64,000 bases of DNA, taken from IMG/VR virus record IMGVR_UViG_3300030108_005940, positions 64,001 through 128,000 of that record; one strand, 5' to 3'. Origin of the DNA: a virus. The notes beneath the pieces were generated by a model. The model was not told the DNA's origin and did not search any database. It saw only the letters and a list, made by a program, of their open reading frames with translations. This document shows, piece after piece, positions 1-64,000 of this stretch. Within the stretch, counting starts at the first letter, position 1. Every line of letters starts with the position of its first letter. The translations under genes and the position numbers were made by a program.

Positions 1-281
1 CAAAACAGATCGATAGTTCCATATCTTTTATCCTTAGCAAGAGTATTATCTGGGTAATCAATACCATCAATAGTATACCACTTCTTTTGCTTCTTTTTGG
101 TTTTTTCAATCCCCATTACCTTAAGAGTTTTTTTACCTAAGCCCTTTACCTTAAAAAGATCATCATTATTCCTAAAGGGTCTAAAACTTACTATACGTTT
201 AGCTGTCGTTCTGCCTACTCCAGGTAAGCTACGTAGCTCTTTATCATTCATCTTATTAAAATCCTTATAATTCAGCTTCAT
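1..281 (-). CDS. ComEA-like helix-hairpin-helix DNA-binding protein (runs off window edge; not in ORF track)
   Basis: Manual translation from ATG at 281: MKLNYKDFNKMNDKELRSLPGVGRTTAKRIVSFRPFRNNDDLFKVKGLGKKTL..., with tandem HhH motifs (LPGVG, VKGLG). Confidence 0.8.
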   Translation of the reverse strand, partial: MKLNYKDFNKMNDKELRSLPGVGRTTAKRIVSFRPFRNNDDLFKVKGLGKKTLKVMGIEKTKKKQKKWYTIDGIDYPDNTLAKDKRYGTIDLF

Positions 282-284
282 AGG

Positions 285-292
285 TATAAATA
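285..292 (+). promoter_or_regulatory. T4-type late promoter TATAAATA, 6 nt before ATG 299
   Basis: Exact match to the T4 gp55 consensus. Confidence 0.7.
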
Positions 293-298
293 TATTAT

Positions 299-1810
299 AT
301 GAGTTCCTTTGACTATACCGATAATTTTAACGGCTTTAATGATTTATTCAACAGGGTAGATTTACTTAACGAAGCTAAAAAATCTCCTTATGAAAAGTAC
401 CACCCTTCCTTCGGTGGTGTTACTAAAGATTTAAGATCTGCTGGTTTTAGTTCTGCTCCATTAGATACAATTAATTTTATTAGGACAGCGTTGTATAATT
501 TAGAATTAATTAGTGATGAAGAACTTGCAGCTGCTAAAAAAGGAGCTGGATTTGCTGCTAAAAAGAAAAATCTTTTAGCTTTGCTGGATGCTAAAGAAGA
601 TGTCATTGAAGCAAATAAAGATAAAATAGCAGAAGAGATTAAAGATGGTTTAGCTCGTTATATCAATAGAGCGACCGTTGATAGAGGTAAAGAAGAAAAA
701 TATGCAGCACAAAAAGCTGCTTTAGAGTTAGCTAAAGATATTAAAGCAGGTGAAGATATGGGAGACGCTGTTGAAGATGCTGTTGGTCAGATGAGTGAAG
801 GTGAAAAAGAGCTAGCACAGAGTATTGAAATTGCTAAGACAGATCCGACTACGTTTATTGAAATTAAAATTAGGGATGCAGATAAGATAGAAGAAGTTGG
901 AAGTATTGTTACTAAGTATGCTAACGAAGATGGGTTGGATATAAGCGGTGATACTGTACAGTTTTCGGTTGATCCGGATACACCACTAGCTGCAGCAGTT
1001 ACAAAGCATGGAGTTGATAGAATTGAAGCAGCTCTTAAGAGGGATGTGGATGCAATTAGTGATAGTGTTGTTGTAGTTATGTCACCTGAGGAAGATTACG
1101 AGCAAGATTTATATGGTACAGAAGGTGCAGAGAGTTATGCTGCTAACGAAGAGGGTAATGGAATTACTGAAGTAGAAGATGCAGAAGATCTTAGTGCTAA
1201 GAAAGCTAGAGCAGGAAAAGATATCGGAAAACCTGGAAAGAATTTTGCTAAAATAGCAAAAAGCGCAGGCAAAAAGTATGGTTCAAAGGAAGCAGGTGAT
1301 AGAGTAGCGGGAGCTGTGCTAGCTAAGATGAGAGGTAATTACGAAGGTGAAGAAGTAATGGTTGGTGCAGAAGTTATGTGGGACGGTCTACAAAAAAGCG
1401 GAGTAGTAGATGAGGTGGATTTTGAAAACAACGTTGCGATTGTAGTAGATCAAGATGGAGAAGATCATGTTGTACGGTTAGGTGACTTTGATGTTATTAA
1501 TTCGGTTGAAGATAATGAACTTGATGATTTCTTAACTCATGAACACCCTGAAGAACATATGCCTGATGATTATGAAGAGGTATTAGATGCTCTTGTTGAT
1601 GATGATAAAAAGAAGCATGCAATGAAGAAGCTTAACGGTGAAGATGAAGAAGAACTTCAAGTTGAAAATACTACTGCAGCTTACTTAACTGAACAAAAGG
1701 AAAGTGATAAGCGTAATAAAAAGACAGTAGTTAAAAATCAATCATTCAAAGAAAGATACGAGCCTAAAACATCTTGGCAGTTAGAAGAGCTTAGAAAATA
1801 CGGTCTTTAA
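299..1810 (+). CDS. Acidic modular protein, putative internal head polyprotein
   Basis: Late promoter; modules (basic DLSAKKARAGKDIGKPGKNF..., SH3/Tudor-like VMVGAEVMW...) separated by E-D/G-x-E linkers. Confidence 0.5.
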   Translation: MSSFDYTDNFNGFNDLFNRVDLLNEAKKSPYEKYHPSFGGVTKDLRSAGFSSAPLDTINFIRTALYNLELISDEELAAAKKGAGFAAKKKNLLALLDAKEDVIEANKDKIAEEIKDGLARYINRATVDRGKEEKYAAQKAALELAKDIKAGEDMGDAVEDAVGQMSEGEKELAQSIEIAKTDPTTFIEIKIRDADKIEEVGSIVTKYANEDGLDISGDTVQFSVDPDTPLAAAVTKHGVDRIEAALKRDVDAISDSVVVVMSPEEDYEQDLYGTEGAESYAANEEGNGITEVEDAEDLSAKKARAGKDIGKPGKNFAKIAKSAGKKYGSKEAGDRVAGAVLAKMRGNYEGEEVMVGAEVMWDGLQKSGVVDEVDFENNVAIVVDQDGEDHVVRLGDFDVINSVEDNELDDFLTHEHPEEHMPDDYEEVLDALVDDDKKKHAMKKLNGEDEEELQVENTTAAYLTEQKESDKRNKKTVVKNQSFKERYEPKTSWQLEELRKYGL

Positions 1811-2562
1811 GCACATTTTTTACATTTGTTCTCATCATATAGTTTATCTATTTTATCTTGTTGAACATATGCTATTGGATCTCTATAACCTGCACTTACA
1901 AAACCTTTTACTCTCATACTACTTGACGGGGTAGTAGCATCTGCTAGTTTATCTTCTCTATCAGAATAACAAGTCCAAGTATCTCCAAACTTTACGCCTA
2001 ATCGAATACCTTCTTTAATAATTTCTTCTTTCGACATATCTAATAACGGCGCTTCTACTTTAATTCTATTCTCTCTATTAAGATCGGTTACATTATTAAT
2101 AGTATCAACAAACTCTTCACTACCGTCCCAGTAACCAGCAAGCGAATCAACTTGTGCTGCTCCATACCATACAGTATCGGCACCTACACTTTCTGCATAA
2201 GCAGAGCAAATAGATAAAAACATTAAGTTTCTAAACGGTACGTAAGATACAGGCTGCGCATCACCTGCCATTTCACTAATATCTGGGTTGTCGATATCGT
2301 TATTAGTTAAAGATGAAGTTGGAGCTATATCCTTAATATATTTTACATCTAAAACTTTATTAGTCACCTTTACGTTAAACCACCCAGAAAATTGTTCATT
2401 AACATTTCTAATTTGTTTATCAACACAAGATAATTCTCGTTTATGCCTTTGACCATAATCAAAGGTTATTGTATGTATTTCATTATAGCCTCTATCTTGT
2501 GCCATATACAAAAGCACAGATGAGTCCATTCCTCCACTAAGTGTTAGTACTAGCTTTTTCAT
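1807..2562 (-). CDS. queC: 7-cyano-7-deazaguanine synthase
   Basis: SGGMDS PP-loop, FDYGQRH, YVPFRN, TWTCY motifs. Confidence 0.92.
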   Translation of the reverse strand: MKKLVLTLSGGMDSSVLLYMAQDRGYNEIHTITFDYGQRHKRELSCVDKQIRNVNEQFSGWFNVKVTNKVLDVKYIKDIAPTSSLTNNDIDNPDISEMAGDAQPVSYVPFRNLMFLSICSAYAESVGADTVWYGAAQVDSLAGYWDGSEEFVDTINNVTDLNRENRIKVEAPLLDMSKEEIIKEGIRLGVKFGDTWTCYSDREDKLADATTPSSSMRVKGFVSAGYRDPIAYVQQDKIDKLYDENKCKKCA

Positions 2563-3667
2563 TATTAATTAAATCATCTAACGAATCAATTTCATCTGGA
2601 GTATCGTCTTCGTTATTACTATAAGACCATTCATTCTTAATCCGTTCTTCTACTTTAGGTAGAATAGTTTCTTCCCAGAGTTTAGTATCCTTTCTCCAAT
2701 TCTTATAATAACCTAACTTAGTACCATCTTCAAGCTGATATGTAGCTCCAGTTTGAACAACAGCACCAACACCAACAGCTAGGTCAACTAAACCGTAATA
2801 TCTATCAAGTCCAGAAGAGAAAGAAAGGTACATTTCACCTTCTAGATATTGTTTAATGAATCTATTTTTACGAGTTAACGCTCTAATAATAATACCAGAG
2901 TATTTCTTTTGACCAACCGCTAACTCACCATCAACAGTCTTTCCTCCATCTGATTTCATAGGCTTACGAGCTAACTGAACTGTTACAGATGGGAGATAAA
3001 CACATGATTTACCACCAGGCATATTTTTTTCTATAGAAGGAAACAAAGCAGTAGGGTCATCATAGACATGATTAGTACATAAAATGGTAGTTTGAGTTAC
3101 TGAACCTAAATTAGTACAGGTTTGCATTAAAGTTTTCATAGCTCGTGCCTTTGTACCCATATCTGATGAAGTACTATCTTTACTCATACGACTAAGCTCG
3201 AGTTCAGATTGAAGATTTGCAAGAGAGTCAATAGCTACAATGAACTTACCCTCAAGTCCTTTTTCTTTAACTGAAGTAAGGAACTTATACAGTGAATTTC
3301 TAGCTTGCTCAATACTTGTACAAGGAACATACTTTACTTTACTAATATCTAAACCTAATCTTTCAGCTCCATCCGGATCAATGGCGTTCTCTGTATCAAA
3401 TATCACCGGAATGAGGCCATCTTCTTGAGCTTTTGCTAATATTTTTTGAACAAATAAAGACTTACCAGTCATAGATTCGCCAGCTAACATAGTTACTCTA
3501 CCTTTTGGTATACCACCGTTAATTGATCCAGAAATAATAGCGTTTAATACGTAAGAACCAGTATCGATCCACTCACCAACACGACTAAGGGTATTACTAT
3601 TTAAATAAGTAGCAAACGGGTTAACTTTATCTATATCATCTAATGCACTAGCAATGTCTTTATCCAT
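2537..3667 (-). CDS. uvsX: RecA-like recombinase UvsX
   Basis: IDTGSY-LN, Walker A AGESMTGKS, FDTENA, IDSL, NHVY, GG motifs. Confidence 0.92.
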   Translation of the reverse strand: MDKDIASALDDIDKVNPFATYLNSNTLSRVGEWIDTGSYVLNAIISGSINGGIPKGRVTMLAGESMTGKSLFVQKILAKAQEDGLIPVIFDTENAIDPDGAERLGLDISKVKYVPCTSIEQARNSLYKFLTSVKEKGLEGKFIVAIDSLANLQSELELSRMSKDSTSSDMGTKARAMKTLMQTCTNLGSVTQTTILCTNHVYDDPTALFPSIEKNMPGGKSCVYLPSVTVQLARKPMKSDGGKTVDGELAVGQKKYSGIIIRALTRKNRFIKQYLEGEMYLSFSSGLDRYYGLVDLAVGVGAVVQTGATYQLEDGTKLGYYKNWRKDTKLWEETILPKVEERIKNEWSYSNNEDDTPDEIDSLDDLINNEKASTNT

Positions 3668-3674
3668 ATATACG

Positions 3675-3702
3675 ATTATATTTTCGTATATATGTTTTTC
3701 AA
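3675..3702 (-). promoter_or_regulatory. Sigma70-type promoter TTGAAA-N16-TATAAT, 7 nt before the uvsX ATG (leaderless)
   Basis: On the plus strand: attata 3675-3680 and tttcaa 3697-3702. Confidence 0.7.
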
Positions 3703-3993
3703 CTGTCTAATTTGCTCTAATAGATGTAAAACATTGGTTCCGCGAATTTTATCTGTTTGTATTGTCATGGGGTAGTTTAATTCTGTATCAATTCGAATAC
3801 CCTCTACATCACATTCCGGTGTAACCATATCATCTACAAAGTCATATAAGCCATGGCTTTTAAGATTTTTATAATGATAATCTATTAAAGGTTTACTAGT
3901 CTCAACCACTACATCTACTTCTGCTACCATTGTTAAATATCTAAAATATAACCCTTCATTTGTAGTTAAATCAGCTATAACAATTAAATTCAC
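3676..3993 (-). CDS. Hypothetical protein (late promoter TATAAATA 5 nt upstream of GTG)
   Basis: ORF track; tatttata at 3999-4006. Confidence 0.6.
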   Translation of the reverse strand: MNLIVIADLTTNEGLYFRYLTMVAEVDVVVETSKPLIDYHYKNLKSHGLYDFVDDMVTPECDVEGIRIDTELNYPMTIQTDKIRGTNVLHLLEQIRQLKNIYTKI

Positions 3994-4022
3994 ATAATTA
4001 TTTATAGATTATAATCGGAGAT

Positions 4023-4057
4023 AAAAAAAGCCTCGGTAATTAATTACCGAGGCTTTT
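4023..4057 (-). terminator. Intrinsic terminator after Hsp20 (perfect palindrome, possibly bidirectional)
   Basis: aaaagcctcggtaattaattaccgaggctttt (4026-4057) with an A7 tract on the plus strand. Confidence 0.85.
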
Positions 4058-4075
4058 AGGTTAAGTTTTATATTA

Positions 4076-4486
4076 TTAAACAGTATACGTTTTAATATAC
4101 TCTTCTTTTTTCCTACGTGGAACATCTACTTCAAGAACTCCATTAACGTAAGTAAAATTAATCTTATTAAGATCAAATTCTCTTCCTACTGAAAACGACC
4201 TATTATAGGTTTGTTCTTTTTCACCATCATGGGCTTTTACTTTACGCTTAGCTTTAATATAAACTTCGCGTTGATCTGTGTCTGTAGAAAGATCTAGATC
4301 TTCTTTTGTAACACCTGGTAGGTCAATTTGAACGCTTAATGTATCTTCGTCAGATGCAAAACGAACTTGATCTCCAGTTTTATATACTTCTTCCAGTTGG
4401 TGGAAGACTGGTGTTAAGTTAAAGAAGCCATCAAAGGCTCTTTCAATTTCTGCGATTGGGTTGTGTGTGTATTTAGTTAGTTTCAT
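4076..4486 (-). CDS. Hsp20/alpha-crystallin small heat shock protein
   Basis: IDLPGVTKEDL, RSFSV, YVNGVLEVDVPR motifs. Confidence 0.9.
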   Translation of the reverse strand: MKLTKYTHNPIAEIERAFDGFFNLTPVFHQLEEVYKTGDQVRFASDEDTLSVQIDLPGVTKEDLDLSTDTDQREVYIKAKRKVKAHDGEKEQTYNRSFSVGREFDLNKINFTYVNGVLEVDVPRRKKEEYIKTYTV

Positions 4487-4526
4487 AGTAAAATTATTTA
4501 TTACACTACCACGCCTTTAACCACTA

Positions 4527-4928
4527 CTAGGTAGCAGCAACAACGGGTGTTTCTTCCTCTTCGTCATCAAATAATTGAATGACTTCCGGTTCGGTTTGAG
4601 CTGTACCTTCTTGAATTGGTGGAGCGGGGTTGTTAATATTTTCATACTGCTGAATAATACGCTCATCTAGCTCAATGTCAGACGTACTAATTGCGGATTT
4701 TGAAAACGTCCAATTATTTTTATCTTTGTCTTTAAGGAACTCCATAAAGATATAAGGAAAGGATTGAACTTGAAGTTGACCAGATTGTTGATCTGGCTGT
4801 ACATGAATAATTACTGGATTATAAAGAGTAATTTCGTCTTTGGTATTTTTAACAACTCTACCGACAACGGTTCTACCGATATGATCAACAATAGTACTAA
4901 TTGGTTTTTCTTTTGGTTTATCTGCCAT
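4527..4928 (-). CDS. Hypothetical protein (possible Sm-like fold)
   Basis: ORF with TTGATT-N15-TAAAAT promoter 6 nt upstream. Confidence 0.6.
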   Translation of the reverse strand: MADKPKEKPISTIVDHIGRTVVGRVVKNTKDEITLYNPVIIHVQPDQQSGQLQVQSFPYIFMEFLKDKDKNNWTFSKSAISTSDIELDERIIQQYENINNPAPPIQEGTAQTEPEVIQLFDDEEEETPVVAAT

Positions 4929-4968
4929 AATATTATTTTAATTAAAAATTTTAATAATCAACTGCTTT

Positions 4969-5280
4969 CTACTGATAAGTTAAAGTATTTGCAATTTTTT
5001 TTGCTTCCTCAAGCGCTTCTTTAGCTTGTTTAGATAGATAAGTAGATTTATCTTGAGCATGGTGGAGTGCATCTCTTAAAATAAAAACTGACCTACGTAT
5101 CTTTTCAATTTCAGCTGAATTAATAGTTCCTTGTCCACTATCTGTACCGACAATTATATTTCTTAAAATAGCTAATGTTTCTAAAATACCTCTCGCTTTA
5201 CCTCTATTATAAGCTGGGTGCGCGTTTTTAGTATTATCATCTTCTGGTCTGTCTGTGTATCCACCGGGTTGTAATGCCAT
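4969..5280 (-). CDS. Hypothetical late protein
   Basis: ORF; TAAATA 5 nt upstream of ATG. Confidence 0.6.
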   Translation of the reverse strand: MALQPGGYTDRPEDDNTKNAHPAYNRGKARGILETLAILRNIIVGTDSGQGTINSAEIEKIRRSVFILRDALHHAQDKSTYLSKQAKEALEEAKKIANTLTYQ

Positions 5281-5288
5281 GTGTCTAT

Positions 5289-7862
5289 TTAGGCGAACAG
5301 GTCAAATAATTCAACTTGTACATTTTCAGCTGGTTTGCGAATATTCCAACCAACACAATCATAAAAACGCTCTATACCTTGAAAGAGAATCTTTTCAAAC
5401 ATTTTATCATAATCGATTTTAAAAACGTCCTTAAATTCTTTCGGGTAGTCATACTTAAAACCAATACTATCTAACCCATACTTGTTAGGTTTTTCAACAT
5501 ACATATATCTCACTTTATCACCTGAGCTTAAATCCTCGTACCTATTTCCAGTATTAAGCTTATCTAATAGTAAATTATAAAAATATGCTGACTTAACATG
5601 TATAGGCATACTCTTTACAGTATTAAATTCATTACATTGAGTAGCGTATTTTTCATATCCTTTAACTCCCATCACAAAAGCTAATTCTTCCGGATTCAAA
5701 CTTTTAAATATATCATAAGTTTCATTAAGAACTTTGTTAGTTTTCGTCAAAGATTGAGTACTAAGCATAGTTTCAATTATCTTTTTTGCATAAGGCTTAA
5801 TTGCATTAGGCATAGTTGTTCTTACTACCTCAACTCCAGTATATTTGAATTTATTTTCTTTAATACCCTCGTCGTCCAATATATGCATTACATATCTTTT
5901 CTTCTGTAAGAACACACCTACATCGGCAATACACTCTCGTTTAAATACAAAACGACTATCTAATGATAATAGTGACTTCTTAGCCCACTCATCAACTCCT
6001 TTGTTGAGATAATCTTCAATCTCTTGAATTTTGTTATGTGTATCTTGATGTACATCGCTACCATCTAAAAAGTTTAAGCCCTTATCAACAAGAGGAGTAA
6101 TAGATACATAGGAAGAATCCGTATCGTTATATACAATACAACCTTCCAGTTCTCTATCTGATATATCCGGAACTTCATTTCTGATAAATTCCTTGATAAG
6201 CTCATTTGAATATTTAATAACTGCTTGACCGGTTAACGTTACAGAAGAAGCAATATCATCATCTCCAATAGGAGCATTTTTATTACCCATATAACCATAA
6301 CATGAGTTAATAAGAATCTTAATCACCATTTGCGATGTATTAAGTCTTTCTACTTCGTATTTTGCATCAATATATTCCGGAGTATTCTTTTTAAGTTTTT
6401 TAAGCTTAGTTTTAGCCTTAAACAGATCTTCTTTAATTTTAACGCGTTGATTATAATAATATTCTAAAAACTCGGGTATTATGCCTTTTTTCTTTTGCGT
6501 AAAAAGGAAGCCGGCTTTAGATAAGGAACATTGCTCATCTTTTAGAAATTTTACAAATGCTGGTTTATCTAATTCAAACACCTTACCACTAACATGCTGT
6601 ATTAATACCTTTTTATCTGTTGTAGTTTCAACTCTACCTACTTTAGTTTCAGGGGATGTATTTAAAGATATCATCACATTAGGGTACAGTGAGTTAGCAT
6701 CAAACGATACTACGTGATTCTTAAACCCTTGCTTAGGTTCTGCAACGTATGCTCCCGGGTTTTTACCTGTATCAGCATTACGTAAAAATGTAGCAATTAC
6801 CTCACCTCGTTGCCTTCCTCTAATACATAGAGCCCCGTTAATAACCTGGATGGTTCCCATCGCACCTTCAAGAGTAGTTAAACCAACATAGGATAATTTA
6901 CGCAATAGGGGTACATACTGAAGCTTTTCTTCTAGACGGACGAGAAGATTAACGTCTTGAATATTATAGTCAATAAATGTATCCCAGTCTTCTTCAGATA
7001 AGGTAGCAAGATTTGTATCTCCATAATCAATTTTACGTTGACCGAGTTCTACTTCACCAATAGCATCTAATTTATATGATTCTCTAAGTTTTAAGCAAAA
7101 CCTTTTATATACGTCGAGATAATCTAGACAAGCTACACCATCAATATAATATCGTTTTTGATCTTGACCGAATTTACCTTTAATTGATCTAAAATGCACT
7201 CTACCAAGCGGTGATAATCGATTAACATAATCTTCACCAAGTATACGTTCAATTCTATTAATAATATAAGGTATATCAAAAAACTCTGAGTTCCAACCGC
7301 TAAGAATATCTGGATAATCACTTTCTAAATATTCAATAAACTTAATAAACATCTCACGTTCATTCTCACAATAAACATAATTTAGATTACTAGCTCCTTT
7401 ACCGTTATATGGTTTAATACCAAACGTATGAAATTTTTTAGTAAAGTTATCATAACAAGTTATTACGTTTACAGTATGAGTTGGATCTTCCGGATTAGGA
7501 AAAGAGTCAGGCGAATAAGTCTCAATATCAAGTAAACATGTTTTTAATGGGTGTGTACTAAATTCAGCTGCTTCATTTTGCTCCCAATATAAGTCGAGTA
7601 AAAACTGCTGCGCAGGAGGCATATTTTCAAATACACGCTTAACATTAGATTCACGAACAAATCGCGATCGATCATAACTAGTATTAAACTTACGCTTCTT
7701 TAGCTTAGTACCATATATAGATGTTTTATCACCACCGTTATTTTCGAGATATAAATACGGCTCAAAAGAACATTCATGCATTACCCGCTTACCATCTGTA
7801 TCCCAAGTAAATAAATTTACGCAGCGATTACGACCATTATATACTACATTACGATAAGACAT
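5289..7862 (-). CDS. gp43: Family B DNA polymerase (T4 gp43-like)
   Basis: Exo motifs DIET, GWNSEFFDIPY, YNIQD; Pol motifs SFDANSLYP, KILINSCYG, YNDTDS, KKRY. Confidence 0.97.
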   Translation of the reverse strand: MSYRNVVYNGRNRCVNLFTWDTDGKRVMHECSFEPYLYLENNGGDKTSIYGTKLKKRKFNTSYDRSRFVRESNVKRVFENMPPAQQFLLDLYWEQNEAAEFSTHPLKTCLLDIETYSPDSFPNPEDPTHTVNVITCYDNFTKKFHTFGIKPYNGKGASNLNYVYCENEREMFIKFIEYLESDYPDILSGWNSEFFDIPYIINRIERILGEDYVNRLSPLGRVHFRSIKGKFGQDQKRYYIDGVACLDYLDVYKRFCLKLRESYKLDAIGEVELGQRKIDYGDTNLATLSEEDWDTFIDYNIQDVNLLVRLEEKLQYVPLLRKLSYVGLTTLEGAMGTIQVINGALCIRGRQRGEVIATFLRNADTGKNPGAYVAEPKQGFKNHVVSFDANSLYPNVMISLNTSPETKVGRVETTTDKKVLIQHVSGKVFELDKPAFVKFLKDEQCSLSKAGFLFTQKKKGIIPEFLEYYYNQRVKIKEDLFKAKTKLKKLKKNTPEYIDAKYEVERLNTSQMVIKILINSCYGYMGNKNAPIGDDDIASSVTLTGQAVIKYSNELIKEFIRNEVPDISDRELEGCIVYNDTDSSYVSITPLVDKGLNFLDGSDVHQDTHNKIQEIEDYLNKGVDEWAKKSLLSLDSRFVFKRECIADVGVFLQKKRYVMHILDDEGIKENKFKYTGVEVVRTTMPNAIKPYAKKIIETMLSTQSLTKTNKVLNETYDIFKSLNPEELAFVMGVKGYEKYATQCNEFNTVKSMPIHVKSAYFYNLLLDKLNTGNRYEDLSSGDKVRYMYVEKPNKYGLDSIGFKYDYPKEFKDVFKIDYDKMFEKILFQGIERFYDCVGWNIRKPAENVQVELFDLFA

Positions 7863-7887
7863 CTATCTTATTATAATAAGATAGTTC

Positions 7888-9114
7888 CTAATTCCACTGT
7901 TTTAAATGTACTCGATCAGTACTTCCCCATGGAGTAGTTAGTACCTCTAAATGTGATCCAATATTTTGGTCTAACTCTAAGATTCTCTTTTCACCTATAG
8001 CCCTTAACTTATGTACGTTTTGAAAATACTTGTTTTTCTTTTTGTAGTTTAGTATTTTCGCAATTTTTTCTTCAAATTCATTTATGTTACTAAAACGTAA
8101 ATTTAATGGAGTATTGCTATATGTTTCCATGTCCTGACATAAACAAGGTATACCCAAGATACAAGCTTCAATATATTTAATATCAGACTTAGCTCTGTTA
8201 AAATCATTTACCTGTAATGGCGCTACCATAAGTTGTGCATTAAGATTCGATATAAATTGCGGGTACCTTAAAAGAGTCTGCCATGGGTAAAATTCAATTT
8301 TTCTCTGTTGAACTAGATCTTGTAATTGTGGTGGAAATGCTCCAACGAAAATCCATTGATACTTATTAACGGTTTGTCTAATGAAGTCTCTTACTTCGGA
8401 TAAATCGTCTTTACCCCCGGTCTTATTATCAACATCATAATGAGCTCCAGATCCTGTATAAAGTATGCGAGGCTTTCTTTTATTTTCTTCGTATGCTCTG
8501 CGACGTGCATTAGGATTAAATAACTGACCCATCCACCCGTTTGGAATAAAATTTGGAACAACAGTTATCTTTTCTTGACCGGTCTTTTCTTGATATAACT
8601 TTCTCATAAAGTCACATGTAACAGTAACTTCATCTACTAAATTAATTATATCAATACAATTTTGACGAACTTCATCTGTGTCAAATGCAAATTTAAATTT
8701 ATTATAATCAGGTATTACTTCTCTAAATACAACATCATCTACCTCGTATACAATCTTAAATCCATGCTCTTGTTGTACTTGTTTTAAAAACTGTATAAAC
8801 TTCTTTTGCGGTGCTGATGCTTGTCTCTGTACCTTAATACATTTTACACCTGTATACCATTTCGGATCAGTAACCATGGCTGTAGTAGATTGAGACATAC
8901 CAGCGCCACTAGCATTTATAACAGCTTCAGGCCATAATATTCGCCAATGACCACAACCAGAATAATCTGCTAGATAATTAACAAACCTAGGTAATGTAGC
9001 CTCTCTCGGTACTGGTGCTGAGCCTGGTCCATGTACTACTGGTTTATGTAATTGTGGTGTTGGAGCTCCTATTGGAGAAGCAAACGGTTGTGGGTATGGA
9101 GATGCACCAATCAT
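7888..9114 (-). CDS. GT-B fold glycosyltransferase-like protein
   Basis: DYSGCGHWRI, YEVDD, FNRAKSDIKYIEACILGIP motifs typical of GT4-like phage glycosyltransferases. Confidence 0.7.
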   Translation of the reverse strand: MIGASPYPQPFASPIGAPTPQLHKPVVHGPGSAPVPREATLPRFVNYLADYSGCGHWRILWPEAVINASGAGMSQSTTAMVTDPKWYTGVKCIKVQRQASAPQKKFIQFLKQVQQEHGFKIVYEVDDVVFREVIPDYNKFKFAFDTDEVRQNCIDIINLVDEVTVTCDFMRKLYQEKTGQEKITVVPNFIPNGWMGQLFNPNARRRAYEENKRKPRILYTGSGAHYDVDNKTGGKDDLSEVRDFIRQTVNKYQWIFVGAFPPQLQDLVQQRKIEFYPWQTLLRYPQFISNLNAQLMVAPLQVNDFNRAKSDIKYIEACILGIPCLCQDMETYSNTPLNLRFSNINEFEEKIAKILNYKKKNKYFQNVHKLRAIGEKRILELDQNIGSHLEVLTTPWGSTDRVHLKQWN

Positions 9115-9131
9115 ATTATGTATTATATAGT

Positions 9132-10937
9132 TTAAAGTTCCGTATAATCTACCCGAGTTGTTATACCGTTTTCTTTTTCAAGGTATATTACATCCCCGGT
9201 TACAGCTTTAATTGATTCTTTTCGATGTGATATAACAATAGAACATTCATCTAATTCTTCTACCCTATCCTGTAAAATATGGGTAATTAATTCAATACCC
9301 TTTTCATCAAATGATGAATCAAATAACTCATCGTAAATTGCTATGTTGTATTGTACCCCGCCTTGTAGCCTTCTTATATCAGAAAATGTAAACAAGCATG
9401 CAAGATCGATCGACTTTCTTTCTGCGCCTGAAAAATTAAAATAAGAACATACTTTATTTTTTTCGTTTAATATTTCTTCTTCAAAATACTCATTAAAAAT
9501 ACAAATAGAATTAGAATCAAGTCTTTTAAGATAATGTAATAATTTACTATTAAGTAATTCGAGTAGTTTATTAACTATATAAGATTTTACCCCTTCTTCA
9601 GATACAACATACTTTACTATATCCAACTTAGCTAATTCATCTCTATATTTTTTAACTTTCTTTTCTAGCTTATCTACACGTTGTTTTGTTTCTACAATAA
9701 GTGAATCAAAATCAGTATCTGTAGATTCAATAGCTTTTAAGTCACTTTCGAGCTCTTCTTGCCATTTATCTAACTGTTCTATTCGTTGTTCTATATTCTT
9801 TTTATTTTGCTCTTGTAACTTTGCTTCCGATATTTTATTTTGACATTGGCTAATAGCCTTTAAGAACCTGTCTTTTCTTACTCTTAATTCCTTAAGCCCA
9901 TCAGAGTAGTTTTTGATACCGTCAATTGCCTCATGAATATATTCTTTAAGATTTTCTTTTTCTTTAGCTATTAATTCAGCATCGTGCTCTTCCATAGGTC
10001 GAAGACATACTGGACACTTTTCTTCTTCGGTACCCATCTTCTTATATCTTTCTTTTCTTTCAGCAGCTAAAGCCTTATTACGTGCAACAGATTCTAAGTT
10101 AGTTTCAATTTTTAAATCGTAATCTGAAACAGCATCTTCTAGAGAAGATATCTGGGTTTTAACTTTAACAACATCTATTTCTTCAATTTCATTAAGTTCT
10201 TTTTTGAGATTTTCTTTTTCTTCGGTATTATCTTCTTGACGACCAAGGTATTTTTCTTTTTTATTTTTTCTTGTTTCCAAGATTCGTTGTTTTTGATCTT
10301 CATAATTTTTATATGCTTTATCTATTTCTTCTAACTTAGTTAGCTGTGTATCATGCTCACGTGAGATTTCATTATATTCGTTTCTCAAAGCTGTTAACAT
10401 TGTACTAAAAACCTCCATACCAAAAATATCCTCAATAAACTTTCGCTTTTCAATTTTATTTTTAGCCATAAAAGGAACTGCATTATTTACCGTCATAATT
10501 ACACAGTTTTGAAAGATAGAAGGTGATGCACTTAATACACTATTAATATAAGCGGTAGTATTCTTGATACTATCACGTGTTCTATCAACACCATCTTTAA
10601 AAATTAAAACTTTTGAAGGAGATAAAGTTCGAATAATCTTATAATTGTTTTTACCTCGAGGTGAATCTAATTCAAAGTCTAATTCAATATGAGTTTTACC
10701 ATTAGTAAGATTATTAGGTATTAAGTCTTTTTTTAACTCACGCAACGTTTCACCAAATATAGCAAAATATAAAGCATCTGCTATTGTACTTTTACCAATA
10801 GCGTTTCTACGATCAGGTTTGTCTTTATTTTTACCAGTTATAACATGTAGACCTTTACTGAATTCTACAGTAACAGGATCTTCACCTACAGATAAAAAAT
10901 TTACTATGCTAAGTTTCTTAAAGTTTACTTTTTTCAT
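9132..10937 (-). CDS. gp46: SbcC/Rad50-like recombination ATPase (gp46)
   Basis: NFLS, Walker A NAIGKST, CPVC zinc hook, FSGAE signature, DE-FDSS-D, ISH. Confidence 0.93.
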   Translation of the reverse strand: MKKVNFKKLSIVNFLSVGEDPVTVEFSKGLHVITGKNKDKPDRRNAIGKSTIADALYFAIFGETLRELKKDLIPNNLTNGKTHIELDFELDSPRGKNNYKIIRTLSPSKVLIFKDGVDRTRDSIKNTTAYINSVLSASPSIFQNCVIMTVNNAVPFMAKNKIEKRKFIEDIFGMEVFSTMLTALRNEYNEISREHDTQLTKLEEIDKAYKNYEDQKQRILETRKNKKEKYLGRQEDNTEEKENLKKELNEIEEIDVVKVKTQISSLEDAVSDYDLKIETNLESVARNKALAAERKERYKKMGTEEEKCPVCLRPMEEHDAELIAKEKENLKEYIHEAIDGIKNYSDGLKELRVRKDRFLKAISQCQNKISEAKLQEQNKKNIEQRIEQLDKWQEELESDLKAIESTDTDFDSLIVETKQRVDKLEKKVKKYRDELAKLDIVKYVVSEEGVKSYIVNKLLELLNSKLLHYLKRLDSNSICIFNEYFEEEILNEKNKVCSYFNFSGAERKSIDLACLFTFSDIRRLQGGVQYNIAIYDELFDSSFDEKGIELITHILQDRVEELDECSIVISHRKESIKAVTGDVIYLEKENGITTRVDYTEL

Positions 10938-11967
10938 ATAAACCAAGAGTATATTTGATTATCTCTTTTTTATTCTTAATTTCAAGTAGATTTACAAACT
11001 CTTCAATTGCCTGTGGTATATCAATACCAGATAAATCTTCTTTATTATCTGTATCATCAATTAAACGGTTAAAATTTATATCATAATCTACAGTTAACGC
11101 TTCTGGCTTAAGTAAGGTTAACTTTTTAATTAATATATCCATATCTGCTTGTGATATGTTCATATCGACTTTAAGTCGTGCTATATTACCAGCAAAATCG
11201 TTTATAATTTTGTTAGTAATTGACCCTTCGTGTACAAGTTCACTAAGAGGTACTTTTTTATATGATGGTGATATATTATTAGGTGTAAAATTATACTGTA
11301 GAGTATCAAAATCTAAAATATAATAACCCTTACCGTTACCTGCGTCACCGAAGTCCATTTGAAACGGGTTACCTACGTATAATATTGTACCTTTACCAAA
11401 TTTTTTTTCATGTCTAGTATGAAAATGACCAGAAATTATTAATGGACTCTTCTTAAGCAAGTCTTTTACTTTAAGTCCCTCTTCACAAACCTTATAAGAG
11501 TTCATCTTGAAAGTTTCTATCTCAAAATGACCAAAGATAACGTCACTTTCAGGTACATCTTTTATGTTTGTATTCCAAGGGCAGAATGTAATGGTCCGAT
11601 CAAAAGCTTCAATCGTATCAAAGGTATCTAATATAGTTACATTTTTACGTTTTTTAAATATTGATAATGAATTAACATCTGTTCTATGCTTATAATATAT
11701 GTCATGGTTACCGGTAATTGCAATAATATTAAAATCACATAGGATATCTAATATATCTGCAGAAACCTGTAATGTATTAACTGATATCTCACTTCTATTA
11801 TGATGCCAATCACCACAGAAGATTATATCTTTGATATTTTTTCTCTTACACTCTTCTTTAAACCAGTGAGCCCATTCAATAGCATAACCGTGCCAGTCAG
11901 AACTATTCGAATGAACACCTAAATGAAGATCAGAAAAAATAGCAACCTTTGGCTTATTGATCTTCAA
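10918..11967 (-). CDS. gp47: SbcD/Mre11-like recombination nuclease (gp47)
   Basis: SDLHLG, GD, GNHD, GHF, SGHFH metallophosphoesterase motifs; next to gp46. Confidence 0.93.
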   Translation of the reverse strand: MKINKPKVAIFSDLHLGVHSNSSDWHGYAIEWAHWFKEECKRKNIKDIIFCGDWHHNRSEISVNTLQVSADILDILCDFNIIAITGNHDIYYKHRTDVNSLSIFKKRKNVTILDTFDTIEAFDRTITFCPWNTNIKDVPESDVIFGHFEIETFKMNSYKVCEEGLKVKDLLKKSPLIISGHFHTRHEKKFGKGTILYVGNPFQMDFGDAGNGKGYYILDFDTLQYNFTPNNISPSYKKVPLSELVHEGSITNKIINDFAGNIARLKVDMNISQADMDILIKKLTLLKPEALTVDYDINFNRLIDDTDNKEDLSGIDIPQAIEEFVNLLEIKNKKEIIKYTLGLYEKSKL

Positions 11968-12394
11968 ATAAATTTTCCTCGTCTGGGGGTTTTACATAAA
12001 CATGCCCGTGTGTATTTTCTGGATTAGACATAAAATCTTCATAAACGCGTTCTCTATACTTAGTAACAGCTTCATGATGCTTCTTTTCTTTTTTTATACG
12101 GTTAATAAATGCATGATATGCTATTGTAGTAAAATATGAAAAGGGGTTAGTTGCTTTATCAAAATTAAACTTTTTATGCTTTAAAGCAGAATACATTTTA
12201 ATGAGAGCATCTCCTATCATATCATCTTTATATGTATAATTGATAAAAGATGCATTATAGCTTAAGCCATATGCAATCTTTTTAATGTTTTCAGCTAAAT
12301 CATCAGTAAGAATATCTGAATCATAGTATTTTCTTAAAGACTCTTTAAAGACTTTCGGTTCTATATAATATGGTTTTTTCTCTTTTGCGGCCAT
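11954..12394 (-). CDS. gp55: Late sigma factor (gp55)
   Basis: FINYTYKDDMIGDA, NPFSYFTTIAYHAFINRIKKEKK. Confidence 0.92.
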   Translation of the reverse strand: MAAKEKKPYYIEPKVFKESLRKYYDSDILTDDLAENIKKIAYGLSYNASFINYTYKDDMIGDALIKMYSALKHKKFNFDKATNPFSYFTTIAYHAFINRIKKEKKHHEAVTKYRERVYEDFMSNPENTHGHVYVKPPDEENLFEDQ

Positions 12395-12401
12395 TTGTTA
12401 A

Positions 12402-12429
12402 ATTATAATATAAAAATTCTATTTTTCAA
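12402..12429 (-). promoter_or_regulatory. Sigma70-type promoter TTGAAA-N16-TATAAT, 7 nt before the gp55 ATG
   Basis: attata 12402-12407 and tttcaa 12424-12429 on the plus strand. Confidence 0.7.
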
Positions 12430-13852
12430 CAATATTAGTTTCTGTGTATTTTATCTTCTCTGTTTCGTAAATTTCTTTACGCTTTACACAATGACGTAAA
12501 CCATATCTTAGCTTATCACATATATCAAATATAATAAGCTTGTTTTTTGAAGCATGTTTACGTAATCCACGACCTACTGACTGAACTGTACGTATAAACG
12601 ACTTTCCTCCTGCAGCAAATATAATATTATGTATATTTTTGATATTAACTCCAGTCGAAAATATAGAACTCATTGCTACACATATAACATTATCATCTTT
12701 TTCCATTATCCTCTTTATATCTTCGCGTGTTTCTACTTCTACTTCACCTCTTATAAAGTAAATTTGCTTATTTTTACATTGTGTCAGATATTCAGATAGA
12801 TTTACTCCGTGAGAGATATGATTAACAAGTATAAGGGTGTTATTCTCAAGCTTAGAGCATAATTTAGTAATAAAGTCGTTTCTAAAATGACTTTCGTAGA
12901 TATAATCTAGCTCTTCTCTATAAGCATTATCAGAAAGATAACGTGGAGGTGTGTTATACTCGAGATTTAACACCTTTACATTAACATTTGCTAAGTAATC
13001 TTCTAATCTAAGTTCATAACTCGATTTTTCATATATAACTGGACCTAATTTACCTATAATTGACCATTTATCTAGGTTATTCTCTGGAAGTGTACCTGTA
13101 AACCCATACTTGTTATGTGTTTTTATCTTAGATACAATTTTACTAATTTTATTTGATGATTTTATCTTATGACACTCATCAACAATTAGTAAATCTACAT
13201 ATTTTAACCAATCACTACTATCAAATTGACTCTGAACTATACCTATATTACAAATTATTACATTAGCAGTTAAGTCTGGTTTAGTTTTACCTGTCCATTT
13301 AGTTAATTTGAAGGTAGTACCACAGTTTAAAAACTCATCATATGTTTGAGATACCAATCCTAAATCAGGTACTAACATAATACACTTAAAAGTATCTTTA
13401 TCTTTACTATCTCTGAAGTAATTTTCAATAAGAGCGGCAGTCGTAAACGTTTTACCAGCACCTGTACCTAATACACACGTACCTCTACCTAATTTTAGTG
13501 CTTTTTTAACAACATCTTCTTGATACTCCCTTAGATTAAATGTAAAATTTTTAAATAATTCTATATTCTTACCAACTTTTAATATTTTTTGAAGCTTTTC
13601 ACTAACTTCAATATCTACTTTAACTTGCTCCTTAATAAGATATTGTCTTATTTCCCAATATAAACCTATTTCACAAGCACCTGTACCTGTTATTGCATAT
13701 TTTCTTCTAGCTGCAAAGCGACCTCTATATCTCGCAAAACGAGCTCCATCATTCTCTACACTAAAATGCTCTCTTATACGATCAAATAGATCTTTATCTT
13801 CAGATCTAAATTGTATCTTACGCGTACTTGAGTTATAATCAAAAGTTAACAT
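12419..13852 (-). CDS. uvsW: SF2 DNA helicase UvsW
   Basis: LREYQ, GTGAGKT, DECH, GFTGT, STGVNI, QSVGRGLR. Confidence 0.92.
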   Translation of the reverse strand: MLTFDYNSSTRKIQFRSEDKDLFDRIREHFSVENDGARFARYRGRFAARRKYAITGTGACEIGLYWEIRQYLIKEQVKVDIEVSEKLQKILKVGKNIELFKNFTFNLREYQEDVVKKALKLGRGTCVLGTGAGKTFTTAALIENYFRDSKDKDTFKCIMLVPDLGLVSQTYDEFLNCGTTFKLTKWTGKTKPDLTANVIICNIGIVQSQFDSSDWLKYVDLLIVDECHKIKSSNKISKIVSKIKTHNKYGFTGTLPENNLDKWSIIGKLGPVIYEKSSYELRLEDYLANVNVKVLNLEYNTPPRYLSDNAYREELDYIYESHFRNDFITKLCSKLENNTLILVNHISHGVNLSEYLTQCKNKQIYFIRGEVEVETREDIKRIMEKDDNVICVAMSSIFSTGVNIKNIHNIIFAAGGKSFIRTVQSVGRGLRKHASKNKLIIFDICDKLRYGLRHCVKRKEIYETEKIKYTETNIVEK

Positions 13853-14247
13853 TATAGTTGCTCCATCTTATTAATATCAACGATGTTTTTTATCTCCCAA
13901 TGCATATTACTAAAGATTTTTTCAACCTTTTCAAGATATTCAATAATAGCATCTAATTCCCCTATATTATCATTAAGATCAGCTATTGATTCATGCTTTT
14001 CTGCTGCTGACTCTGCTGCTGATTGTGTAATTCTTACTGGGGAATCAGTAATAACTTTTTTAACTACCTCTTTTTTAAGTTTTTTCTTTTTACTAATAAA
14101 AACATTACGTTTAACTTTTGCATCCATAAGTCTTGCTACCCAGAAATGCTTTCGAGCAGGTAGTCTCATTTGAGCTTCTTTTAGATTAAAATCATCAAGT
14201 ACAAAATCTTGACCAATTTCATCGATGTACTTTTTTAGCAATTCCAT
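13852..14247 (-). CDS. uvsY: UvsY-like recombination mediator
   Basis: Size, helical character, C-terminal WEIKNIV pattern, and position next to uvsW. Confidence 0.65.
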   Translation of the reverse strand: MELLKKYIDEIGQDFVLDDFNLKEAQMRLPARKHFWVARLMDAKVKRNVFISKKKKLKKEVVKKVITDSPVRITQSAAESAAEKHESIADLNDNIGELDAIIEYLEKVEKIFSNMHWEIKNIVDINKMEQL

Positions 14248-14253
14248 CTTTAT

Positions 14254-14281
14254 ATTATAAATATAATTACAATGGAATCAA
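14254..14281. promoter_or_regulatory. Overlapping divergent promoters: sigma70-type for uvsY (minus) and late TATAAATA (14256-14263, plus)
   Basis: attata 14254-14259 and aatcaa 14276-14281 (N16 spacing); TATAAATA 8 nt before ATG 14272. Confidence 0.65.
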
Positions 14282-14682
14282 CAGGTAGATTTGAACAGCT
14301 ATTTTTAAAAATATTAAAAGAGGATATAGATTCTAGTGCATTTGGTGATGGTCCTTCAATGCATGATATATATACTCCAAGCGAACCTAATTCAAAAGAT
14401 GGGTATGCACCTGGTGATGCAAGAATACCTAAAATTTTAGGTAAAGGTAAAATTCAAACTCGTAAAGGTTTAGCTGGTAAAAAGAAGAGAGATAAAAATA
14501 AAGGAATTAATTATTTAACTGGGGAAGAGAATGAAGAAGATTTACCGGAAGAAGATGCAGAAAAGAAAAAAGCAGATAGATGTAAGCGTAAAGCTGATTC
14601 TGTATATGGAAAAAAGACTTCAGCATATAAATCAGGAGCTATAGTAAGATGCAGAAGTGGTAAAATATGGAAAAAGAAATGA
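14272..14682 (+). CDS. Putative internal head protein with C-terminal basic Cys module
   Basis: N-terminal FEQLFLKILKE; EEDAE linker then KKKADRCKRKA...SAYKSGAIVRCR. Confidence 0.55.
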   Translation: MESTGRFEQLFLKILKEDIDSSAFGDGPSMHDIYTPSEPNSKDGYAPGDARIPKILGKGKIQTRKGLAGKKKRDKNKGINYLTGEENEEDLPEEDAEKKKADRCKRKADSVYGKKTSAYKSGAIVRCRSGKIWKKK

Positions 14683-15113
14683 GTATGTCACAAAGAGAAA
14701 TTCTTGAAGCTAGTGACTCACTACGTCAGTGGTTTGATAGAGGTGGTACTGATCCTAAAACTGGTAAAAAGTTTAAAGGTTGGGTAAATTGTAAGACCGG
14801 AGGACCCTGTGGTCGTAAATCTAAAAAATCTGGTGGTAGCTACCCGGCTTGTCGTCCAACTAAAGCAGCTTGTAAAAGTATTAAAGGTAAGATGTACAAG
14901 AAGAAAGGACCGAAGCGTGTTAACTGGAAGAATAAAAAGAAAAAGAGTGAAAATGCTGAAGATGTACATAAGCCTGTTAAGCCTGGTATCTTAAAGAGTC
15001 GACTAGGTAAACTATCTTGTAGTAAAGTAAGAGGTGCAAAAGGTAAACTTAAAAATAAGGGTACACATTATGCAAAAGCTCTACAGCGTTATTTAAATTA
15101 TCACTGTCAGTAA
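14679..15113 (+). CDS. Basic Cys-rich protein (DUF5872-like), putative internal head protein
   Basis: LRQWF...GWVNCKTGGPCGR...YPACRP; ENAE linker then a second basic module; ATGA overlap gives the start at 14679. Confidence 0.55.
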   Translation: MSMSQREILEASDSLRQWFDRGGTDPKTGKKFKGWVNCKTGGPCGRKSKKSGGSYPACRPTKAACKSIKGKMYKKKGPKRVNWKNKKKKSENAEDVHKPVKPGILKSRLGKLSCSKVRGAKGKLKNKGTHYAKALQRYLNYHCQ

Positions 15114-15124
15114 TAAATAATATT

Positions 15125-15589
15125 ATGCAATTCGACGAACTAGTAAAACACCTCTTAAAAGAAAACTGGAAACGAGGAACCTCAAAGTCTCCTAAGGGTA
15201 AATCATTTGATATGTCGAGAGGAGGAGCTCCTAGCAATGTAGATGCTGCAAGTGACGGTTCTGGTGGTAGGTATAGACGTACACGACCTCCAAGCGCACC
15301 ATCTAAGAAGACACACGGTGAGATGGAAGAAGAACCAGAAGAAGATGCTGAAAAGGTAGACAAAGATCGTATGAAGTGTAATAGTCCTCGTCGTACTTCA
15401 GGTGGTTCTAAGAAATTCGTTGTTAAAGCTTGTAAAGATGGTAAAGAAAAGATTGTACGCTTTGGGGATCCGAATATGAAGATCAAAAAGAGCAATCCAA
15501 AGCGTAGAAAGTCATTCCGCGCACGTCATAAGTGTGATCAGAAGAAAGATAAGTTCTCTGCTGGTTACTGGTCTTGTAAAAAGTGGTAG
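15125..15589 (+). CDS. Basic protein (DUF6321-like C-terminal module), putative internal head protein
   Basis: EEDAE linker then KKFVVK...VRFGDPNMKIKKSNPKRRKSFRARHKC...AGYWSCKKW; late promoter. Confidence 0.6.
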   Translation: MQFDELVKHLLKENWKRGTSKSPKGKSFDMSRGGAPSNVDAASDGSGGRYRRTRPPSAPSKKTHGEMEEEPEEDAEKVDKDRMKCNSPRRTSGGSKKFVVKACKDGKEKIVRFGDPNMKIKKSNPKRRKSFRARHKCDQKKDKFSAGYWSCKKW

Positions 15590-15981
15590 ATTTGGGTCAT
15601 TGGGAGGGGGTTCTAGAAGAAAGTACGGACCTACCTTACGGTTTCATTTATAAGATAACTAATCTTACTAATGACAAGAAGTATATTGGTAAAAAACAGT
15701 GCCAGTCAATAAGAAAGCGTCCCCCTTTGAAGGGTAAAAAGAATAAACGTCATGAAAGAATAGAAACTGACTGGAAGACTTACACATCTTCATCAAATGA
15801 GCTTAATAAAGACTTAGAACAGTTAGGAAAGGATAATTTTAAGTTTGAAATACTTAGATGGTGTGATTCCAAGTGGGAGTTGAGTTATTACGAAGCTAGA
15901 TTACAATTTAAAGAAGAAGTATTGCTACGTAATGACTACTATAACGGAATCATCAATGTCAGAATCGGAGGACGTAAGTGA
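15583..15981 (+). CDS. GIY-YIG family nuclease-like protein
   Basis: YGFIYKITNLTNDKKYIGKK...FKFEIL...E...YYN. Confidence 0.75.
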   Translation: MVDLGHWEGVLEESTDLPYGFIYKITNLTNDKKYIGKKQCQSIRKRPPLKGKKNKRHERIETDWKTYTSSSNELNKDLEQLGKDNFKFEILRWCDSKWELSYYEARLQFKEEVLLRNDYYNGIINVRIGGRK

Positions 15982-16426
15982 TCCTATACGTGGTTTTGAG
16001 TTTATTAACCTTAACAAGTGTTTAGCAAGGTCTTTTAACCAATATTTGTTGTATATTACTGAAAACGAGCTTAAATTAACAAGAAAAGATAAGAATAAGC
16101 TTGGTATACACTTTATTATTAAAGAAATAGTTAAGGTTTGCTCTAAAACTAGTAACAGAAAGTGGTTTTATTATAAGACCAATATTAAAACAATAGAATA
16201 TACCCTAGTAAAGCGTATTTTTAATGCACTACCTACTAATATTACATACAGTAAAGAAGATTTTACTACATTCTTAGATGAAAGAGACTATATCTCTTTT
16301 AATAAAAAAGACAAATCAGCAGTTTCATTTTATAAGTTTAGATTATTTCTTAGAAGGTACGAATTACAACAGATTGAAAGTGAGTTTCTATCTAATATAA
16401 ATATAAAACTCTCACTACTTCCATAA
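15932..16426 (+). CDS. Hypothetical protein (start may be 15956)
   Basis: ORF fills the gap between neighbouring genes. Confidence 0.5.
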   Translation: MTTITESSMSESEDVSDPIRGFEFINLNKCLARSFNQYLLYITENELKLTRKDKNKLGIHFIIKEIVKVCSKTSNRKWFYYKTNIKTIEYTLVKRIFNALPTNITYSKEDFTTFLDERDYISFNKKDKSAVSFYKFRLFLRRYELQQIESEFLSNINIKLSLLP

Positions 16427-16434
16427 ATATATAC

Positions 16435-16803
16435 ATGAGTAAGTTTCTTAAGCTGATCGATGAAAATAGACCAGGTATTAATAGTGAGTATGTAATTTCC
16501 ATTCAAGGACCTGCTGAGTTTGAAAATATTAACGTTTCAGGAGATGAATTTACATACGATTTACATGAAAAGATAAAAGCTGTAGTTGAAGGTAGAGCTG
16601 ATATTATAGTTCATGAAGAAGATCAAGAAGGTATTTTGTCGGACAAAGAAAGAGATGCTTTGAAGGTTGCTTCTGAGTTAGTAAAGGAACCTAAAAAGAG
16701 TGCATTTGGTAGGGATCCTAAAAAGGCTCTTCAAAAATCCCTTGGTAAAATGTATAAAGGAATATCAAAAAGAGTGAATGATGTAGCTAAAGATTTATCA
16801 TGA
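16435..16803 (+). CDS. Hypothetical late protein, capsid-targeting-like N-terminus
   Basis: TAAATA-N5-ATG; MSKFLKLIDE; EEDQE linker. Confidence 0.55.
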   Translation: MSKFLKLIDENRPGINSEYVISIQGPAEFENINVSGDEFTYDLHEKIKAVVEGRADIIVHEEDQEGILSDKERDALKVASELVKEPKKSAFGRDPKKALQKSLGKMYKGISKRVNDVAKDLS

Positions 16804-17141
16804 AAAAAACATTAAAATTAATAGAACAACAATTAGCTTTACTTGAGCAGGATGCAGTTGAAGAGGTAGATGTTGATGTTGAAATAGATGATGCAACTAA
16901 TGTTGCGGATATACCAAAATCACCTCGAGGTATTACCCCAGAGGGTGAGGTATATGTAGCTGATTTGTTAACAAACGCTTTTATATACGCACCAAGCATG
17001 GACGATATTAATATTGCTGCAGAATCAAATAAGGTGTTTGGAAGAACAGAACCTAGAAAAGTTATCGAGACAATCGAAAGGTTAGTTGAATTTTCTGATG
17101 AAACTGTTGAGCAAGAACTTGAAGATTTAGACGCACAATAA
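16800..17141 (+). CDS. Hypothetical acidic protein
   Basis: ATGA overlap; N-terminal MKKTLKLIEQQLALLE. Confidence 0.55.
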   Translation: MKKTLKLIEQQLALLEQDAVEEVDVDVEIDDATNVADIPKSPRGITPEGEVYVADLLTNAFIYAPSMDDINIAAESNKVFGRTEPRKVIETIERLVEFSDETVEQELEDLDAQ

Positions 17142-17142
17142 T

Positions 17143-18297
17143 ATGCAGTGGTCATTGGAAGATATCTATAAGAAGCAGGTACGGGGTAAAATTCCTGTGC
17201 GTAAACATCTACGAGTGTTAGGCGAAGATAATCAACAACAATTATTTAGACAATTGACTGGTGGTCAACGTAAAGGTGAAGAAGTTACGGTTTCACAAAA
17301 AGATCAAGAATCTGGTAAATATGATGTTGAGATAGGAGAGACGTTGACATTAACAGATGAAGATGTAGAAAATTTTAATTTATTATCTGATACCGATAAG
17401 CAAAAAATTAAAAAAATGTTAGATAGTAAAAATTTTGCTGGTCTATCTAGAAGCGCACTACACGGTGAAAGTGAAAAATATAAAAACCAGGCATATGAAA
17501 TATTATTAAAAAGCGGTGAATTAACCGGAGATCAATTAGAAAGTGTTTTGAGAGATATTCAAGCTGGAAAAGCAGTAAACGTTAATAAATTAGTAACACC
17601 CGGTAATTATAAGATACGTGATATATTTACTTCAGATGAATCTTTAACAGCTTTTAATTTATTACGTAATATTGGCTCTGGTGATTTACAAAAAGGACCT
17701 GGAGAGGTTGCTTTAGATTTAATGTCTCCGGATATTAACCTTTCTACAAAAGGAGACATTGACATTAATGGTGAACTGTATGAGTTAAAATTAAATGGAG
17801 GTCGTATAAGTGATAAAGCTGGACCAGATCCAAAGAAGATGAAAGATTTAATTGAATCTTATATAGGACCATTTGATTTAGGTCAGCAAGTTTTAAATAT
17901 AGAAAACTTTATTAAATTATTAAACGAAAGAGCTAAAACCAACCCCGATATTAATTTTAAAGAATTAGCTTATAGGGTATTTTCCTCTATCCTTGATGAA
18001 GAGCATTCAATTTCTATAGCAAATTTATTTGAAACTGTACCTTTGAACTTTGATAAAATTAATAATGAAGTAATTAAACAGAGTTTTAACTGGTATAAAG
18101 ATACTAAAGCAGGGACAGATGGTGAGTGGGATAAGCTTATAGGTATTAACACAGCAACTGCTGTACCTGGAGTTGCAGTTGTATCAACAGGAGAAGAATT
18201 TACAAAAGTGCCGCAGAAAAAACTTAACATTAATATTATTCGATCTGGGTCCGGTACCAGAGAAAATTATATAGATTTTTACCCTAAAATTGGATGA
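17143..18297 (+). CDS. Putative PD-(D/E)xK nuclease-like protein
   Basis: KGPGEVAL...GDIDINGELYELK..GGR resembles an E...D...ExK restriction-fold active site. Confidence 0.45.
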   Translation: MQWSLEDIYKKQVRGKIPVRKHLRVLGEDNQQQLFRQLTGGQRKGEEVTVSQKDQESGKYDVEIGETLTLTDEDVENFNLLSDTDKQKIKKMLDSKNFAGLSRSALHGESEKYKNQAYEILLKSGELTGDQLESVLRDIQAGKAVNVNKLVTPGNYKIRDIFTSDESLTAFNLLRNIGSGDLQKGPGEVALDLMSPDINLSTKGDIDINGELYELKLNGGRISDKAGPDPKKMKDLIESYIGPFDLGQQVLNIENFIKLLNERAKTNPDINFKELAYRVFSSILDEEHSISIANLFETVPLNFDKINNEVIKQSFNWYKDTKAGTDGEWDKLIGINTATAVPGVAVVSTGEEFTKVPQKKLNINIIRSGSGTRENYIDFYPKIG

Positions 18298-19502
18298 AAA
18301 AATTTAAATTATATTTTGAAGATTACTTAGAGCTTCTAGAAGAAGCTAAAGCTAATACTCACTTAACACATCTTGAAGAATTAATTCTTACCAAGGGAGC
18401 TGGGGGATATGATCAAGCTAAAGGCTTTTTAGTTAATTTACTAGGTCATCTACAAGGAAAGAGTAAGAGAAAGATCGGTACTACGGTAAAATGGGATGGA
18501 GCGCCTGCTATTTTTGCAGGTAAACATCCAGAAACTGGTAAATTTTTTGTTGGTACTAAATCTATCTTTAATAGAGAGCCTAAAATTAACTATACTGAGC
18601 AAGATATTGAAGTTAACCATGGACACGCTCCTGGTTTAGCAGATAAACTTAAAAAGGCTTTAAAATATCTACCTAAATTAGGTATTAAAAACATTGTACA
18701 AGGGGACTTTATGTTTGATTCTTCTTCTGTAAAGAAAGAAAACATCGATGGTGAGGTACATTACACTTTTCAACCAAATACAATTAAGTATGCTGTAGAA
18801 GCTGACTCAGATTTAGGTAAGCAAATAGCTAACTCTGTGTTTGGTATTATATTTCACACTGAATATGATGGTTTAGATAGTCCTGCATCATTTGGTGCCA
18901 AGGTAAACAAATTAAAGAAGGTACCAGGTGTATGGTTTGATGATGCTTTCTTTAAAGATGATACAGGGGTAGTAAATTTAACTAAAGATGAAGTAAAGCA
19001 GGTTAGAGATTTAATAAAAACTGCTGATTCTATCAAAATAGATTACAAAGACTTACCTTCAGATCTTCTCAACCCTTATATTAATACGGAGATTCGAGAA
19101 GGTAAGTTCTTAAATGATCCAGAAGAGTCTTATAGGAACTTTATTGATTGGTATACATCTAGAATTAAAAAAGAAATAGATAAGAGAAAATCTGTACGAG
19201 GTAAGCAAAGATTAGAAGAAACACTTAAGCAAAAAACGGCTCAGTTTGAAGCTCAAAAAGATGATATAGTTAATTTGTTTAAAGTAAGTAGTTTACTATC
19301 ACAAGCTAAACAAATCTTTATTAACAAGTATAATAATGCTGTATATAATACAAAGCACTTTATCGATGAAGGTGAAGGTGTATTGAGAGTTACTTCTCCG
19401 GAGGGATATGTAGCAGTTGATAGGGATGGTAATGCTGTTAAGCTTGTTAACCGGTTAGATTTTAGTTCAGCTAACTTTCAAAAAGATAAGCCCGGGTCAT
19501 GA
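18294..19502 (+). CDS. DUF6267-like protein with RNA-ligase/nucleotidyltransferase motifs
   Basis: NTHLTHLEE, TVKWDGAPA (KxDG), QGD, EGYV, VKLVNR. Confidence 0.65.
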   Translation: MKKFKLYFEDYLELLEEAKANTHLTHLEELILTKGAGGYDQAKGFLVNLLGHLQGKSKRKIGTTVKWDGAPAIFAGKHPETGKFFVGTKSIFNREPKINYTEQDIEVNHGHAPGLADKLKKALKYLPKLGIKNIVQGDFMFDSSSVKKENIDGEVHYTFQPNTIKYAVEADSDLGKQIANSVFGIIFHTEYDGLDSPASFGAKVNKLKKVPGVWFDDAFFKDDTGVVNLTKDEVKQVRDLIKTADSIKIDYKDLPSDLLNPYINTEIREGKFLNDPEESYRNFIDWYTSRIKKEIDKRKSVRGKQRLEETLKQKTAQFEAQKDDIVNLFKVSSLLSQAKQIFINKYNNAVYNTKHFIDEGEGVLRVTSPEGYVAVDRDGNAVKLVNRLDFSSANFQKDKPGS

Positions 19503-20038
19503 GGACATTTAAGGAGTATTTCGAAGATATGGAGACGAGAGTGGATAGAATCGCTCTACTCCCGGGTGGTTTTAAACCTCCAACAAAGGGTCATTTTAAT
19601 GCTTTGAGGTATTTACTTGATGATGCTGATCGTGGTGTTGTATTTATTGGTGGTAAGGAGCGTGAAGGTATTACACCTGAGCAATCTGAGCAAATATGGA
19701 ACATATATACAAAGTATGTTGATAAGCCTGTTGAAGTTGTATATGTACCTAATCCAGTAAGAGCTGTATATGATTTTGCTGATAATAATTTAGACAAGAC
19801 TTTGCTCGTTGGCGCTGGTGAAAAGGACGAAGATGTTAAACGTTATAAATATTTTTTAGATAATGTTGAAAAATACCCCTACGTTAATGTAGTAAAGATA
19901 CCTATGCAAGAAGAAGGTATATCAGGTAGTGATACTAGAAAAATGATACAACAAGATATAGATGATGCATTAGATTATTTTGTACCTGATAATGTATCCA
20001 TTGAAGATAGAGATCAAATAAAAGCTATACTAGCATAA
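19499..20038 (+). CDS. HIGH-superfamily cytidylyl/adenylyltransferase-like protein
   Basis: PGGFKPPTKGH and ISGSDTR motifs; N-terminus MRTFKEYFE. Confidence 0.8.
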   Translation: MRTFKEYFEDMETRVDRIALLPGGFKPPTKGHFNALRYLLDDADRGVVFIGGKEREGITPEQSEQIWNIYTKYVDKPVEVVYVPNPVRAVYDFADNNLDKTLLVGAGEKDEDVKRYKYFLDNVEKYPYVNVVKIPMQEEGISGSDTRKMIQQDIDDALDYFVPDNVSIEDRDQIKAILA

Positions 20039-20046
20039 ATAATAAT

Positions 20047-20481
20047 ATGAGAGATAAGAAGCGTAAAGAATTAGCTATGCTTGAAGAAGCCTATACAAAG
20101 GTTAATGAAAATTTAGGACCAGCAGCTCTTACTGCTTCAGTACCAGGTGTAAGTCAAATGCCTTTAGTAGTTGCACAAGAACCTGTTGAAGACGAAAGTT
20201 GTGGTGAATATGATCAATCAGAAATTGATATGGCGGGTAGAGATTTACTTAAAGCACAAGAGTACGCAGCTAAGTTAACCGCTATGGTACAGCAGGTTCC
20301 AGGTTTAGATGGATGGGTTTCCGCTAAGATAACAAAAGCTTCAGATTATCTTTCCTCTGTATACCATTTTCTCGATTATGAGTTACGCGAAAAACCACAA
20401 GAAGTTGTTGTAGATGTAGAGGAGATTGAAGCTCCAGTAGACGTCTTTAATGTTGGGTATGAAGAAGCAGAAACCACTTGA
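20047..20481 (+). CDS. Putative internal head protein
   Basis: TAAATA-N5-ATG; MA..L..A..YA..L...LDGWVSAKITKASDYL module of the kind seen in T4-like phage proteins. Confidence 0.5.
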   Translation: MRDKKRKELAMLEEAYTKVNENLGPAALTASVPGVSQMPLVVAQEPVEDESCGEYDQSEIDMAGRDLLKAQEYAAKLTAMVQQVPGLDGWVSAKITKASDYLSSVYHFLDYELREKPQEVVVDVEEIEAPVDVFNVGYEEAETT

Positions 20482-20505
20482 CCTGATTCATAAATAGCAG
20501 TTGTT

Positions 20506-20946
20506 ATGAAGAAGTTTAACCAATTTTTTATAGAAAAACAAGTCTTAGGATTAATAGAATTCTTTGATGTGGATGGTGTTGGTAAAATTCCTTCAAAGCT
20601 TGATTCCGGTAATGGTGCATATAACGTTATACATGGTGAAGATATACAAATACAGGGTAATAAAGTATTGTTTAGAACAGTAAATAACAAACACCTTATA
20701 AAAGATAAAATAGACGATATTGTTATTAACGTAGGTGCAGGTAATACAGAAGAAAGACCTGTAGTTAACTTCGATCTTAAAATAGGTAATAAAGAGTTTA
20801 AAGATATTCCTTTCTCAGTTGGTAATAGAGAGAGTAACTTATTTAAAATATTAGTAAGTAAAGAATTTATTGAAAAGGAACTCGATGCTCTTATTGACGT
20901 GAGTCAGGAAAATATTGCAGGTAAAGATATTGAAGCTAATTACTAA
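20506..20946 (+). CDS. Retropepsin-like (RimK-associated Zn_protease family) aspartic protease
   Basis: KLDSGNGA catalytic D-S-G, ERPVV, R..LFKILV; N-terminus MKKFNQFFIE. Confidence 0.75.
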   Translation: MKKFNQFFIEKQVLGLIEFFDVDGVGKIPSKLDSGNGAYNVIHGEDIQIQGNKVLFRTVNNKHLIKDKIDDIVINVGAGNTEERPVVNFDLKIGNKEFKDIPFSVGNRESNLFKILVSKEFIEKELDALIDVSQENIAGKDIEANY

Positions 20947-21473
20947 AACCAAGTAGGTTTCCAGCGTAATGTCCAAGTAGCAAAGTCTTTATCATGACGA
21001 ATATACTCTCTATATTTGTCAATTGTAGAAAGATTATCAAAACCTTCTACTTTTCTACAATCGCAATCATTGCTGATAGCTAAAGCATAATCGGTTAAAC
21101 CAGTTTTACTCATAATTGTATTATGAATATTTTGACCACACCACTCAATAAACGTTTTTGTAAAATGCTCTTTAGATTCAGGCCACCTATACATACGTTC
21201 AGTAAACATTTCCAGCGTATGGTCAACTAACCATATAAAGTTATCTTTAGTTTCTCTTGCCCATATAGAACATTGATGGTTGAAATAACCTTTACCTCTT
21301 CTTCGAGGTTTTCCTGTTGAAGTTCTAGGAGTAGAAGGATGATCTAACACTTCTTGAGGAAATGCATGTGCTAACATAATAGCTCCTTCAATTTGCATCT
21401 TTGATCTTACATGTTGATCACATAAATTATAAGTAGAGACGATAGGGTCGTCATCCGTTACAAAAATATTCAT
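20943..21473 (-). CDS. Pyrimidine-dimer DNA glycosylase (DenV/Pyr_excise)-like protein
   Basis: MNIF..DDDP...LCDQHV..KM..E...ML; NHQCSIWAR; YREY. Confidence 0.75.
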   Translation of the reverse strand: MNIFVTDDDPIVSTYNLCDQHVRSKMQIEGAIMLAHAFPQEVLDHPSTPRTSTGKPRRRGKGYFNHQCSIWARETKDNFIWLVDHTLEMFTERMYRWPESKEHFTKTFIEWCGQNIHNTIMSKTGLTDYALAISNDCDCRKVEGFDNLSTIDKYREYIRHDKDFATWTLRWKPTWF

Positions 21474-21495
21474 TCCTTTATTGTAGAAATGTTCC

Positions 21496-22545
21496 TTATC
21501 TTAATCCAGTAGATTCAAAAACATCTCTAGTAACACCAGCTTTAAAACCACCTTCAATACCTTTTACAATAACCGATACAGCATTGTGACTATGTAAGCT
21601 TTCGTTATGAGAAGCAACGATCTTAAAGTCTAAAATACGAGATTCATTAGTAAGTTTTTCATAAAGCAATCTAACTGCATCTTCTACAAACTTTAAATAA
21701 GCACCATTCTTTTCAGCAAATGCTTGCTCATCTTCCCTCTTAACCATAACTTGAGTCTCAGTCTGTAAAGCCGCTAGGCATAACTCTTGAATATCTTCAA
21801 TCCAAAGCATATCTTCAAATCTAACACTAACACGAGCAACACTTCTTTGACTATGAGGTACAGTAGCTCTATTACGATATTTTTCAGCATGCTCACTTAA
21901 CTCAAAGCTGCAAGGGCAAGCAGAAGAATAAACAAAATCAAAATGAATATACTTTTTAAATTGACCATCTTTAGTTAAATCACCTTCAAATACTACATCA
22001 TAATACTGATAACCTTCTAAACCACTACGTAAACTATTTTGCTTAATAGGGTAAGATATTTTAAGCATTATTCTAGAATCAAAGCACTTAAGATTATTTT
22101 TATAAGTTTCTAAAACATCTTTAATTTTATCTATACTAAACGTTTCATCTTTATGATCATAAAAACTTCTCATAATACGTGACATATTAATACCTTTCTT
22201 ATGAGCTTCTAAACTAACACTACCTGTTACACTTGTTTCAAGTTCAATAGTTTTACCATTTCTTTTCTTGTATGTTAAAGGTAATTTAAAATTATGTATA
22301 CCAACTTGTTGAATAGGAACTGCTGCTCCTTGAATTAAACTAGAAGGTCCGTTCTGAAGATCAGGTAATGAAGAAATATATTTTTTATTAGCGTTAACTT
22401 TATCATCATAAACTCTAATAGGAGGAAAATAACTCTTGCTATATTCCTCGCCCATTAACTCTTTTGCAATAATATCCTTTTCACCAGTTAGTTCATCATC
22501 TTCACCTAACCATTCATAATTAGTATCTTCTTTACTTTTACTCAT
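21496..22545 (-). CDS. folE2: GTP cyclohydrolase IB
   Basis: LPDLQ, KGINMSR, YSSACPCS, PHSQRS, VKREDEQ, FVEDAVR, ESLHSHNA. Confidence 0.93.
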   Translation of the reverse strand: MSKSKEDTNYEWLGEDDELTGEKDIIAKELMGEEYSKSYFPPIRVYDDKVNANKKYISSLPDLQNGPSSLIQGAAVPIQQVGIHNFKLPLTYKKRNGKTIELETSVTGSVSLEAHKKGINMSRIMRSFYDHKDETFSIDKIKDVLETYKNNLKCFDSRIMLKISYPIKQNSLRSGLEGYQYYDVVFEGDLTKDGQFKKYIHFDFVYSSACPCSFELSEHAEKYRNRATVPHSQRSVARVSVRFEDMLWIEDIQELCLAALQTETQVMVKREDEQAFAEKNGAYLKFVEDAVRLLYEKLTNESRILDFKIVASHNESLHSHNAVSVIVKGIEGGFKAGVTRDVFESTGLR

Positions 22546-22597
22546 GTATATTATTATTATAGTTACAATATTTCTATTTCAAGACTAAATATTGTAG

Positions 22598-23317
22598 ATG
22601 AGTAAACAATCTCAAAAAAAATTATTAAATGAAGGGTTTGGCTCTTTACTTAGAAAGAGCTTAGCTAGCGCTGCACGGGGTGCTGCAGCTGCCGGAGGCG
22701 CTTTAAAAAGTGCATCAGATGCCGGGGTTAAGGCTAGTGTAGGGGGTATTGTACAAGGTGCTAAAGCTGGGTATGAAAAAGAAAAAGAGGCACAAAAAAA
22801 AGCAGTTGGTAAAGATGCTAAATTAAAAAGCTATATAGAGGATTTAGCTTTATTACCTATAGGTTCCTTTCGAGGTTCCGGTGATATAAGAGTTATAGAT
22901 GTAGCTGAGTTGGATTATGATGATGAAACTGGTGAAGAAAAGAAAGGACAAATATTTAGTAAACCTTTAGTAGTTAAATGGGATAAGGATGATAGAGCAT
23001 GGTCTACAGTTAGGTCACCAAAAGGTGAAGAGCAACCAGATATAAAAAAGAAGAAGAAAAAGAAAACTAAAGAAAAAGTTGCCGTATTTAAACCTAATGT
23101 AGGTCAAGAGGTGTTAGTTCGTACAACAAAAGTGCCTACAGGTGAACCCGGAATCGTTAAGCAACTTAACCCAAACGGCCGTATAACAGTAGCTACTGCA
23201 GGTAACAAAGCTGGTTATGCTTTTAATCCAAAAAATGTATTACCTAACCCTAGAGTTAAAAATGAAAATAGTTCCCAAAGAATTCTGCTGAGACAGTTGA
23301 CTTTGCTTATAGACTAA
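22598..23317 (+). CDS. Basic late protein with C-terminal SH3/KOW-like module, putative internal head protein
   Basis: TAAATA-N6-ATG; N-terminal SQKKLLNE; poly-Lys linker. Confidence 0.5.
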   Translation: MSKQSQKKLLNEGFGSLLRKSLASAARGAAAAGGALKSASDAGVKASVGGIVQGAKAGYEKEKEAQKKAVGKDAKLKSYIEDLALLPIGSFRGSGDIRVIDVAELDYDDETGEEKKGQIFSKPLVVKWDKDDRAWSTVRSPKGEEQPDIKKKKKKKTKEKVAVFKPNVGQEVLVRTTKVPTGEPGIVKQLNPNGRITVATAGNKAGYAFNPKNVLPNPRVKNENSSQRILLRQLTLLID

Positions 23318-23368
23318 TTAATTAACCGAGACTGGACGAGGGAGAGCCTTTTAAAATTACTAGTATAG

Positions 23369-23396
23369 TTGATTTTTTTTCCTATCACATTATAAT
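23369..23396 (+). promoter_or_regulatory. Sigma70-type promoter TTGATT-N16-TATAAT, 6 nt before the queD ATG (leaderless)
   Basis: Direct sequence reading. Confidence 0.75.
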
Positions 23397-23402
23397 TATA
23401 TT

Positions 23403-24026
23403 ATGACTTATACATCTTCGAAAGTAATTGAACTTGGCTCTACTGCCTTTCGCCAGCCTAACTCAGACTCACATTGCAGATTTATTCATGGATATCAACT
23501 AAAAGCAGAACTAACGTTTGGTTGCAATAATCTAGATAAAAATAATTGGGTATTTGACTTTGGTGCTCTTAAAGAACTTAAAACAATATTTAATAATCAA
23601 TTTGATCATACTTTAGTTGTTGCAGGTGATGATCCTAAATTAGATCTTCTAACAGCGTTAAATGAAGCAGGTGTTGCAGATCTTCGAATTATGGATGGTG
23701 GTGTTGGAATTGAAAAATTTGCTGAGTGGTGTTTTAAGACTGCAGATACATACGTTGAAGAGACAACAGAAGGTAGAGTCTGGGTTGAAAACGTAACAGT
23801 ATTTGAACATGGTAGTAATTTTGCATCAGTTAGTAAACCAATTGAAAAAGAAACTATTTTTTTAGACGAAGAAGGAACTAAAACAGTTGTACAACCAGAG
23901 GAAGATACAACACCTACACCACAAACACCTTTACAACAAATTCCTAAACCCAAACAAGGAGCTGTTGTAGGCAATAAACCTACGCAAGGTAAAGGTAATT
24001 GGTTTGAAGGTACTACTTGGGGTTAA
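23403..24026 (+). CDS. queD: 6-carboxy-5,6,7,8-tetrahydropterin synthase with C-terminal extension
   Basis: HCRFIHGY, WVFDFG, FDHT, E..A, V.VFE motifs. Confidence 0.88.
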   Translation: MTYTSSKVIELGSTAFRQPNSDSHCRFIHGYQLKAELTFGCNNLDKNNWVFDFGALKELKTIFNNQFDHTLVVAGDDPKLDLLTALNEAGVADLRIMDGGVGIEKFAEWCFKTADTYVEETTEGRVWVENVTVFEHGSNFASVSKPIEKETIFLDEEGTKTVVQPEEDTTPTPQTPLQQIPKPKQGAVVGNKPTQGKGNWFEGTTWG

Positions 24027-24751
24027 GTACCTAATATAGAGCAAATAAATCTCAGTATCTTACTTCTAGAAATTTCTGAATTACCAAATTTAAAAGAAAA
24101 TATATCATTTTCTACACATTTATCATTGTTAAATGAGTTAAATATTTCTTTGTATCCGGATTTATTAACATCAGCTTGATTGCAGTCCCCAATAACTACA
24201 TATCTAGAATCCCTTCCAAATCTTGTTAATATTGTTGTAAGCTCTTTTCTAGATAAATTTTGTGCTTCATCAACAATTACTAATGTTTTGTTAAAGGTTA
24301 AACCTCTAACAAAGTTAACTGGTATAGCTTCAATAGTTCCTTGTTTTTTTAAATTAGAACAAACACCATAACCAGCAATTTCAGTAACTTTTTCATCTAG
24401 AGGTATGGCATATGGAGAAAATTTATCATCAATTTCCCCCGGTAAAGCTCCAAGACTTTTTTCAGCTGATTCAGCTATAGAGCGAATATATACTAGTTTA
24501 TTAAACTCCTCATTACGTATCATCTGTAAACCAGCATAGACTGCAATATATGTCTTCATACTACCAGCTGGTCCATCCACGAAGGCCATTTTTGTATCTT
24601 TATTTCGTATACAATCATAAAACAATTTATGGGCCGGATTAAAATAAAACGGTCGCTTTATCTTAAACGAAAATAAATGGTTATGTTCAAATGCTTCCGC
24701 AAGCTCTAACTCAGAGCTTGCCCGACGTTTACGTGCGGTCTTAACACTCAT
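24023..24751 (-). CDS. phoH: PhoH-like ATPase
   Basis: GPAGSMKT, LGALPG...KFSPY, RGLTF, DEAQN, LTRFG, GD..QAD. Confidence 0.9.
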   Translation of the reverse strand: MSVKTARKRRASSELELAEAFEHNHLFSFKIKRPFYFNPAHKLFYDCIRNKDTKMAFVDGPAGSMKTYIAVYAGLQMIRNEEFNKLVYIRSIAESAEKSLGALPGEIDDKFSPYAIPLDEKVTEIAGYGVCSNLKKQGTIEAIPVNFVRGLTFNKTLVIVDEAQNLSRKELTTILTRFGRDSRYVVIGDCNQADVNKSGYKEIFNSFNNDKCVENDIFSFKFGNSEISRSKILRFICSILGT

Positions 24752-24767
24752 ATATATTATTATTTAG

Positions 24768-24795
24768 TTGAAAAACCACGCGCAACTCATATAAT
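24768..24795 (+). promoter_or_regulatory. Sigma70-type promoter TTGAAA-N16-TATAAT, 7 nt before the queE ATG; heads the sugar operon
   Basis: Direct sequence reading. Confidence 0.7.
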
Positions 24796-24802
24796 TTAAT
24801 AT

Positions 24803-25561
24803 ATGTCTATAGATTGTGATAAAGAAACCTTATTAGTATCAGATGATAAAGCATTCTATACTCTTGAAGGTGAAGGTGAATATGTAGGGATGCCTTCGGT
24901 ATTTTTTAGATTATCAATGTGCAATTTAACATGTCAGGGCTTTGCATCAGAAGATTCACCTCATGGTTGTGATTCATTTATATCTTGGTCTGTTAAAAAT
25001 AAAATGACATTTAATGAAATCTTTCAATATTTCGAAGATCATAATCTTGTTGATAAGTTAAAAGCTGGAGCTATATTTAAAATTACCGGTGGTGAACCGA
25101 TGGTACAGCAAAAAGGCTTACTTAAATTTATGGAAGCTTTTATTAAGAAGTATGAGTTTGGTCCTATTATTGATTTCGAAACTAATGCTACTATTAAGCC
25201 AGATGAAAAGTGGGTTAATCTTTATAGAGCTACTTTTACAACATCACCTAAATTAACTACTAATGGAGATCCAGAGAAAAGGACGTATAAACCTGAAGTA
25301 CTAAAATGGCATAGAGATGTAGGCTCAGGATTTAAGTTCGTTATTTCACAGTCTGAAGATATTGATGAAATATGGCGTAAGTATGTTGAAGATGGTGATG
25401 TAAATATACCTAAACAAAGAGTGTGGTTTATGCCATGTAGTGGTAGTAGAGAGGAGCATGTTAATAAAGCTCCTGCTGTTGCAGAGTATGCTAAGGCAAT
25501 GAACGTTAACTTTTCACCACGTCTACACTTACTGCTCTGGGATATGGCTTTAAAGGTTTAA
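24803..25561 (+). CDS. queE: 7-carboxy-7-deazaguanine synthase (radical SAM)
   Basis: FYTLEGEG..G.PSVFFR, CxxxC-x11-CDS, TGGEP, ETN, SPKL, RLH. Confidence 0.9.
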   Translation: MSIDCDKETLLVSDDKAFYTLEGEGEYVGMPSVFFRLSMCNLTCQGFASEDSPHGCDSFISWSVKNKMTFNEIFQYFEDHNLVDKLKAGAIFKITGGEPMVQQKGLLKFMEAFIKKYEFGPIIDFETNATIKPDEKWVNLYRATFTTSPKLTTNGDPEKRTYKPEVLKWHRDVGSGFKFVISQSEDIDEIWRKYVEDGDVNIPKQRVWFMPCSGSREEHVNKAPAVAEYAKAMNVNFSPRLHLLLWDMALKV

Positions 25562-25576
25562 CGACATATATATAGT

Positions 25577-26299
25577 ATGAGAATTGCATTTTCAGGGACA
25601 GGGAATAGTGGTAAAACAACACTTGTAAAAAGTTTTTTATATACATGGGATAATTATATAACCCCAAAAAAGACTTATAGGGAAGTTTTACAAGAAGAAA
25701 ATTTACCTCATTCTTCAAACACTACTACTGATACACAAGAAAAAATATTGAACTTTATGATTGATCAAGTTCAATCTGCAGATAAAGACAGTAATATTAT
25801 ATATGATAGATGTCCATTAGATAATATTGTTTATTCTTTATGGTGTAATGAAAAGAAGATTGATGGTTTTTCCAATTCATATATTCAAGAGCAAATTGAA
25901 CTTATGAAAGAGTCAATGAGATTTTTAGATATTATATTTTTATGTAGATTTGATGAATCACAGTCTATTGAAGATGATGGAGTAAGAGATATTGATAAAA
26001 ATTTTATAACAGAGATTGATAATATATTTCATTCAATGTATTTACAATATTCTCAAAACCCTGAATCAGATGTGTTTTTTCCAAAGGGTGATTCACCTTG
26101 TATAATTGAATTACCTCACAAAGGACAAGAGAGAATAGATCTTATACAGCAATATATTACTGCAGAAGGTGGTATGTATGGAGATGATGAATCAATTTTT
26201 AATAATATAGATGAATTAGAGCAGTTAGTAACTCAACAAAAAATGGCTTTAGATCAAGAAGAGAAAGAAAGAGAACTATACAAGAAGTTTGGGTTATGA
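25577..26299 (+). CDS. P-loop nucleoside monophosphate kinase-like protein (AAA_28-like)
   Basis: SGTGNSGKTT, YDRCPLD, DDGVR. Confidence 0.7.
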   Translation: MRIAFSGTGNSGKTTLVKSFLYTWDNYITPKKTYREVLQEENLPHSSNTTTDTQEKILNFMIDQVQSADKDSNIIYDRCPLDNIVYSLWCNEKKIDGFSNSYIQEQIELMKESMRFLDIIFLCRFDESQSIEDDGVRDIDKNFITEIDNIFHSMYLQYSQNPESDVFFPKGDSPCIIELPHKGQERIDLIQQYITAEGGMYGDDESIFNNIDELEQLVTQQKMALDQEEKERELYKKFGL

Positions 26300-27078
26300 G
26301 TGAAAAGATAGGTGTAGGAATTATTACATGTAATCGTCCAGAATTCTTTAAAAAATGTAGAGAATCAATTAAAGAAGAGTGGTGTGATAGTATTGTTGTT
26401 GTAAATGATGGTAAAGGCCCTCTTTATAATAGCAGAGCAGCGGTTATACAAACAAAAGGTGGTGAAGGTGTTGGTAAGGCAAAAAACATTGCAATTGAAT
26501 ATCTATTAGAAGAAGGTTGCAATTATGTTATTTTAGTTGAAGATGATATGATGTTTAAAGATAACCTATTTAAACAATATATTAAAGCTTATAAGGAGAC
26601 AGGTATACATCACTTTATGTTTGCTTATCACGGACCGGCAAATAAAGCTGGAATAAGTGGTGGTAAGCCTGTTCCACGTAAGCTTATTGATTATAATAAC
26701 ATTCAAATTGCTTTAAACCAACATTGTGTAGGTGCTGTTTGTTTTTACACAAAAGAGTGCTTAGAAGATGTAGGTATATATGATGAAAATTATACTAACG
26801 CGTTTGAGCATGTAGACCACTCTTATCAATTAGCTAAAAAGAAATATTGTACCCCGTATTGGTGGTGGCCAGATATTAGTAATAGTCTTGATTATGTTGA
26901 AGAACAAGCTTGCTCAGAGAATAGTTCTGCTATTAGACCGAGAAAAGACTGGCAATCTAATATTCAAGATGCATGGAGTAAATTTACAGATAAACATGGA
27001 GTGGGTCCTACATCAGTACCTGATACTGAGATAGATGCAGTTATAAAAACCTTAAAAGAAATTAAAAATGTCAAATAG
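26296..27078 (+). CDS. GT2 family glycosyltransferase
   Basis: IITCNR, VVNDG, GVGKAKN, VEDD, FEHVD. Confidence 0.85.
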   Translation: MSEKIGVGIITCNRPEFFKKCRESIKEEWCDSIVVVNDGKGPLYNSRAAVIQTKGGEGVGKAKNIAIEYLLEEGCNYVILVEDDMMFKDNLFKQYIKAYKETGIHHFMFAYHGPANKAGISGGKPVPRKLIDYNNIQIALNQHCVGAVCFYTKECLEDVGIYDENYTNAFEHVDHSYQLAKKKYCTPYWWWPDISNSLDYVEEQACSENSSAIRPRKDWQSNIQDAWSKFTDKHGVGPTSVPDTEIDAVIKTLKEIKNVK

Positions 27079-27499
27079 AAAATACTTACCAACGTTTGCA
27101 GAGTTAATTGATAGAATGACAATCTGTCAATTAAAGTCAATCTTTATTCCACAAAATAAAGAAGCTTATGATAAAGAAATAAATGATATTAAGCACGATA
27201 TCGATGAAATTATTAAAGAAAAAGATGTTAACTTAACAGCAGAGCTAATAAGAGCTATTAGTATAGTTATGCTTTCCAATAGATATATTTGGGAGAATGA
27301 AAGTAAGGTACGAAGCAGTGCAGATGATAATGAAGCTCTGTTACTTAAATTAACCCATTCAATTAATGGTGTAAGAAATACAGCTAAAAATGTTATTTCA
27401 AACGAACTTGGTGAAAGAGTTGATCTTAAAACTGATTGTTTGGCTGCTGAACTTAAATCTGATTTACAAAACTGGGATATTTTTAAAGATGAAAATTAA
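27068..27499 (+). CDS. DUF6165-like helical protein
   Basis: ELIDRMTI.QLK ... N..IWE.E...R ... N..R...KN pattern. Confidence 0.55.
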   Translation: MSNRKYLPTFAELIDRMTICQLKSIFIPQNKEAYDKEINDIKHDIDEIIKEKDVNLTAELIRAISIVMLSNRYIWENESKVRSSADDNEALLLKLTHSINGVRNTAKNVISNELGERVDLKTDCLAAELKSDLQNWDIFKDEN

Positions 27500-27794
27500 A
27501 GATTATTATAAACATTATTTATCTTTACATCAAAATAAAATTTGTAGAAGGTTGCATGTATTAGGTCAAGTAATGACAATATTATACTTAATATTAGTTA
27601 TATATTTATTAACAATAAGCTTATTCTTTCTACCGTTGGTGTTGTTATTACCATTTATTGTGTACCCGTTTGCTTGGTCTGGTCACTTTTTTTTTGAAAA
27701 GAACAAACCCGCAGCTTTTAAACATCCAATAAAAGCTAAAGTATGTGATTGGATTATGTTATTTGATATTATTAGAGGGAAGGTAAAATTTTAA
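27489..27794 (+). CDS. DUF962/Mpo1-like membrane protein
   Basis: YLSLHQN..CRRLHVLG, hydrophobic stretch, FAWSGHFFFEKNKPAAF; likely start ATG 27489. Confidence 0.8.
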   Translation: MKIKDYYKHYLSLHQNKICRRLHVLGQVMTILYLILVIYLLTISLFFLPLVLLLPFIVYPFAWSGHFFFEKNKPAAFKHPIKAKVCDWIMLFDIIRGKVKF

Positions 27795-28318
27795 TGACAC
27801 AATTTAATATAAATGAAATTAAAGGACTAACTCTATTTACTCCGGAGCTTTATAAGGATGAGAGGGGTCATAATTTTGAGTCTTACGATAGTTTAAAGTT
27901 TAAAGAAGAAATTTCATCAGATAAATATTTGCAGGTTAGTTTTAAAGACAAAGAGTTTGTACTAGATACGTTTTCAAAATCCAGGTGGCCAGTATTTAGA
28001 GGGTTACATGGAGATAATAAGACATGGAAACTTATTTCTTGTTTATACGGTAAAATATATCTTGTTGTAGCACAACCATCAACAAAAAAATGGGCAGAAT
28101 TTTATTTAGATAATAAAACAAGACAGCAAGTATTAGTACCGGCTGATTGCGTTAATGGACATTATTGTATCAGTCACGAGTGTCTATTTAGTTATAAAAT
28201 GACTGAACACTATGAAGGCGCAGATAATCAATATACTGTTAAATGGCATGATAAAAGCTATAATTTTAACTGGCCATTCGATCTAAACAAAGCTATAATA
28301 TCTAATAGAGATAATTAA
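27794..28318 (+). CDS. rmlC: dTDP-4-dehydrorhamnose 3,5-epimerase-like cupin
   Basis: DERG.NFE, FRGLHG, KLISCL.G, NGH, YK, WP. Confidence 0.8.
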   Translation: MTQFNINEIKGLTLFTPELYKDERGHNFESYDSLKFKEEISSDKYLQVSFKDKEFVLDTFSKSRWPVFRGLHGDNKTWKLISCLYGKIYLVVAQPSTKKWAEFYLDNKTRQQVLVPADCVNGHYCISHECLFSYKMTEHYEGADNQYTVKWHDKSYNFNWPFDLNKAIISNRDN

Positions 28319-28321
28319 TTT

Positions 28322-29266
28322 ATGAAATCAAAAAGAGTATTAATTACCGGAGGTGCAGGTTACTTAGGAAGTATATTGGTAGGTTCATTACTGGATAAAA
28401 AATATAAGGTAACCGTTATTGATAATCTTACATACAAGCAACAAAGCTTAACTTCGTATTGCTATAATAAGGACTTTACCTTTATTAAAGGCGATATTAG
28501 AAATATTACAACATTAGTTAATTTAAAAGATTTTGATATTATAATTCCACTAGCTGCAATCGTAGGCATGCCAGCATGTGATAATAATCCTGAGTTAGCT
28601 ACTGAAGTTAATTTAGAACAAATTATTACAATTGTTGAAAAAACTTCTAAAGATCAACAATTAATAATTCCTAATACTAACTCTCAATACGGTTCCTCAG
28701 AAAATATTATTACTGAAGAGAGTCCGTTTAAACCTCTCTCACATTATGCAAAAACTAAATGTCATGCAGAAACTGCTGTAATAGATAGTGATCGATCTGG
28801 AGTTGCTTTAAGATTAGCAACTGTATTTGGTTTATCACCACGTATGAGATTAGACCTTCTTGTAAATGATTTTGTTTACCGCGCGGTTACAGATAAATTA
28901 TTAGTACTTTTTCAGTCTTCTTTTAAGAGAAATTATATACATGTAAGAGATATAGCTAATACCTTCTTATTTGTAATAGAAAATTATGATAAATGTGTAG
29001 GAGAACCATTTAATGTTGGTTTATCTACAGCAAATTTAAGTAAATTAGAGCTAGCGCAATCTATTAAAAAATATATACCCGAGTTAGTTATAATAGAAGA
29101 AGAGTTTACTGAAGATTTTGATAAACGAAACTATATTGTATCAAATGAAAAGCTAGAAAATTTAGGATGGAGACCTAAATTTACAATAGAAGATGGTATT
29201 GTTGAACTTATTAAAGGTTATGAGTTAATTACCACGTTTAAAAATAAAGATTTTACAAATTTATAA
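28322..29266 (+). CDS. NAD-dependent epimerase/dehydratase (extended SDR)
   Basis: TGGAGYLG, YAKTK, RLATVFGLSPRMRLDL. Confidence 0.9.
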   Translation: MKSKRVLITGGAGYLGSILVGSLLDKKYKVTVIDNLTYKQQSLTSYCYNKDFTFIKGDIRNITTLVNLKDFDIIIPLAAIVGMPACDNNPELATEVNLEQIITIVEKTSKDQQLIIPNTNSQYGSSENIITEESPFKPLSHYAKTKCHAETAVIDSDRSGVALRLATVFGLSPRMRLDLLVNDFVYRAVTDKLLVLFQSSFKRNYIHVRDIANTFLFVIENYDKCVGEPFNVGLSTANLSKLELAQSIKKYIPELVIIEEEFTEDFDKRNYIVSNEKLENLGWRPKFTIEDGIVELIKGYELITTFKNKDFTNL

Positions 29267-30801
29267 TGGATGTACTGTTTATAACACCAGGTAATACAAA
29301 GGGTATATATCAAGACTTAGCAACAACGTATGCGGCTATTGAACCACCAACCTGGGCTTTATTATTAGCTGAATCGTGCAGATCTATTGGATATAAAGTA
29401 GCAATATGTGATGCAAATGCTGAGCAATTAAATGCTGATGATGTTCTCGAAAGAGTTAAGGAACTTAAACCGCGGTTAGTTTGTTTTGTTGTATATGGTC
29501 AAAATGTTAATGCTGGTACAGTTAATATGTCAGGCTCTGTATACCTTTCTAACCATTTAAAAGCTAATAATATTAAAACACCAATTGCTTATGTCGGATC
29601 ACATGTACAAGCTTTACCAATTAAAGCATTACGTGACGAACCTTCGATAGATTTTTGTTTTACTAACGAAGGTGTTTATGCTTTAAGAAATATTTTATCT
29701 TTAGATGAGATTGATATAAACAATTTAGAAGATATTAAAGGAATTGCTTGGAGAAAGAATGGCGAACCTACATTTAATCAATCCGAAGCAGTTGTTCCGC
29801 GAGATAGAATGGATATTGACTTACCAGGTTATGCTTGGGACCTTTTACCATATAAAGATAAGCCGCTTGACTTATATAGAGCACCAATGTGGCATGCTGA
29901 ATATGATGAAGAAAAAAGATCTCCGTATGCTGCAATACAAACTTCTTTAGGTTGTCAATTTGGATGTAACTTCTGCATGATAAACATTTTAAATCGAAAT
30001 GATGAAGAGGAAGTAGGTGTAGCTGGTAATTATAGCTTAATGAGACATTGGTCTCCGGAGTTTATTATTAATGAATTTGATAAACTAGCTGAATTAGGCG
30101 TTTATACTATAAAAATAACAGATGAGTTATTTTTGTTTAATAAAAAATATTATGAACCTCTTTGCAAAGCTTTAAGTGAGCGCCCATATGTAGACAAATT
30201 AACAATGTGGGCTTATTCACGGATCGATACTGTGAGAAGACCTGATTTACTTAAGACTGTTAGAGCTGCTGGTATCAAATGGTTAGCTTTAGGTATTGAA
30301 AGCGGTGAAAAAGAAGTAAGATTAGAAGTAGCAAAAGGTAAGTTTGAAGAAGTAGATATAGAAAAGGTAGTTAGACAAATACACGAAGCTGATATTAACG
30401 TAATGGGTAATTTTATCTTTGGTTTACCGGGTGATACTCAAGCGTCTATGCGTAAAACTCTTGATTTAAGTAAAAGATTATGTACAATGGGATGGAATGC
30501 TTATGCTGCAATGCCTCTACCAGGTAGTCAGTTATATAAAGATGCATTAGATAAAGGATATAGTTTACCAAAGACATATGAAGACTATTCTTTCTTTGGA
30601 TATAATACCTTACCGTCACCGACAGATAAATGTACTGCAGGTGAGATTCTAAAATTTAGAGATGATGCTTATAATGAATATCATAATTACAAACCTTTTT
30701 TAAATCTTGTAAAAGAAAAATATGGTCAAAAGCAAGTAGATAATATTAAAGAGATGACAAAAGTAAAACTTAAAAGAAAATTATATAGTGATGCTAACTA
30801 G
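29266..30801 (+). CDS. Cobalamin-binding radical SAM enzyme (class B methyltransferase-like)
   Basis: N-terminal B12-binding domain; GCQFGCNFC; GIESG; FIFGLPGDT. Confidence 0.88.
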   Translation: MDVLFITPGNTKGIYQDLATTYAAIEPPTWALLLAESCRSIGYKVAICDANAEQLNADDVLERVKELKPRLVCFVVYGQNVNAGTVNMSGSVYLSNHLKANNIKTPIAYVGSHVQALPIKALRDEPSIDFCFTNEGVYALRNILSLDEIDINNLEDIKGIAWRKNGEPTFNQSEAVVPRDRMDIDLPGYAWDLLPYKDKPLDLYRAPMWHAEYDEEKRSPYAAIQTSLGCQFGCNFCMINILNRNDEEEVGVAGNYSLMRHWSPEFIINEFDKLAELGVYTIKITDELFLFNKKYYEPLCKALSERPYVDKLTMWAYSRIDTVRRPDLLKTVRAAGIKWLALGIESGEKEVRLEVAKGKFEEVDIEKVVRQIHEADINVMGNFIFGLPGDTQASMRKTLDLSKRLCTMGWNAYAAMPLPGSQLYKDALDKGYSLPKTYEDYSFFGYNTLPSPTDKCTAGEILKFRDDAYNEYHNYKPFLNLVKEKYGQKQVDNIKEMTKVKLKRKLYSDAN

Positions 30802-31393
30802 TAAAGATTTAATTAATTTTGAAGAAGATATAGCTGAAGAGTTTAATAATTCAAAAATTAAAGCTCCTGTACATCTTTATTCAGGTAACGAAGATGAATG
30901 TATTAAAATATTTAAAGATATAAACAAAGATGATTGGGTATTATGTACTTGGAGAAGTCATTATCAATGTTTACTTAAAGGTGTACCGCCAGAACAAGTT
31001 AAATCAGAGATTATGTCAGGTCGCTCTATATCTTTAAACTTTCCAGAATATAGAGTATTTTCTTCAGCTATCGTTACCGGTATATTACCTATAAGTGTCG
31101 GTCTGGCGTTAGATATTAAACGAAGTGGCGGTACAAATAAAGTATATTGCTTTGTTGGTGATATGACTGCTTTAACAGGCTCTTTTGATGAGTGTTTAAG
31201 ATACTCAAAAGCCCATGACTTACCTATTAAATTTATTATTGAGGACAACGGTAAGTCTGTCTGTACTGACACAAAAGAAGTTTGGTGTGCAAAAGATCAC
31301 CCATACGATGGAATTAATGATGACTATGTATATCATTATACATATGAAACTAAATGGCCGCATGCTGGTGCTGGTCAACGTGTACAATTTTAA
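30791..31393 (+). CDS. TPP-dependent dehydrogenase E1 alpha-like subunit (short)
   Basis: HLYSGNE, WRSH, GD...G...E, EDN TPP-binding motif. Confidence 0.82.
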   Translation: MLTSKDLINFEEDIAEEFNNSKIKAPVHLYSGNEDECIKIFKDINKDDWVLCTWRSHYQCLLKGVPPEQVKSEIMSGRSISLNFPEYRVFSSAIVTGILPISVGLALDIKRSGGTNKVYCFVGDMTALTGSFDECLRYSKAHDLPIKFIIEDNGKSVCTDTKEVWCAKDHPYDGINDDYVYHYTYETKWPHAGAGQRVQF

Positions 31394-31395
31394 AT

Positions 31396-31926
31396 ATGAA
31401 ATATTTTGATGAATTAAAACGATCTATGGAGATGCTGGCTGAGCATCCTAAGACTTTATTTTTAGGTCAAGCTGTTGAGTGCGCTGGTACAGGGATGACT
31501 AATACACTTAAAGATGTATCAAATGAAAAAAAACTTGAATTACCGGTATGTGAAGATTTACAAATGGGTATGACAAATGGAATTGCTCTTGCAGGTAAAA
31601 TACCGGTAAGTATATTTCCAAGATGGAATTTTTTACTGTTAGGTACAAATCAGATTGTAAATCATTTGGATAAATTTCCAATGATATCAGATTTTAAAAC
31701 TAAAGCTATTATTAGAACAGGAGTTGGATCAGTAAGACCTTTACATCCTCATCATCAACATACAGGTGATTATACGGAAGCATTTTCCAGCATGTGTAAA
31801 AATATAGAAGTTATTCGTCTAGATGAACCAGAGGATATCTTTCCTGCATATACAAAAGCGTTGCTTCGCGAAGATGGAAAATCGACTATACTAGTAGAGT
31901 GGGGTGATTACTATAACGAAAAATGA
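31396..31926 (+). CDS. TPP-dependent dehydrogenase E1 beta/transketolase pyrimidine-binding-like subunit (short)
   Basis: LGQAV, ELPVCE..QMGM..G.AL.G..P, NQIVNH, QH; likely start ATG 31396. Confidence 0.8.
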   Translation: MKYFDELKRSMEMLAEHPKTLFLGQAVECAGTGMTNTLKDVSNEKKLELPVCEDLQMGMTNGIALAGKIPVSIFPRWNFLLLGTNQIVNHLDKFPMISDFKTKAIIRTGVGSVRPLHPHHQHTGDYTEAFSSMCKNIEVIRLDEPEDIFPAYTKALLREDGKSTILVEWGDYYNEK

Positions 31927-33134
31927 ATTATAATATACCATTAATGTCAGATAATATAACTCGTGAAGATGTTAACGAGTTAGTAAATTTTTTACAGCAA
32001 GATCCAATTCCAAGACTAACTAACGGTCCAAAAGTAGAAGAATTTGAAGCAAAGTGGTCAGAATGGTTGGGTGTAAAACATAGCGTATTTGTAAACTCTG
32101 GTTCAAGTGCAAATTATATGACTATGCAACTTTTACAATATAAGTATGGTCCTTGTGAAGTTATAGTTCCACCGCTTACTTGGGTTTCAGATGTTGCTAG
32201 TGTTTTAAACACTGGACATAACCCTGTGTTTGTAGATATAAATTTATCTAATTTAAGCTTTGATATTCAAAAACTAAAACAAGCTATTACTACAAGAACA
32301 AAAGCTATATTTCTAACGCATGTATTAGGTCTAAACGGTCTTACTGATGAACTTATACAACTTTGCAAAGAACACGATCTTCTATTAATAGAAGATGTAT
32401 GCGAGTCACATGGAGCTACTTTTAAAAATAAAAAAGCTGGTTCAATAGGCGATGTTAGTAATTTTAGTTTTTACTTTGCACACCACCTGTCTACGATTGA
32501 AGGAGGAATGGTGTGTACTGATAACGATGAATTTTATGATATCTTGAGATTTAGTCGCTCCCATGGTATGGTTAGAGAGTGTAAGAGTGAAGACTTTAAA
32601 CAACAAGTTAAACTTGATCACCCCGACTTAAATCCGGATTTTATATTTCTATCACCAGCGTATAATTTTAGAAGTACAGAACTTAACGCAGTTTTAGGTT
32701 TATCGCAAATTAAATCTCTTGATAGTAATAATGATATACGTCGCGATAATTTCGAATATTTTTTATCTAAATTAGATTCAACAAAATATGTTACTACTTT
32801 AGATACTAAAGGTCAAAGTAATTATGCTTTTATTGTTATAATGAAAGAAGCTGATATAACGCAACGTAATAAAGTCGAAAGTATGCTTAAATCAAATAAT
32901 ATAGAATTTAGACGTGGTTTATCTGGTGGTGGTAATCAACTTAGACAGCCATATATTAGTAGACATGCGGAAAAAATAGGTAGGTCATGGCAAGTAGGAA
33001 TGACTGATCAAGCATTACAGCAAAGCTTTGCAAATATTGAGCACGTGCATAATTATAGTTGGTACATCGGTAATTATCCTTCATTAGAAAGGGAAAAAAT
33101 TACTAATCTTATAACACTGCTTAATAATGTCTAA
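31923..33134 (+). CDS. DegT/DnrJ/EryC1/StrS PLP enzyme (His at the catalytic position, ColD/RfbH-like 3-dehydratase)
   Basis: VNSGSSAN, EDVCESHGA, SFYFAHHLSTIEGG (H replaces K). Confidence 0.85.
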   Translation: MNYNIPLMSDNITREDVNELVNFLQQDPIPRLTNGPKVEEFEAKWSEWLGVKHSVFVNSGSSANYMTMQLLQYKYGPCEVIVPPLTWVSDVASVLNTGHNPVFVDINLSNLSFDIQKLKQAITTRTKAIFLTHVLGLNGLTDELIQLCKEHDLLLIEDVCESHGATFKNKKAGSIGDVSNFSFYFAHHLSTIEGGMVCTDNDEFYDILRFSRSHGMVRECKSEDFKQQVKLDHPDLNPDFIFLSPAYNFRSTELNAVLGLSQIKSLDSNNDIRRDNFEYFLSKLDSTKYVTTLDTKGQSNYAFIVIMKEADITQRNKVESMLKSNNIEFRRGLSGGGNQLRQPYISRHAEKIGRSWQVGMTDQALQQSFANIEHVHNYSWYIGNYPSLEREKITNLITLLNNV

Positions 33135-34071
33135 TAACAAATATCTTATTATATATAACATATGTGAAATCGGTAAGAGAAATTTTGAGTGGTATAGTAA
33201 GTGTATTAATAATTTACTTAAACTTAATCATAAAAAATTTCATGTAGCAGTAAGTGGTTGTAGAGTTTCACAGCAAACAAAAGATCAGCTTTATAACGAA
33301 TTTAAAAATAAAGTAACATTTTGCTATACAGAAAATTTTCTTTCTGTTAATATAACTTTTAATTTGACTGTTTTAAAATGTGTTGAAAGATTTAACGAAT
33401 TTACCGGTTATGTGTATATTGACTCAGGGGTAAATACAGAGGATAATTTTAATCTACTAAATGAAATAGATGAAAGAGTTGAAACTAAAAAGTTTAGTAT
33501 GATTAGTTTTCAAACTGATACAGACCACGGTCATCATTGGTTTAAAAAAGATCATGTTAATAACCCTTATATTAAAGAAGAAGATTTTATAATGCCTGTA
33601 GGTAAATGCTGTAATTTACACGTTTCATATTTTTCAAATGATTTATTAAAAACTTTTGGAAAACTTATACCAGATATATTTAACGCATATTGTACAGAGT
33701 CAGTATTTTCTTTTTTAAATGCTAGTATACAAAAGCAATGGGTAATTATTAAAGATATAATTCTTACTCATATTAAAGAAAAAGATGGAGCTACTCTCAG
33801 TTATGATCATGTAGGACCTCGTCAAGTACCATGGAATAATTTATATGGTTGTGCTGATATGGAAAAAATAGTAAAAGATCCTAAAGCTTATGAAGTTGGG
33901 TTGGGTTATGAAGAGTTAGGAGAAGTTTTAATACATAATGCAGACTTATATACATCAGAAGGACATGTTAAGAACAATACTTTGAAAGATTATATTAAAG
34001 AAAAACTCTTTCTTTCGAAGGATCAGTTAGATTATAACCACATTTTACATTCATTTATACCAGCAAAATGA
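33127..34071 (+). CDS. Putative GT-A glycosyltransferase-like protein
   Basis: TFN...YVYIDSG pattern; located within the sugar operon. Confidence 0.45.
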   Translation: MSNNKYLIIYNICEIGKRNFEWYSKCINNLLKLNHKKFHVAVSGCRVSQQTKDQLYNEFKNKVTFCYTENFLSVNITFNLTVLKCVERFNEFTGYVYIDSGVNTEDNFNLLNEIDERVETKKFSMISFQTDTDHGHHWFKKDHVNNPYIKEEDFIMPVGKCCNLHVSYFSNDLLKTFGKLIPDIFNAYCTESVFSFLNASIQKQWVIIKDIILTHIKEKDGATLSYDHVGPRQVPWNNLYGCADMEKIVKDPKAYEVGLGYEELGEVLIHNADLYTSEGHVKNNTLKDYIKEKLFLSKDQLDYNHILHSFIPAK

Positions 34072-34829
34072 TATCAATAATTATACCTACTAAGAATAGA
34101 GTTGAAAATCTTAAGAAGGTTTTAAAGACTTTAAATGATAATACATTACAGCCAAAACAGGTTGAAGTTATATTTTATGTTGATAGTGATGATAATGATA
34201 CTATCGACTTTATAAAATCTGGAAATATTAATACACACTTAGATAAAATACCCGGAACAGCTATTGTTAATAAGGATAAGCCAAAATTAGCTGATATGTA
34301 TAACCGTGCTTTTAGTAAATGTAGAGGTGATATTATAATGTACTCAGCAGATGATGTACACTTTAAAACTAAAAATTGGGATATTTTAATAGCTGAAGAA
34401 TTTAATCGTTATTCAGATAAGGTATGTTTGGTATTTGGACCAGATGGTATGCAACCTAACGGTACTCTAGCCACTCATGGGTTTTTAAGTAGAAGAGCAA
34501 TTGAGCAAGTTGGTTATGTGCACCCGGTAGGAATGGGTTATAATTATTCAGATAACTGGTTAACTTACATATATAGAAAGTTAGGCCGATTATGTTACAC
34601 ACCGGTATATTTTGAGCATTGTCATTGGGGATCTGGAAAAGCAGAATATGATCAAACCTATAAAACGGGTTCAGATGCCCCGCATGATGATAGTATTGAT
34701 TTATGGAGAGGTAGTTTAGAACAAAGAACTAAAGATATTAATATACTTAAACAGATTATTACATCTGGTCCTTTAGGAAATTCGAATAAAGAAAATATTA
34801 AAACTATATATAACTTAGAAACAGATTAA
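34068..34829 (+). CDS. GT2 family glycosyltransferase
   Basis: MISIIIPTKNR, YVDSDD, SADD, YSDNW, EH.H. Confidence 0.82.
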   Translation: MISIIIPTKNRVENLKKVLKTLNDNTLQPKQVEVIFYVDSDDNDTIDFIKSGNINTHLDKIPGTAIVNKDKPKLADMYNRAFSKCRGDIIMYSADDVHFKTKNWDILIAEEFNRYSDKVCLVFGPDGMQPNGTLATHGFLSRRAIEQVGYVHPVGMGYNYSDNWLTYIYRKLGRLCYTPVYFEHCHWGSGKAEYDQTYKTGSDAPHDDSIDLWRGSLEQRTKDINILKQIITSGPLGNSNKENIKTIYNLETD

Positions 34830-34830
34830 T

Positions 34831-35583
34831 ATGAAACCTATATTATTACTTGGCGATTCTTGTATAGATAAATTTGTATATTGTAAATGTGAACGTCTTT
34901 GCCCAGAGGCACCGGTGCCCTTATTAGACATATTACATGTTGAAGAAAATAGAGGAATGGCAGGTAATGTGCATAATAATTTATTAGCTTTAAAATGTGA
35001 AGCAGAGTTTTACACAAATTTAAATTATAAAAATATAGTTAAAACAAGATATGTAGATCATAAAACCAATCATATGTTTATTCGTATAGATACAAAAGCA
35101 GAATTAAATACAGCATATAAGGATTATAGCGCGCAAATTAATTTAGAAGATTATTCTGCTGTGGTGATTTCAGATTATGATAAAGGTTTTATTACAGAGG
35201 AAGAAATAGAATTTATTTCTTACAATCACCCTATTACATTTTTAGATACAAAAAAAATTATAGGCGACTGGGCAAAAAATATTAAATTTATTAAAATTAA
35301 TAGAAAGGAATTTAAAGAATCAGAAAAAAGCCTTACAAATAAAAAGAATATTATAACGACACTAGGTTCAGGAGGAGCTATATATAGAGGTATACAATAC
35401 GATGTTAAAGATGTAGAGATAAAAGATCTTTCTGGTGCTGGTGATACTTTTTTAGCTGGTTTAGTATGTAAATATTTAAGAACTAACAATATTGAAGAGA
35501 GTATAAATTTTGCAAATGAATGCGCTACTGATGTAGTGCAGAAGCAAGGTGTAACTGTAATTAGCAAATATTTCGCTTTATGA
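34831..35583 (+). CDS. PfkB-family heptose-7-phosphate kinase (HldE/RfaE domain I-like)
   Basis: GD..ID...RLCPEAPVP, GMAGNV, SDYDKG, DLSGAGDTF. Confidence 0.88.
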   Translation: MKPILLLGDSCIDKFVYCKCERLCPEAPVPLLDILHVEENRGMAGNVHNNLLALKCEAEFYTNLNYKNIVKTRYVDHKTNHMFIRIDTKAELNTAYKDYSAQINLEDYSAVVISDYDKGFITEEEIEFISYNHPITFLDTKKIIGDWAKNIKFIKINRKEFKESEKSLTNKKNIITTLGSGGAIYRGIQYDVKDVEIKDLSGAGDTFLAGLVCKYLRTNNIEESINFANECATDVVQKQGVTVISKYFAL

Positions 35584-36503
35584 AATTATATAGATATCCT
35601 CAAGCGTCACCTCATAATATTGATGACGGTCCATATCGTAATTGTATACCGTTAGGTATAGATGGTCTGACACAACATTGTACAATTGTTAATAATCCTA
35701 ATGAAGCAGATTATTTTCATATTGGTCAAATTCGTGAAGATAGTAATATAAAATTATACGAATCTGATGGTAGTGAGTTTGAATTTTTTAAAGGTAATGA
35801 ACATAAACATATTGTAGATATGGAAGGTGAAGGAGGTTGGGAGATACCAGAGTGGCTTCGTAAGTGTATCTTAACGACTATGGGGCCTTTAAAGAGGTTT
35901 GATTATTATAAACTTTTTACAAGACCTTGTTTTTCCTCTTTAATGATGGACTGTTTAAAAGATGAACGTGTTTTTGATTTTCCAAAAAAATCCGGTTTTG
36001 GTTTTAGGGGATGTATTAATCACCCTACAAGACAAGTATTATTTGAAGCATTGAAAGAACCAACATTAAATGAAAACCGTGTACGTCGCGAAGCTTATAT
36101 GACAGCTGGGTGGTTTGGACCTGCTCCATCCCGATCTGAACCTCATTTAATTTTTGAAGAGCTTATGCTAAAACATCCCTTATCTCTTTGTCCACGTGGA
36201 GCAGGTATAGCATCTACACGTGTATGGGAAACATGCGCGTATGGTAGAGTACCAGTAATTGTTTCAAATGAAGATTTTTATCAAGTAGGTGAAGATCAAT
36301 ATGACACGTCATTTATGTTTAAAGTAATTGGTGATATGTCACCAAAAGATATGGCAAATGAATTAACTGCAATATATAATACAAGTATAGATGAATTAAA
36401 ACAACGTGGAGACTTAGCAAAAAAGTACTTTAATGACGTATTAAAAGAATACTTTAAAGACCCGACGTTGTTCTTTATAAACTGGTTAAATAAAAATGCT
36501 TAA
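35580..36503 (+). CDS. Exostosin-like (GT47) glycosyltransferase
   Basis: FRG, LCPRGAG..STRVWE...GRVPVIVS. Confidence 0.7.
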   Translation: MKLYRYPQASPHNIDDGPYRNCIPLGIDGLTQHCTIVNNPNEADYFHIGQIREDSNIKLYESDGSEFEFFKGNEHKHIVDMEGEGGWEIPEWLRKCILTTMGPLKRFDYYKLFTRPCFSSLMMDCLKDERVFDFPKKSGFGFRGCINHPTRQVLFEALKEPTLNENRVRREAYMTAGWFGPAPSRSEPHLIFEELMLKHPLSLCPRGAGIASTRVWETCAYGRVPVIVSNEDFYQVGEDQYDTSFMFKVIGDMSPKDMANELTAIYNTSIDELKQRGDLAKKYFNDVLKEYFKDPTLFFINWLNKNA

Positions 36504-37719
36504 TAAAGAAGAAATACTAACATCAGGTAAAATATTTAACCCTGCAGCTAAAATTTATGCAAATGCAGATAGGGTAATAGATTATTTAGATGATAAAAAC
36601 CCGGCCCCAGTTCTAGTAGAGATAGATCCGAGTAATACATGTAATCATGGATGTTACTTTTGTATATCTTCCTATATACATTTACCTGAATCGAAAAATC
36701 TTGAAACATATGATAAGACAGTTATGCCTAGAGATATATTGTTAGGAGCATGTAAAGATTTTGTTGATATGGGTGTGAGGGCCATTAACTGGACAGGAGG
36801 CGGCGAACCAACAATTAATAAACACTTAAAAGAAGCAATTGCATACATTGGTGAAAATTCAGATATTAAAATGGGTATTTTTACTAATGGTACATTGCTT
36901 GATAGATGGGATATGTTTGAAACAATGGTTGATAACATGACATGGGTAAGATTCTCTATTGATGCCGGTACACCGGAAACTTATAACAATATTAGACGTG
37001 CTAAAGGTAATCAAGGTTGGGATAAGATGGTGAGCAACTTAAATAAGTTGATTAAAGTTAACAAGGATAAGGGTAAAAAAATTGGCATTGGTGTTGGTTT
37101 TGTTATCACACCTGACACGTGTCATGAGGTTGTAGACTTTGCAAAATTCTTTGCAGATGTAGATGTAGATTATTGTCAATATAAACCTGAAATTGTAAAT
37201 CGAGAGAGAGAAGACGGTGTACAAAGAGATTTAGATTTTTGGAATAAAAATGTAGAGCCTCAGCTAGATGCCGCTAAAGAAATTCTTGGGCATAAATTTC
37301 AAATTAATGGGTATAAATTAAGCGACTTAATAGAAGATAGGTCTTTATTCGGTCGTAGGTATAAAAAATGTATGGGATCTCAAGTGCAGCCCTGTGTAGG
37401 AGCTGATGGAAATGTTTACGTGTGTACTAATCACCGTGGATATAAGCAATATAGCTATGGATCTTTACATGAAAAATCCTTTAAAGAGGTCTGGGACGAT
37501 GTACAAGAGAGACAACGTATAATGCATCAAATAGATAACGTTGAATGCTTTAAAAATTGTACACAACTATGTAAGCCTCATGAGAGTAATAAAGCTGTAT
37601 GGGATATACATGAAGCTTATAATAGTGTTGAAGGTGAGGCAAGAGATGCAGTCAAAAAAGAACTACTCGAGCTACAAGAAGAAATTAAAGAGAATATAAT
37701 TCATAGTGAATTTATATGA
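36496..37719 (+). CDS. Radical SAM enzyme with SPASM/twitch domain
   Basis: CNHGCYFC, GGGEP, TNG, C...ADGNVYVC, C..C...C. Confidence 0.88.
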   Translation: MLNKEEILTSGKIFNPAAKIYANADRVIDYLDDKNPAPVLVEIDPSNTCNHGCYFCISSYIHLPESKNLETYDKTVMPRDILLGACKDFVDMGVRAINWTGGGEPTINKHLKEAIAYIGENSDIKMGIFTNGTLLDRWDMFETMVDNMTWVRFSIDAGTPETYNNIRRAKGNQGWDKMVSNLNKLIKVNKDKGKKIGIGVGFVITPDTCHEVVDFAKFFADVDVDYCQYKPEIVNREREDGVQRDLDFWNKNVEPQLDAAKEILGHKFQINGYKLSDLIEDRSLFGRRYKKCMGSQVQPCVGADGNVYVCTNHRGYKQYSYGSLHEKSFKEVWDDVQERQRIMHQIDNVECFKNCTQLCKPHESNKAVWDIHEAYNSVEGEARDAVKKELLELQEEIKENIIHSEFI

Positions 37720-38237
37720 TTGTATTGCAAAATGGTAATGGGCAACTTGGTAAAGAGTTAGAATATAAAATTAGATATATTAGCCCAGGGTTTAGATTAT
37801 CACCAGAAGTCGTTTTCATATACCATACCTGGGATATGAGAGATAAAAATGATAAAAAAGCTCAGAAAAATTGCTATAAACAGTTTAAAAAATTTGTAGA
37901 TACAAACAAAGAGCATAAAATAATTTTTACGTCTACTTATTCAGAGCAAAATAATTTTTACAATTTTTATAAGCAAAAAGCAGGGGGATATTTATTAGCA
38001 AATCACAAACAAGGTAAAGTAATTAAGCTTCCTGTTTTATTAGGAAAGGGTGTATGTCAAGATTTAAAAGAAAATAAATGTGAACCTTACGGTGTTATAG
38101 AGTTGATGTCGCTTCATGAAGCTGCAGATGAAATTTTACGAATAGCTTTCGAAGATACTAACAATAAAGAATTTCGTTTGCATGGCACTCAAATACCAGC
38201 TAAGTTTGTACAAGAATTATTGCAATTTAATATTTAG
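37716..38237 (+). CDS. Short Rossmann-fold NDP-sugar reductase/epimerase-like protein (RmlD-like)
   Basis: GNGQLG, IIFTST, YNFYK (YxxxK). Confidence 0.55.
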   Translation: MIVLQNGNGQLGKELEYKIRYISPGFRLSPEVVFIYHTWDMRDKNDKKAQKNCYKQFKKFVDTNKEHKIIFTSTYSEQNNFYNFYKQKAGGYLLANHKQGKVIKLPVLLGKGVCQDLKENKCEPYGVIELMSLHEAADEILRIAFEDTNNKEFRLHGTQIPAKFVQELLQFNI

Positions 38238-38252
38238 ATATTATTATATATT

Positions 38253-38777
38253 ATGGCTGATTTTTCTAAATTTGATTCTTCTGTTATAACAGATTTTACT
38301 CCATATGTAACTGATATACCAAATTTTCCGATCCCAGGTGTTACATTTAAAGATATACAGCCATTATTAGCCGATCCCAAGGCTTTTAGACAAGCAATAT
38401 TTGAAATGTTTGTTAAATTTGAAACATATATGGATTATTGGGTAGGTATTGATTCGAGGGGATTTATTTTTGCCTCGGCATTATCGCAATATTCTAATAA
38501 AGGGTTGAAGCTTATTAGAAAAAAAGATAAACTTCCTCCACCGGTAGAATCAAAAACTTATGATCTTGAATACGGTAATGATACGATTCAAATGCAACCT
38601 GGTAAAGGTAAAGTTATTATAGTTGATGATGTTTATGCTACAGGTGGAACCATGGATGCTGCAGAAGAGTTATGCAAACAAGCCGGTTATGAGGTGTTAG
38701 GTAAATTAGTTTTTATTGACTTAGCTTTTTTACACGGTTCAACTGATGTTAGGAGTGTTATAAAATATGATAGTTGA
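38253..38777 (+). CDS. apt: Adenine phosphoribosyltransferase-like
   Basis: PNFPIPGVTFKDI, SRGF, RKKDKLP, YDLEYG, VDDVYATGGT. Confidence 0.9.
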   Translation: MADFSKFDSSVITDFTPYVTDIPNFPIPGVTFKDIQPLLADPKAFRQAIFEMFVKFETYMDYWVGIDSRGFIFASALSQYSNKGLKLIRKKDKLPPPVESKTYDLEYGNDTIQMQPGKGKVIIVDDVYATGGTMDAAEELCKQAGYEVLGKLVFIDLAFLHGSTDVRSVIKYDS

Positions 38778-38816
38778 GTTTATATTATTCTCAGTATAAT
38801 ATTATATAATAAATTT

Positions 38817-39266
38817 ATGAAAAAAATAACACTTATATATGCAAGTATGACAGGTAACGCTGAGTTTGTAGCAGACAACGCTAAGAGTGCACTAGAGGAT
38901 GCTGGTCATACTGTTAATGAGTTCTGCTTAGATGATAATGAGGAAATTAATTTTTTACATCAAGAAGCAGATTGTATTGTAGGAATAACTAGTACATGGG
39001 GTGAGGGTGAACCACCAGATGAAGCTGTACCTTTTTTTGAAAGTTTACGAAATTCTGAGCCACTAGGTATAGATAAATCTATTGCTGTTCTTGGCCTAGG
39101 AGATAGTTCATATGATATTTTTTGTGGTTGTGGAAAAGAGCTAGAAAGAGAACTTATAAGACATGGTGGTACACCATTATTAGAAAGAGTCGATTGTGAT
39201 ATTGATTACGAAGAAGATGCAGATAATTGGGTAGAGAGTTTAGTTGAAAAAATAAATGAGGCCTGA
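38817..39266 (+). CDS. Flavodoxin
   Basis: YASMTGNAE, TSTWGEGEPP, GLGDSSY..FC. Confidence 0.9.
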   Translation: MKKITLIYASMTGNAEFVADNAKSALEDAGHTVNEFCLDDNEEINFLHQEADCIVGITSTWGEGEPPDEAVPFFESLRNSEPLGIDKSIAVLGLGDSSYDIFCGCGKELERELIRHGGTPLLERVDCDIDYEEDADNWVESLVEKINEA

Positions 39267-39639
39267 AATTATACAGTATAAAGACCACCCTAAGGGATGG
39301 GGCAACGAAAGGTGGATAGTAAATAAAGAAAAATATTGTCTAAAGATTTTATCATTTAAAAAAAATAGCTCTTTTTCAATGCACTACCATATTGAAAAAG
39401 AAGAAACGTGGTATGTAGCTAAAGGTAGATTGGAGCTGTCATACTATAATTTAACAAACGCGAATCGTGTTACAAAAACTATTAATGAAGGAATGGTTGT
39501 TGATATTAAGCCTAATATTCCACATAAACTAAAAGCATTAGAAGATTCTGAAATTATAGAAGTAAGTACACAACACTTTGAACATGATAGTTACAGAGTA
39601 GAGCCTGGGGATAGTCAAAAAAATGAAACTACTAATTGA
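39256..39639 (+). CDS. Cupin (sugar-phosphate isomerase-like)
   Basis: KGWG.E, SMHYH..KEETW, PH, EVST. Confidence 0.8.
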   Translation: MRPEIIQYKDHPKGWGNERWIVNKEKYCLKILSFKKNSSFSMHYHIEKEETWYVAKGRLELSYYNLTNANRVTKTINEGMVVDIKPNIPHKLKALEDSEIIEVSTQHFEHDSYRVEPGDSQKNETTN

Positions 39640-39937
39640 TATAGATAACACAATTTGTGAGACAAAGTCATCAGACTACTTAAATTCAACTCCGTGTAAA
39701 TCTTTAATTGAGCATTTTAATAATCTATATGATAATGGATCTCATATTACATACTATACAGCTAGAGGTGGTAATTCCGGAAAAGACTGGACATATGTAA
39801 CTGCTAACCAGCTTAATGAATGGGGTGTAAAGTATAATAAGCTCATGATGCATAAACCATCGTATGATTTATGGATTGATGATAAGTGCATAAACATTGA
39901 AGACTATATAAAAAATAACAATATAGTTGAAAGCTAG
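39623..39937 (+). CDS. HAD-superfamily phosphatase (capsule biosynthesis type)
   Basis: DIDNTIC, TARG, KP, IDDK. Confidence 0.8.
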   Translation: MKLLIDIDNTICETKSSDYLNSTPCKSLIEHFNNLYDNGSHITYYTARGGNSGKDWTYVTANQLNEWGVKYNKLMMHKPSYDLWIDDKCINIEDYIKNNNIVES

Positions 39938-39954
39938 TATATATTATATATAAT
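39927..39954 (+). promoter_or_regulatory. Sigma70-type promoter TTGAAA-N16-TATAAT, 7 nt before ATG 39962
   Basis: Direct sequence reading. Confidence 0.7.
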
Positions 39955-39961
39955 ACGTTAT

Positions 39962-40543
39962 ATGATTATCGAACAAGGTGTATATGATGGTAAGTTAATT
40001 CATGAGAGATTTGCTTATAAATTTTTTCGTAAGGATGTTGCCGGTGAAGGTAATATTGTAGCGTTTAGGGCTCCGATGTATGTGGAAGATGCTTTAATTG
40101 ATCTAGAAGATTCGCTAGAAAATGACTTTATACATAGTCAGGATGCAGTTAATTTTTGTTGGGAGATTCCTGGCTTGTGTCCTCTAGGTGCTGTATCATT
40201 TCAGAGATTATTTAATACAGGAGTTGCTAATATTTTATCTGGTTTTATTAATAAGGGAATTATGGTTGATGGTGATGATCTATTAGTTCAAGATGAGTTC
40301 CTTGGAACTGATAAGCAAGTAAGAGAATCTGGTAAAGTAAGTGTATCTATTACGTATTCTAAAGATAATGTAGCATTAGGTCATACTGGTATTAATGTTG
40401 TAGCAGGAGATAAGGCACCTCCTTTTGCTTATTCATCCAACTTAACAGCAAAGCAAATTAAAACATTTAGCAAGACTGTTATTGATTACTTTAATACCGA
40501 AGTAAGAGATCAGTTCGTTGCTACGACAAAAATTATTGTATGA
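39962..40543 (+). CDS. DUF366 family protein (biotin/lipoate ligase-like fold)
   Basis: YDG..I..FAY, LIDLED, FQRL, GDDL, KVSVSI, HTGIN. Confidence 0.72.
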   Translation: MIIEQGVYDGKLIHERFAYKFFRKDVAGEGNIVAFRAPMYVEDALIDLEDSLENDFIHSQDAVNFCWEIPGLCPLGAVSFQRLFNTGVANILSGFINKGIMVDGDDLLVQDEFLGTDKQVRESGKVSVSITYSKDNVALGHTGINVVAGDKAPPFAYSSNLTAKQIKTFSKTVIDYFNTEVRDQFVATTKIIV

Positions 40544-40944
40544 AAAAAATATTTACGAATGGTTGTTTTGATATTTTACATGTCGGTCATTTACAACTAT
40601 TTGAATATGCAAAAAGTTTCGGTTACCTTTACGTTGGTGTCGATTCAGATGACAAAGTAAAGAAAGATAAGGGTGAAGATAGACCCTATAATAAATTATC
40701 TGATAGAATAAAAATGCTTCAATCGCTACGTTTTGTAGATGAAGTTCGTAGTTTTGATAGTTCCCAGGGTTTACGAGATTTAATTAAAGAAATTAACCCC
40801 GATATAATGATAATAGGTTCCGATTGGCGAGGTAAACCTGTCATTGGACAGGAACATGCAAAGGAACTTAAATTTTTTGAAAGAATTAAAGGGTATTCTA
40901 CAACTGGTATATTAGAATATGACTACTATCGTTTACGTAAATAA
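40540..40944 (+). CDS. Heptose-1-phosphate adenylyltransferase (HldE/RfaE domain II-like)
   Basis: FTNGCFDILHVGH, KG..RP, GSDW, YSTT. Confidence 0.88.
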   Translation: MKKIFTNGCFDILHVGHLQLFEYAKSFGYLYVGVDSDDKVKKDKGEDRPYNKLSDRIKMLQSLRFVDEVRSFDSSQGLRDLIKEINPDIMIIGSDWRGKPVIGQEHAKELKFFERIKGYSTTGILEYDYYRLRK

Positions 40945-41318
40945 TGAACTTTTTTAAATTACAAAATAAATTATTTTATTCTAGAAAAGATGATGCAGGT
41001 GTTTTAGACACTGAAGGAGAACAAAACTTTATTCCTTTTCTATTTAATAGGTGGTTATCATTCTATAATAATGATATGTGTGTTTTTACAAATGAAACGC
41101 TAAATAAATTTAGTACTATTTTTGAAGATAAACAACAAGCATATAGAATGTATTATTATCTCATTCCACGTTTAAAATGGAAAAGAATTAACTATATTAA
41201 AAAGAAGAAGAAGGATAAAGAAGAAGAAGTTGATATCAGTATAATTGCTAAGAATAAAAATATATCAAAGCGTGAATTATTACAATATGTTGAATTAAAT
41301 AAAAAGTTAGCTAAATAG
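40944..41318 (+). CDS. Clamp loader small subunit (gp62-like)
   Basis: F.PFLFNRWLS...N..LN...DKQQ.Y..Y...IP pattern. Confidence 0.6.
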   Translation: MNFFKLQNKLFYSRKDDAGVLDTEGEQNFIPFLFNRWLSFYNNDMCVFTNETLNKFSTIFEDKQQAYRMYYYLIPRLKWKRINYIKKKKKDKEEEVDISIIAKNKNISKRELLQYVELNKKLAK

Positions 41319-41322
41319 CTAT

Positions 41323-41739
41323 ATGGCGACAGCTAGCATAGATAATTTGGCACCTACTAGAAGTTTAATTGATTTATCTGATCCTGATAAAGGTGATTTT
41401 GGAATAGATGATTATGAGTTAAGTTTTATTTTTGATGATATTCTTCTTATAGAATATGTAGATGAAACAGAACAAGGTGAGGTAGAACGTAATGGTATTT
41501 TAGTACCAACTAACGCATTAACAAAAGCTTGGCGAAAAGGAAAAGTAATTTTAGCAGGTCCTGATGTAAAATATACCAAAGAAGGTGATATAGTTATTTT
41601 TCCAAATAATATGGGAGTAACTATTTCAGGTGTTTTAATAGAGGGCAAGGGTAAGATTAAAAAAGGTATATTTTTAAACGAAGAGAGGATGTTTGGTATT
41701 TGTAAATTACAAGATGTTAATACAGAAAGCAGCTCTTGA
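41323..41739 (+). CDS. GroES-like co-chaperonin (functional gp31 analogue)
   Basis: DDILLI, GILVP, GKVILAGP.V..KEGD.V.F, NEE; late TAAATA-N5-ATG. Confidence 0.78.
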   Translation: MATASIDNLAPTRSLIDLSDPDKGDFGIDDYELSFIFDDILLIEYVDETEQGEVERNGILVPTNALTKAWRKGKVILAGPDVKYTKEGDIVIFPNNMGVTISGVLIEGKGKIKKGIFLNEERMFGICKLQDVNTESSS

Positions 41740-42091
41740 TTCAATTCTTTTGGATAATGTTTGTGAAATAAGATTCCCACGTAGAATAATTAAAAAGGGT
41801 CAAGCCGCTACGAGGAGAATGATTTGCACAAAATCTCTATCTTTATTAAACTCTGTTAATGGAAGAGTTTCTTTAAATTATTTTCCACCAAAAGGCCCTC
41901 CAAAAGCATACCTCGGTCCGGATAATTTAGCTGTTGCTTGGGATATATTAATGCAAGACTACCGAAACATTAATATGAACCAATGTGACTTAATACAAAA
42001 AATACCCGCAAACGATGATTTTTGGATTTATTTTAATGAAAATTTATATCCAATGTCTCCAGAGCAGAAATTTAATTTTATGAATTCATGA
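41714..42091 (+). CDS. WYL_2/SH3-like phage protein
   Basis: VCEIRF.R...RRMICT...WDI...YRNI; likely start 41714. Confidence 0.5.
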   Translation: MLIQKAALDSILLDNVCEIRFPRRIIKKGQAATRRMICTKSLSLLNSVNGRVSLNYFPPKGPPKAYLGPDNLAVAWDILMQDYRNINMNQCDLIQKIPANDDFWIYFNENLYPMSPEQKFNFMNS

Positions 42092-42438
42092 ATGTAAGCT
42101 TAGAAAAAGTAACAGATTTTTTAAAACCGTTCTTATTACAGAATATAATAATAAAAACGGATAAAAAAGTGTTAAAACGTGGTAAGCTTAAAATCTTTCA
42201 AATTAAACAATATTATATTAATTTCACCCTGGAATATAAAAACTCAATAAAATCATATGAGATTCCGTATCCATATAAATTGGATTGGGATGAAACAACA
42301 GCAATTCTTAACTACCACCTAAGCTCTTTTATACCAGTGAGACAATTAACTCGAGCAAAATTTTTAGATAGCTCTTCAAAGTCTAAATTATATGATAACT
42401 TAGTGTATATATTGCCTTCTGATGAAGGTATTGTATAA
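42088..42438 (+). CDS. Hypothetical protein
   Basis: ORF with ATGA overlap. Confidence 0.6.
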   Translation: MNVSLEKVTDFLKPFLLQNIIIKTDKKVLKRGKLKIFQIKQYYINFTLEYKNSIKSYEIPYPYKLDWDETTAILNYHLSSFIPVRQLTRAKFLDSSSKSKLYDNLVYILPSDEGIV

Positions 42439-42444
42439 TTAAGT

Positions 42445-44085
42445 GTGGTAGGTGGTCTGTTAGAAAAATTTCCAGAGGGTTATACTCCAAACTCTTCTCA
42501 GGTAAAGCTTTTAAAAAATATTGATCAAGCTTTTAAAGATGGTCATAAGTTTGTTGTGTGTAATGCTCCAACCGGTTCAGGTAAAAGCTTTATATCAAAA
42601 ACTCTTGCGAATGATTCAAGCGAACCATCTGAAGACTTTAAAGATTTAATAACCTCATATACAGCGTTTAAAATTGATCAAACAGGGTTTTTTACACACG
42701 AAGATGAATGTATGGAGCAAGCTACAGCAGGATGTTTTGCACTAACAATAACTAAGGCTTTACAAGATCAATATAAGAGCTTATTTAAAGGTACTACTAT
42801 TCTTAAAGGTAAGAGTAATTACATCAGCACAATTGATAGAGATATTGACGTTGAGATGGAATCGTTAATTATGCCTAAAAATATATTAGAAGATCATAGA
42901 AGAAGGCATAAATGTCCGTATCATAATGATAGGAGAGATGCTTTAATAAATCGATTTGCAGCTTTAAATTATAATATGTTTTTTTCTTTACCCAATCATG
43001 TAAAGAAACGACAATATTTAATTTGTGATGAAGCTGCAGAATTAGAAGATCAATTAGTAAAAGAGTTTTCTTGTACTATTAACTTCGAAATGTTGAGTAA
43101 GATGGATATATTAGTAAGACCGTTTTATTCAAAAAATAATTCCAATGTTGTCAAGTGGATTAACAATCTATTATTAGATTTAAGTGATAAAATAGAAGAA
43201 GTTCGTGATACAATTAATAATAGTAACAACTCTAATAATAAAAAATTCTTAGTTGAGATTAGAAGACAAATAGTTAGTTTACGAAATTTACACTCTAAAC
43301 TTTCTTTAATTATTGAAACATGGAATGAAAGTGAATATCTTTTTGAAACAAATAAAGAAGGTATAACGTTTATGCCGTTAAAGGTAAATAATCTTTCTAG
43401 CCACTTATTTAGATATGCTGATAAAGTTATATTAATGTCTGCTACTATTATTGATCCTAAAAACTTTTGCAAGAGTTTAGGTATAGATAAGTTTAAATAT
43501 GTTGAAGCTGAATCATCTTTTAATGCTAAAGATTCACCTATATATTGCAATACAAAAGTTAAGTTAAACTATCATAACTTAAAACGTAGCTTACCGAAAG
43601 TAGTAGATCAAATAAAACAAATTTGTGAGCATCATAAAGATGATAAAGGTATAATACATACACATAATAATACGATTACATCTTTTCTGGCAAATAAAAT
43701 AAATGGTTCAAGATTTTTAATTAGAGAGCCTGGTGTACGTAATGAAGAACTATTAGAACAACATTTATATAATAATAAACCAACAGTATTAATATCACCT
43801 TCTATGTCACATGGTGTCGATTTAAAAGATGATTTAGCGCGCTTTCAAATTATTGTTAAAGCACCATACTTACCAACAAAAGATAAAAGAATTGATAGAC
43901 TTATGAATGATGATTTTGATTGGTATTCAAACAAAATGCTATGCTCATTAATTCAATCATGCGGACGTGGTGTTCGGTCAAAAAAAGACTATTGTACAAC
44001 CTATATATTAGATGGTGCTATTGTTGAAAGTGTTGTAAAAAACAAGCATAAGTTACCGAAATATTTCATCGATAGGTTTTTGTAA
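42445..44085 (+). CDS. DinG/YoaA-like SF2 helicase
   Basis: APTGSGKS, DEAA, MSAT, GVDL, K.PY, QSCGRGVR; promoter TTGCCT-N16-TATAAT. Confidence 0.85.
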   Translation: MVGGLLEKFPEGYTPNSSQVKLLKNIDQAFKDGHKFVVCNAPTGSGKSFISKTLANDSSEPSEDFKDLITSYTAFKIDQTGFFTHEDECMEQATAGCFALTITKALQDQYKSLFKGTTILKGKSNYISTIDRDIDVEMESLIMPKNILEDHRRRHKCPYHNDRRDALINRFAALNYNMFFSLPNHVKKRQYLICDEAAELEDQLVKEFSCTINFEMLSKMDILVRPFYSKNNSNVVKWINNLLLDLSDKIEEVRDTINNSNNSNNKKFLVEIRRQIVSLRNLHSKLSLIIETWNESEYLFETNKEGITFMPLKVNNLSSHLFRYADKVILMSATIIDPKNFCKSLGIDKFKYVEAESSFNAKDSPIYCNTKVKLNYHNLKRSLPKVVDQIKQICEHHKDDKGIIHTHNNTITSFLANKINGSRFLIREPGVRNEELLEQHLYNNKPTVLISPSMSHGVDLKDDLARFQIIVKAPYLPTKDKRIDRLMNDDFDWYSNKMLCSLIQSCGRGVRSKKDYCTTYILDGAIVESVVKNKHKLPKYFIDRFL

Positions 44086-44102
44086 TAAATATATAAGTAC
44101 AT

Positions 44103-45305
44103 ATGAAGAACCGAGCATTTCATTTTGAAATTAAAAATCTTTTAACGCAATTTATTGCAGCGTTTGATGATACGGTTATTAGTAGATATAATAAAAATAG
44201 AGAAAAAAAGAGTAACATTGAAGTTAGATATGTATTTGCACCCAAACAACGGGTCATGTATGATATTGTAAACAAGGCTCAAAACTTAACCCTACCGGTT
44301 GTAGCAATTAATTTAACGAGTATATCTCGAGATAACGACAGAGTATTTAATAAACTAGCTCCAACATATATACCTGCACAGAATCAAGATGACCCTAAAT
44401 CATCTGCAAATTTTTTAATGCCTGTACCTGTTAATTTAGAGATTAATATGTCAATACTTGGTAGGTATATGCAAGATGTAGATCAAATTATATCTAATTT
44501 TGTACCGTATAATAATCCCTATATTATTCTTTCATGGAAAGTACCAGAAGATTTTGGAGCAGGGTATGATCAAGAAATAAGAAGTGAAGTGTTGTGGGAT
44601 GGTAATTTATCTTACACAACACCGACAGATACTACATATAGTGATAAATTTAGAATTACCGTTGATACAACATTTACTATCAAAGGTTGGTTGTTTCCAG
44701 AGCAAAAAGATACATCGGGTAATATCTATAAAATAGATAATAACTTCTTAGCTGTAAATCTTGCAAACAGAATTTATTCACCCCTTGATAATAATGAAGT
44801 TGTAAGCAACACAACTTATACACAACAAGAATATGGAGCGCTATCAAGTTATGATACAGGTATACCAGATGCATATTCTGAAACTGTTACAATTTCAGCT
44901 ATACCCGAAATAACTAATTTATACTACACAACAACTGGTACATTTACACAGCTTTATCAAACAACAGTAGATCTTCTTTCTTCACATCCTAATAACTTCA
45001 TACTGTATGGTAAGAGATTTAATTATAATAATGAGTTCTTCTTAAGCGCTACTGATATGGGGGGCCCAATACCAAACAATCCTTTTTATTCAAATTATCA
45101 ACAAATTACTTCTGCAAAGTCAGCTACAATTAGCGGATATAAGCTTGGTGAATCGTTTTATGAGGTTGTTAACGATAACATATTAAATATTTTCTTACCT
45201 ACATCAACATTAAGCGCTGCCGGTAATTTTACTTTCGTAACAGCTAATGAAGCTGGATGGGGTTCTTCTTATCCAGCCACTAGCTCTATCCTTAACATAA
45301 CATAA
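44103..45305 (+). CDS. gp15: Tail terminator/sheath stabilizer (gp15-like) with Ser/Thr-rich C-terminal extension
   Basis: F...FDD..I.R, V..FAPKQR, LP, PVPVNL, DQI..F.P, FTIKGWLF; late promoter. Confidence 0.75.
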   Translation: MKNRAFHFEIKNLLTQFIAAFDDTVISRYNKNREKKSNIEVRYVFAPKQRVMYDIVNKAQNLTLPVVAINLTSISRDNDRVFNKLAPTYIPAQNQDDPKSSANFLMPVPVNLEINMSILGRYMQDVDQIISNFVPYNNPYIILSWKVPEDFGAGYDQEIRSEVLWDGNLSYTTPTDTTYSDKFRITVDTTFTIKGWLFPEQKDTSGNIYKIDNNFLAVNLANRIYSPLDNNEVVSNTTYTQQEYGALSSYDTGIPDAYSETVTISAIPEITNLYYTTTGTFTQLYQTTVDLLSSHPNNFILYGKRFNYNNEFFLSATDMGGPIPNNPFYSNYQQITSAKSATISGYKLGESFYEVVNDNILNIFLPTSTLSAAGNFTFVTANEAGWGSSYPATSSILNIT

Positions 45306-45316
45306 ATATATACAAG

Positions 45317-47131
45317 ATGCCAGGACAAGGACCATCAACTAGCCCAAATCAAAATCGTTCATATGTAACCAACGACGGTCGTGCTTCGACTTTCGGTAGA
45401 AACTTAGTTCAATACATACAAAACAGATTACCATACGCAACTGACGGGCGTGGAGAAAATGATGCATTAAATCCAAAGTATAAATTTTTTGCAAAAGCAG
45501 GTATGAGAAGAGCTGAAGCTCTTGCAAAATCTTCTGTATCTTCTTCTAACCCCTTTAACAATATACCTATTGGAGACTTTGCAAAAGATTCTTCTTTTGG
45601 TGATGTCATGTATGCAAACATACAAGACGATAAAGCAGGTAGATTGAGAGACTATAGAATAATGGCTGCTTACTCTGAAGTATCTGATGCTTTAGATGAA
45701 ATATGTGATGAGACAATTAACCCAGATGAATCTGGTTGGATTACAAAGTTACAGTTAAAAGATATAGATTTAACAATTGATGAAAAAGAAGAACTTGAAA
45801 AGCAATTTCATAGATATATAGAATACTACGATTTAAAGAATAGAGGGTGGCAATACTTTAGACAGTTAATGGTTGAAGGTGAAGTCTTTTTTGAGCAAAT
45901 TATTCATGAAGGGTATGTTAAGGATGGTGTACTCGGGGTGATAAATTTACCAGCAGAGATTATAGATCCTGTTTACAATAACATACAAAATATGCTTGTT
46001 AAAGGTTATATTTATAGAAAGCCTATTTTTAGTCCTGAGCACCCTGAGAAGGTTGAAAAGATTGAATTTATACCAATGGATCAAAACCAGATAATGTATG
46101 TAAACTCTGGTGTATATAACGAAACAAAAAACTTTGTAATTCCATTTTTAGAAAATGCTAGACGACCTTACAGACAATTATCTTTAATTGAAGATGCAAT
46201 TGTAATTTATCGTTTAGTTAGAGCTCCTGAAAGATTAGTTTTTAATGTTGATGTTGGTAACATGGCTCCGCCAAAAGCAGAAGCATATTTACGCAAGTTA
46301 ATTCAAAATTACTGGTCTAGAAAAACATTTGATATTGATCAAAATGATATTGTTAAAAAATTTAATCCACAATCAATGCTTGATGCATTTTGGTTCGCTA
46401 GACGTCAAGGATCTGAAGGAACTACTGTATCTCAGTTAGCCGGTGGTGCTAATTTGGGGGAGCTTTCAGACTTAATGTATTTCATTAAGAAACTTTATAG
46501 AGCTCTTAAAGTACCTTCAATGAGATTAGATCCAAACGATCAAGCTTCAGCTGATGGATCAACGATATTACGTGAAGAATTAAAGTTTGCTAGATTTATT
46601 ATGAGACAACAGCAAAGGTTTGCTGCTGGTCTCAAAAAAGGTTATATTACACACTTAACCCTAATGGGTATATTTGAAAAATTAGAACTTAATGAACAAA
46701 ATATTGAAATCGATTTTAATGTTCCGACTAATTTTTACGAATTAAGAGAAAATCAAAGACTAGAGTTAAAGTCTAATAATTATAATAATTTAGCTTCAAA
46801 CGAATTTGTATCTGCTACTTACGCGCAAAAGAAATATCTCGGTTGGCGTGATAAAGACATACTTGCTAATAGAGAGTTTTTAAGAAAAGATGCTGAGTTA
46901 CAATGGGAGATATCACAAATTACTGCAGCCGGGCCTGCTTGGAAAGAACAAGCATTGGCAGGCGAGCTAGCCGAGGGCGAAGCAGCTGTCGGAGGTGAAG
47001 GAGCTGGGGTAGGCGGAGGAGGCTCTGGTGGTATACCAGAATTTGGTGGAGGACCAGCTGATGTAGATGCACCAGAGGAGGTTGATGTAGAAGCTGAAGT
47101 TGATACAGTAGAAACAGAAGAACCTACCTAA
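45317..47131 (+). CDS. gp20: Portal protein (gp20)
   Basis: YR.MA...EV..A.DEI, EDAIVIYRLVRAPERLVFNVDVGNM, EELKFARF. Confidence 0.95.
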   Translation: MPGQGPSTSPNQNRSYVTNDGRASTFGRNLVQYIQNRLPYATDGRGENDALNPKYKFFAKAGMRRAEALAKSSVSSSNPFNNIPIGDFAKDSSFGDVMYANIQDDKAGRLRDYRIMAAYSEVSDALDEICDETINPDESGWITKLQLKDIDLTIDEKEELEKQFHRYIEYYDLKNRGWQYFRQLMVEGEVFFEQIIHEGYVKDGVLGVINLPAEIIDPVYNNIQNMLVKGYIYRKPIFSPEHPEKVEKIEFIPMDQNQIMYVNSGVYNETKNFVIPFLENARRPYRQLSLIEDAIVIYRLVRAPERLVFNVDVGNMAPPKAEAYLRKLIQNYWSRKTFDIDQNDIVKKFNPQSMLDAFWFARRQGSEGTTVSQLAGGANLGELSDLMYFIKKLYRALKVPSMRLDPNDQASADGSTILREELKFARFIMRQQQRFAAGLKKGYITHLTLMGIFEKLELNEQNIEIDFNVPTNFYELRENQRLELKSNNYNNLASNEFVSATYAQKKYLGWRDKDILANREFLRKDAELQWEISQITAAGPAWKEQALAGELAEGEAAVGGEGAGVGGGGSGGIPEFGGGPADVDAPEEVDVEAEVDTVETEEPT

Positions 47132-47543
47132 CAGGGTTACTGCTAAAGAATTGTGTTCTATAATGTACTATACCCGCGCTGCCTGCTTTTGCTGATACTT
47201 GATTAACATTTGTAAGACCTCTCACTACAGTCTCGTGGTTATTAGGTATTTGAATTACATGGTCTGCTCTTACCGTTCCGTAATTACCACTTGTATCTAC
47301 AAAAATTTCTAAAACTCCTCCAGTAGTATTATATATAACAACCTCTGAACACGGCTGACCTACTTTAACTGCAACTGCAGGTGCTGTATTTGTATTACTA
47401 CCAAAAGGAGCAGGTGCATTTGGATCTTGCCCAGATAGCTGTACTATCGATGTAGGAACATGTCTTGAAAAGGAAAAACACTGATTTTGGTTATAATACG
47501 TGCTTGTGTCTTGCTGATTACTTTTAGGTGGTGATGTCGCCAT
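47124..47543 (-). CDS. Hypothetical late (probably virion) protein
   Basis: TAAATA-N5-ATG on the minus strand, divergent from gp13. Confidence 0.6.
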   Translation of the reverse strand: MATSPPKSNQQDTSTYYNQNQCFSFSRHVPTSIVQLSGQDPNAPAPFGSNTNTAPAVAVKVGQPCSEVVIYNTTGGVLEIFVDTSGNYGTVRADHVIQIPNNHETVVRGLTNVNQVSAKAGSAGIVHYRTQFFSSNPVR

Positions 47544-47573
47544 ATATTTATTTATTCGCGAATAAATAATTTT

Positions 47574-48767
47574 ATGGCACTTGCATGTACAATTCAGCCC
47601 CTTTCGGCTTTTCTCTCAACAAACTTAAACTCTAAAATAGAAACATATGATAGATTAGGTGATAGGATTAAAAGATCTTTAGGATTCCCTTTAGTTTCAT
47701 TAGAAATTCATACCGATCAACTTAGAGAAAATATACAAATCGCAGTTGAATATTTTACAAAATATGCTGGTTATACGCAAGAGTTTTTAATATTTGATTC
47801 CAGAATGTATGAAGAGAATAAAGGAATACGTTTAGATTTACTTTATACATTAGCAAATACTGATTTAGATACAAATAGAAAATTAACAGCTGGTAATAAT
47901 CCAATAGGACCTGGCCCTGAATTTTATGGATCTAGATCTCCCTACACTAGTGCGTTTGGTGAAACGCTTTTTGTTGCAACTTCAACTTTAAGTGGTAGTG
48001 TGTTTTCTAGTTCAGTTGAACTATCTTCAACATTTTCGTATGAAATGAGTGGTACGAGCCCGGGTATTAAAGAGTTAGAATTATTTGACCATGCTTTATT
48101 TTCACAAATTTCTTCTTTCAATCAAAGCCTAACTGCACACTTTAAACAAACTCAGAAAAACACTCTTACTTTTCAAGGATCTGCATCCGATGCTATATTT
48201 TATCAAAATGTTTTTGATTATGATATTATGGACTACCGTAAGGTAATCGATGTATCTGATTTTGAGGAAGGTTCAAATACCGGTATTAACACGTTATTTA
48301 CTCTCGAACAGACCCTAGCGCAACAAACCTATTTTAGTTATGCATTAGGTAATTATGGATTTGATCTTGTATCATGGTATACCTTAAAGGAGTGGATGGA
48401 CACCCGAGAAAAAATGTTAGCAACAAGACGTGATGTAAAATTTGATTCACGTACTCAGTATATGCAAATGTACCCACAACCTGATGGTAATCGATTTTAC
48501 GGAGTAATATCTTGTTATTTAGAAAGAGCAATTAGAGATGTTATTATGGAGCAATGGATATATGAATATGCATTAGCTTTATCACAAATAACTATAGGAC
48601 GTGTCAGGGGTAAATTTGGCAATGTACAATTATTAGGTGGTGGGGCATTAAATTACGATATGCTCCAAGAAGGTTTACAACGAAAAACTGAACTTGAAGG
48701 AGAATTGCTCCAAGGCGCTTCACCTGGTCTAGGTGATAATGACCCTCCAATGTTCTTTGTTGGGTGA
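47574..48767 (+). CDS. gp13: Neck protein (gp13-like) with Ser-rich insertion
   Basis: R.LG.P..EI..DQ, WIYEYALAL...G..RGKF..V.L.GG..LN, PPMFFVG. Confidence 0.85.
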   Translation: MALACTIQPLSAFLSTNLNSKIETYDRLGDRIKRSLGFPLVSLEIHTDQLRENIQIAVEYFTKYAGYTQEFLIFDSRMYEENKGIRLDLLYTLANTDLDTNRKLTAGNNPIGPGPEFYGSRSPYTSAFGETLFVATSTLSGSVFSSSVELSSTFSYEMSGTSPGIKELELFDHALFSQISSFNQSLTAHFKQTQKNTLTFQGSASDAIFYQNVFDYDIMDYRKVIDVSDFEEGSNTGINTLFTLEQTLAQQTYFSYALGNYGFDLVSWYTLKEWMDTREKMLATRRDVKFDSRTQYMQMYPQPDGNRFYGVISCYLERAIRDVIMEQWIYEYALALSQITIGRVRGKFGNVQLLGGGALNYDMLQEGLQRKTELEGELLQGASPGLGDNDPPMFFVG

Positions 48768-49204
48768 TGAATAAATGGCGTCAAGGTACCTTTATACCTA
48801 AAAATATACATAAGTTTATTGGTAGCAAAGCAATATACCGCTCTGGTTTAGAGTTAAAATTTTTCCGTTTTTGTGATGATAACCCTAACGTAATTAAATG
48901 GGGTAGTGAAAATGTTGTTATACCTTATACAAGTCCTATAGATCATAGAGTACATAGATATTACGTTGATAATTATATTGAAATTAAAGAAGGTACTGTA
49001 ACAAAAAAATATCTCGTTGAAATTAAACCTTCAAAACAAACAAAACCACCTACAGTTAAATATAAAAAGAAAAAGCATTTAATTTATGAGCAACGAGCGT
49101 TTGTTATAAATCAAGCAAAATGGTCTGCAGCTAGAGAATATTGTAAAAAAATAGGAGGTTCTTTCATTATTTTAACAGAAAAAGAGCTTATTTCGAACAA
49201 ATGA
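48767..49204 (+). CDS. gp4: Head completion nuclease (gp4, TnsA-like)
   Basis: YRSGLE..F...CD.NP....WGSE...IPY..P.D...HRY.VD, EIKP..QT..P, NQAKW.AA. Confidence 0.9.
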   Translation: MNKWRQGTFIPKNIHKFIGSKAIYRSGLELKFFRFCDDNPNVIKWGSENVVIPYTSPIDHRVHRYYVDNYIEIKEGTVTKKYLVEIKPSKQTKPPTVKYKKKKHLIYEQRAFVINQAKWSAAREYCKKIGGSFIILTEKELISNK

Positions 49205-49216
49205 ATAAATAATTGT

Positions 49217-49882
49217 ATGTCATTAAAGCTTAACTTGGTTGTAGAAAAACCTGATGTGAACGATGAGTTCGAATACATTGAAGAAGAAGTAGATAGAAAC
49301 TCACCTTCGAATTTATATATAAAAGGTCCTTATATGATGGCTGAAGGGGTAAATAGAAATAATCGTTTATACCCTCTAGATGAATTACAAAGAGAAACAC
49401 AACGTTATATTGAGGAAATGGTTACACCAGGCCGTGCAATGGGAGAGCTAAATCACCCAACATCAGCAGATGTAGATCTAGAAAGAGCGTGTCATATGGT
49501 AACAGAGTTAACCCAAGATGGAAATGTATTTTATGGTAAGTCAAAAGTATTATCTACGCCGTGTGGTCAAATAGTTAGATCTTTAATAAATGACGGTGTA
49601 AAAGTAGGTATGTCTTCACGAGCTTTAGGCACACTTGAAGAGAGTAGTGAGCATAGTACCGTTAAAAATATGAAATTAGTTGCTATTGATTGTGTAGCAG
49701 ATCCATCATATCCAAAAGCTTTTGTTAATGGTATATTAGAATCTAAACAATGGGTATTGGTTGATGATAATAAATACGAAGAAGTTTATGAAAATTTTGA
49801 AAAATCACTACAAAAACTACCAAAAAAAGACATTGATTTGTTTTTACGTAACAGAATCCTTAGCTTTATTAAATCAATATAA
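49217..49882 (+). CDS. gp21: Prohead protease (gp21)
   Basis: NRNNRLY, GELNHP, TPCG, GMSSRALG, D.VADPS. Confidence 0.93.
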   Translation: MSLKLNLVVEKPDVNDEFEYIEEEVDRNSPSNLYIKGPYMMAEGVNRNNRLYPLDELQRETQRYIEEMVTPGRAMGELNHPTSADVDLERACHMVTELTQDGNVFYGKSKVLSTPCGQIVRSLINDGVKVGMSSRALGTLEESSEHSTVKNMKLVAIDCVADPSYPKAFVNGILESKQWVLVDDNKYEEVYENFEKSLQKLPKKDIDLFLRNRILSFIKSI

Positions 49883-49893
49883 TAAATAATAAT

Positions 49894-50040
49894 ATGGCTA
49901 AAGATAAATTAAAGATTAGTAAGTTTATCCACCACGTTTCTGATAAAAATTATGCTCAGGCACATAAATATTTAAAGAGCGTCATTGAGGATAAAATTGC
50001 AAAAAAAATTAATAACGCAACCGATAAACCACTCTTTTAA
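49894..50040 (+). CDS. Small prohead core protein (gp67-like; not in ORF track)
   Basis: 48-aa ORF MAKDKLKISKFIHHVSDKNYAQAHKYLKSVIEDKIAKKINNATDKPLF with its own TAAATA-N5-ATG, between gp21 and gp22. Confidence 0.65.
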   Translation: MAKDKLKISKFIHHVSDKNYAQAHKYLKSVIEDKIAKKINNATDKPLF

Positions 50041-50042
50041 TT

Positions 50043-50897
50043 ATGAATAAGAAAGCATTACCTGAACAAGCAGAAGAAGTACTTACTGAAGAGTCAGTAC
50101 AAGCTATAGAATCTGCCATTGGAGAAAAAATTCAGCTATCAGTAGAAGCTGCATTAACTAATCAAGATGAGCTTTATGCTGAAAAACTTGAAGAGTTAGT
50201 TAGCGCGATTGATAAAGATCATACTGATAAACTTAAAAGAGTTGTAGAAGCTGTAGATATTAATAATGCAAATAAGCTTATTACTGTAGTTAAGCGTTAT
50301 GAAAAAGAACTCAATGGAAGCGCTAGTAAGTTTAAAACAACATTAGTAGAGAGTATTTCAGACTATTTAGATGAATACATAGAAGAAGCTGTACCAACAC
50401 AAGCTATTGAAGAAGCAACTAAGAATAGAACTGCAAGAGAAGTTCTTTCTAACTTAAGAAAAGTGCTTGCTGTAGATTCATCCCTAATGAGTGAGTCTGT
50501 TAAAGAAGCTGTTGTTGATGGTAAGACACAAATTGATAAATTAACTGCTGATCTTAACATTCTTAAAAAAGAAAATAATCTTCTTAAAGAAGCGTATGGA
50601 AAACAAACTGCTAATTTATTATTAGAAACAAAAACAGCTGGTCTTCCACAAAGTAAAAAAGATTATCTTGTTAAAATTTTAGGTGATAAATCACCAAAGT
50701 TTATTGAAGAGAACTTTAACTACACAGTTACGTTATTTAATAAAAAAGAAAAAGAAAGACTTTCTGTACTTAAAGAAGAGGCATACAAAACACGTAAGGT
50801 CAAAACAGATGCCCCGGTACAAAAAACAATCACAGAGGAGAAAAAATCCAAACCTTCTAACCCTTATCTTGAGGAGTTAGAGAGGTCACACAAATAA
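50043..50897 (+). CDS. gp22: Prohead scaffold/core protein (gp22-like)
   Basis: Coiled-coil acidic protein between protease and capsid genes; LVESISDYLDEYIEE. Confidence 0.75.
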   Translation: MNKKALPEQAEEVLTEESVQAIESAIGEKIQLSVEAALTNQDELYAEKLEELVSAIDKDHTDKLKRVVEAVDINNANKLITVVKRYEKELNGSASKFKTTLVESISDYLDEYIEEAVPTQAIEEATKNRTAREVLSNLRKVLAVDSSLMSESVKEAVVDGKTQIDKLTADLNILKKENNLLKEAYGKQTANLLLETKTAGLPQSKKDYLVKILGDKSPKFIEENFNYTVTLFNKKEKERLSVLKEEAYKTRKVKTDAPVQKTITEEKKSKPSNPYLEELERSHK

Positions 50898-50979
50898 TTT
50901 CACCCCTGAACAACGAGGTGCTAGCCACCTGAGTAACTTGGGACTAGATCCCATGAGGTAAAATGAAAGGAAACGTCTA
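50898..50979 (+). promoter_or_regulatory. Structured leader of the major capsid gene: two hairpins with CTAGN loops, then a Shine-Dalgarno
   Basis: AGGTG-CTAGC-CACCT (50916-50930), TGGGA-CTAGA-TCCCA (50939-50953), GAAAGGA before the ATG. Confidence 0.55.
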
Positions 50980-52512
50980 ATGAATAAACCACAATCATTT
51001 ATTGATAGAGATAGGGCAGATACACTTCTTGAGAAGTGGGCACCTGTTCTTGATTATTCATCCGATAGTGTTAAGGCTATTGATGACGACCACACTCGCT
51101 TGAATACTGCTATTCTTCTTGAGAACCAAGAGCAATGGTGTATTGAGGAGAGTTCTTCTGTTGGTGGAGGTTCTTTCGGAAAAGGTGCTACTATGTCGAG
51201 TTTATACAACCCGTCACAAGGTACCATCAATTCTGGAGATAACTACGCCGCAGGTGATGCTCGTCTTCCAAAAGTTCTTATTCCAATGATTCGTCGTACG
51301 TTCCCCGAGCTTATCACAAATGAGATTGTTGGCGTGCAGCCTATGTCTGGTCCTGTTGGACTTGCATTCGCACTTCGTTATGCTTATCAGAATGAATACC
51401 TTGGCTTTGGTGTCGATGGTACTGATAAGAACGGCGCCCTCACCGGTCCTGGTAACCCTCCTAACACCCCTGCAGGTGCAGCTTCTGGCGCACGTACTGG
51501 TGGTGCTGGAAATAACTACACTGGTGTAGACGGTCTTAATGCTGACGAGCTTGGATACCAACTTCTTGATACAAGATTTACCGGTGCTTCTTCTTACGGC
51601 TTGTCCGGAGATGATTCTAACTGGTCTTTCGCTGATCAAGATCGAGGTGTCGCTCAAATTCTTTCCGCATTTGAGATTACTGGTAACATTCCTCAGGTTG
51701 AGGTTAAGTTCGAGAAGACCGCTGTTGAGGCCGGCACACGCCGCCTTGGTGCACGTTGGTCCGTCGAGCTTGAGCAAGACCTTAAGAACATGAACGGTAT
51801 CGATATTGATGCTGAAATCACGAACGCTATGTCGTACGAGATTCAAGCTGAGATCGACCGTGAAATGCTCATGAGAATGATCCAGGCTTCTCTTAATGCT
51901 GGAGCTAACAGAGGATTCTCCTTCTGGTCACCTGCTTCTGCAGACGGCCGTTGGATGGTTGAGCGTAATAGGGACTTCTATCAGCGTATCATCATTGAAG
52001 CTAACCGCATTGCTGTGCGTAACAGGCGTGGGGCTGCAAACTTTATTGTTTGTACTCCTCGTGTTGCCGCCATTCTTGAAATGCTCCCTGAATTCCAGTG
52101 GGTACCCGTTCAAGGTGACGTAAATACACAACCTGTTGGTATTGCTAAGGTTGGTTCACTTGGTGGAAGATTCAACGTTTACCGTGATACTCGTACAGAG
52201 GTTCAGAACTCTAACATCTATGATGAGCAAACTTACACAACGAATGGTGCTACACGTACCGACGCTATTGAGTATGCTCTTCTCGGATACAAAGGTCCTG
52301 AATTCTACGATACTGGTATCATTTACTGTCCTTACATTCCTGTCATGGTTCAGAGAACTATTGGTCCTAACGACTTCGCACCACGTGTTGGCTTGCTTAC
52401 TCGTTATGGTGTTGTTGACAACATCTTCGGAGCAAATCTCTACTATCATGTCATTCTTGTTCAGGGACTCGGTACTGCGTTCACTCCAGCTTCTCAGTCG
52501 GTGTACTTCTAA
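50980..52512 (+). CDS. gp23: Major capsid protein (gp23)
   Basis: LLEKWAPVL, LLENQ, GVQPMSGP.GL.FALR, ELEQDL, EI.AEIDRE, YCPYIP, TRYG. Confidence 0.96.
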   Translation: MNKPQSFIDRDRADTLLEKWAPVLDYSSDSVKAIDDDHTRLNTAILLENQEQWCIEESSSVGGGSFGKGATMSSLYNPSQGTINSGDNYAAGDARLPKVLIPMIRRTFPELITNEIVGVQPMSGPVGLAFALRYAYQNEYLGFGVDGTDKNGALTGPGNPPNTPAGAASGARTGGAGNNYTGVDGLNADELGYQLLDTRFTGASSYGLSGDDSNWSFADQDRGVAQILSAFEITGNIPQVEVKFEKTAVEAGTRRLGARWSVELEQDLKNMNGIDIDAEITNAMSYEIQAEIDREMLMRMIQASLNAGANRGFSFWSPASADGRWMVERNRDFYQRIIIEANRIAVRNRRGAANFIVCTPRVAAILEMLPEFQWVPVQGDVNTQPVGIAKVGSLGGRFNVYRDTRTEVQNSNIYDEQTYTTNGATRTDAIEYALLGYKGPEFYDTGIIYCPYIPVMVQRTIGPNDFAPRVGLLTRYGVVDNIFGANLYYHVILVQGLGTAFTPASQSVYF

Positions 52513-52557
52513 TATTAGAACGTCGCTGATTAAGCAGCAGTCGAGAGACATAATCAC

Positions 52558-52591
52558 AAAACAGCAGAGCGAAAGCTCTGCTGTTTTTTTT
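52558..52591 (+). terminator. Strong intrinsic terminator after gp23
   Basis: aaaacagcagagc-GAAA-gctctgctgtttt followed by a T-tract. Confidence 0.92.
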
Positions 52592-52634
52592 GTTTATTCC
52601 TCTTAACTATTTTACAAGCAGACTAAATATTAAT

Positions 52635-53120
52635 ATGTCATCAATGAATTTTTTTAACCTTTCATCGTTTACACACGGTCTTTATAACTTAAGTGGGGGC
52701 GAATTTAGCAACACAGGAATACAACTTCCACACTATTTAAATAACTCGCCACTGGCAAATGGTCGAGGTGGAGACTTTGGATTAAGTGCGTTAGATAATT
52801 CAGTTCAATTATTAAATACAGGAAGAATTGGAGATTCACCAGTAATTGGACTTTTATTTAACTATAAAGGAGGCGATGGTAGTTCACCAAATAGCGCTCC
52901 TGTTACTGCTAGAACAATGAGATCACCAGATCATGCTACACATAATACACACATTAGAGTAGATTCAGATTACCATAATAATACCTTTGCATTAGTCGCT
53001 CTTAATGGAATGACCGTTACCTATACTGCTAAAGCCGGTACCATGCTACCAGTTGCTTCAGGTTTTAATCTAGTAGTTGGTCCAGATATGCGAAGAAAAG
53101 TACAAATGGGATACATTTAA
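52635..53120 (+). CDS. Putative capsid decoration protein, paralogue 1
   Basis: GACTAAATAT late promoter places the start at 52635; shares motifs with the 53135 ORF. Confidence 0.55.
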   Translation: MSSMNFFNLSSFTHGLYNLSGGEFSNTGIQLPHYLNNSPLANGRGGDFGLSALDNSVQLLNTGRIGDSPVIGLLFNYKGGDGSSPNSAPVTARTMRSPDHATHNTHIRVDSDYHNNTFALVALNGMTVTYTAKAGTMLPVASGFNLVVGPDMRRKVQMGYI

Positions 53121-53134
53121 GACTAAATATTTAT

Positions 53135-53629
53135 ATGGCAGATTACGAATACACATATGATACAGGTTTATACTTTACCGCAGATTTAGGTGGTGATACC
53201 GGTCCGGACCCTATAAATAATTCACCACGAGCAGATGGACGTGGAGGAATGTTTAGTTTAAGTGCTTTAAACAATTCATTTGTTTTGCTTTCTGGTGGAG
53301 CCATTACCGTTGATGGGGTTGATAGAGAAGTAGCTGGAGTGCTATTTACTTACCTGCCAGAAGCTTCAGCTGCACCACTACAATTAGACTACCATTGTAC
53401 AAATCCAGAAGACGGTGAGTTTACTTCTTGTAGATTTAGAGCTGCATGGTCGTTATTTAATCTTAATAAAGGCTACGATGGTCACACTATTGCTCTCGTT
53501 TGTGAAGATAACTTTACTGTTACATATCAAATTGCTCACGCCTCACGTACAGTAACTCCTGTTCTCTGTGGGTATAATCTCGCAGTAGGACCTAACTTAC
53601 GTCGTAAAGTAGCACTAGGTTACGCTTAA
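53135..53629 (+). CDS. Putative capsid decoration protein, paralogue 2
   Basis: Same promoter context; shared NNSP.A.GRGG.F.LSAL.NS and NL.VGP..RRKV..GY. Confidence 0.55.
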   Translation: MADYEYTYDTGLYFTADLGGDTGPDPINNSPRADGRGGMFSLSALNNSFVLLSGGAITVDGVDREVAGVLFTYLPEASAAPLQLDYHCTNPEDGEFTSCRFRAAWSLFNLNKGYDGHTIALVCEDNFTVTYQIAHASRTVTPVLCGYNLAVGPNLRRKVALGYA

Positions 53630-53684
53630 TTGAATACTAACGTGTTCTCCCTTAATCTCACGGGGTTATAGTATATATTTATAG

Positions 53685-53927
53685 CTATATACCATCATCA
53701 ACTTCTTCTTCTTGTATCTCGTTATATAAGATATAATGATCTTGCTTATTACTATCCCAATATGCTGAAGCTGTAGCATAATCACTAAAATAATGCTCTT
53801 CTAAAAAGTTATCTGAGACTCTAAACCCGTTATTATCTATTGTATATTCTACAAGATCTACGTAGTAACCACTAAGAGGAGGTCTAAGAGGGTCACACCT
53901 TGTTATATTCCAATCGTATTCTTTCAT
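53685..53927 (-). CDS. Hypothetical protein
   Basis: Coupled to the upstream ORF by overlapping stop/start. Confidence 0.55.
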   Translation of the reverse strand: MKEYDWNITRCDPLRPPLSGYYVDLVEYTIDNNGFRVSDNFLEEHYFSDYATASAYWDSNKQDHYILYNEIQEEEVDDGI

Positions 53928-54796
53928 TAGCTTATATTATAATAGTCCATTATATTTTTTTCTATAGCAGTTCGTAGAGAACTGCAGTCACCATCAAAAA
54001 CTAGACATTCAGTAATTCGCCCATCAAGAGCATATGTTGTAGCGTTGTTTAACCCACCGAGACCGTATGAACCTGAACTGTTTTTTTCAACACGAGTAAA
54101 GCTACCTAAAGACGTACCATCAATAAAGGGCTGATAATTACCTTGTACTGACCCAGCAATGGCAGTAAATAAATGAGGATCAGTATCACCGGTTTGCTGA
54201 ACCCGATTCCATGTACCTGCGTAACCAAAGTTTAAGCCATCATAGTATTGAGTTGGAGCATACCACCTAGCACCGTTAGTTGTTGTACCTAAGGAAAGCA
54301 TAACCTCTTGTGGGTTAGGATCCACAGTATCAAACTCACCAACAACAAATGAACTACAATCACCTATTCTTATATTAGGAAGAGCTGTATCTAAACGTAA
54401 ATAATCATTAGCACCATCAAAGTCTAATGCAGGTAACCCGTTTAAAGTGTTTATACTTCCACCATTAACAATAACCGGCATACTATACCGTGAAGTTTGT
54501 GTCGCGTCATTTCCATTACCACTTTGATCGTAGAGTGTTTTTACCCTAACTCGACCGTTACTTGTATCACCTGCTGCAAATGTTGTTAAGGTACCATCTG
54601 CAATCTCATCTGGAGTAAAGCCTTGCGTAGCGCCGCTTGAATCTAAATACCCCAAAAATACATCACCATTATAGTTTCTGTTCAAATATCTAAAGCTATA
54701 CATTCCATAAGCTGCAAATTCATAATCTGTAATATTAGGATGTATATCCATTAATAACTGCCTTGTAGATGAAATTATACCAGATTTATTTCTCAT
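53927..54796 (-). CDS. Concanavalin A/LamG-like virion protein
   Basis: V.TLYDQSGNGNDATQ, P.LDFDGANDYL, DGRITE...F, IE.NI..YY. Confidence 0.6.
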   Translation of the reverse strand: MRNKSGIISSTRQLLMDIHPNITDYEFAAYGMYSFRYLNRNYNGDVFLGYLDSSGATQGFTPDEIADGTLTTFAAGDTSNGRVRVKTLYDQSGNGNDATQTSRYSMPVIVNGGSINTLNGLPALDFDGANDYLRLDTALPNIRIGDCSSFVVGEFDTVDPNPQEVMLSLGTTTNGARWYAPTQYYDGLNFGYAGTWNRVQQTGDTDPHLFTAIAGSVQGNYQPFIDGTSLGSFTRVEKNSSGSYGLGGLNNATTYALDGRITECLVFDGDCSSLRTAIEKNIMDYYNIS

Positions 54797-54799
54797 AAT

Positions 54800-57700
54800 T
54801 TATGCTGTTAAGTCACCAGCAACTAACCAAGTGTCTGTTGCAATTTTAGTTAATACAGCTGAACTGTATTGGACACGAGTTTTTAGTTCATTATCAGCTG
54901 CATACAACGTTACTCCTGAACCTGCAGCTATAGTAACTTGTCCTGCTCCTTTCTGTACAATTGTAACCTCAGCACCAATAGGAAAAGCTACTGAGCTGTT
55001 TGGCGGTACAGTTAAAGTAATAGCACTTCCATTATCAAGAGTAAGTAACCTACCATGGTCTCCTATTACTAAAGTTTTAGCTGTAGCTGTATTTATAGCT
55101 AATTGAGTATTTTGCCTCACCATTCCATTAATATCGAAAACTGAGTTTGTAAAATCCATTGTAGCGAAAGTTGCCTTACCTGACCCCCCATTACCGCAAA
55201 ATACAGTACAGCAATATGCGGCACCGCTTTCAATTTTTATATGACCATTTCCGGTTTGAACCATGTACAAGTCTCCGTATTGCACTAAACATGAACAATC
55301 ACCAAATTTTAAACCATAACCTGAACCTTGGTTTAATTGAATACTACCGCCACATATATGTAATTTATCATCTGCTGTAGAAGAACCAATTGCAACATTA
55401 CCCCCATCTTTAATAAAGATACCATTACTTGCATCATCAGTCACATAAAGACCACCGCTATCTATTGCTCTTATTTGATCTGTATATACAGACTTGCCTT
55501 GACCGAGATATACATTACCTAATGCGCTTATGTTTCCTGCAACAGTTAATTTTTCACCCGGGTCATCTTCACCAATACCAAGATTACAACAAATATAATT
55601 ATCACCATTAGCATGCAGCTGTACTTGGGCAGTCTGACCATCTTTGTACATAACCATAACACCAGAATCGTTACTATCAACGTATAAATTATGTGTTATT
55701 GAATCATCACTATCTTCTCTAATAAAAATACCATTAGTATTAGTACCGGTGTGTATATCTAATGTTGCACCAGGAGATGTTGTACCTATACCAATATTAC
55801 CTCCGGATGCAACATGCATTCTTGTTGCACCGCCTACACATAATTGTACATCACAGAAACCATTACCTACTGTCCCACCATCACTTGGACCTAAAACCAA
55901 ATCTTCATTATAAGCCATTACCACTCCAGTGTCGACTACTAGACATTTATTAAAATAAATTTTAGCTCTATCAGTTTGAATATGAGCATACGACCCATTT
56001 GCAGAACCAATTTCAAGATACCCGGTATCACTCTGTGAACGTAATAAGGTTTGATTAGTTATTGTAAGACAATTACCAGGATTAGGTCCTATCTTTAAGC
56101 AATTATTAGAGCTTATTTCACCAGAAACAGTAAGCTCTACCGGTGGTGGCGTCGAATTCATAGTCCCAATACCAACTTTACCTTTTAAGTAAGTACCGGC
56201 AACATCATCATTACCAAGCACAACACTATTATTACCACAACCACAAGCGCAGAAACCAATTACAGTTTCGTTTACTGGAGTACCAGCTAATGATCTTGTA
56301 CAAGCTCCTAAATATGTACTGTTATCAGGTGATGTTACTGCACTAGAACCGTTATTTTCAAATCTTCCAGCTGCATAACCTACAGCTGCGTTACAGTCTC
56401 CATCAGTATTATTACAGAGAGAATATAAACCAATAGATGTATTATAATGACCGGTTGTATTGGATCTTGAAGAATTAAAACCTACTGCAGTATTATTATT
56501 ACCGGTAGTATTCGAATACAGCGCATGAGTTCCTATTCCAACATTTTGATAACCGCATGTATTTGTTCTAAGCGCTTGGTAACCTAAAGCTTCATTATAT
56601 ACACCAGCTGTTGTACAGCGTAAAGCATCAAGACCAACAGCTGTATTAGCATTCGAATTAGCTGCTAACAACGCTCTAAAACCTACAGCTGTATTACTTG
56701 CTGCAGATATTGCACCCTTTAATGTTTCATATCCAACAGCTGTGTTATAACCCCGGCAAAGAACGTTTGTAAGCGCGCAGGTTCCAATAGCAACATTACA
56801 TCCACCGGTAATAACACTCTTAAGGGATGAGGGTCCAATAGCTATATTATGTGTTCCTATCGTATTAGAATGTAGAGTATTAGATCCAATGGCTATATTA
56901 CAACATCCTGTTGTATTGTTTGTTAGTCCAAGATAACCTAAACTAACATTATCCCTTCCAATTGTATTATCCATTAGATTTCTATAACCAGCACTAAAGT
57001 TATAGTCACCTGATGTACTATAGTACATACTTTGCCAACCTATACTAGTATTATGTGAACCACATATGTTTGTATACAATGCGTTGTAACCTAGAGCAAC
57101 GTTACAATTTCCATTTCGATTATAAAACATTGCCTGATATCCAATAGCAACATTACTGCTCCCGCTGTTGCTATAAGGATGACCGCCGGAGTGAGCCATG
57201 GCTCCTATAGCAACATTATTTAACCCGGTTGCATTATAAAGTAGGGCACTGGGACCTATACCAACATTATAATTTCCGGTTGTATTATTTTCGAGAGATT
57301 TAAATGCTATCGCGACGTTACAACAACCAGTTGTATTATCATGTAGTGCACACCCACCAATACCGATATTATTACTAGCAGTAGTATTTTTGCATAAAGG
57401 TCTATATCCTATAGCTATATTATTTGTACCGTGGGTATTTGCTTTAAGAGGTTCACGTCCTATCCCAATATTATAAAATCCTCCAGTATTATTGTAGAGA
57501 GCATGATAGCCGATAGCTTCATTATGATAACCGGTTGAATTATAATACAAAGTGCATGCTCCAATCGCATTATTAAATACACCGGTAGTATTAGTATATA
57601 GAGCATTTGTACCAACACCTACGTTCTGACAAGCAGTACCGGTGTTGTTGTTTAATACAAAGTGACCTATACCAACATTACACCCGGCTTCTGTATTTTT

Positions 57701-59446
57701 CCATAAAGTTTGACGCCCTAATGCTATATTACCCCCACCGGTAGTATTATCATCTAAAGCTTGTCGACCTATAGCTATATTATAATCACCCGAAGTATTA
57801 CCAAATAAAGTTCTATAACCTATAGCGGTATTATAAGTACCCGCTATATTACTACATAAAGCCTCAGTACCAAAAGCATTATTTTTATCTCCTGTTGTAT
57901 TGCTACATAAAGCATACTGTCCAACAGCGGTGTTATTAACAGCGCATGTATTACTTACTAAGGCACAAGATCCTACAGCTACGTTACACGCTCCTCCCAA
58001 ATTTGCATACAAGGCTTTAGATCCTACAGCTACATTATAGTTACTAGTTTCATTAGATTTTAAAGCTTCACAACCAATAGCAACGTTGCAATCACCTGTT
58101 GTATTATAATATGCAGCTCCGCAACCAACTGCAACATTACGTAATCCTGATGTGTTGCTAAATAATGCGCCTTCTCCAACAGCGGTGTTTTGATAACCTT
58201 CAGCGTTTGAAAACATAGACTGTAATCCAATTGCTGTGTTTTGAGTACCAGCTCCTGTATTAGTATGTAAAGCTTGCAACCCAACAGCTGTGTTTGAACC
58301 TGTTGTATTATTTTGAAGTGCACCAGCTCCAACAGCAACGTTATAATCTCCTGTAGAGTTTGTTAACAACGCCCTATAACCTATAGCTGTATTTAAATTA
58401 GCCCCGCTACCCATAAGTAACATAGCCTTGGTACCCATGACTGTATTACCGGTAACAGTACTACAATAACCACTTAAAGCACTAACACTACCTGCTATTG
58501 TAAGTTCAGCAGATAGCGGATTAGTTGTCATTATACCAACTTTACCATGATTTGTAGCTGTTATTCTTGTAGCAGCTCCAGCACCTAAAAGTAATTTGTT
58601 TGAATCGTGGTTATATATAACATACCCTCTATATACTTCATCTCCTGATGTACCATCAGCAAAATATAAATTACCAGTATCAGCATTATCAGAATATATA
58701 GTAATGCCATGACATCCGGTTCCACTACCAACTACTAATGTATTAGCTGAATCACTCAAGCTACTCTGATCCTGAGTACGAATACCAACTTTATCGCTAG
58801 TATCTATAAACAACGATGTAGTAGTACCATTATCAGTACTAAACTCCATGTCAACACCATTAGCATAAAAATTTAAATCACCCCCTGTTCGACTAATAGA
58901 AGAATTTTCACCGCCTATACAAATTGCTGCTTCACCTGAACCCCTTGATTCTAAACATATATGAGCACCAGAAGCACCATCATCTACAACTAAGCTAGTT
59001 GTAGCATCAGTACCTTTAATACAGACAATATCAGAGCAAAATTTTGCATCTCCTATTACCTCTAGTTTAGAGGTAGGTGTACCAGTACCAATGCCGACGT
59101 TACCTGCGGAAGTAACCAGGGTATTTGTACCGTATGTACCTATAGTAACTACGTCTGTTACACAAGAATTTACATTTATTATCGGAAGTCCAGATGCATC
59201 ATTAACAGAAAAAATATCTCCTGTAAGACTATCTGTTACACCTAATAATTGGCCACCGTCACCTACAACAGAAAAACGAGAAGCACCAGTTAAACCACCA
59301 TAATGACTTTCAATTTCTAACCCGGATTTATCTATTTGGGAAAACTGTATACCGCCACTTGAAATTTTAGGCACAGTTGACCCACCAGCTGTCTCTTCAT
59401 TGAAGTAGATTGCCCCTGATGCTGGAGTTATAAGTACGTTTGCCAT
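54800..59446 (-). CDS. Long tail fibre/adhesin with 14-aa beta-roll repeats, Cys-rich
   Basis: VGIGT fibre motifs, tandem N-x-A-[IV]-G-x-x-A-L repeats, C-terminal TLTVP...FPIG...W...GDL domain; TATAAATA promoter. Confidence 0.8.
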   Translation of the reverse strand: MANVLITPASGAIYFNEETAGGSTVPKISSGGIQFSQIDKSGLEIESHYGGLTGASRFSVVGDGGQLLGVTDSLTGDIFSVNDASGLPIINVNSCVTDVVTIGTYGTNTLVTSAGNVGIGTGTPTSKLEVIGDAKFCSDIVCIKGTDATTSLVVDDGASGAHICLESRGSGEAAICIGGENSSISRTGGDLNFYANGVDMEFSTDNGTTTSLFIDTSDKVGIRTQDQSSLSDSANTLVVGSGTGCHGITIYSDNADTGNLYFADGTSGDEVYRGYVIYNHDSNKLLLGAGAATRITATNHGKVGIMTTNPLSAELTIAGSVSALSGYCSTVTGNTVMGTKAMLLMGSGANLNTAIGYRALLTNSTGDYNVAVGAGALQNNTTGSNTAVGLQALHTNTGAGTQNTAIGLQSMFSNAEGYQNTAVGEGALFSNTSGLRNVAVGCGAAYYNTTGDCNVAIGCEALKSNETSNYNVAVGSKALYANLGGACNVAVGSCALVSNTCAVNNTAVGQYALCSNTTGDKNNAFGTEALCSNIAGTYNTAIGYRTLFGNTSGDYNIAIGRQALDDNTTGGGNIALGRQTLWKNTEAGCNVGIGHFVLNNNTGTACQNVGVGTNALYTNTTGVFNNAIGACTLYYNSTGYHNEAIGYHALYNNTGGFYNIGIGREPLKANTHGTNNIAIGYRPLCKNTTASNNIGIGGCALHDNTTGCCNVAIAFKSLENNTTGNYNVGIGPSALLYNATGLNNVAIGAMAHSGGHPYSNSGSSNVAIGYQAMFYNRNGNCNVALGYNALYTNICGSHNTSIGWQSMYYSTSGDYNFSAGYRNLMDNTIGRDNVSLGYLGLTNNTTGCCNIAIGSNTLHSNTIGTHNIAIGPSSLKSVITGGCNVAIGTCALTNVLCRGYNTAVGYETLKGAISAASNTAVGFRALLAANSNANTAVGLDALRCTTAGVYNEALGYQALRTNTCGYQNVGIGTHALYSNTTGNNNTAVGFNSSRSNTTGHYNTSIGLYSLCNNTDGDCNAAVGYAAGRFENNGSSAVTSPDNSTYLGACTRSLAGTPVNETVIGFCACGCGNNSVVLGNDDVAGTYLKGKVGIGTMNSTPPPVELTVSGEISSNNCLKIGPNPGNCLTITNQTLLRSQSDTGYLEIGSANGSYAHIQTDRAKIYFNKCLVVDTGVVMAYNEDLVLGPSDGGTVGNGFCDVQLCVGGATRMHVASGGNIGIGTTSPGATLDIHTGTNTNGIFIREDSDDSITHNLYVDSNDSGVMVMYKDGQTAQVQLHANGDNYICCNLGIGEDDPGEKLTVAGNISALGNVYLGQGKSVYTDQIRAIDSGGLYVTDDASNGIFIKDGGNVAIGSSTADDKLHICGGSIQLNQGSGYGLKFGDCSCLVQYGDLYMVQTGNGHIKIESGAAYCCTVFCGNGGSGKATFATMDFTNSVFDINGMVRQNTQLAINTATAKTLVIGDHGRLLTLDNGSAITLTVPPNSSVAFPIGAEVTIVQKGAGQVTIAAGSGVTLYAADNELKTRVQYSSAVLTKIATDTWLVAGDLTA
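56215..58450 (-). repeat. About 50 tandem 14-aa (42-bp) degenerate coding repeats (YadA-head-like beta-roll)
   Basis: e.g. NTAIGYRALLTNST / NVAVGAGALQNNTT / NTAVGLQALHTNTG; boundaries approximate. Confidence 0.8.
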
Positions 59447-59471
59447 CTATATATATTTATACGTTAAATTT

Positions 59472-60278
59472 TTATCCAATATTTTGGTTTGTTCCAAATC
59501 TATCCTTAGTTGCGTTATAATTTTGTAAAATTTCTTCTGCTGTTAATGTCCTTTCATAGTACATATAACAATTAGCTCTCATTGTAGGAGGACCGTATCC
59601 ACCGCTCCAGCTTCCCCAGGTTGCCATATCATTACCAGATGGAGCAGCAAAAGATGCACTAGCAGTAGATTCCCCATCAAATAACCCATTAAAATATAAT
59701 TTAGTTTTATAGGTACCTCCAGGTATATCCTCATCTGTTGTAGCCATACAAAGCCACTGCTGTGGATCGTTGAATTCTGTTGTCACACGGGAATAAGAAC
59801 CAGTAGTACCAGAATTAGGATATCTTAAAAACCCTCTCGCACTACTTGTCCCCCCGGGGGATAAATAAAAAGAAGTTTTAGATTGAAAACCTCCACCGTA
59901 AATGTTGTCTGTTCGTTGGCTACTGTTACCATACGGAAAATTAAACCAGCAGAAGAATGTATAATTATTTACATTAGTTCTTGTATAGGCTTCGTTAGAT
60001 AACCAACCCGGGTCTTCATTTGTATCTGTAACACCATCTTGATTATATAACCATAATCCCGTTTGCTCATGTCTTGTAAAAGACATTTCCGGACATGCAT
60101 CTGTGTCATATACTCTTAAATAATCATCTGCATGATCACTCTCTGTCGCTAAGTTATATAACTTAGTATTTTCATCAATAGCAACAGTTGGGTTTGGGAG
60201 GCATCTGGGATTATTTACATCATAATACCATACTAACCCTTCTGTTACTATTCTAGCTGTATTATGTGAAACACTCAT
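59472..60278 (-). CDS. LamG/ConA-like virion protein, paralogue 1
   Basis: IVTEGLVWYYD..NPRC ... LYFNG ... YERTLTAEEILQNYNATKDRF. Confidence 0.7.
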   Translation of the reverse strand: MSVSHNTARIVTEGLVWYYDVNNPRCLPNPTVAIDENTKLYNLATESDHADDYLRVYDTDACPEMSFTRHEQTGLWLYNQDGVTDTNEDPGWLSNEAYTRTNVNNYTFFCWFNFPYGNSSQRTDNIYGGGFQSKTSFYLSPGGTSSARGFLRYPNSGTTGSYSRVTTEFNDPQQWLCMATTDEDIPGGTYKTKLYFNGLFDGESTASASFAAPSGNDMATWGSWSGGYGPPTMRANCYMYYERTLTAEEILQNYNATKDRFGTNQNIG

Positions 60279-61006
60279 CCTGTTGTAAAACTAGCCCCTC
60301 TAGAGGTTCGTCCTTTGTATATGTTATATGTATATCTAACTTCATCGTCTGTCAACTTTCTATCATAAACTGCTATAGCTTCGTTATAAGCATGTCTATA
60401 ATCTGAACCACCAGGGGGAATAAAAGTAGTCATATGACTTAAAGAAGAACCAGAACTTGTTTGACCTAAATTACCTGTTAAATTAACAGCACTTCCTGCC
60501 TTAGTATCGTTTACCCATAGTTGTGAAGCTCCTGGAGCTGCACATTGTAAAGTTAATAAATATGTCCCTCCAGGGCTTAATATTGCGGTATTTGTAATAT
60601 TAGTCCACCCGCTTGCATCTCCTGCAGTTTGATTACCATACCATCTAAATTTTAACTGAGAACCGTTTCCAAGATAGTTTCCAAAATGGTATAATATAAA
60701 ACTAGCATTATTAGCATATGAACTATTCCATTTACTTACAGGATGTTCAGCATAACCGGTATGTGAGCGTAATACATGTATCAATGTAAAGAAAGTAATT
60801 TCAGATATATCATTAGCCCATGAAGATATATTAGCGTTAGACCATGTATCTTCAGCATTTAAGCTAGATTGCTGTGATATGGTACCGGTTACAGAGGGAT
60901 CTGCTAAATTTATACTAGTAGATCCTTGATAGCATCTTGGATTTTTAAAATCCTCAACAAATACTAAACCGTCACGTATTAAATGACCTTTTATTTCAGA
61001 CGCCAT
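60275..61006 (-). CDS. LamG/ConA-like virion protein, paralogue 2
   Basis: LIRDGLVFVEDFKNPRCY ... YDRKLTDDEV..TYN..KGR. Confidence 0.65.
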   Translation of the reverse strand: MASEIKGHLIRDGLVFVEDFKNPRCYQGSTSINLADPSVTGTISQQSSLNAEDTWSNANISSWANDISEITFFTLIHVLRSHTGYAEHPVSKWNSSYANNASFILYHFGNYLGNGSQLKFRWYGNQTAGDASGWTNITNTAILSPGGTYLLTLQCAAPGASQLWVNDTKAGSAVNLTGNLGQTSSGSSLSHMTTFIPPGGSDYRHAYNEAIAVYDRKLTDDEVRYTYNIYKGRTSRGASFTTG

Positions 61007-64000
61007 CTACTTCTACCTCCATTCTATCGATATCTTTACGTTCACCATATACTACGTAGTTATAGCAATCAGAAACTCCACCTATACAAATATGTTCATT
61101 GCTCTGACACTTAACATATAAACACTGATAACTACCCACTGGTGTTAATATTACTGAAACAGAGTCATCTCTAACTAATCCTTTCCAATATTCAGGTAAA
61201 GTAATACAACTTTTATCAGTTTTACCTCTAAATTGTACACCCCATTCTGGAGCCTCTACAGCGCCGTGTTTTAGTTTATAACCAGGCTTTGTTGGGTGAT
61301 CAATTAAGAATGCTTTTGTACAAGCACTAAAGTGATTAACACCGGTTAGATCACCATCTATAATAACAGCTCCTGTAGATCCAGCAATACACCCGGTAAC
61401 ACATACTCCAGTATTTGTTGTCTCAAACTTCTTTGAGTTGTCGAAAAATAATTCAACATTACCACCATTATTTGCATTCACAGTCTGACCAGAGCCATCA
61501 GCATTCTGCAATCTAAGGTTGTTTGCTCTAATATATAAATCACCAATCCCAACATCGTCTATAAAGCTATTACTTCCATTGTGATAGATTTGTAAATATT
61601 TTTGATCCCCTACTGATATCTTACCGTCATCCGGAACAGCGACTTCAGATGTTGCACTAAGACCTGCAACACAAACACCAGTAGATGTTGTCTCAAACTT
61701 CTTTGAGTTATCGTGATATAATTCAACTGCTCCGTCATCAATAAACTTAGCTTGCGTTTCACCTCCATCTCCAGACCTTATACATGTATTATTACCATCT
61801 AGATATAAAATCCCATTAGTAGCAGCTACTCTTGTATATCCAGTCGTACCTTCAATTTTATTGTTTCCGTCGTGATATAATTGTAAATCAGCACTACAGC
61901 CTAACCCTATCTTGTAGCCATCCGGTAAGTTTAACGCCTCATTTAAAATATCAGTACCAATACCAACTCTCGGAGCAGAAGCATTAGCAGATAACGTCAT
62001 GGCAAATCCCTGTGATGTACCTATTTTTACACAACCTGACTTACCACTAGTAAGACATAATTCTGCTGCGTTGCTAACATATTGTGCATCAAGTTTTGTT
62101 CCAGCAAAACAACTATTTGCGTTAATTACTTTACCTAGTATGGTACCACAAGTAGTTTTAATATCACATCTACCACTTATAGTACCAAATACGGTAAGTT
62201 TTTCATTAGGTGTAGTAGTACCTATACCCACGTTACCAGCAGAAACAGGTAAACCAGTACCTATTAATATTTGTTCTTCACCACCATCTAACCGCAAGTA
62301 ATCAACTTCATTACCATAGCCGTCGTCAGCTTTAAATAAAATATCAGCATCAGATGCTTGATTGCAAAAAGTTATATTTCCTTTGGTACCAATTAATAAC
62401 GCGTTAGTATCATTATGACTTATTGTAAAATCTTCATGAGTTCCAAATCCAGCTGTTACATTATCAGCAAATCGGAAGTTTTGCTTAACACAAGTATTAT
62501 TTGCACTACTATCAATCCTTATATACTCAGCAGCAGTACCACTGGAGTTTTCAGCGCAAAATACGATATCATTACCATGATCATAGTTATAGAAAATTAT
62601 ATCACCACTATGACTTTCAACAAAATTTGTTGAACCATCGTGATAAAATCTAAAGTTACCACCTGTACCAAATCGAAGGCTGCAATTATTTACTAAGTTG
62701 AGAGAACCAGAAGGTGAGTTTGTACCTATACCAATATTACCAGCAAAATAGTTAGGACTAGGACCAGCAGCACTCAGACTTCCACTAGCGCTTATGTTAC
62801 CATGTACAGTTAATTTTTCAGATGTTTTTTCTGTACCTATACCTACATTATCTCCATTAGAAGCATTAAGAAGTGTATCACCATCAGGCTTTAAAGTAAT
62901 TTCAGCACCCCCAGTACCTTGGTATGTAATAAAAAAATCAGAATCATTACCATTATCAGCGTGATAAAAATTAACATTATCACTACCACCGCTTCCATTA
63001 TCAATACGCAACCCCCCTGTACTTCCATGACCTTGTATGTGAAATTTTGCGCCCGGGGTACATGTACCTATACCAACATCACCCCCGCTAAGCCAGCTAT
63101 CACCATTAGAGTTTAATCTAATATTTTCAAAAGCATTATTATAAATTTGTAATTTACCTGCAGTACTTTGTCCATTAGCTATAGCAACACAACCCATATT
63201 TGGTTTAATATGAAAGTGACCTCCACCTTGTTGCAAACATGTACATCTGCCATTAGTACTTGAAAGCATAGCAACAGCTTCAGAACCACCTATAGTAAGC
63301 AATTGATCTGGAGCTGGTGTTCCGATACCAACATTGCCACTATTTAGGATAGTCATTCTGTTATGCAGAGTGCCACCGGTACAAGTTTCAAAGAAAATAT
63401 CACTGGTGTTGTTATTAGCTCCATATATATGGGTATCAGTAGTGGAATCCATTCCTATGATATCAAAAGGAAGTGAATTGCCATAATAGCCCCTCAATGC
63501 TTTGCCTTGAGTAATTAAAATATCTCCATCAACATGAAGTTCTGCTTGAGGACCAGTTCTACCTATACCAACTTTACCTTCAAAGTAATTATTATCTGGA
63601 CCAGCGGCGCTAAGACTTCCACTAGCACTTATGTTACCAAGTACAGTTAATTTTTCAGCTGGTGCTACTGTACCTATACCTACGTTACCACCTTCCTCAA
63701 GACGCATTAATTCATCAGAACCATTGACATCAAATATGATATCACTGTTTGCACTTACTTTTGTATCATCGTTAAACTTTATGTAAGAGCTTGCATAAGT
63801 TGTTCCTTTAAATTTTTTATCATCACCTAATGCTACATTACCAGAAGAATCAATGGTCATCATTGTCGAAGTGCCAGTTACATCAATCTTTAGATTACCA
63901 TCACCGATTAAGAGGTTGTCTGAACCATCCATCTTAGCAACACCTATCACCCCACCCCCAGCAGTCTCTGCCAAATACTGTTGATTGTTATCTATCCTTA
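60996..64000 (-). CDS. Long tail fibre protein with C-terminal chaperone-like domain (5' end beyond window)
   Basis: Repeated GNVGIGT..P..KL.V.GNISA modules; C-terminal K.FLIDHP...L.H...E.PE.GV..RG; frame stays open to 64000. Confidence 0.78.
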   Translation of the reverse strand, partial: RIDNNQQYLAETAGGGVIGVAKMDGSDNLLIGDGNLKIDVTGTSTMMTIDSSGNVALGDDKKFKGTTYASSYIKFNDDTKVSANSDIIFDVNGSDELMRLEEGGNVGIGTVAPAEKLTVLGNISASGSLSAAGPDNNYFEGKVGIGRTGPQAELHVDGDILITQGKALRGYYGNSLPFDIIGMDSTTDTHIYGANNNTSDIFFETCTGGTLHNRMTILNSGNVGIGTPAPDQLLTIGGSEAVAMLSSTNGRCTCLQQGGGHFHIKPNMGCVAIANGQSTAGKLQIYNNAFENIRLNSNGDSWLSGGDVGIGTCTPGAKFHIQGHGSTGGLRIDNGSGGSDNVNFYHADNGNDSDFFITYQGTGGAEITLKPDGDTLLNASNGDNVGIGTEKTSEKLTVHGNISASGSLSAAGPSPNYFAGNIGIGTNSPSGSLNLVNNCSLRFGTGGNFRFYHDGSTNFVESHSGDIIFYNYDHGNDIVFCAENSSGTAAEYIRIDSSANNTCVKQNFRFADNVTAGFGTHEDFTISHNDTNALLIGTKGNITFCNQASDADILFKADDGYGNEVDYLRLDGGEEQILIGTGLPVSAGNVGIGTTTPNEKLTVFGTISGRCDIKTTCGTILGKVINANSCFAGTKLDAQYVSNAAELCLTSGKSGCVKIGTSQGFAMTLSANASAPRVGIGTDILNEALNLPDGYKIGLGCSADLQLYHDGNNKIEGTTGYTRVAATNGILYLDGNNTCIRSGDGGETQAKFIDDGAVELYHDNSKKFETTSTGVCVAGLSATSEVAVPDDGKISVGDQKYLQIYHNGSNSFIDDVGIGDLYIRANNLRLQNADGSGQTVNANNGGNVELFFDNSKKFETTNTGVCVTGCIAGSTGAVIIDGDLTGVNHFSACTKAFLIDHPTKPGYKLKHGAVEAPEWGVQFRGKTDKSCITLPEYWKGLVRDDSVSVILTPVGSYQCLYVKCQSNEHICIGGVSDCYNYVVYGERKDIDRMEVEVDGV

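Follow-up and report, generated by a model that had tools for sequence, protein, structure and literature searches.

What a DUF6267 protein and the nucleotidyltransferase encoded next to it may do for a phage is the question raised by one locus in 64,000 nucleotides from an uncultured ocean T4-like phage (the window; positions 64,001 to 128,000 of IMG/VR record IMGVR_UViG_3300030108_005940). A ligase-type activity of DUF6267, if true, would define a new polynucleotide-ligase family and would bear on a 20-year-old puzzle, namely why neither a DNA or RNA ligase nor Pnkp can be recognised in marine T4-like phages. A literature text search returned no paper mentioning DUF6267. The genome record is estimated to be 72% complete, and gene absences in it are read accordingly.

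The coupled genes and their distribution

The DUF6267 ORF (18294..19502, plus strand, 402 aa) has a predicted ligase-like covalent nucleotidyltransferase fold, and the ORF behind it (19499..20038, plus strand, 179 aa) encodes a HIGH-family nucleotidyltransferase (NTase), nearest in fold to PPAT (CoaD) and NMN/NaMN adenylyltransferases. The DUF6267 stop (19500-19502) overlaps the NTase start (19499) in an ATGA, and a second ATGA joins the DUF6267 start (18294) to the stop (18295-18297) of a preceding 384-aa ORF (17143..18297, plus strand). Both ORFs exist as described earlier from the sequence alone, and the translational coupling of DUF6267 to the NTase proposed there is borne out. Many phages carry the two families as one fusion protein, with either of them first (P0117, P0115, P0241, P0248, P0312, and a 591-aa protein of S-PM2), and the partner, known there as a cytidylyltransferase (CTase), is fused or lies in the fetched downstream flank (≤5 kb) at 31 of 57 informative IMG/VR DUF6267 loci, being absent within 5 kb at about half of DUF6267 loci. 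In HTVC008M, Melnitz and DLP6 the small genes 3' of DUF6267 were considered as CTases and rejected; they encode basic proteins, and the CTase is encoded by the larger gene that follows.

DUF6267 is very common: 410 sequenced phage genomes, most of them from cyanomyoviruses, encode it, and its metagenomic members fall into about 2,400 clusters when grouped at 50% identity. T4-GC190, the family of the partner, counts as core in a comparison of 16 cyanomyoviruses. No match to phage genomes was returned by megablast with 20 kb of the window. A T4-late-promoter-like octamer, TATAAATA (16396..16403, plus strand), just 5' of the ORF at 16435, likely starts a plus-strand unit extending through the DUF6267 and NTase genes. 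The octamer is found 12 times in the window against 18 expected, which is not above chance, so its promoter reading rests on position.

Motifs and folds of the two enzymes

The ORF at 18294-19502 matches PF19782 (E 3.8e-99), in agreement with its earlier assignment to DUF6267. Its motifs were examined in an alignment of 94 homologues with 35-77% identity. In motif I, TVKWDG (18483..18500, plus strand, residues 64-69), K66, D68 and G69 are invariant, and K66 is the predicted nucleotidylated lysine. VQGD (residues 135-138) lies on strand 134-142, with Q136, G137 and D138 conserved in at least 90% of the sequences, and GIIFH (residues 184-188) has invariant G184 and H188, which together with F159 and Y166 make up the conserved positions of a candidate motif III/IIIa region. 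Motifs IV and V (EGYV ... VKL, 19401..19445, plus strand, residues 370-373 and 382-384) contain invariant E370, G371 and K383. Eight of the 13 invariant columns fall inside named motifs (K66, D68, G69, G184, H188, E370, G371, K383), a conservation far beyond chance, and all nucleotidyltransferase motifs named in the sequence-only reading lie on invariant or near-invariant columns. The K-x-K of motif V is incomplete in the window protein, V385 occupying the position of the second lysine; the nearby R387 is at least 90% conserved.

Motifs IV-V align with E227-G228...K240 of T4 Rnl1 (hhalign, phmmer). With hhalign this was the only stretch aligned to T4 Rnl1, and T4 Rnl2 gave nothing. PF09511 (RNA_lig_T4_1) does not match the window protein at E≤10 and is matched by only three of the 94 relatives (best E 6e-4). 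Sequence searches of the PDB, with the single protein and with the 94-sequence profile, gave low-complexity matches only, and ESM Atlas matches were unnamed viral clusters only.

The AlphaFold model of DUF6267 (pLDDT 92.4) consists of N-terminal helices and a split NTase core interrupted, between motifs IIIa and IV, by a predicted basic, helical stretch of about 120 aa inserted at residues 231-349. After motif V the model continues for 19 residues with one helix and includes neither an OB fold nor another C-terminal domain. In a search of representative structures of the whole PDB, the top nine matches were all RNA ligases (Z 8.8-6.9). A second structure search returned polynucleotide ligases in 50 of 50 rows, RNA ligases first, with NgrRnl best (Z 9.0, rmsd 3.8, 183 aligned residues), followed by T4 Rnl1 (8.1), Trl1 (8.0), REL1 (7.9), Rnl2 (7.4) and DNA ligase I (6.8); Z values of 8-9 are only slightly above the search background. 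Foldseek against the PDB gave no match at E≤1e-3, the highest probabilities belonging to ligases, and in BFVD the DUF6267 family members were followed by annotated phage RNA ligases mixed with unnamed and other entries. A ligase-like fold, whose absence had been named as grounds for giving up the ligase reading, is thus predicted, polynucleotide ligases filling all rows of the second structure search. An NAD+-dependent, LigA-like reading, with the N-terminal helices as an analogue of domain Ia, was found unsupported, no LigA being among the top structural rows.

DUF6267 shares the common NTase core with ATP-dependent RNA ligases (Naegleria NgrRnl = Rnl5, PDB 5cot/6vt0; T4 Rnl1; the ligase domain of fungal Trl1; T. 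brucei REL1; T4 Rnl2) over about 175-200 aligned residues (Z 9.0-7.4), as well as KxDG of motif I, EG of motif IV and the invariant first lysine of motif V, the spacing from IV to V being 13 residues as against 14 in NgrRnl. By sequence, however, the window protein matches none of the ligase families significantly. It also differs from these enzymes in its helical insertion, in the residue that stands at the second lysine of motif V, in an H-L-x-H segment that is invariant near the N-terminus, in its leader of capsid-tag type and in the HIGH nucleotidyltransferase that persistently accompanies it or is fused to it. N- or C-terminal accessory domains of the types found in Rnl1, Rnl2, Rnl3 and Rnl5 are missing. 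The superfamily core is also shared with T4 gp30 and other ATP-dependent DNA ligases, which score lower (Z about 6-7); unlike gp30 (PF01068 plus OB fold), DUF6267 has no PF01068 match, no OB and no DNA-binding domain.

Both signatures noticed earlier in the second gene are present. TKGH, the (T/H)xGH nucleotide-binding signature (19583..19594, plus strand), is invariant (T29-K30-G31-H32), and conservation is partial in ISGSDTR, the ISxxxxR signature (19919..19939, plus strand, residues 141-147), where G143 and R147 are invariant and the others vary. The fold is that of PPAT (Z 13.6; Foldseek E 3e-5), NadM (12.7) and archaeal NMNAT (12.2), so that the description of this partner as NadD/CoaD-like holds. 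The likeness to PPAT (CoaD) and to NadM, NadD and NadR spans all 165 residues of the core, with Z of 13.6 and 12.7-11.9, and extends to the TxGH signature of PPAT and to ISxxxxR. In contrast to PPAT and the NMNATs, the NTase has an extra N-terminal leader and is virion-associated in relatives, and identity to them is 12-20%. Curated equivalog cut-offs are not reached (TIGR01510, 17.8 bits vs 103.3; TIGR01527, 15.0 vs 181.2; TIGR00482, 15.5 vs 112.45), nor is the PF01467 threshold, which fused relatives reach.

N-terminal leaders and proposed virion packaging

The leader decapeptide of DUF6267 (18294..18323, plus strand) resembles the T4 capsid-targeting sequence, and the NTase has a leader of its own (19499..19528, plus strand), in which M1, F4 and E6 are invariant in the NTase family. 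T4 ipII and ipIII begin with MKTYQEFIAE, a decapeptide reportedly defined by experiment as a capsid-targeting tag by Mullaney and Black. A conserved CTS has been described, with no sequence given (PMC3012670). As in T4 IPII/IPIII (and Alt), the leaders combine Met, a basic residue, an aromatic residue at 4, hydrophobic residues at 7-8 and an acidic one at 10. The pattern is found on four of the 251 ORFs of the genome, all at window positions 16435-20946 within 4.5 kb, and, across the DUF6267 family, on 43 of 69 DUF6267 ORFs vs 36 of 1052 other ORFs, an enrichment of about 18-fold. The capsid-targeting-like N-termini that had been seen on both proteins are therefore real as a pattern. A 146-aa neighbour ORF (20506..20946, plus strand), with the same leader type and a weak retropepsin/RimB-like match (PF05618), is probably a member of the same cargo cluster.

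A T4-type prohead protease gp21 (Peptidase_S77, E 1e-33) is encoded at 49289..49747 on the plus strand (record 113289-113747), which gives the phage the machinery by which T4 processes its capsid-targeted proteins. Clustered genes, late-promoter-like boxes and homologues in virions are further features shared with the T4 internal proteins. The T4 cargo, however, is small basic anti-restriction proteins or an ADP-ribosyltransferase, whereas here it would be two enzymes of nucleotidyl transfer. Their packaging is read from the leader pattern, and their cleavage-site consensus is imperfect: the window leaders have F-E-D at positions 8-10, not the gp21-type (L/I)-x-E site, and an L-x-E leader end occurs in many relatives, including DLP6. 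Melnitz shows a partial leader only, and the DUF6267 of HTVC008M has none. The leader was also considered as a PIP-box-like clamp motif, a reading ranked below the capsid tag on account of the ipII/ipIII match and the virion proteomes.

In purified S-SM1 virions the T4-GC190 cytidylyltransferase is represented by 25 peptide counts, and similar enzymes occur in virions of S-CREM2 and S-SCSM1 (PMC3037559 Suppl. Table 8, PMC10665884, PMC9602691). The 25 counts are similar to those of gp6 and gp22, and the S-SM1 virion proteome contains products of the flanking genes besides the CTase homologue. DUF6267 (T4-GC71) was not detected in the virion proteomes of S-SM1, S-PM2 and Syn9, phages in which it has no leader. 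Of the virion delivery proposed in the sequence-only reading, the leader pattern stands, with indirect experimental backing from the CTase homologues in virions; the absence of DUF6267 from these three cyanophage proteomes and the F-E-D ends speak against it. With a tag on both proteins like the one that loads T4 heads, the two are probably injected with the DNA, by analogy to T4.

The leader may instead have nothing to do with capsid targeting, the enzymes acting late in the cytoplasm and their homologues entering virion preparations as carry-over of abundant late proteins. This we consider doubtful, though a possibility to be taken seriously: the carry-over caveat was raised by the authors of the proteome papers themselves, and the missing DUF6267 peptides and non-canonical positions 8-10 agree with it. 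Against it stand the enrichment of the leader on DUF6267 ORFs and the clustering of leader-bearing genes, a decapeptide of the same type at the start of T4 ipII and ipIII, and GC190 counts on a level with gp6 and gp22. If the pair is packaged and injected, enzymes of nucleic-acid repair or nucleotide-cofactor metabolism would join a short list (Alt, N4 vRNAP), and the "cytidylyltransferase" seen repeatedly in cyanophage virion proteomes would be explained.

Possible roles of the pair and its upstream neighbour

The reading that we prefer, to which we give about an even chance, is that of a pre-packaged, injected pair of a ligase-like enzyme and an adenylyltransferase for end joining or nucleotidylation. 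The pair would be made late, loaded into the prohead via the T4-type leader and delivered into the cell together with the DNA. A nucleotide donor would give up its nucleotidyl group, most likely AMP, to Lys66 of KWDG, which would hand it on to a 5'-phosphate end, and attack by a 3'-OH would then seal the break. The core of the protein is nearest to those of RNA ligases that seal nicks or repair tRNA. For nucleic-acid binding, the basic insertion 231-349 probably stands in for the OB or C-terminal domain that the protein lacks. Its partner, as a PPAT/NMNAT-type adenylyltransferase, would adenylylate a phosphate acceptor with ATP, and may serve the same reaction path in one of two ways: it could make or regenerate the ligase's adenylate donor, a NAD-like dinucleotide, or it could activate the acceptor. 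Arriving ready-made, the two enzymes could act before any phage gene is expressed, joining or marking broken RNA or DNA ends. Packaging, ligase chemistry, substrate and division of labour are what we infer here. Such a ligase, compact and fitted with a new accessory module, might be useful as a reagent too.

A more specific version divides the chemistry of a classical ligase between two different nucleotidyltransferase folds, both delivered by the capsid: the HIGH enzyme would make the adenylate donor in situ (a NAD-like dinucleotide) or adenylylate the 5'-phosphate itself, and DUF6267 would complete the joining. This version is unlikely; if true, marine T4-like phages, in which all known ligases are lacking, would bring along a means of sealing RNA and DNA breaks that works ahead of phage gene expression. 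A known pathway to compare is tRNA break repair by T4 Pnkp and Rnl1. Some relatives likewise pair the ligase-fold enzyme with an AAA_33/Zeta P-loop kinase (adjoining DUF6267 at 5 loci, e.g. HTVC008M gp129) or with a HAD phosphatase-like neighbour (18 loci; a weak Pfam match, E 1.8e-4, 21.5 vs a 27-bit cut-off). T4 rnlA and pseT are absent from T4-like marine phages. Unlike the T4 system, which is expressed early and has no counterpart of the HIGH enzyme, the pair is proposed to be pre-packaged, and no kinase or phosphatase accompanies it in this record. Of the genes that would single out one pathway among the tRNA repair, nucleotidylation and NAD regeneration proposed earlier, an AAA_33/PNK-type kinase, a HAD phosphatase, tRNA genes and Nampt were searched for and not found in the 72% complete record, and neither was DUF5824.

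Could DUF6267 be the replicative DNA ligase that marine T4-like phages seem to lack, acting in place of gp30 on Okazaki fragments and recombination nicks, with a partner that keeps the NAD+/ATP-type cofactor and a leader that contacts the clamp? Cyanomyoviruses have no gp30 homologue, an unrecognised distant one having been left open (PMC2984593, PMC1079782). The DUF6267 gene stands directly 3' of uvsX/gp41/mazG in cyanophages, HTVC008M and Melnitz, and four of five complete carriers (HTVC008M, Melnitz, P-HM2 and S-SM1) gave no match to the two ligase families searched for there, DNA_ligase_A_M (PF01068) and the Rnl2 type (PF09414). In this genome the three families searched for, PF01068, PF01653 and PF09414, gave no match. 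The leader also loosely fits, in our own reading, a candidate PIP-like aromatic pattern. Such a role is improbable all the same. In Stenotrophomonas phage DLP6, DUF6267 occurs beside a gp30; the structural matches to RNA ligases score higher than those to DNA ligases; the protein lacks an OB or DNA-binding domain; the partner and flanking genes encode virion proteins in S-SM1; and the leader is a close match to the T4 internal-protein tag.

Two further readings were weighed. In one, an NMNAT rebuilds NAD+ on entry as a supply or counter-defence unit, and DUF6267 is an NAD+/ATP-consuming adenylyltransferase of small molecules or of the same pathway. The NMNAT-like fold, the NMNAT/NadR annotation of relatives and the reading of the virion-associated enzyme as NMNAT (PMC9602691, PMC10665884) favour it, as does the kinase beside the CTase in HTVC008M, a combination of kinase and NMNAT like that of NadR. 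The curated NMNAT/PPAT models nevertheless score 15-18 bits against cut-offs of 103-181, the fold does not separate PPAT from NMNAT here, and no Nampt that would make NMN is found in the genome (record 72% complete). We also know of no ligase superfamily member that acts on small molecules only, and regard this reading as distinctly unlikely. Capping enzymes share the motifs and the Lys-NMP chemistry, and products of the PPAT/NMNAT/FAD-synthetase type are known non-canonical RNA 5' caps. DUF6267 might accordingly be an injected end-modifier and no sealing enzyme, one that puts a cap or an adenylyl group on 5' ends, whether of phage DNA or of RNA from host or phage, for example protecting genome ends or redirecting RNA fate, with an unusual nucleotide donor made by the HIGH enzyme. 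The lost second motif V lysine and the missing OB domain would fit an altered step 3, yet the top structural matches include no capping enzyme, a triphosphatase or methyltransferase partner is missing, and the idea is purely inferential; we regard it as quite unlikely as well.

The 384-aa ORF upstream of DUF6267 matched no Pfam family and has no detectable homology to the genes 5' of DUF6267 in HTVC008M, Melnitz, DLP6, P-HM2 and S-SM1. It contains a GD...E-x-K motif, which together with weak leads from a language model suggests a fold of the PD-(D/E)xK restriction-endonuclease kind. Residues 1-28 of the protein recur with 89-97% identity in proteins that are otherwise unrelated.

The DUF6267 protein and its ligase-like fold

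The DUF6267 protein (window 18294-19502, + strand, 402 aa) belongs over its full length to Pfam DUF6267 (E 3.8e-99) and also to PHROG 455, neither family having an assigned function. It is followed by a HIGH-family nucleotidyltransferase (NTase; 19499-20038, + strand, 179 aa), and the two ORFs and their ATGA overlap are as described in the sequence-only reading. An ATGA overlap also joins the preceding 384-aa ORF to DUF6267, and since both junctions have it, the three genes are translationally coupled. The source record is a 154.6-kb uncultured T4-like virus with an estimated completeness of 72%, the window being its positions 64001-128000; megablast with 20 kb of the window found no close DNA-level relatives among sequenced phages.

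The family is large: 7,978 of 8,000 scored candidates in the 90% clusters are hits, at 50% identity it forms 2,401 clusters, and it occurs in 410 sequenced phage genomes. Nearly all carriers are marine T4-like phages of Synechococcus, Prochlorococcus, Pelagibacter and Methylophilales, in addition to Stenotrophomonas phage DLP6. Five ligase/capping-type motifs had been proposed for the protein: TVKWDG (I), VQGD (III-like), GIIFH (IIIa-like), EGYV (IV) and VKL (V). In an alignment of 94 members (35-77% identity) all five fall on invariant or at least 90% conserved columns. No more than 13 columns are invariant throughout, and the motifs account for eight of these (K66, D68, G69, G184, H188, E370, G371, and K383), and Q136-G137-D138 is at least 90% conserved.

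The AlphaFold2 model (pLDDT 92.4, pTM 0.88) has N-terminal helices and a beta-rich core bearing motifs I to IIIa, followed by an all-helical insertion (residues 231-349), two short beta hairpins with motifs IV and V, and a single C-terminal helix. Sequence methods, using the single protein and the 94-sequence profile against PDB, found no solved relative, and Foldseek of the model against PDB gave sub-threshold matches only. With an exhaustive structural aligner, ranks 1-9 are all RNA ligases and DNA ligases come next (Z about 6). The wide search included NgrRnl (Z 8.8), Trl1 (8.0), REL1 (7.6), T4 Rnl1 (7.5), T4 Rnl2 (7.4), and also archaeal Rnl3; in a second search all 50 matches listed are polynucleotide ligases, with NgrRnl at the top (Z 9.0, rmsd 3.8 Å, 183 residues) and DNA ligase I at 6.8, each single Z being just modestly over the background of the method. 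The ligase likeness is not plausibly due to chance, because the enrichment is exclusive to ligases and the motif residues are invariant. The ligase-like fold expected from the motifs is thus predicted, all top structural matches being polynucleotide ligases.

Sequence comparison gives support separate from the structure. PF09511 (T4 Rnl1 family) is touched by three of the 94 members (best E 6e-4), and hhalign and phmmer align T4 Rnl1 E227-G228...K240 with E370-G371...K383 of DUF6267, which points independently to ligase likeness. In BFVD, matches beyond the protein's own family include annotated phage RNA ligases, mixed with unnamed and other entries. Judged from its model, DUF6267 is a structural member of the covalent nucleotidyltransferase superfamily and is predicted to work like one. 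What sets it apart from classical ligases is the helical insertion, the lack of an OB domain or any other accessory domain, the replacement of the second lysine of motif V by valine, and an H-L-x-H segment, invariant in the family, ahead of the core. Since it does not match the profiles of the Rnl1, Rnl2, and DNA-ligase families and the architecture is its own, a new ligase-like family is the best description.

The S-SM1 member (SSM1_189, L011 5296-6270) is short, 324 aa, and leaves profile positions of about 134-257 and 290-341 unaligned, which takes in the region of motifs III/IIIa and some of the helical insertion. It may be degenerate or remodelled, which might also account for its absence from the S-SM1 virion proteome.

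The transferase partner and its linkage to DUF6267

The NTase falls under Pfam thresholds and has weak matches to cytidylyltransferase PHROGs and PPAT structures. Its scores against the PPAT and NMNAT NCBIfam models are far under the cut-offs, and it passes none of the curated equivalog tests. TKGH is invariant in a 36-member alignment, as are G143 and R147 within ISGSDTR. Structural matches of the NTase model (pLDDT 85) are to PPAT (Foldseek E 3e-5, VIA Z 13.6, rmsd 2.7, 146 residues), NadM-type NMNAT (Z 12.7), archaeal NMNAT (12.2), and NaMNATs (about 11-12). The NadD/CoaD-like character assigned earlier is borne out by this PPAT/NMNAT-type fold and the TKGH motif, and because of the structural matches the NTase is a HIGH enzyme of the adenylyltransferase branch. 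The modelled fold does not discriminate between candidate phosphate acceptors. The closest cultured-phage relative of this TKGH transferase is the middle section of Flavobacterium phage immuto gp088 (L010 4119-6842), a 907-aa protein annotated as NMNAT/NadR whose other parts are without clear family. Elsewhere in the genome, at window 40552-40827, where a sugar-pathway cluster ends, there is another, canonical CTP_transf_like domain (PF01467, E 3e-19) with no relation to the pair.

DUF6267 and the transferase form a unit, the link being frequent and not universal. Natural fusions include one with a transferase of the same TKGH type (P0117, 607 aa), others with an HxGH-type transferase (P0115, P0119, P0241), transferase-first forms (P0248 and loci L026, L029, L030), and one with DUF5824 added (P0312). 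The original S-PM2 annotation split DUF6267 and joined its C-terminal half to a 'cytidyltransferase'; on re-sequencing it is a single 591-aa chain. One gene order is found again in P-HM2, S-SM1, HTVC008M, Melnitz, and DLP6: a variable gene comes first, then DUF6267, sometimes a small basic gene, and then the cytidylyltransferase. Among 57 informative IMG/VR loci, six have a fusion and 25 a separate transferase, mostly 1-3 genes downstream. The transferase is adjacent, nearby or fused in 9/10 of the closest loci (L021-L030), L027 having no recovered DUF6267 ORF.

Capsid-targeting-like leaders and possible virion carriage

MKTYQEFIAE is the start of both T4 ipII and ipIII, and was reportedly defined by experiment as a capsid-targeting sequence (CTS) by Mullaney and Black. 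A near-copy opens T4 gp61.1 (NC_000866 18966-19130), a 54-aa hypothetical protein adjoining primase gene 61. A conserved CTS is common to diverse T-even internal proteins, the sequence itself not being stated in that source (PMC3012670). When N-termini are required to have Met first, an aromatic residue at 4, hydrophobic residues at 7-8 and an acidic one at 10, this strict pattern selects 4/409 T4 ORFs, namely ipII, ipIII, 61.1, and one false positive. Four of the 251 ORFs in this genome match, all within window 16435-20946: ORF 16435, DUF6267 (MKKFKLYFED), the NTase (MRTFKEYFED), and ORF 20506. The capsid-targeting-like N-termini proposed for both proteins are therefore present at the level of this pattern, which ipII/ipIII share. 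Across 80 related loci, a 9- or 10-residue leader right before H-L-x-H occurs in 43/69 complete DUF6267 ORFs vs 36/1,052 other ORFs, and many transferases also bear leaders, one being MKTYQRFMTE. DLP6 DUF6267 starts with MMKFTQFLAE; cyanophage DUF6267 proteins are without leader. The phage of this window encodes a T4-type prohead protease.

In purified S-SM1 virions the transferase SSM1_190 (T4-GC190) was detected with 25 peptide counts, together with the proteins of its neighbours SSM1_188, 191, and 192, and T4-GC71 (DUF6267) is missing from the detected proteins (PMC3037559 main text, Suppl. Table 8). SSM1_190 begins with MKKFSAFLNE. S-CREM2 and S-SCSM1 virions contain a cytidylyltransferase/NMNAT-like protein, for which the authors proposed virion carriage with a caveat of carry-over (PMC10665884, PMC9602691). 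The literature thus already reports the transferase in virions; none of the cited papers describes it as coupled to a ligase-fold enzyme, and a literature text search found no paper naming DUF6267. That both window proteins are packaged is a reasoned prediction, tempered by the absence of T4-GC71 from the virion proteins detected and by leaders that in both end in F-E-D, vs (L/I)-x-E.

ORF 20506-20946 (146 aa) shares the capsid-tag-like leader and gives, below threshold, a hit to PF05618 (retropepsin/RimB-like 'Zn_protease', E 1.3e-4). In ORF 17143-18297 (384 aa) the first 28 residues, ending L-G-E, recur at 89-97% identity in many proteins (364-554 aa) that are otherwise unrelated; as a conserved module attached to differing cargo, they may be a second type of targeting/processing leader. 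The rest of the ORF contains a GD...E-x-K motif and points weakly to the PD-(D/E)xK restriction endonucleases R.HinP1I, SmaI, and Eco47II (scores <0.8).

Possible role and neighbouring genes

The pair may be a pre-packaged module, and we give about an even chance to a ligase-type enzyme, carried ready-made in the virion, that would act with its adenylyltransferase partner on the ends of nucleic acids as soon as infection begins. Cyanomyoviruses are reviewed as lacking gp30 DNA ligase, rnlA, and pseT, unrecognised distant homologues being left possible (PMC2984593, PMC1079782). Neither DNA_ligase_A_M nor Rnl2-type ligases occur in HTVC008M, Melnitz, P-HM2, or S-SM1, so DUF6267 is their sole ligase-fold protein among the families searched; the present record (72% complete) has no DNA_ligase_A_M, LigA-type or Rnl2-type match. 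A rival reading makes DUF6267 a substitute for the replicative DNA ligase, but simple replacement is disfavoured by DLP6, which encodes both gp30 and DUF6267, by the structural ranking of RNA ligases first, and by the virion context of the pair's relatives.

Further rival readings of the pair are supply of an NAD-type cofactor, which the NMNAT matches would fit, and capping or adenylylation of ends; the leader might also be something other than a capsid signal. The neighbours of DUF6267 in relatives favour a role in end healing and sealing, by analogy with T4 Pnkp, since an AAA_33/Zeta-type P-loop kinase (HTVC008M gp129; five loci) and a HAD-type DxDxT phosphatase-like gene (18 loci; weak Pfam match, E 1.8e-4, under the gathering cut-off) correspond to its two activities. 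Neither gene is present in this phage record (estimated 72% complete), which is likewise without tRNA genes or Nampt. Six phage loci (L070 3131-4246 and five more from IMG/VR) have, upstream of DUF6267, a gene for a DruA-like protein (PF14236, Druantia component, E 6e-10).

A T4-late-promoter-like octamer, TATAAATA (16396, + strand), stands directly ahead of ORF 16435 at the head of the plus-strand run; as it is not over-represented within the window, its position is what backs the late-promoter reading. A second copy at 14256 precedes three ORFs (14272-15589) with Lys/Arg-rich, Cys-containing modules and no Pfam family; they look like the small basic genes that HTVC008M and Melnitz have 3' of DUF6267, and their products may be DNA-associated internal proteins. 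A SegE-type GIY-YIG homing endonuclease (15583-15981; PF19835, E 3e-33) is inserted among the leader-bearing and small basic ORFs. On the minus strand lie a UvsY-like protein (13852-14247; PF11056, E 6e-4, 20.7 bits, slightly under the 22.8-bit cut-off), a PHROG 624 'DNA binding protein' (20943-21473), and a FolE2-type GTP cyclohydrolase I (21496-22545; PF02649, E 2e-72), the last of which suggests a 7-deazaguanine pathway adjoining the cargo cluster.

Follow-up and report, generated by a model that had tools for sequence, protein, structure and literature searches.

The general O-glycosylation system of Bacteroidota recognizes the sequon D-[S/T]-[A/I/L/V/M/T]; it relies on a lipid-linked glycan and is not cytoplasmic. 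Phage particles are assembled in the cytoplasm. Cytoplasmic glycosyltransferases (GTs) acting on serine or cysteine include (i) the GT2 enzymes of glycocins (SunS type), (ii) GtfA/GtfB (GT4) of serine-rich adhesins and (iii) the autotransporter heptosyltransferases, all of which modify loops, repeats or structural motifs rather than tripeptides of the type leucine-serine-small residue. The virions of mycobacteriophages are reported to be glycosylated by phage-encoded glycosyltransferases (Freeman 2023, as cited in PMC12619734), with the glycans on the C-terminal ends of their capsid and tail-tube subunits. The GT-rich islands of pelagimyophages and cyanomyophages have been interpreted as modifiers of the host O-chain (PMC7029224).

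The DNA analyzed in this study originates from an uncultured marine T4-like phage, whose 154.6-kb genome (G000) is estimated to be 72% complete. The window, i.e. the whole stretch of 64,000 nucleotides that was analyzed, contains 16 structural ORFs (44103-64000) and 58 other ORFs. An earlier, sequence-only reading of this window proposed that [LIV]-S-[AG], which recurs in structural proteins, is a glycosylation sequon; all of the examples that it quoted are present in the genes named. The recurrence was borne out as an excess by comparison with composition-preserving shuffles (2000 for this test). The 16 structural ORFs contain 33 matches vs 17.1 +/- 4.0 expected (z 3.9; none of the 2000 shuffles reached 33), and the other ORFs contain 20 vs 19.6. 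The motif ranks 10th among 1243 comparable class-residue-class motifs in the window. It had also been judged, by eye, sparser in replication enzymes; its density is 1.4 per 1000 aa in the 58 other ORFs, vs 5.1 per 1000 aa in the structural ORFs. The other proteins do not avoid it, their counts being at or above chance.

The form of the motif required revision. In the whole genome, with the giant fibre left out, LS[AG] occurs 48 times vs 15.5 expected (z 8.3) and LSS 25 times vs 8.8, whereas IS[AG] (11 vs 12.8) and VS[AG] (10 vs 12.3) show no overall excess. Because the excess is carried by leucine only, the real motif is L-S-[A/G/S], and the Ile and Val forms of the original proposal were dropped; these forms are nevertheless used at a few conserved sites. 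After masking of repeats and paralogues, the 43 structural proteins examined across the genome contain 76 copies of L-S-[A/G/S] vs 24.8 expected (z 10.5), roughly a threefold excess. Within the window alone, the counts are 24 vs 9.2 (z 5.0) for structural and 12 vs 11.6 for other ORFs.

The excess is directional, since the reversed motif occurs at expectation, and it is specific for serine, since the counts are also at expectation when Thr, Ala, Gly, Asn or Asp replaces the central residue. Motifs retaining just one correct flank do not exceed expectation either. The excess persists when residues are shuffled inside blocks of 10 and 20 aa, and no extended sequence context was found around the motif. 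It is not a DNA word, because the serine codons are of both the TCN and AGY types. The tail and baseplate genes located outside the window, which served as a hold-out, contain 46 matches to the originally proposed motif vs 26.4 expected.

The genome was compared with seven clade relatives (G001-G007) and with four control phages (T4, HTVC008M, P-RSM1 and P-SSM2). Structural homologues in G001 and G002 contain 84 vs 30.7 and 74 vs 22.1 motifs, respectively, and the other genes of these relatives contain 28 vs 21.9 and 31 vs 22.4; a weaker excess is present in G003. T4 structural proteins show no excess (15 vs 15.8), and the genome-wide observed/expected ratios are 1.17 in HTVC008M, 1.10 in P-RSM1 and 1.12 in P-SSM2, compared with 2.41, 1.94 and 1.93 in the clade. 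The excess is thus restricted to the clade, which is distant from phages of the HTVC008M/P-RSM1/P-SSM2 type (capsid protein identity of at most 34%).

The serine of the motif is conserved more strongly than other serines, both in comparison with G001 (82% vs 55%; p 6e-6) and with G002 (73% vs 49%; p 0.001). At an overall identity of 63%, 51 of 68 motifs are kept and 21-24 occupy new positions; sites are gained and lost across the relatives, while their number is held. Leucine and serine stay fixed, and the +1 position is exchanged among G, A and S. Thr seldom substitutes for the serine, and the leucine is conserved like other (core) leucines, two features that are also compatible with a role in folding.

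These data can hardly be put down to composition, to repeats or paralogy, or to post-hoc choice of the motif. The motif was indeed selected after viewing the sequence, the matches in the giant fibre are repeat copies, and motifs of the fibre repeat (e.g. [AG]-I-[AG]) outscore it in the window. However, the excess recurs in genes that had not been viewed and in the genomes of relatives, it survives local shuffling and the masking of paralogues, and it is absent from the four control phages; in an unbiased scan of all tripeptides (n=3525), LSA ranked 2nd, LSS 7th and LSG 8th. The L-S-[A/G/S] tag on virion proteins is real, non-random and under selection.

The following features of the window carry the motif:

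44103-45305, plus strand: gp15 tail-sheath stabilizer; matched by PHROG 227 and Pfam T4-gp15_tss over aa 4-222 only, leaving a C-terminal extension of ~180 aa
47124-47543, minus strand: small late protein of unknown function; LSG at aa 36, VSA at aa 116
47574-48767, plus strand: gp13-like neck protein (PHROG 211); LSA at aa 10, LSG at aa 139, LSS at aa 150
50980-52512, plus strand: major capsid protein gp23 (PHROG 138), 510 aa; LSG at aa 208, LSA at aa 228
52590-53629, plus strand: two small proteins following gp23 ("decoration-like"), paralogous by BLAST; 3 and 2 LS[AGS]
53685-53927, minus strand: 80-aa protein; LSG at aa 18
60996-64000, minus strand: giant fibre, C-terminal 1000 aa of a 4204-aa protein (whole protein: genome 124996-137610) built from about 25 repeat copies

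The gp15 protein contains LSS at aa 247 and 292, LSA at aa 314 and 370, ISA at aa 264 and ISG at aa 343 (LS[AGS] 4 vs 0.42 expected). The concentration of motifs in extensions, noted in the sequence-only reading, is clear here: all six sites are C-terminal to the T4-gp15 domain, the end of which is near residue 222. In 64 gp15 orthologues the L and S are nearly invariant, and +1 is occupied by G, S or A in turn. AlphaFold models the C-terminal domain (aa 270-400; pLDDT about 75-86) as all-beta, with 4 of the 6 sites placed at strand ends or in loops; aa 247 and 264 fall in the preceding low-confidence linker.

The gp13-like protein has 3 motifs vs 0.79 expected, and its 52 orthologues have a mean of 4.3 vs 0.73, distributed over 13 distinct columns, which indicates site turnover. 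In gp23 (2 vs 0.52) both sites are retained in 28 of 32 orthologues. They align with residues ~209-240 of T4 gp23, which we place in the outward insertion domain. The two decoration-like paralogues, for which no PHROG or Pfam family was matched, contain 3 vs 0.45 and 2 vs 0.24 motifs. Orthologues of the small late protein (47124-47543), which is preceded by ATAAATA at 8-12 nt, have a mean of 1.03 vs 0.20. The giant-fibre repeat ends with ...LTV.GNISA.G.LSA.G...., giving two matches per copy; the whole fibre contains 64 [LIV]S[AG] vs 18.5 in shuffles, or 42 vs 11.0 after repeat masking. The motif is found in unrelated folds (neck, capsid, a PKD-containing baseplate protein and fibres).

Other virion proteins of the window lack the motif or any excess of it:

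45317-47131, plus strand: portal protein gp20 (PHROG 213); no LS[AGS], one VSA
48764-50897, plus strand: gp14 head closure protein, gp21 prohead protease and probable scaffold protein (PHROGs 218 and 207); no LS[AGS]
54800-59446, minus strand: tail spike/fibre protein of 1548 aa (PHROGs 4636, 23837 and 6002)

The portal, a buried protein, provides an internal contrast: it has no LS[AGS] (0.47 expected), and neither has any of its 80 orthologues. The motif is also absent from gp14, gp21 and the scaffold protein, and nearly so from their 43-52 orthologues each. The 1548-aa fibre is at chance ([LIV]S[AG] 6 vs 5.8; LS[AGS] 2 vs 2.8). There is no excess in the sheath, in gp6 or in a beta-helix protein of 1490 aa; the tube proteins have no site, and three further tail genes contain no motif. 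A glycan coat on capsid, neck and fibres, as envisaged earlier, would not be even: gp23, gp13 and the giant fibre carry the motif, but the sheath, tubes, 1548-aa fibre and beta-helix protein are not enriched. The fibre examples quoted are present; those at 60996-64000 belong to the C-terminus of the 4204-aa repeat protein. That the sheath, tubes, gp6, 1548-aa fibre and beta-helix protein are exposed and yet not enriched counts against glycosylation. So does the lack of avoidance of L-S-[A/G/S] by the non-structural proteins of G000 (37 vs about 26), since proteins exposed to a cytoplasmic enzyme that reads a bare tripeptide should avoid it.

These observations would suit an element of folding or assembly without covalent modification, such as a strand cap preferred by this clade in its beta-rich outer proteins, or a docking point for a chaperone or assembly factor specific to it, with the sugar island serving something else. 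The modelled position of four gp15 sites at strand ends or loops, the ordinary conservation of the leucine and the lack of late promoters at the sugar genes (see below) point in the same direction. We consider this explanation rather unlikely, since the motif occurs in unrelated folds with no extended context, its sites turn over while their number is maintained, G, A and S interchange freely at +1, and architecturally equivalent proteins in T4, cyanophages and a pelagiphage have no excess.

The phage encodes four recognized glycosyltransferases (two GT2, one GT47/RXYLT1-like and one GT-B) plus a nucleotide-sugar pathway. The relevant features are as follows:

26296-27078, plus strand: GT2 glycosyltransferase (Pfam Glycos_transf_2) at the left island border; candidate initiating enzyme
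27068-39937, plus strand: hypervariable sugar island (assigned by Pfam)
39962-40543, plus strand: DUF366 protein (Pfam DUF366), conserved right island border
7888-9114, minus strand: GT-B (GT4-like) glycosyltransferase of 408 aa, in the replication block; second candidate writer

The island encodes an RmlC-like enzyme, SDR, B12 radical SAM protein, split TPP E1, DegT, GT2, PfkB-like kinase, GT47/RXYLT1-like enzyme, SPASM radical SAM protein, flavodoxin and cupin. For most of these genes G001 and G002 lack a homologue, and their corresponding locus contains other sugar genes (GT10-like, GDP-mannose dehydratase, C-methyltransferase and WavE; GT15-like and GT47-like). The sugar cluster at 27-40 kb, part of the 26-41 kb region previously named as serving the motif, thus fails as a conserved partner: relatives retain the motif but have unrelated sugar genes in place of the cluster; among the glycosyltransferases, only the GT2 of the left border and the GT-B enzyme are clade-wide. 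The DUF366 protein is 59-94% identical in 33 related loci. An AAA_28 P-loop protein (25577-26299), one of ~45 uncharacterized conserved genes specific to the clade, adjoins the island.

Homologues of the border GT2 share 36-72% identity in G001, G002 and G004-G007, and no BLASTP match was found in HTVC008M, P-RSM1 or P-SSM2. The GT-B enzyme (65-78% identity in G001, G002, G004, G005 and G007; absent from the control phages) has a disordered, Pro/Phe-rich N-terminus of ~78 aa and no Pfam match. Its AlphaFold model (pLDDT 64) resembles PimB', BshA, WaaG and TarM (Foldseek E about 1e-7), and its Atlas clusters ("Glycosyl transferases group 1") contain viruses only. It has 1485 unnamed homologues. 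Both genes are found wherever the contig of a relative spans the locus, and both are absent from the four control phages; as ~45 other genes show the same pattern, this co-occurrence with the motif is inseparable from shared ancestry. The ATAAATA late-promoter motif, located 12-18 nt ahead of structural genes, precedes no island gene, nor the border GT2 or GT-B gene, and late co-expression with the structural genes is therefore not indicated.

There is a real possibility that the targets of the island and of the GTs are the host envelope (O-chain, exclusion of other phages) or else phage DNA, with no relation to the motif; this concerns the island and overlaps with the other explanations that involve no sugar. 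Such a role agrees with the published interpretation of GT-rich islands (PMC7029224), with the viral GT sets described as hypermodifying DNA with varied glycans (bioRxiv 10.1101/2023.12.21.572611), with the lack of late promoters in the island and with the position of the GT-B gene within the replication block. However, P-SSM2 and HTVC008M possess such sugar genes and have no motif excess, so that islands alone explain nothing about the motif. With respect to DNA as acceptor, no PF00303 thymidylate-synthase-type hydroxymethylase of the T4 route was found in G000 (72% complete), G001 or G002, nor any match to PF12851 (Tet/JBP), for which the control was itself silent.

The selection acting on serine itself could also reflect a non-sugar modification (phosphorylation, a phospho-form, acylation or ADP-ribosylation) by another clade-specific enzyme. 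The ~45 uncharacterized genes, several of them beside the island (e.g. that of the AAA_28 protein), offer room for one, but no candidate protein kinase or transferase was found, and the only recognized clade-wide transferases are glycosyltransferases. We regard this explanation as improbable.

L-S-[A/G/S] looks like a tag recognized by a factor specific to the clade; the most plausible reader is a sugar-transferase of the phage. Our leading hypothesis, to which we assign a probability of roughly 0.4, is serine O-glycosylation, with L-S-[A/G/S] as a short acceptor signal, independent of context, on those virion proteins that face outward; the case for it is circumstantial. Any modification of the serine, its nature as a sugar and the identity of the enzyme are all inferred. 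The acceptors would be the gp15 extension, gp13, the capsid protein, the small head proteins, the outer baseplate proteins and the giant fibre. A soluble clade-specific glycosyltransferase (candidates: the GT2 at 26296-27078 and the GT-B at 7888-9114) would act in the cytoplasm, reading the tripeptide where it lies in loops or at the ends of strands, and place the first sugar on the serine hydroxyl, after which the strain-variable island beside the GT2 would supply and attach additional sugars of unusual kinds. The conserved sites would then be shared by related phages but bear different glycans in each.

In its broadest form, which we advance tentatively, this clade of abundant uncultured ocean T4-like phages may run its own sequon-directed general O-glycosylation: a conserved GT would prime serines on at least 12 outer virion proteins, and the hypervariable island would build strain-specific glycans, i.e. 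a serotype-like variable coat. If L-S-[A/G/S] is a glycosylation site, phages would possess proteome-wide, sequon-based protein glycosylation, to our knowledge so far described only for cells. The hypervariable islands of marine myophages would then be makers of a variable virion coat and not modifiers of the host surface, with a bearing on the survival, grazing, adsorption and host range of ocean phages, and the enzyme together with its sequon would offer a compact tool for glycosylation in the cytoplasm. Even without a sugar, clade-specific selection on three residues across virion proteins that are unrelated to one another demands explanation.

The proposed system shares with that of Bacteroidota a three-residue sequon marking many unrelated proteins for one glycosylation machinery. 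It differs in the sequon itself and in the cellular compartment, as the Bacteroidota system is extracytoplasmic and lipid-linked in its glycan, whereas phage assembly is cytoplasmic and no oligosaccharyltransferase was seen here. With the SunS-type, GtfA/GtfB and heptosyltransferase enzymes it has in common soluble GT-A/GT-B enzymes, nucleotide sugars and serines amid small residues, and the two clade-wide phage enzymes have GT2 and GT4-like folds; in sequence, they showed no relationship to any of the three types. The islands of PMC7029224 likewise belong to marine T4-like phages and form a variable block of sugar and GT genes near structural genes, but HTVC008M, P-RSM1 and P-SSM2 have no L-S-small excess and the present clade is distant from them. 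In mycobacteriophages the glycans are C-terminal, whereas the candidate sites described here are internal (e.g. aa 208 and 228 of the 510 aa of gp23), are spread over at least 12 proteins and are missing from the tube. Common to both are glycosyltransferases of the phage's own and structural proteins as the proposed acceptors of a glycan coat on the particle.

The analysed IMG/VR virus record comprises 154,604 bp (estimated completeness 72%), of which bases 64001-128000 form the window, and represents a T4-like myophage of low G+C content (about 33%). The structural genes of the window are as follows.

Structural genes of the window (window coordinates)
44103-64000: gp15, portal protein gp20, gp13-like neck protein, gp14 and gp21 protease
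44103-64000, continued: probable scaffold protein, capsid protein gp23, two small paralogues and tail fibre/spike genes

The sheath, tubes, tape measure, baseplate and further fibres are encoded outside the window. Megablast revealed no match of the structural block among cultured phages. The nearest cultured capsid proteins are those of cyanomyophages (identity <=34%), and the portal protein shares about 30% identity with those of cultured phages, none of which is a close relative.

A sequence-only reading of the window had described a tripeptide, [LIV]S[AG], recurring in exterior virion proteins and sparser in replication enzymes. All of the examples quoted there were found in the sequence. 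The structural ORFs of the window contain 33 occurrences vs 17.1 in shuffles (z 3.9), and the non-structural ORFs show no excess (20 vs 19.6). The motif ranks 10th of 1243 comparable class motifs, with some fibre-repeat motifs scoring above it. It is also over-represented in the hold-out genes outside the window, which were unseen in that reading (46 vs 26.4; z 4.0), and in that portion of the giant fibre which lies beyond the window (54 vs 15.2), although about 25 repeat copies inflate the count for the giant fibre; the unseen non-structural genes gave 29 vs 23.1.

Dissection of the motif revealed that (i) its reversed form shows no excess (35 vs 40), (ii) the serine is required, since central Thr, Ala, Gly, Asn and Asp all occur at expectation, and (iii) both flanking residues are needed. 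The first position had to be narrowed: leucine carries the excess (LS[AG], 48 vs 15.5), while IS[AG] and VS[AG] are at expectation. Serine also counts in the third position (LSS, 25 vs 8.8), and the motif is hereafter written LS[AGS]. In a ranking of all 3525 testable tripeptides, LSA was 2nd, LSS 7th and LSG 8th; A, S and G occupy 48% of the positions following Leu-Ser.

A composition artefact was ruled out by global and local shuffles, the excess persisting after shuffling inside 10- or 20-aa blocks, and post hoc choice of the motif by the hold-out genes, the other genomes and the unbiased tripeptide ranking. Nor are repeats or paralogy the cause: with all paralogous and repeated segments masked (BLAST), 76 occurrences vs 24.8 remain (z 10.5). 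Because its serine uses both TCN and AGY codons and its leucine several codons, the motif is a feature of the protein level and not a DNA word. A hidden shared domain is unlikely, since no signal was detected at any other position from -4 to +5, and there is no preference for Cys after the motif, as a lipobox-like L-S-[AG]-C would have.

The excess is concentrated in a subset of the virion proteins.

Proteins enriched in LS[AGS] (observed vs expected)
721-aa PKD-containing protein, after baseplate gp6: 15 vs 1.5
Fibre-like protein, genome 42433-43956: 9 vs 1.4
Fibre-like protein, genome 43973-45646: 6 vs 1.2
819-aa protein, genome 3132-5591: 7 vs 1.4
gp15: 4 vs 0.42

An excess is likewise seen in the gp13-like protein, the capsid protein and the small head paralogues. 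The motif is absent from the portal protein, gp14, protease and scaffold, and is not enriched in the sheath, tubes, gp6, a 1548-aa fibre or a 1490-aa beta-helix protein. All gp15 sites lie within a C-terminal extension past the T4-gp15 domain. Residues 270-400 were modelled as an all-beta domain (pLDDT about 75-86), in which four of the six sites are predicted to occupy strand ends or loops; the remaining sites, at aa 247 and 264, fall in a low-confidence linker ahead of it. The two sites of the capsid protein align with T4 gp23 residues about 209-240, which we take to be part of the outward insertion domain. The window ORF 60996-64000 is merely the C-terminus of a 4204-aa giant fibre (genome 124996-137610, minus strand; a few N bases of the record within this gene were translated as X). 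This protein is built of about 25 copies of a module of roughly 100-160 aa, each containing two motif matches and the block ...P.EKLTV.GNISA.G.LSA.G...NYF.G.VGIGT.

Two further proteins deserve mention. A 276-aa acidic protein encoded beside the terminase (genome 6513-7343, minus strand) contains three LS[AGS] vs 0.39 expected, an excess seen again in the relatives G001 (3) and G002 (4); this protein could belong to the virion without having been recognised as such. The 1490-aa right-handed beta-helix protein, encoded outside the window (genome 46949-51421, plus strand) and almost devoid of LS[AGS], contains ten linkers, at most 20 residues long, that consist of poly-Thr or Thr/Pro, and TTT is the most over-represented tripeptide of the structural set (93 vs 17). 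Elsewhere, such linkers are classic O-glycosylation regions.

A search of IMG/VR by portal protein returned 217 related stretches, the best 80 loci of which were used. Gene order around the structural genes is strictly syntenic among related loci. Orthologues of gp15, gp13 and the capsid protein carry motif loads of 3.2 vs 0.53, 4.3 vs 0.73 and 2.0 vs 0.56, respectively; those of the portal protein, gp14 and protease have none, or nearly so. Where a site is conserved, its L and S hardly vary, and the next residue exchanges among G, A and S. The structural homologues of G001 and G002 contain 84 (30.7 expected) and 74 (22.1 expected) motifs, and their other genes 28 (21.9) and 31 (22.4). Serines of the motif are conserved more often than other serines, both between this phage and G001 (82% vs 55%; p 6e-6) and between it and G002 (73% vs 49%; p 0.001). 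G001 retains 51 of 68 motifs and G002 24 of 52, at an overall identity of the aligned proteins of 63% and 59%; 21 and 24 motifs, respectively, occupy non-homologous positions. Both conservation and turnover of sites are directly visible in the alignment of the 721-aa protein. On deeper branches the gp15 sites are retained and the total excess is weaker (24 vs 15.1 in structural homologues of G003).

The window also contains a set of sugar genes and a separate putative glycosyltransferase (GT).

Sugar and glycosyltransferase genes (window coordinates)
26296-40944: two GT2, RmlC-like enzyme, SDR epimerase/dehydratase, B12 radical SAM enzyme
26296-40944, continued: split TPP E1 pair, DegT aminotransferase, PfkB-like kinase, GT47/RXYLT1-like protein
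26296-40944, rest: SPASM radical SAM enzyme, flavodoxin, cupin
7888-9114, minus strand: 408-aa protein of the replication block, predicted GT-B fold

Gene content is hypervariable between the GT2 at 26296 and a DUF366 gene at 39962. This island encodes a GT10-like enzyme, GDP-mannose dehydratase, sugar C-methyltransferase, FkbM and WavE in G001, and GT15-like and GT47-like enzymes, an aminotransferase and methyltransferases in G002. Every related locus with sufficient upstream DNA has extra genes at this position, none lacking an island, and the two annotated islands consist of sugar genes. The bordering GT2 is clade-wide (36-72% identity), and no relative of solved structure was found by sequence. 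The 408-aa protein, likewise clade-wide (65-78% identity) and represented in marine data by about 1,500 unnamed homologues, has no Pfam match; its predicted fold is that of a GT4-like enzyme. Its conserved, Pro/Phe-rich N-terminus (about 78 aa; pLDDT 30-44), predicted to be disordered, could be a docking arm. One G002 gene (L107:6782-7552) matches Pfam Glyco_transf_15 (E 1e-30), a family that in fungi extends protein-linked mannose chains and whose presence in a phage is, to our knowledge, unusual. Also conserved across the clade (window 24803-26299; genome 137654-138589) are genes for a GTP cyclohydrolase, a QueE-like 4Fe-4S protein and an AAA_28 P-loop protein, suggestive of a 7-deazaguanine pathway that adjoins the island at its left border.

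The best single explanation of the motif, to which we assign a probability of roughly 40%, is serine O-glycosylation: a clade-wide phage transferase would glycosylate the motif serine, and the island would diversify the glycans on tagged virion proteins. Several observations count against it. The late-promoter motif ATAAATA, located ~12-18 nt upstream of gp15, portal, gp13, protease, a small late gene and a fibre gene, precedes neither the island genes nor those of GT2 or GT-B; the remaining phage proteins do not avoid LS[AGS]; and several exposed proteins lack it. It is conceivable, if rather unlikely, that the motif is instead a non-covalent folding or assembly element, and improbable that its serine carries another, non-sugar modification. 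GT-rich islands of marine myophages have been read as host O-chain modifiers (PMC7029224) and such sugar/GT sets as DNA hypermodifiers (bioRxiv 10.1101/2023.12.21.572611); both readings count against the link to virion glycosylation. The DNA reading has counter-evidence of its own: no thymidylate-synthase-type hydroxymethylase was found, nor any Tet/JBP domain, although the positive control of the latter search was silent.

ATAAATA also lies 12-16 nt before several small genes at window 14272, 15125, 16435, 20047 and 20506 (region 14256-20946, plus strand), which are late genes located outside the structural block. None shows an excess of LS[AGS], more in keeping with internal proteins than with surface ones.

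The tag is a genuine and specific feature, confined to this clade, and its serine is under selection. Genome-wide observed/expected ratios are 2.41 for this phage and 1.94 and 1.93 for two relatives, compared with 1.17 for HTVC008M, 1.10 for P-RSM1 and 1.12 for P-SSM2; the structural proteins of T4 show no excess (15 vs 15.8). GT2 and GT-B are both missing from these four phages, as are about 45 other conserved genes. Since none of the four shows it, the excess is a trait neither of T4-type virions nor of sugar-cluster-bearing marine myophages, and among the phages compared, proteins that are outliers for the motif occur in members of the clade only.
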